Origin: an uncultured Pseudomonadota bacterium
GTDB lineage: Bacteria > SAR324 > NAC60-12
DNA: 25,362 nt
Assembly (NCBI GenBank): GCA_913020725.1
Contig: CAJWCD010000040.1
Coordinates: 1 to 25,362, forward strand
Reading direction: 5' to 3'
Below the pieces are notes generated by a model. That model was given only the letters and a program-made list of their open reading frames with translations, searched no databases and was not told the origin of the DNA. The position numbers and the translations under genes were made by a program. Positions 1 through 25,362 of the stretch are shown piece after piece (position 1 is the stretch's first letter; each line of letters starts with the position of its first letter).

Positions 1-432
1 CTCAAAAACTCGCTGATGCAGGATGAGTTGAAAGTGCTTCAGGACACCAGTGCAGGTAAGCAGTATGAGGAGATGCAACAACTCGCCCGCGCCCTCGTCC
101 TTTACCGCATTCAGGAACCACAAGCTCTGGAACTGACCCTGCTGGAGCTCATTAACGAGGGAGCGAATTTTCCAAAAGATTTGCTCATTCTCATGCTCGG
201 TGAAGCCAAGCGTCAACAAGGGATTCCGGAGGAAAGTCTGGGATTCTTTGTGACGATCATCACCGACTTTCCGGAAAGCCCCTACCTGAATTACGCGATC
301 TTCCAAGCCAGCGAACTGTTGGGTGAACTGGAGCAGCCAGACGAGCAAAGCGCCCTGCTGGATTCGCTCAGGGATGACCCCGGACGCTACGGTGAGCTTG
401 CCCGCGAACGCCTGCAAACGCTCGGTCAGTAA
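1..432 (+). CDS. 3' part of a TPR-repeat protein, resembling the C-terminus of CpoB/YbgF (5'-truncated by the window edge)
   Basis: The frame is open from base 1 (CTC AAA AAC TCG CTG ATG...) to TAA at 430-432. Helical TPR-like pattern LMLGEAKRQQG...FVTIITDFPESPYLNYAIF...GELARERLQTL; the 'F/YPxS' turn and the final 'A..RL..L' helix are typical of CpoB-like TPRs. Confidence 0.55.
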   Translation, partial: LKNSLMQDELKVLQDTSAGKQYEEMQQLARALVLYRIQEPQALELTLLELINEGANFPKDLLILMLGEAKRQQGIPEESLGFFVTIITDFPESPYLNYAIFQASELLGELEQPDEQSALLDSLRDDPGRYGELARERLQTLGQ

Positions 433-571
433 CTCACCTTCTCGTTGCGCAGTCGGCGGGTTGTTCTGCCTGCACTTGCGTTTTTTCACGTTACGCTGCA
501 ATTTTACATTTCACGGGCAGTCCCGGAGTTTCGGGAGTGGCACCCTTTTCACCATTGACAAAGGAGCAATC

Positions 572-2515
572 ATGCGGATCCACAGGAGTTTCCCCACAGG
601 AGTGCTGATTGGAGTGTTGTTGCTGTCGTTAACGCTTGGAGCCGGACTGGCTGGGGCGAAGGTGAAGGAGGAAAATTCTGGAAAAACCACGGACCAAGCC
701 TCTGGAGCAACTGCGGATGACGTGGACAAATCCGGCTGGACCAGCCTCTATCCGGAGGGGGATTTGGCCAAAATCATGGGCGAGGTGGTGACGAACCATC
801 TGGTGCAGAACAATGGCACTCAAGATTTCTACCAGGTTTCGGAGCCGGAGATCGCGTGGCTGGATGAGGTGAACCGGACGCGGCAGGAGTGGCAGTCGGA
901 ACTGTTGCGGCTGGAAATCGCCTACCGTACCGCGCTGAGCCAGCTCTTGCTTGACAAAGTGGAGCGCCACAACCGCAACTTGCTCCGCAAGCAGTACACG
1001 GACGCGATCAACCGCCTCCACGCCACCATCAATCAGCGCAATCAGCAGATTGCTGAACGCAAGAACCAGTACATCAAGGGTTTGGGAAAACTCAGTTTCT
1101 CGGCACTGGTGGTGGTGCGAGTGCCTTTTACAAAAGATCTCGCCAAGCGAGTTCAGAAACATAACCTGACCGATCACATCTTTTTGGAATCCGGCAAGGC
1201 TGCGTTGCAACAAATCCGGCGTAAGCACATGGTGCGCTTGGGGTTGCCGGTGAAGGAGGGCCTGCTCCGCAAGGTGTACCTTTATCCGGAGAACATCTCG
1301 CGCTACGACGCGCAGGCCAGGGAGTATGTGTACCTCTTCCAACGCGTGGAAGTCAGCCCTTTTGCCTTGGGAAGAGCAAACGCGAAAAAAAGGCAAAAAA
1401 CACTCAAGGTCATGGTGGATGTCCTCAGCACTCCCGAAGAGGTTGCCGCGTACTTGACGCAGGAAGGCGTGGGGGACGAGCGTTTGAGAAATTGGATTGC
1501 CAGCGAGTTGGCGTATCACGCCGCCAGCAATCGCTTTGTCCTAGGCAACACGTCCGGACGCTTGCAACAGTACGAGAACCAGCAGCAGGGCTTGCGTCGG
1601 GAAATCGCCGTCATCCTCGATCAGATTGACGAGTTGGTGCGGCAGAAAAAATCACTCAAGGACACGGGGGCCGTGGAGCGCAGTCAGGCGAAACTGGACG
1701 CCGCCGGGCAAGCTTACCGCGACCACTACTCCCGGCAGACGCTGTTCAGTTTTGCCAAGTACACGATTGACTTGGACACGGTGTATTTCAGCAACCGCCC
1801 AACTATTGGCATCGAGCAGTCCGTGGAGGTTCGTGGTGAGGAAGACAAGGCGCTCAAGATTCCGATCAGCAACCGCGACCTCAAGACCATTTTTCAGGAG
1901 ATGATGGTTTCTGCCAGCCAGACCCAGCGCTTCAACACGAAGGCCGAACCTCACCAAGTGTTCAAGGTGGAATCACTCAGCTATGGCTTGATCAAGGACC
2001 AGCTCAAGTGGACTCCTGTGAACGAGAAGTTCCGGATTCTCAAACTTGGTCGGGGCAACATCGGTTCCCGGACGCAGTATGTGGTGCATCTGGCGTTGCG
2101 TTCGGAGTTGGCAGGCTCGGCCTCCTTTCCGATGGTTTCGACAGGCGTGTGCGACTACATGGTGTTCTTTGATTCCGGAAGCCACTGGTTGACGGACAAA
2201 GCCAAGGAAGAACTGGAAAAAACGGCAGGCTGCTTGCGGAAGTATCCGGAGCAGACGGTTTATGTGAGAGGGCACACCGACTCGCGCCACGTCAAGTGGC
2301 TCAAGGGGCGCTCGGTGAGCAACAACGTTGACCTTGCCATGCGGCGAGCGGGGATGGTGTTCGATTACCTGCGCAGTTTGGGGTTTGATCCAAGGCGCTT
2401 TGAACTGGTGAGCTTCGGGGCTCGTCAGCCTGCGCAGAAAACCGGCAAGGACGAGTCGGTGAAGGGCAACCGCCGGGTACAGATTCTTTCCCGGCCGAAG
2501 ACGCTGTTTGAGTAG
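572..2515 (+). CDS. Secreted protein (647 aa) with long coiled-coil N-terminal region and C-terminal OmpA/Pal-like peptidoglycan-binding domain
   Basis: AAGGAG at 561-566 precedes ATG 572, in frame with the 323..2515 ORF. Signal peptide MRIHRSFPTGVLIGVLLLSLTLGAGLAGA. C-terminal OmpA motifs VFFDSGS..L, GHTDSR, NVDLAMRRA..V..YL...G, VSFG...P, NRRVQI. Confidence 0.85.
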   Translation: MRIHRSFPTGVLIGVLLLSLTLGAGLAGAKVKEENSGKTTDQASGATADDVDKSGWTSLYPEGDLAKIMGEVVTNHLVQNNGTQDFYQVSEPEIAWLDEVNRTRQEWQSELLRLEIAYRTALSQLLLDKVERHNRNLLRKQYTDAINRLHATINQRNQQIAERKNQYIKGLGKLSFSALVVVRVPFTKDLAKRVQKHNLTDHIFLESGKAALQQIRRKHMVRLGLPVKEGLLRKVYLYPENISRYDAQAREYVYLFQRVEVSPFALGRANAKKRQKTLKVMVDVLSTPEEVAAYLTQEGVGDERLRNWIASELAYHAASNRFVLGNTSGRLQQYENQQQGLRREIAVILDQIDELVRQKKSLKDTGAVERSQAKLDAAGQAYRDHYSRQTLFSFAKYTIDLDTVYFSNRPTIGIEQSVEVRGEEDKALKIPISNRDLKTIFQEMMVSASQTQRFNTKAEPHQVFKVESLSYGLIKDQLKWTPVNEKFRILKLGRGNIGSRTQYVVHLALRSELAGSASFPMVSTGVCDYMVFFDSGSHWLTDKAKEELEKTAGCLRKYPEQTVYVRGHTDSRHVKWLKGRSVSNNVDLAMRRAGMVFDYLRSLGFDPRRFELVSFGARQPAQKTGKDESVKGNRRVQILSRPKTLFE

Positions 2516-2539
2516 GAGAGTCAGCGGTGAGTGGGTGGC

Positions 2540-5500
2540 TCAGGCGCGTACTGGTTTGCCTTTGCGAAATTGGCCAGTGAAGGCAGACTTGCCTGCCTTG
2601 GAGAAGAGGGTGCCCTGCCCGTGCCGTTGGTTGTCCACCCACTCGCCCTCGTAGAACACCGTGCCGTCAGAGCGGTACTGTTTGCCAAGTCCGTTGAGTT
2701 TGCCCATCCGGAAGGTGCCCTCGAAGGCGAGTTGCCGCTTGGCGGTGAACACCTTGCCCTCGCCTTCACGCTGATCGGCAACCCAGCCTCCTTCGTAGAA
2801 AACCGAACCGTTGGCACGGAATTCCTTTCCGGAACCGTGGCGCTTGCCGTGCTGGAAACTCCCCTCGTAGGCCGGAACGCTCCCAGCGGCGTACAGCATT
2901 CCTGTCCCGTGGCGCTGATCCTGTGCCCATGAGCCTTCGTAGAGGAGGCTGCCGTTTTGGTAAAACTCCTTGCCAGAGCCGTTACGGAAGCCAACCTTGA
3001 AGTCGCCATGATAGGCGATGTTGCCATTATTGTAGTAGAGAACACCCGTGCCTTCGCGTTCGCCGTTGGTGTAGGTGCCTTTGTAGAAGACGAGTCCGTT
3101 TTTGTGATACTCGGCTCCCCGTCCCGTGCGGACTCCGGAGACGAAGGTGCCCTTGAAGGCAACGGAGCCATCTGGAGTGAAAATACGCCCCTCGCCGTGC
3201 CGCAAGCCCGCAAGCCACGCACCCTCGTAAAGCAGGGTGCCGCTTTCCCGGAACTCCTTGCCGGAGCCTTCCTGCTTGCCCTGCTGAAACTCGCCTTCGT
3301 AGAGCAACGCGCCGAAGGGGGAGCGGAACTGCCCCTGTCCATGCCACTGGTTGTTGGTGAACTCCCCCTCGTAGAGCAACTCCCCGTTTTTCCGGAATTC
3401 CTTGCCCTGACCTTCGCGGCTACCTTTGCGGAATTGTCCATCGAACACCAAATGGGCTTCCGGAGAAAAGAGCAAACCGCGCCCGTGTTTCTCGTTCTCC
3501 ACCCATGCGCCTTCGTAGAAAAGCGAGCCGTCCGTGCGGAATTCCTGTCCGGAGCCGTGGCGCTGGTTGCCCTTGAATGCTCCACGATAGACGGCGGTTC
3601 CCTCTAGGCTGAAGAGGATGCCCCTGCCCTGCTTTTGATCAATCTCCCAACTTCCGGTGTAGTAGAGGGTGCCGCCTTCAAGATATTCGGAGCCGAGGCC
3701 GTGACGGCGTCCTTCCCGGAATCCACCTTCATAGGCCAACTCTCCAGCGGGAGTGAGCAGTTTTCCGGAGCCGTGGCGCTGATCCTGTTCCCACTGCCCG
3801 TCGTAGAGCAAGGAGCCATCCTCACGGAACTGTTTTCCGGAGCCGTACCGCTTGGCGTCCTGAAACCCGCCCTGATACGCGAGATTGCCATTGGGGAAGT
3901 AGAGCGCACCTGTGCCATGCCAGCGTTGCTTTTTCCAAGCTCCATCATAGAGCAGGGAGCCATCCGCCCGGAACTCTTGGCCCATGCCGGAACCATTGAT
4001 GAGCTTGCCTTCAAAGGTGACACGTCCATCGGAGGCGAAGAGTTTTCCGGAACCGCTGCGCTCCCCATTCGTCCACTCGCCTTCAAAATAGAGCGAGCCA
4101 TCCTTGCGGAATTCTTGGCCGTGTCCGTGGCGTTCGTTGTCTTGGAAGCCACCCTCGAACGCGACCACGCCATCCGGAAAGAAAACCTTGCCTGCGCCGT
4201 GCTTCTGGTTCGCGCTCCAAGTGCCTTCGTAGTAGGGCGAGCCATCGTCCCGAAACTCGCGCCCTAGACCCTCGCGCTGACCGTTCCAGAAGCCACCCTC
4301 ATATGCGGTGGTGCCACTGAGGAAGAAGGCGCGGCCTTTACCGTGGCGTAGATCCTCTTGCCAGCCGCCCTCGTAGTAGAGTGAGCCGCCCTTGCGAAAT
4401 TCCTTGCCCTGCCCCTGTCGCTGTCCGTGAGCAAACTCGCCCTTGTAGAGTGGCACCTCACTGGAGTCAGTAGCGGTGTTGGAGTAGAAAAGCGTGCCCT
4501 CGCCGTGGCGCTGGCCGTCCTGCCACTGACCCGTGTAAAGGGGAGTGCCGTCGCCCTGATATTCGGTCCCGTGGCCGCGGATGGTGCCATTGCGGAACTT
4601 TCCTGCAAATGCAAGCATTCCCTTGGGGGTGAAGACTTCGCCGGGTCCGTGCCGCGTCCCGTCCTTAAATCCGCCTTGGTAGGTCAGCATGCCCTGCTCA
4701 TCGTATTCTTTGCCGGGACCGTTGAGGATGCCATCCGTGAACCGCCCTTTCAGGTAGGGGAGGCCGTTGGGATGAAACAACACTCCAACGCCCTGCTGGG
4801 CATCGTCTTGCCACTCGCCTTCGTAGTAGAGCGAACCACCGTCTCGAAATTCCTTCCCGTGTCCGTGGCGTTGTCCTGCCACGACCTCACCTTCGTAGGC
4901 AACCTGCTCCTCCCGAGTGTAGTATTTCCCGGCACCGTGATGCTCGTCATTCTGCCACTGCCCACTGTAGAAGAGTGAGCCGTCATCACGGAATTCTTCG
5001 CCGAAACCAATGCGGATGTCATCCACAAAGGCACCCACGTAAATCTTAGTTCCGTCTGGAGAGAAGAGCGAACCCTGCCCGTGCTTGCGGTCGTTCTGCC
5101 ACCCTCCGCTGTAGAAGAGCGAACCGTCATCGCGGTACTCATCTCCAGTTCCGGAGCGCATCCCGTTTGCCAAGGTTCCCCGAAAAGAAAGGGTGCTGTT
5201 GAGGGTGAAGAAGGTGCCGGAACCGTGCTTGGCACCGCTCGCAAATTCACCCTCGTAGTAAGGGGTGCCATCCTGACGGAACTCCTTGCCGATGCCTGCG
5301 GCAAGGCCATGCTGGAAACCGCCCTCGTAGAGCTTGGAGCCGTCCTCGTCGTAGAGCGCGCCTTGTCCGTGTTTTTGGTCGCCGCGCCAGTTGCCTTCGT
5401 AGTAGAGGACACCATTTTCCACGAGGTACTGGCCCGTGCCGTGGCGGTCTCCGTTTTGGAAACTTCCGGTGTAAACGTGCCCGTTGACGTAGGTGTAGGT

Positions 5501-8158
5501 GCCTTTGCCGTGCGGCTGGTCGTTTTGCCACTCGCCTTCGTAGGAGGAACCATCGGAGTGGTGGATAGTGCCTTTGCCGTGCTTTTGCCCTTCGTGCCAC
5601 GTCCCGGAGTAGTGGAGCTGGTCGTCTTTAAGAAAGTAGCTCCCCGTGCCATGCCATAATCCCTGCTGGAACTCTCCGGTGTAGCGCTCGCCATTGACGT
5701 AGGCGTAGGTGCCTTGCCCATGAGGCAGGTCGTTCTGCCACTGCCCGTCGTAGGAAGAACCATCCTCGTTGTGGATGACGCCCTGTCCGTGCTTCTGATC
5801 ATTCTGCCAGTCGCCGTCGTAGTAGAGGGTGTTCTTGTCGAGGAAATACTTGCCCGGTCCCTGCCGGATGCCGAGGTCAAACTCTCCGGAATAGCGGTTG
5901 CCGCTGGCATAGGTGTAGGTGCCGTGCCCGTGAAAGAGATCACCGACCCACTGCCCGTCGTAGGAAGAACCATCCTCGTTGTGGATGACGCCCTGTCCGT
6001 GCTTCTGATCATTCTGCCAGTCGCCGTCGTAGTAGAGGGTGTCCTTGTCGAGGAAGTACCTGCCCTGCCCTGCCCGGATGCCTTGCTTGAACCCTCCGGT
6101 GTAAATCTGCTTGTTGGTGTAGGTGTAGGTGCCTTCTCCATGAATCTGGTCACGGTCCCACATACCAACGTAGGAGGAGCCGTCTTCGTGAAAAATGGAA
6201 CCTTTCCCGTGTTTGCGGCCCTGTTCCCAACCGCCATCGTAGTGGAGGAAGTCTTTATTGAGGAAATACTTTCCCTGTCCGTGCCAGAGTCCGTTCTGGA
6301 AGGTTCCGGAGTAGGTTCGCCTATTCGCGTAGGTGTAGGTGCCTTTGCCGTGCGGTTGGTCCTTGTGCCAGATGCCAGCGTAGGAGGAGCCGTCATCAAA
6401 TTTGCTGGTGCCTTCTCCGTGCCGCAGTCCGTCTTGCCAGTCGCCCTTGTGCCACGGCTTGTTGTTCCGAAACAGTGTGCCTTCTCCATCGAGAACGAAC
6501 TCTCCTTGCCCGCTGGATTTCACTGTACCTTCATAGTGCTCGCTCTGTGCCTTGTTGATGTGCAGCGTCACCACACCCTCTGGAACTCCCATCTGCCAAC
6601 TTCCCTTGAGCAGCGGACTGCCGTCTTCGCGATGCAGGGTTCCTGCTCCGTGATAGGTTCCATCCCGAAAGCCGCCTTCGTATTGCAGGATGCCGCTGGG
6701 CCAGTAGCTCTTGCCGGAACCGTTGTACTTGCCGTCTCGGAGGTCGCCTTCGTAAACCGCACGGCGGTTGCTTCCGAACAGGATGCCCTTTCCGTGGAAC
6801 ACCACACTGCCGTTACTCTCAAGCCGGATTGGCCCTTGGTAGTGAGTTTGGTTTCCGGCATTGGTGTAAACGGTCATCTGGCCTTGGGGTTGTCCCAAAC
6901 GCCATTTCCCTTGGAGGTGGGGTCGTCCAGTCTCCCGAAAGAGGGTGCCTTTGCCGTGATACTTTCCTTTGGCGAACAGTCCCTCGTATTGTGGTCGTCC
7001 GTTTTCCCAGAAGAGCGAGCCTTTGCCCTGGTGCTGGTTTTTGGTAAATTTGCCCTTGTAGCGCACTCGTCCGTTGTCCCAGCGTTCCTGCCCGGAACCA
7101 TGCTTATGCCCGTTTTGGAACTCACCTGCGTAGGCGACTTTGCCTGTGGTTGTGAAAAGAACCCCCTGTCCGTGGAAGCGGTCGCCCTCAAGTTGCCCGA
7201 CGTAGCGTTTCTTGCCGTTGGGGTGGAAATAGAGCGTGGTGTAGGCCGCGATGCGGATTTCAGCGAATTCGACATGCTGCTTGAATCTAGAGTCGTTCCG
7301 GTGTTTTTTCAGGTAGGTTTTCCAGACGATGATCGGATTCTTGCGTAGTGCGGATTCGTTCTTTAGCGCCTCGAATTTTGCGGCATCAAATTGCAACTGC
7401 TCCAGTGCCTGTTCCGCATCGTGGATGCGGGGCTTTGCGTGAGCTTTGATCCGATAACGAGTGATGAAGCCCCGATACCCCTTGGATGTGTTCTGCCGCT
7501 TGGCTTGGGCATAATGCGTTTCAACGTCCTCAAGTTGCAACTCGGTGATGAGCACCTTTGCCTGTCTGATAAACGGCTGGGCTTCCGGAACCTTCCGGTA
7601 CTTCGCAGTGAAAAGACGAAGCGAAGCGGCGGAGTTCTTCTGCTTCGCCTGCGCAAATGCCTGCTTGAGCTTCTCGGTCGTCAACTCACTGGCCTGCTTG
7701 AGCTTTTCGGCAGTCAGTTCGCGGATACGAACGGTTGCGGTCTGCACCTCCGGGGAGTCCGGATTTGTGGATTCGTACTGCTGGAGGAACTTTCCGTAGG
7801 CCGCAATCGAGTCCTGCTGTTGCGTGGACCCAAAGTGCAACTCGCGGATGCGGTTTTCGGAGAGAGCGATTTGCTCCGTTGCCTCCGGAGTTTCCTTGTA
7901 GGCGGAGATGAAGCCTTGGTACGCCGGAACGGTGTCCTTGGCTTCGACTTGCCCGAAACGCAGTTCCCGGAGGCGGGTGCGGGACTTGGCTACGAACGGA
8001 GCCGCTTGGGGGTCCGGCTCATACTTGGTGATGTAGGCTTCGTAGGCTGGAATAGTGTCATCCTGCACCGCCTTCTCAAAATCAGGCTGGATGGTGGAAC
8101 AGCCAATCAGGAGGGCGGCAAACAGGGCTACGGCCCAGAGGGTGAATTGCGAAGGCAT
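2540..8158 (-). CDS. Giant MORN-repeat lipoprotein (1872 aa)
   Basis: Lipobox LIGC (Cys20) follows a hydrophobic stretch. About six helical repeats (D-T/S-x-x-A-Y-x-x-F/Y...R-I/L-R-E-L) lie in aa ~30-300, then a near-continuous array of Y-E-G-x-W/F-x-x-G/D-x-R/K-H-G-x-G motifs (MORN) runs from aa ~306 to the C-terminus. Confidence 0.92.
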   Translation of the reverse strand: MPSQFTLWAVALFAALLIGCSTIQPDFEKAVQDDTIPAYEAYITKYEPDPQAAPFVAKSRTRLRELRFGQVEAKDTVPAYQGFISAYKETPEATEQIALSENRIRELHFGSTQQQDSIAAYGKFLQQYESTNPDSPEVQTATVRIRELTAEKLKQASELTTEKLKQAFAQAKQKNSAASLRLFTAKYRKVPEAQPFIRQAKVLITELQLEDVETHYAQAKRQNTSKGYRGFITRYRIKAHAKPRIHDAEQALEQLQFDAAKFEALKNESALRKNPIIVWKTYLKKHRNDSRFKQHVEFAEIRIAAYTTLYFHPNGKKRYVGQLEGDRFHGQGVLFTTTGKVAYAGEFQNGHKHGSGQERWDNGRVRYKGKFTKNQHQGKGSLFWENGRPQYEGLFAKGKYHGKGTLFRETGRPHLQGKWRLGQPQGQMTVYTNAGNQTHYQGPIRLESNGSVVFHGKGILFGSNRRAVYEGDLRDGKYNGSGKSYWPSGILQYEGGFRDGTYHGAGTLHREDGSPLLKGSWQMGVPEGVVTLHINKAQSEHYEGTVKSSGQGEFVLDGEGTLFRNNKPWHKGDWQDGLRHGEGTSKFDDGSSYAGIWHKDQPHGKGTYTYANRRTYSGTFQNGLWHGQGKYFLNKDFLHYDGGWEQGRKHGKGSIFHEDGSSYVGMWDRDQIHGEGTYTYTNKQIYTGGFKQGIRAGQGRYFLDKDTLYYDGDWQNDQKHGQGVIHNEDGSSYDGQWVGDLFHGHGTYTYASGNRYSGEFDLGIRQGPGKYFLDKNTLYYDGDWQNDQKHGQGVIHNEDGSSYDGQWQNDLPHGQGTYAYVNGERYTGEFQQGLWHGTGSYFLKDDQLHYSGTWHEGQKHGKGTIHHSDGSSYEGEWQNDQPHGKGTYTYVNGHVYTGSFQNGDRHGTGQYLVENGVLYYEGNWRGDQKHGQGALYDEDGSKLYEGGFQHGLAAGIGKEFRQDGTPYYEGEFASGAKHGSGTFFTLNSTLSFRGTLANGMRSGTGDEYRDDGSLFYSGGWQNDRKHGQGSLFSPDGTKIYVGAFVDDIRIGFGEEFRDDGSLFYSGQWQNDEHHGAGKYYTREEQVAYEGEVVAGQRHGHGKEFRDGGSLYYEGEWQDDAQQGVGVLFHPNGLPYLKGRFTDGILNGPGKEYDEQGMLTYQGGFKDGTRHGPGEVFTPKGMLAFAGKFRNGTIRGHGTEYQGDGTPLYTGQWQDGQRHGEGTLFYSNTATDSSEVPLYKGEFAHGQRQGQGKEFRKGGSLYYEGGWQEDLRHGKGRAFFLSGTTAYEGGFWNGQREGLGREFRDDGSPYYEGTWSANQKHGAGKVFFPDGVVAFEGGFQDNERHGHGQEFRKDGSLYFEGEWTNGERSGSGKLFASDGRVTFEGKLINGSGMGQEFRADGSLLYDGAWKKQRWHGTGALYFPNGNLAYQGGFQDAKRYGSGKQFREDGSLLYDGQWEQDQRHGSGKLLTPAGELAYEGGFREGRRHGLGSEYLEGGTLYYTGSWEIDQKQGRGILFSLEGTAVYRGAFKGNQRHGSGQEFRTDGSLFYEGAWVENEKHGRGLLFSPEAHLVFDGQFRKGSREGQGKEFRKNGELLYEGEFTNNQWHGQGQFRSPFGALLYEGEFQQGKQEGSGKEFRESGTLLYEGAWLAGLRHGEGRIFTPDGSVAFKGTFVSGVRTGRGAEYHKNGLVFYKGTYTNGEREGTGVLYYNNGNIAYHGDFKVGFRNGSGKEFYQNGSLLYEGSWAQDQRHGTGMLYAAGSVPAYEGSFQHGKRHGSGKEFRANGSVFYEGGWVADQREGEGKVFTAKRQLAFEGTFRMGKLNGLGKQYRSDGTVFYEGEWVDNQRHGQGTLFSKAGKSAFTGQFRKGKPVRA
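5738..6055. repeat. Near-exact intragenic direct repeat, 210-nt offset (5738-5845 vs 5948-6055)
   Basis: 5738-5832 and 5948-6042 are identical over 95 nt, extending to 108 nt with one mismatch. Both copies encode YFLDK(D/N)TLYYDGDWQNDQKHGQGVIHNEDGSSYDGQW. Confidence 0.95.
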
Positions 8159-8196
8159 ATCTTGAATTTATGAGTCAACGACAACTTACAAAGGAT

Positions 8197-8213
8197 AGCA
8201 AAGCCTAAGCCAA
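8197..8213 (-). promoter_or_regulatory. Putative sigma54 (RpoN) -24/-12 promoter for the MORN lipoprotein gene
   Basis: The minus strand reads TTGGCTTAGGCTTTGCT: TGGC-N7-TTGCT with exact GG-N10-GC spacing, about 40 nt upstream of the ATG at 8158. Confidence 0.6.
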
Positions 8214-8326
8214 ATGCCCATGTGACCATAAGCATTGCAGGCTGCCATTGGCTGAAAGCTTGAAGGTCGCAATTAAGAAACTGATCAAAAGCACGTTTTC
8301 GGGATACTTTGAAAACCGGGCTTGCC

Positions 8327-8355
8327 TTGAAATTTCGGTGGGAACAAGACAGAAT
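8327..8355 (+). promoter_or_regulatory. Putative sigma70 promoter for ispG
   Basis: TTGAAA (8327-8332), 17-nt spacer, CAGAAT (8350-8355), ending about 38 nt before the ispG ATG. Confidence 0.4.
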
Positions 8356-8393
8356 TCGGAGGTGTCCAAATCCTTCGTTTCCAATGTTCCGAC

Positions 8394-16233: not shown

Positions 16234-18329
16234 CCGTGTCCGAACACCCCGTCCTCCGCAAAGAACTTTCGCTGCTCAACGTTTACACGATTGCGACCGG
16301 CACTACGCTCAGTGCAGGATTCTTCCTGCTTCCCGGAATTGCGTTTCGGGAGGCGGGGCCAGCGGTAGTGCTGAGTTACCTGATTGCCGCCGTTCCACTG
16401 GTTCCGGCGATGTTCAGCATTGCGGAACTGGCCACTGCGATGCCACGAGCGGGAGGCGCGTACTATTTCCTTGATCGCAGCCTGGGTCCGCTGGTCGGCA
16501 CCATCGGCGGGTTGGGCACTTGGCTTTCCCTCAACTTCAAGACGGCTTTCGCGCTCATCGGCATGGGCGCGTACCTCGGCATCTTCTGGCCGGAACTGCC
16601 TGCGGTTCCGGTCGCCATGGGATTGGCGGTTTTGTTTGGGTTCCTGAACCTGTTTGGGGCGCGGAAGAGCGGCACGTTCCAAGTCGTGATGGTGCTGGTG
16701 CTGCTCGTCATTCTGGCCGCATTTCTGGGCTGGGGGCTTCCGGAGGTGCAACCGAGCCATTTCGACGGTTTCTTTGCTCACGGCACGGCGGCCTTGTTCT
16801 CGACTGCCGGGCTGGTGTACGTGAGCTATGTGGGCGTTACCAACATCGCCAGCATCGCCGAGGAAATTCGTGACCCGGAACGAAACCTGCCCCTCGGCAT
16901 CTTTCTTGCCATCGGCACCGCCTTGGTGGTTTACGGGTTGGGCACCTATGTGATTGTGGGGCTGCTGCCGGGTCCGGAACTCGCTCAAAGCCTCACGCCT
17001 GTGGCCGGGGCGGCGGATGTCTTGCTGGGCACTCCAGGCAAGGGGATCGTCACCATTGCCGCGCTGTTGGCGTTTGCCTCGGTGGCAAATGCGGGCATCC
17101 TCAGCGCATCGCGCTACCCGCTGGCCATGAGCCGGGACCATCTCATTCCGAGACACTTCGCCCGCATCACCACCAGAGGCGCCCCCGTTTTCGGCATCTT
17201 GGTCACAGTCGCCGCGATCCTCGTGTTTGTGAGTTGCCTAGACATCACCCGCATCGTTAAACTCGCCAGCGCGTTTCAATTGTTGATGTTCTCGTTGCTG
17301 TGCGTGGCGGTCATCGTGATGCGCGAAAGCGGGCTGGAGTCCTACGACCCGGGGTTCCGGTCGCCGTTCTACCCGTGGATGCAGGTGTTTGGCGTCTTTG
17401 CCCCGCTCGTGTTGATTGTGGAGATGGGGATTTTCCCGATCCTCTTCTCACTGAGCCTGATTGCGTTGGGCACGGTGTGGTATCTCGCCTACGCCCGCTC
17501 CCGCGTGATCCGCAGCGGTGCGATCTACCACCTTTTCGCCCGACTCGGTGAACAGCGCTATGCGGGTTTGGACACGGAACTCCGCAACATCCTGAAGGAG
17601 AAGGGAGTGCGCGAGGAAGATTCCTTCGACGAGGTGGTGGCGCGGGCGGAGGTGATCGACCTTCCGGATTTCAGCACGTTTGAGGACATTGTTCAGCAAG
17701 CCTCGAACGCGCTTGGTTCGAAAGTGCAAACGCTTCCGGAAACGCTTGCCAGAGATTTTCTGGAGGGCAGCCGCATTGGGGCCACTCCGGTGTCGCACGG
17801 AGCCGTCTTGCCGCACACTCGCATCGCAGGGCTTGCTCAGTCGGAATTGGTGCTGGTGCGCTGCCGGGAAGGCCGCTATGTTGAGGTTCCCGGACCTTCC
17901 GGAGGTCTGACCCGCACGGGACCAGTCCATGCGTTTTTCTTCATTGTCAGTCCCAACGAAAACCCCGGACAGCACCTGCGCATCCTCGCGCAAATCGCCG
18001 GACGGGTGGACGAATCGAACTTTCTAGAGGAGTGGTTGGCCGCTGCGGACGATCAGGAACTCAAGGAAAACCTGCTCCGCGACGAACGCTTCCTCTCCAT
18101 CAAACTGAAGGCAAGCACCGCCTCCAGTGCCTTGGTTGGGCGAACGCTCCGGGAAGTTGCTATGCCGGAAGGTTGCCTCGTTGCCCTCATCCGCCGGGGT
18201 TCCGAAACCTTGGTCCCGCAAGGCAACACGACACTGCACGAAAATGATCGACTCACCCTCATCGGCGACGCCAAAGGCATCCGCCGCCTGCAAGACCAGT
18301 ACGTCAATGGCTCCCCCGCGATTTCCTAA
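16230..18329 (+). CDS. APC-family amino acid/cation permease fused to a PTS EIIA-2 domain and a C-terminal TrkA-C (RCK_C) domain
   Basis: About 12 TM segments with LRKELSLL, GFFLLPG, AELATAMPRAGGAY, IAEEIRDPERNLP, SRYPLAMSRD. These are followed by EIIA-like GATPVSHGAVLPHTR...HLRILAQIA and RCK_C LVGRTLREVAMPEGCLVALIRRG....PQGNTTLHENDRLTLIG. The GTG start overlaps the lolA stop (GTGA). Confidence 0.88.
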   Translation: MTVSEHPVLRKELSLLNVYTIATGTTLSAGFFLLPGIAFREAGPAVVLSYLIAAVPLVPAMFSIAELATAMPRAGGAYYFLDRSLGPLVGTIGGLGTWLSLNFKTAFALIGMGAYLGIFWPELPAVPVAMGLAVLFGFLNLFGARKSGTFQVVMVLVLLVILAAFLGWGLPEVQPSHFDGFFAHGTAALFSTAGLVYVSYVGVTNIASIAEEIRDPERNLPLGIFLAIGTALVVYGLGTYVIVGLLPGPELAQSLTPVAGAADVLLGTPGKGIVTIAALLAFASVANAGILSASRYPLAMSRDHLIPRHFARITTRGAPVFGILVTVAAILVFVSCLDITRIVKLASAFQLLMFSLLCVAVIVMRESGLESYDPGFRSPFYPWMQVFGVFAPLVLIVEMGIFPILFSLSLIALGTVWYLAYARSRVIRSGAIYHLFARLGEQRYAGLDTELRNILKEKGVREEDSFDEVVARAEVIDLPDFSTFEDIVQQASNALGSKVQTLPETLARDFLEGSRIGATPVSHGAVLPHTRIAGLAQSELVLVRCREGRYVEVPGPSGGLTRTGPVHAFFFIVSPNENPGQHLRILAQIAGRVDESNFLEEWLAAADDQELKENLLRDERFLSIKLKASTASSALVGRTLREVAMPEGCLVALIRRGSETLVPQGNTTLHENDRLTLIGDAKGIRRLQDQYVNGSPAIS

Positions 18330-18347
18330 CTCACTGCTTCCAACACC

Positions 18348-19097
<750 letters not shown>

Positions 19098-19102
19098 ACG
19101 GC

Positions 19103-19903
19103 ATGTTTCCCACCCTCTTCTCTCTGGAAATCCCGTTTCTGGACCTCACGCTGGAGCCGAGGTTTTACGGGCTGTTTTACGCCATCGCCATCCTAATCGG
19201 CTCCCGGATTGTGCTGTCCGAAGTGCAACGCCGCGAGTTGGGTCTCAGCGACGACGACGCGATGAACCTCACGCTTTACGCCTTTCTCGTCGGACTCCTC
19301 GGTGCCCGGACGTATGAGATCGTGATGGAATGGTCCAACTACTACGCGCATCAACCCTTCTGGAAGGTGTTTGCCGTTTGGCAGGGCGGGCTTGCCATCC
19401 ACGGGGGTATCATCGGCGGTAGCCTCTACACAATCTTCTACTGCCGACGCAAGCGGATTTCCCAAGCGCATTTTCTGGACATCGCCGCGCTTTGCATGAT
19501 TCAGGGGCAAGCGATTGGACGCTGGGGGAACTTCACCAACGGCGAGGCCGCCGGCCCCATGACGGACTTCTGGACCGGAATCGTCTTTCCTCCCGGAACC
19601 GTGATTGACCGCTATGCCCAAGGACAGCCGGTGCATCCGACCATGATCTACGAATCGCTGGGGAACGCGGTCCTCTTCCTCATCCTCTGGCGGTTGCGGC
19701 TCAAGAATTTTCCTCCCGGAATGCTCTGCGCCCTCTACCTGATCGGCTACTCGGTCCTGCGCTCGGCCCTCACACCCTTCCGGATGGACAATCAATACCT
19801 CACTCTCGGCAACACCGTCGTCCTCGCCCCCTACGCCGTCAGCGTGGTGCTGACGCTGGTGGCCTTGGCGTGGATTCACCAAATGCGCAAACATGCCAAC
19901 TGA
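19103..19903 (+). CDS. lgt: Prolipoprotein diacylglyceryl transferase
   Basis: FYGL, GAR.Y, WQGGLAIHGG, GQAIGRWGNFTNGE, HPTMIYES. Confidence 0.96.
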   Translation: MFPTLFSLEIPFLDLTLEPRFYGLFYAIAILIGSRIVLSEVQRRELGLSDDDAMNLTLYAFLVGLLGARTYEIVMEWSNYYAHQPFWKVFAVWQGGLAIHGGIIGGSLYTIFYCRRKRISQAHFLDIAALCMIQGQAIGRWGNFTNGEAAGPMTDFWTGIVFPPGTVIDRYAQGQPVHPTMIYESLGNAVLFLILWRLRLKNFPPGMLCALYLIGYSVLRSALTPFRMDNQYLTLGNTVVLAPYAVSVVLTLVALAWIHQMRKHAN

Positions 19904-21782
19904 AGTTCCCCTGACCTGGCTCTCGACGGATCGGACTCCACAATCCGCTATTGCCGCCGGGGATCGCATTTTCTTGCAACTCCTGCTGTGGTCGTTGCTC
20001 TTTGCGGGCTACTCCAGTTTTTTTGTGTTCTCGGCCTCGGTTGCGTCTGCAACGAAGTGGCAGATGGGCATCAGCACGGTGCTGAACTCCCTGTTCCTCT
20101 TCACTTTGCTTCAGGGTATTTTCTTCATGCTCCGCCTCTTTGGAACAACCCTCGTCCAGTGGCTGCTGCTGGCCTTCTGCGGACTTTCGATTCCGCTCTT
20201 GGTGCTTGACTTCCTCGTCTTCCAGCAGTTCAAGTTCCACATCAACAGCTTTGTGCTGAAGGTGATACTCCAGCCCAACATCTTCGAAACCCTCAATTTG
20301 GGTTGGCGGGAGGGGGCGACCGCATTGCTGGTGCTGGCCGTGGGGATGTTGGCCGTGCTGGCGGTTTGGCGCGGCACCGCCGTTGTGGGGGGGACGCCGC
20401 TCCGCAAGGCCGTTGCCGGACCTTGGCGTAAGCTGGGCATCTGCCTGCTGATTTTTCTGGCAACGCTGGGAGACAAGGTGTTTTTTGCATGGCAGTTGTT
20501 TCAGGTAAACACAGAGATTTATCTCGTGGGAAGGCGCGTACCCCTCTACATCCCGGTGCAGATGAGCCGGGGGTTCGAGGAGTTCGGCTTCACCAAACCC
20601 CAAGCGGCTGGCCCCGTGGACACCCGCCGCTCCCAGACGGTGCGCTACCCCTTGCAGCCCGTTTCCTTTCCGGAAGCTCAGCCGTCGTACCCCAACATCG
20701 TGCTGCTGATTTCCGAGAAAATGCGCCATGACATCATCAACCTTGAAGTCACGCCCCGGATCCTGCAACACGTCCGCTGCTGCTTCAGCAAGTTCCGGAA
20801 TCACTACTCGGCGTCGAACGCTTCCGCAGGGGGCTTGTTCGGCATGTTCTACAGCCTGCCCGCCAACTATCAGGACGCCTTTGGCAAAGCACAGGTGACT
20901 CCGGTACTGCTGGATTTGCTGGAAGCCCGCAACTACGAATTCGCCCTGCTCGCCAAAGAGGACTTGGGCTACTTTGGCACGGACGAGATCATCTTCAACA
21001 AACTCCGCAGCCACATCCGGGATCGGTTCCCCTCGGAAGCCGAGATGATTGACCATGCCCTTGGAGTGCTGGAATCCCGCAAGCAGCGCAAGACGGCGCG
21101 TCCGTTGTTCCTGCTGATCATTCACGATGCCCCCCACCATCCGCAGTTTGTGAGCGAGCAGTACCAGCGCTTTCAGCCCGCTGAGTACATGCCGCTCTTC
21201 AATCCGGACCTGCCAGAACACCAAGTGCGGGCCGCCAACCAGTTCAAGAACGCCTACACGCTGGTGGACGATGAAATGGGGCGCATGTTGGACGCCCTGA
21301 AGGACCACGGGTATTTCGACAACTCGGTTGTCGTCGTCACTGGAGATCACGGTCACGAGCAGTACGAACACGGCCACTGGGGCCATGCCTCCGCCTTCAC
21401 GAAAGAACAAACGCAGGTCAGCTTCTTCCTGCACCTTCCGGGGCAGGTTGAGTATGAGGAGGTGTCCCGGCTCACCTCGCACTTGGACCTCGTGCCGACC
21501 TTCTTGGAGGTGCTGAACGAACCACTGCCCTTGCAGCATTTCGCTCTGGGGGAATCCCTGCTGTCTCCGGCCAAGCGGGAGTACATCATGATGGGCGGGA
21601 TGGCCAACAGTGTGCTGTTTGATGGCCGGGTCAAGATTGACTACACCCCCTTCGAGGGCATTGCGCTCTACCGGGTGGTGGACCAAGACGACGAGCCGCT
21701 TGCCGACTCCGATGCCGTGATTGTGGAGTACACCCCCTTGCTGCTGGACATGTTCGAGAAGCTTGGACGCTTCTACCGCTGA
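19893..21782 (+). CDS. Inner-membrane protein with periplasmic alkaline-phosphatase/sulfatase-fold domain, YejM/PbgA (DUF3413)-like
   Basis: About five N-terminal TM helices incl. D..VFQQFKFHIN, linker 'VRYPLQP', then PNIVLL, HYSASNAS..GLFGMFYSL, DAPH, DNSVVVVTGDHG, WGH, LTSHLDLVPT. The start overlaps the lgt stop. Confidence 0.8.
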   Translation: MPTEVPLTWLSTDRTPQSAIAAGDRIFLQLLLWSLLFAGYSSFFVFSASVASATKWQMGISTVLNSLFLFTLLQGIFFMLRLFGTTLVQWLLLAFCGLSIPLLVLDFLVFQQFKFHINSFVLKVILQPNIFETLNLGWREGATALLVLAVGMLAVLAVWRGTAVVGGTPLRKAVAGPWRKLGICLLIFLATLGDKVFFAWQLFQVNTEIYLVGRRVPLYIPVQMSRGFEEFGFTKPQAAGPVDTRRSQTVRYPLQPVSFPEAQPSYPNIVLLISEKMRHDIINLEVTPRILQHVRCCFSKFRNHYSASNASAGGLFGMFYSLPANYQDAFGKAQVTPVLLDLLEARNYEFALLAKEDLGYFGTDEIIFNKLRSHIRDRFPSEAEMIDHALGVLESRKQRKTARPLFLLIIHDAPHHPQFVSEQYQRFQPAEYMPLFNPDLPEHQVRAANQFKNAYTLVDDEMGRMLDALKDHGYFDNSVVVVTGDHGHEQYEHGHWGHASAFTKEQTQVSFFLHLPGQVEYEEVSRLTSHLDLVPTFLEVLNEPLPLQHFALGESLLSPAKREYIMMGGMANSVLFDGRVKIDYTPFEGIALYRVVDQDDEPLADSDAVIVEYTPLLLDMFEKLGRFYR

Positions 21783-21794
21783 TCCTAGTTTGCT

Positions 21795-21823
21795 TTGTCT
21801 TTGCGCTGGCAGTGTGGTACTTA
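21795..21823 (+). promoter_or_regulatory. Possible sigma70 promoter for the DUF6883/DUF4926 pair
   Basis: TTGTCT (21795-21800), 17-nt spacer ending TGTGG, TACTTA (21818-21823). The -10 lacks the usual final T. Confidence 0.25.
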
Positions 21824-21842
21824 TTGACCTGATTGGTCTGCG

Positions 21843-22174
21843 ATGATCCTAGACGTTCCTCCTGCAAAAATACTGGATACCTGCTTGATGAAACCCATCC
21901 TGATGGAGCAAGCAAAGCCGTTTTTTTCAGGGGCTATGGTTTTCGCAGAGATCGCTGGCACGAATTGGCTGAAGCTCTCAAGCAACACGCTCTTGATCAT
22001 GGCTCCGGAGTACAGGTACCGTCCCCTTTCGGAGTTTGGTATGTTGTGGAAGGAACGATGATTACTCCTGACAATCGGTTTCCCTGAGTGCGCTCCATCT
22101 GGTTTGAGCCTCTGGAAAGCACGATCCTGCGATTGGTGAGTGCCTATCCGATGCCTCCAAAAACAAGTCGCTGA
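21843..22174 (+). pseudogene. DUF6883-like (putative toxin) gene disrupted by a 1-nt frameshift (~21871) and an in-frame TGA (22085-22087)
   Basis: Joining frames gives MILDVPPAKI/TGYLLDETHPDGASKAVFFRGYGF....W..LAEALKQH.....SPFGVWYVVEGTMITPDNRFP*VRSIWF......RLVSAYP. The YLL...HP.G..KA.FF, PFG..Y.VEG...TPD, VRS.W and RLV.AYP motifs match this family as I recall it. It ends at TGA 22172-22174. Confidence 0.78.
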
Positions 22175-22175
22175 A

Positions 22176-22418
22176 ATGGCATCAAATTATCCGGAACACA
22201 GTCGAGTCGCATTGCAAGAGGATCTGCCCGGACACGGACTGAGCGCGGGAGATGTGGGAACGGTGGTCACAGTGCATCATCACCGTAAAGGCTACGAGGT
22301 CGAATTCTGCACTTTATTCGGCGAGACCGCTGCCATCGTCAGCCTGTATCCGCAGCAAATCCGCTCGCTTCGCCCCAACGAGCTGGCACATGCACGTGAA
22401 TTGGCGACGGCCTCGTAA
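22176..22418 (+). CDS. DUF4926-family protein (putative antitoxin/partner), 80 aa
   Basis: MASNYPEHSRVALQEDLPGHGLSAGDVGTVV....GYEVEF..LFGETAAIVSL...QIR......AHAR carries the DUF4926 signature DLP..GL..GDVGTVV / YEVEF. The ATG lies 1 nt after the upstream stop. Confidence 0.88.
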   Translation: MASNYPEHSRVALQEDLPGHGLSAGDVGTVVTVHHHRKGYEVEFCTLFGETAAIVSLYPQQIRSLRPNELAHARELATAS

Positions 22419-22473
22419 CCCTCTTCAGGAACGCCTCTTATCCCTCGTGGATTCAACCTAATCACGTTTCACT

Positions 22474-25362
22474 ATGACTTCATTGACCAACCTCCTCCAA
22501 CAAGACGACTTCCACCAGCGACACATCGGCTTTCAAGGCGCCGACCGTGACGCGATGCTCCAAGCGGTGGTGGCCGACTCTCTCAATGATTTGATGGATC
22601 AGGCGGTGCCGCCGTCCATCCGGATGTCGGGCGAACTGGAACTTCCGGGGCCACGAACCGAAGCGCAAGCCCTTGCGGAACTGGCCGAGATGGCGGGCAA
22701 AAACCAGGTGCTGAAATCCTACATCGGCATGGGGTACCACGACACTATCACCCCCAGCGTGATCCTCCGGAATCTGCTGGAGCATCCCGGTTGGTACACC
22801 GCCTACACGCCGTATCAGGCCGAGATTTCGCAGGGGCGGTTGGAAATGCTGCTGAATTTTCAGCAGTTGATCATGGACCTCACGGGTATGGACGTCGCCA
22901 ATGCCTCCCTGCTGGACGAAGCCACGGCAGCGGCGGAAGCCATGACCTTCTGCAAGCGCGTCTCCCGTAGCAAGTCGAACCGCTTTTTTGTCACGGATGA
23001 TTGCCACCCGCAAACGCTGGATGTCCTCAAAACCCGTGCGGAACCACTGGGGCTGGAACTGGTCGTCGGCAATCCGTGGGACGGGTGCGAGGACGCCTAT
23101 GGTGTGTTGCTCCAGTATCCCGGAACCTTTGGGGACATCTCCAGTTTGGGAGAACTGTCGGCACAGTGGCAGGAACGTGGAGCAATGGTGGCGGTGGCCG
23201 CCGATTTGCTGAGCCTCGTCCTGCTCAAGCCTCCGGGGGAGTTCGGAGCGGATGTGGTGGTGGGCAGTGCCCAGCGCTTTGGTGTGCCGATGGGCTACGG
23301 TGGCCCTCATGCGGGATTCTTCGCAACACGGGATGCTCACAAACGCGCCATGCCGGGGCGGTTGATCGGGGTGTCGGTGGATCGGCGTGGGAAACTGGCC
23401 CTGCGCATGGCCCTACAAACCCGCGAACAGCACATCCGCCGCGAGAAGGCGACCAGCAACATCTGCACGGCGCAAGTGCTGCTGGCAAACGTTGCAGCAG
23501 CGTATGCGCTCTACCACGGTCCGGAAGGGCTGACCACCATCGCCCAGCGGGTGCATCACCTCACCTATTTGCTCGCCTGTGGACTCCGGAAAGCTGGACT
23601 GGACACGAACGCAACTTTCTTCGACACCCTCACCGTGAATGTTCCGGACGCCAATACGACTCAGCAACGCTCGGTTGCTGTCGGCATGAACCTCCGGAAG
23701 ATCGACTCGAACCGAGTCGGAATCAGCTTTGACGAGGCCACCACCGCCGAGGACGTCACCCGATTGTTGAAGGTGTTGTGTCCGGATTCAACCGCGCCCT
23801 CCATTGCAGAACTCACACAGGAGTTGGAGCAGGCGGGGTTAGGCATTCCGCAGGGCATGCGGCGCACTTCCGAATTCCTCACGCATCCGGTCTTCCACGA
23901 GCATCGTTCGGAAACCTCGATGATGCGCTACCTCAAGCGGCTGGAGGGCAAGGACATCGCCTTGGACCGGGCGATGATCCCCTTGGGGTCTTGCACAATG
24001 AAGCTCAACGCCGCCACCGAAATGCGGCCCGTCACTTGGCCAGAGTTTGGGCGGATGCACCCCTTTGTGCCCATCGAGCAGGCCACCGGCTATGCCGAAC
24101 TGATCGGCGGCTTGGAGGACATGCTCTGCCAACTCACAGGGTTTGACGCAATCTGCATGCAGCCCAACTCCGGAGCGCAGGGCGAATATGCGGGCTTGCT
24201 GGTGATCCGCAAGTACCACCAAAGCCGAGGTGAGGGGCACCGCGAAGTCTGTCTGATTCCCAGTTCCGCGCACGGCACCAATCCCGCCAGTGCCGCAATG
24301 CAGGGCATGAAGGTAGTCATCGTCAAATGCGATTCTGACGGCAACATTGACATGGCCGACCTCCGGGGAAAGGCCGAGAAACATGCCGACCGCCTTGCCG
24401 CCCTGATGATTACCTACCCCTCCACCCACGGGGTTTTTGAGCCGACCATCACGGAAATCTGCGAGATCATCCACCAACACGGCGGGCAGGTTTACATGGA
24501 TGGGGCCAACCTCAACGCCCTCGTTGGCATCGCACAACCCGGACTTTACGGGGCAGACGTTTCGCACATGAACCTGCACAAAACCTTCTGCATTCCGCAT
24601 GGGGGCGGCGGTCCCGGCATGGGGCCGATCGGCATGAAGGCGCATTTGGCTCCGTTCATGGCGAGCCACGCGGTGGTGCCGCCTCCGGGAACCGATCCGG
24701 CCCAATCCGCCATTTCCGCCGCGCCGTGGGGCAGTCCGAGCGTCCTTCCCATCTCGTGGGCCTACCTCCGCATGATGGGCGGTTCCGGACTCAAACTCGC
24801 CACACAATCGGCGATTTTGGCGGCGAACTACCTAGCCCAGCGGTTGGAGGGCGCGTTTCCGGTTCTCTACACCGGGCAGAATAATCGTGTGGCCCACGAG
24901 TGCATCCTTGACATCCGAGGCATCAAAGAGTCATCCGGAATCACCGAAGAGGATGTTGCCAAGCGACTCATCGATTACGGATTCCACGCGCCCACGATGT
25001 CGTGGCCTGTGCCCGGAACCCTGATGATCGAACCGACCGAAAGCGAACCCAAGGCCGAGTTGGACCGCTTCTGCAACGCGATGCTGAACATCCGCGAGGA
25101 AATCGCCAAGGTCGAATCCGGAATCTGGAGCCGTGAGGACAACCCTTTGAAAAACGCGCCACACACGCTCGATGATCTCATGGACGAGTGGACGCATTCG
25201 TACAGCAAGGCCGAGGCCGTCTATCCGGCCCCCGCCCTCAAGCACAACAAGTACTGGTCACCTGTCAATCGGATCGACAATGTTTACGGGGATCGCAACG
25301 TGGTGTGTTCGTGTCCGCCTCCGGAAGCCTACGAGGATGGGGTTTTAGAGTATGAAGCCTAG
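22474..25362 (+). CDS. gcvP: Glycine dehydrogenase (decarboxylating), single-chain P-protein of the glycine cleavage system
   Basis: [82 protein letters not shown]-lysine motif [18 protein letters not shown]-like GDRNVVCSC. Stop TAG at the window end. Confidence 0.98.

Follow-up and report, generated by a model that had tools for sequence, protein, structure and literature searches.

The window analysed here, a whole stretch of 25,362 bases, carries genes for an OmpA-domain protein, a MORN-repeat protein, ispG, valS, an ATP-dependent ligase, a Gfo/Idh oxidoreductase, lptF, lolA, an APC permease, RNase PH, lgt, a sulfatase-like protein, a DUF6883/DUF4926 pair and gcvP, with copies of the palindrome TCCGGA scattered among and within them (Table 1). 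An earlier note on this DNA had counted 65 copies, about 2.6 per kb, where base composition predicts about eight; 65 were found (2.56 per kb; expectation 8.0), each listed position being correct. Sixty of the 65 sites lie inside called genes; both strands and every frame are represented (frames 0/1/2: 10/8/26 on the plus strand, 9/2/5 on the minus strand), and the frame examples given at 270, 1553 and 2031 hold. No called gene covers the other five (9696, 9732, 12513, 22004 and 22190), the first three being intergenic as claimed. No candidate effector was found among the host genes of the window, again as the note had it.

Table 1. Features of the window and their positions.
Feature	Position	Strand	Remark
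Host genes (listed in the text)	16..25362		
MORN-repeat protein	2540-8158	-	
Scattered TCCGGA copies (65)	225..25325	.	sample of genome-wide pattern
Two TCCGGA between ispG and valS	9696..9737	.	36 bp apart (~3.4 turns, near opposite faces)
Intergenic TCCGGA downstream of valS	12513..12518	.	
TCCGGA in two small ORFs (DUF6883, DUF4926)	22004 and 22190		
Five TCCGGA in gcvP	23520..23786	.	successive gaps 65, 58, 50 and 88 bp

The source genome (G000), from a marine SAR324 bacterium, is 93.3% complete in 204 contigs, the longest 92.6 kb. TCCGGA is its top-ranked hexamer by count (7,675 copies in 3,446,541 bases, 2.23 per kb), and the window is a typical sample of it in TCCGGA density. The genome-wide observed/expected ratios under Markov models of orders 0–4 were 7.35, 6.51, 3.37, 2.43 and 1.00. 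A synonymous-codon shuffle, which took in 2,285 of the 2,886 called genes, gave 6,359 copies versus 1,840 expected, a ratio of 3.46 that tops all hexamers (3.70, 1.91 and 4.29 by frame); a stricter null, which also kept the pairing of third base and next base, gave 3.52 (3.37, 2.91 and 3.84). The dicodon-preserving null suggested in the earlier note would by design hold the frame-0 count constant. The neighbours TCCGGT and ACCGGA, named in the earlier note as a check, reached 1.32 and 1.23 in the codon shuffle, and one other neighbour up to 2.27. An artefact of codons, amino acids or repeats might be suspected from the order-4 ratio of 1.00 and from a peak in pair distances at 9 bp that is present in every core class. 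It is refuted by the ~3.5-fold excess over both protein-preserving nulls in every frame, which upholds the view that amino-acid usage is insufficient; pairs at 8–10 bp have no dominant spacer (the commonest has five copies), and the phasing described below holds across frames. We give this explanation hardly any credence.

The word consists of a CCGG core and two flank bases, each favoured independently: the flank share is 0.515, and 0.513 with the other flank present. This unchanged share, together with the order-4 Markov ratio, indicates that the hexamer is not enriched as a single unit. At synonymous sites the T or A flank takes a share of 0.61–0.64 (~0.6) versus 0.22, which also speaks against an artefact, and each half-site gives a roughly equal advantage (log-odds ~1.5–1.8 per flank base). 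In the codon shuffle T-flanked cores alone were in excess, other flanks lying at 0.69–0.80. One-base variants of TCCGGA number 3,236–6,791 copies for the outer positions versus 984–4,382 for the inner ones. Inner C-to-T neighbours exceeded expectation (1.57 and 1.51), and outer ones were near it (0.99 and 1.07). A Dcm/Vsr very-short-patch signature was rejected, as C-to-T neighbours are not depleted and neither a C5 methyltransferase (three genomes of the genus) nor Vsr (G000, 93.3% complete) was found.

HIP1 (GCGATCGC) and the alternate HIPs are, in the available text of PMC4390886 and PMC5861425, likewise the commonest palindromes of their genomes, scattered over genes in all frames, lineage-wide, and built of a core and two separately gained outer bases. 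TCCGGA shares two defining HIP traits, being the most over-represented palindrome, in all frames, and having its deviations at the first and last positions. The same text describes HIP1 as an octamer with an enrichment of 15–300 and places HIP1-rich genomes above 16-fold (PMC5861425), whereas the SAR324 word is a hexamer whose enrichment of 3.4–7.3 (7.35 at order 0, 3.37 at order 2, 3.5 under the codon nulls) stays below that threshold, although the null models differ from those of PMC5861425 and the values are not like-for-like. Gaps between neighbouring TCCGGA sites were nearly random at the kilobase scale, and regular spacing near one site per kb was not seen (gap CV 1.06; 665 gaps >1 kb versus 701 expected). 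As far as the available text goes, HIP1 is accompanied by a cognate C5 methyltransferase, of which none was found for TCCGGA, and the strong 10.5-bp anti-phase spacing reported below is not among the HIP1 models and features described there. The HIP1-like system proposed in the earlier note thus stands in part: the palindrome is real, genome-wide, codon-independent, lineage-specific and HIP1-like in abundance, but it falls short of HIP1 in methyltransferase and in enrichment.

TCCGGA-rich relatives make up 9 of 41 genomes, in three genera (1.2–2.9 per kb). None of 69 unrelated background loci of at least 10 kb, taken from 80 matches listed (no SAR324 among those listed), shows such enrichment (highest 0.87 per kb, best rank 24). 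In polarised counts over G000–G002 (161,812 shared bases, 23,211 four-fold sites), gains were multiplied by 1.19–3.31 and losses by 0.41–0.83, each in 11 of 12 comparisons; per-position tests, mostly underpowered, gave p<0.01 for 3 of 10 gains and 1 loss. Raised gains with lowered losses are equally expected from biased repair or conversion. Site conservation was 0.665 versus G002 (control-word mean 0.542; rank 134 of 2,178) and 0.355 versus G001 (control words 0.369; rank 1,357 of 2,500). Transition loss at the inner CG (0.14–0.17) lay within the control range (0.12–0.20), so that raised 5mC decay was not shown there; transversion loss was 0.03–0.05 versus 0.07–0.16, and as transitions are not lowered while transversions are, a modest 5mC-type transition excess is possible. 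A metagenome scan returned two loci, and contigs of four runs differ from the window at few places (186 over 20 kb), too few for an allele-frequency test.

In windows below ~47% GC, which are probably foreign DNA, TCCGGA density was 0.17–0.97 per kb versus 2.0–2.6. Such a drop would fit a role in natural transformation, now proposed for HIP1 too, in which the site acts as an uptake signal or promotes recombination and spreads by molecular drive; ComEC was found in five of five genomes, and the available text of PMC13756078 links HIP1 to transformation. Weighing against this explanation, most low-GC bins keep a flank share close to 0.5, which makes composition responsible for part of the drop, ComEC is also present in the motif-poor G004, and drive leaves the same-face avoidance unexplained. 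Uptake signals are moreover 9–10 bases long, and we judge such a role very improbable.

Of the methyltransferase and Vsr-like nuclease that the earlier note had in mind, neither a cognate C5 enzyme nor Vsr was recovered: PF00145 had no match in the three genomes of the genus (G000, 93.3% complete, G001 and G002) and elsewhere matched mere short fragments in one of three g2 and one of three g12 genomes, and neither Vsr nor DUF559 was found in G000 (93.3% complete). MutH and SeqA were each found in none of five genomes, with controls matched in E. coli, and a Dam/SeqA/MutH system was rejected on that ground. The histone fold was likewise found in none of five genomes; dndC of the Dnd phosphorothioate system occurs in 1 of 41, none in family f1, and was not found in G000; the EcoRII-C profile matched none of 41, yet no control either, so that this negative carries no weight; and dnaA had no match above cut-off in G000. 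One RHH match proved to be a small DUF6290-like protein and was dropped as a candidate. HU/IHF is present in three copies whether a genome is rich or poor in the motif. Scanning 2,886 called proteins revealed both methyltransferase motifs in the product of a gene on contig C49 and in a second protein, which we take to be RsmD-like, and no other DNA-methyltransferase candidate; the sole PF02384 match was a fragment where contig C168 ends. The C49 gene, sole match to PF02086 in G000, encodes an orphan, single-copy Type II-like amino-methyltransferase (PADLOC E 9e-28), which is vertically inherited, judging from a tree that follows RNase PH. Of the 41 genomes, 31 carry it at near full length. In a fold search its best match was a tRNA methyltransferase (TM 0.37), compatible with either DNA or RNA as substrate.

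In a repair ratchet of the type proposed by Elhai for HIP1, the C49 enzyme would mark CCGG, and a repair factor would read the mark jointly with the 5' T on each strand and keep whichever strand carries it, so that sites build up without selection; phasing would then be a separate penalty, or a steric trait of the marking or reading enzyme. Independent half-sites and outer-base deviations are predicted by that model in the available text of PMC4390886, a single-copy, vertically inherited methyltransferase and MutS are both present in G000, and Helicobacter genomes with CCGG systems of their own hold an excess of CCGG (PMC4687349, PMC10423294). That Helicobacter excess, in the same four-base core, is an unexplained exception among avoided palindromes and accompanies restriction-modification genes for CCGG, either predicted or proven; in SAR324 no such system was found, and the excess is limited to T-flanked cores. 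The ratchet is further weakened by the presence of the C49 enzyme in all four motif-poor g3 genomes, by our not finding it in the motif-rich G019 (87% complete), by its best fold match being a tRNA methyltransferase, by the lack of any C5 enzyme, Vsr, DUF559 or MutH in the searches above and by the absence of kilobase-scale saturation in the gaps. The model also contains no helical term. On balance we consider it unlikely.

Across the genome, neighbouring TCCGGA sites shun the same helix face. At 18–66 bp, 110 pairs fell at the 18 same-face distances and 317 at the 14 opposite-face distances, a ratio of 0.27 (0.23 and 0.32 when the contigs are split into halves), the period that defines the face classes having come from the same data. 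A jitter null gave 1.08 ± 0.11 (minimum 0.81 in 200). The TCCGGA ratio is the lowest among 239 abundant hexamer classes, and 213 classes without motif parts start at 0.68 (median 1.07). The phasing follows a cosine of period 10.5–10.6 bp about the dyad (logistic fit: cosine –1.66 ± 0.16, sine –0.05 ± 0.14) and decays over 60–100 bp. Its amplitude tracks site strength, from 0.53 for full-full pairs through 0.22 for full-half to 0.06 for half-half, with cores without flanks at noise. Whichever of the three orientations they take, half-site pairs have a common phase relative to the core dyad. The phasing holds in all frame differences (trough/peak 0.47, 0.18 and 0.22) and outside genes (18 versus 50 pairs, ratio 0.36), and it recurs in the other two genomes of the genus (sample amplitudes 1.09 and 0.50 in G001, 0.53 and 0.26 in G002). 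In genera g2 and g12 the signal was within noise in samples of 70–90 kb, and given this, the cause of the abundance may differ from that of the phasing. Helix-face avoidance was not among the observations of the earlier note; the window holds 14 site pairs within 110 bp (smallest distance 36 bp), too few to reveal phasing on their own.

The same geometry is seen in codon choice. At four-fold sites the base that completes a full site had a share of 832/1,338 (0.62) far from neighbours and 380/534 (0.71) with an opposite-face neighbour at 36–80 bp, versus 13/49 (0.27) with a same-face neighbour at 12–35 bp (controls ~0.2), so that the preference for a second full site on the same face within ~35 bp drops to near background. 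Half-sites beside a same-face site lost only part of their advantage (74/169, 0.44, versus 0.57). Site turnover by phase (23 shared and 36 not, versus 114 and 113) was suggestive only.

Type II topoisomerases cut with a four-base stagger and wrap DNA, and E. coli gyrase prefers T before the cut. A preferred cleavage or loading site of gyrase or topoisomerase IV, with flank wrapping imposing face dependence, would fit the T-core-A geometry, the independent halves and the 60–100 bp range, and GyrA and ParC are both present. The flanks of TCCGGA show no periodic base composition (single-base amplitude ≤0.006, periodicity being confined to motif parts), two such genes also occur in motif-poor relatives, and this reading appears improbable. 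Another possibility needs no protein, if an intrinsic sequence shape is favoured and the genome generally shuns in-phase bends. A-tracts of at least 4 are anti-phased among themselves too (amplitude 0.087 at z 6.2, and z 14.1 within genes), and the sign of the small logistic cross-term between motif and A-tracts (+0.16 ± 0.08) is that of opposite bends. But the motif effect is ~6 times that of A-tracts, the cross-term is far below the geometric mean, the unrelated loci all lack such enrichment, and we find little reason to expect that shape alone suffices.

We tentatively favour, at somewhat less than even confidence, TCCGGA as the weakly selected site of a candidate protein with two-fold symmetry, which would bend DNA or occupy one of its faces. 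TCCGGA would be the best site of an abundant DNA-binding protein of the SAR324 lineage, of nucleoid or DNA-processing type, whose binding would be mildly useful anywhere along the chromosome. Two sites bound in phase would produce a costly summed kink or exclude each other, and sites half a turn out of phase would cancel. Several results count against such a binder. No matching protein was found (no histone fold or SeqA in five genomes, HU/IHF without difference). Under shared curvature the motif should be phased with A-tracts, but that signal is weak (amplitude 0.012, z 0.6; logistic term +0.16 ± 0.08), although A-tracts are anti-phased among themselves. The partial loss at half-sites is not what pure occlusion would give, and in the comparison with G001 the conservation of full sites does not exceed the average.

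Among known systems, E. coli Dam/SeqA also uses a short dispersed palindrome, GATC, with a reader sensitive to the helix face of neighbours, but SeqA prefers same-face pairs (PMC2691817), which the SAR324 genome avoids for TCCGGA, and no Dam-type enzyme was found in G000 beyond a weak motif match. The 10–11 bp periodicity of prokaryotic genomes is likewise a helix-repeat signal in pair spacing, analysed at a fixed phase with like words in phase (PMC7537859); in SAR324 the signal belongs to one hexamer, at an amplitude of ~0.5, and like words lie half a turn out. Methods of fixed phase would miss such an anti-phase signal. Chi sites too are short over-represented words, with a five-base unit in common; unlike them, TCCGGA behaves as a dyad and no strand polarity was detected (strand share 0.498, ranking 461st among 512 five-base classes). 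Draft contigs allow only a weak test of polarity, as their skew is slight (most polar word 0.452).

What highly iterated palindromes do has been debated for three decades, mainly because their abundance by itself does not separate selection from biased repair. Sites that interact through helix geometry imply something physical that reads them in pairs, and pairwise geometry gives sharp predictions as to which spacings bind, bend or cut; the pair-distance test is directly applicable to HIP1, Helicobacter CCGG and GATC genomes. A chromosome-level signal, as suggested in the earlier note, was judged plausible. In its fuller form, which we regard as possible but doubtful, one sequence-specific bending protein would organise the chromosome, as a system of a type not yet described, through bends on alternating sides, its ~7,700 strong and 14,600 weak sites being encoded in the choice of synonymous codons; A-tracts are anti-phased in the same genome. 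If true, bacterial DNA would here spell out a zig-zag chromatin fibre, the opposite of the usual in-phase curvature signal, and the finding itself is a genome-wide helix-phase constraint on synonymous codon choice in an abundant, mostly uncultured ocean lineage.

The earlier note had counted about 65 copies of TCCGGA in the window against about 8 expected, and the count held (65 observed, 8.0 expected). The window is contig C40 of G000, a 3.45-Mb draft genome (93.3% complete), and is present in 19 of 23 listed metagenome runs, mostly marine, seawater or vent metagenomes. Among 120 listed proteins from the clusters of its RNase PH and ValS, the 5 that carry a name are labelled 'SAR324 cluster bacterium' or 'Deltaproteobacteria bacterium'. 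Across G000, TCCGGA occurs 7,675 times and no hexamer is commoner. Its order-2 Markov ratio (3.37) is the highest among the 64 palindromic hexamers; the six ranking next consist of A and T only, and strong avoidance (ratios down to 0.08) is the rule among the GC-rich ones. The note also claimed an enrichment beyond amino-acid usage and in all frames, and proposed counting hexamers genome-wide against Markov and codon nulls; under two protein-preserving nulls (2,285 of 2,886 genes, called by our own gene caller) TCCGGA was found at 3.46 and 3.52 times expectation, with an excess in every reading frame. Density is 2.46/kb inside called genes versus 1.23/kb outside, and kilobase-scale gaps between sites are close to random. 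In these draft contigs, whose strand skew is weak, the motif showed no strand polarity. The enrichment in the window is real; the window itself is ordinary, and what is unusual is a genome-wide property. Separately, the most depleted five-base word in G000 is the Dcm/EcoRII-type site, at 0.11–0.17 of its expectation under the codon null and with an order-3 ratio of 0.21 (samples of genus g2 stand at 0.80–0.90), yet no C5 methyltransferase was found there, and many GC-rich six-base palindromes are also depleted (0.07–0.25).

The base 5' of CCGG in G000 is T in 0.515 of cases (0.228–0.243 in controls with a different final core base) and in 0.513 where the far flank is already A. Because the share is nearly the same when the other flank is present, the order-4 Markov ratio is 1.00; TCCGGA arises from two half-sites that act independently. 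The flank share reaches 0.60–0.64 at four-fold synonymous positions (control 0.21–0.23), and CCGG cores with other flanks are under-represented (0.69–0.80 of expectation). In a sample of the congener G001 the half-site share was 0.466, with full sites at ~0.76 of the independent expectation.

Neighbouring sites rarely share a helix face. At separations of 20–22, 31–33 and 41–43 bp, pairs are down to 0.11, 0.11 and 0.19 of the distant mean; half a turn away the values are 1.05–1.52. The ratio of same-face to opposite-face pairs is 0.27 (1.08 ± 0.11 in 200 frame-keeping jitters), the lowest among 239 abundant hexamer classes. The more flanks the sites have, the larger the amplitude, and the pattern is seen again in the congeners G001 and G002; only 30% and 52% of their distant sites are common to G000, and their phasing is therefore partly independent evidence. 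Protein helices are excluded as the cause, since the phasing persists between different reading frames and outside genes. This evidence comes from genus g1; in 70–90 kb samples of g2 and g12 any signal lay within noise. A logistic model of 6,139 synonymous sites gave a period of 10.5–10.6 bp with decay over 60–100 bp (coefficients –1.66 ± 0.16 for the cosine and –0.05 ± 0.14 for the sine); it also has a repulsive term of –2.63 ± 0.26 at short range. The completing base was present in 13/49 cases with a same-face neighbour at 12–35 bp, close to background; opposite-face neighbours at 36–80 bp increased it to 380/534, compared with 832/1,338 where the neighbour is distant. Because the benefit is additive per flank but the same-face penalty is far larger for full sites (–1.66) than for half-sites (about –0.6 to –0.9), two processes may be reflected.

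Intrinsic DNA shape, as an explanation, seems very improbable. No periodicity was seen in site flanks beyond the motif parts themselves, and A-tracts in G000 are barely phased relative to TCCGGA. With one another, A-tracts keep out of step along the helix, with a period near 10.5 bp and, for tracts of at least 4, an amplitude of 0.087 that hardly decays up to 110 bp; the usual signal is in phase. This spacing appears in every orientation and in each of four random quarters of the genes, with weaker support in the G001 and G002 samples.

Alignments to G000 covered 658,987 bases for G002 (89.4%; 938 kb given) and 589,674 for G001 (83.6%; 794 kb given). A reversible model applied to four-fold sites put gains of motif bases at 1.19–3.31 times control in 11 of 12 comparisons and at 0.64 in the twelfth; losses were 0.41–0.83 times control in 11 of 12 and 1.15 in the other, the outer C being the weakest position. 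Transversion losses at the inner CG were 0.03–0.05 versus 0.07–0.16 in controls; transition losses were comparable to controls. Raised gains with lowered losses constitute a fixation bias, which selection and biased repair or conversion fit alike.

Among 41 genomes of the order (densities from rounded genome sizes), nine in genera g1, g2 and g12 carry 1.2–2.9 TCCGGA/kb, three in g5 0.66–1.07, and the remaining 29 0.02–0.60; all 69 unrelated loci have ≤0.87/kb. These four genera group together in single-gene trees (RNase PH 84/92, methyltransferase 90/91; not starred). GC content in 20-kb samples is 60–63% in g2 and 43–44% in g12, both motif-rich; the trait therefore outlasted a large composition shift. 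PF01555 matches number 21–26 in each of four relatives (G007, G039, G041, G044) and 0–3 in the motif-rich genera.

As the earlier note had stated, no candidate effector lies among the window genes. It had proposed a search for TCCGGA-specific methyltransferases and Vsr-like nucleases; G000, at 93.3% completeness, gave no matches to C5 methyltransferase, Vsr, DUF559, MutH, SeqA, histone fold or dndC. A single near-complete gene resembling a DNA methyltransferase turned up, an orphan on contig C49, whose product (motif I, helical insert, NPPY; arginine-rich disordered N-terminus) is best matched by Type II methyltransferase models; its structure model (pLDDT 88) has only distant fold matches. 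The gene is single-copy, vertically inherited across the order and near full length in 31/41 genomes. Since motif-poor relatives carry it too, its presence fails to explain the trait; possibly the enzyme changed target along the branch. A methylation-directed ratchet that builds the sites, with phasing as a second effect, we consider rather unlikely. G000 also encodes MutS, three HU/IHF genes, GyrA, ParC and ComEC. That the sites serve type II topoisomerases is improbable; an uptake drive has a very slim chance.

Genes and other features located in this analysis
Feature	Location	Strand	Remarks
Orphan alpha-order amino-methyltransferase	L001:514-2253	-	G000 contig C49
Predicted lipoprotein, 1,872 residues, largely MORN repeats	window 2540-8158	-	
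Short ATP-dependent DNA ligase (PRK09125 type)	window 12642-13547	+	adjoins valS
Amino-acid permease fused to PTS EIIA-2 and TrkA-C domains	window 16230-18329	+	
Small DUF6883 + DUF4926 ORF pair	window 21833-22418	+	between sulfatase-like gene and gcvP; DUF6883 ORF spans positions 14-84 of 110-position profile
Dispersed ~150-base repeat, 80-91% identical	L094:288-457 (G002)		also on at least ten G000 contigs

The interaction is homotypic, centred on the dyad and independent of orientation, and it has the period of relaxed B-DNA, which calls for a reader of two sites at once. From the observed abundance and phasing we infer a protein, its action and a benefit: tentatively, and at somewhat less than an even chance, a two-fold symmetric protein would bind TCCGGA, its binding being weakly favoured, and once bound would bend the DNA or occupy one helix face.

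Related systems, as far as the accessible parts of the sources go, include HIP1 and alternate highly iterated palindromes of cyanobacteria (PMC4390886, PMC5861425, PMC13756078), the 10–11 bp periodicity of prokaryotic genomes (PMC7537859), CCGG over-representation in Helicobacter (PMC4687349, PMC10423294) and the Dam/SeqA GATC sites of Escherichia coli (PMC2691817). No SAR324 turned up in four supplementary files of PMC9516812 or in the main text of PMC8919816, in whose supplements a methylome of a related bin could sit. In a literature that takes in few subscription papers, no relevant account turned up of TCCGGA as a highly iterated palindrome, of methylation motifs in SAR324 or of over-represented palindromes out of helical phase, nor under the enzyme names. 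The HIP-like system suggested in the earlier note stands in part: TCCGGA in G000 behaves as highly iterated palindromes do, yet departs from them in methyltransferase, enrichment and saturation. To HIP1, as described in the accessible parts of those three papers, it adds a helix-face rule for an abundant palindrome, one without precedent in the portions available to us of the literature on HIP1, CCGG, SeqA and helical periodicity.
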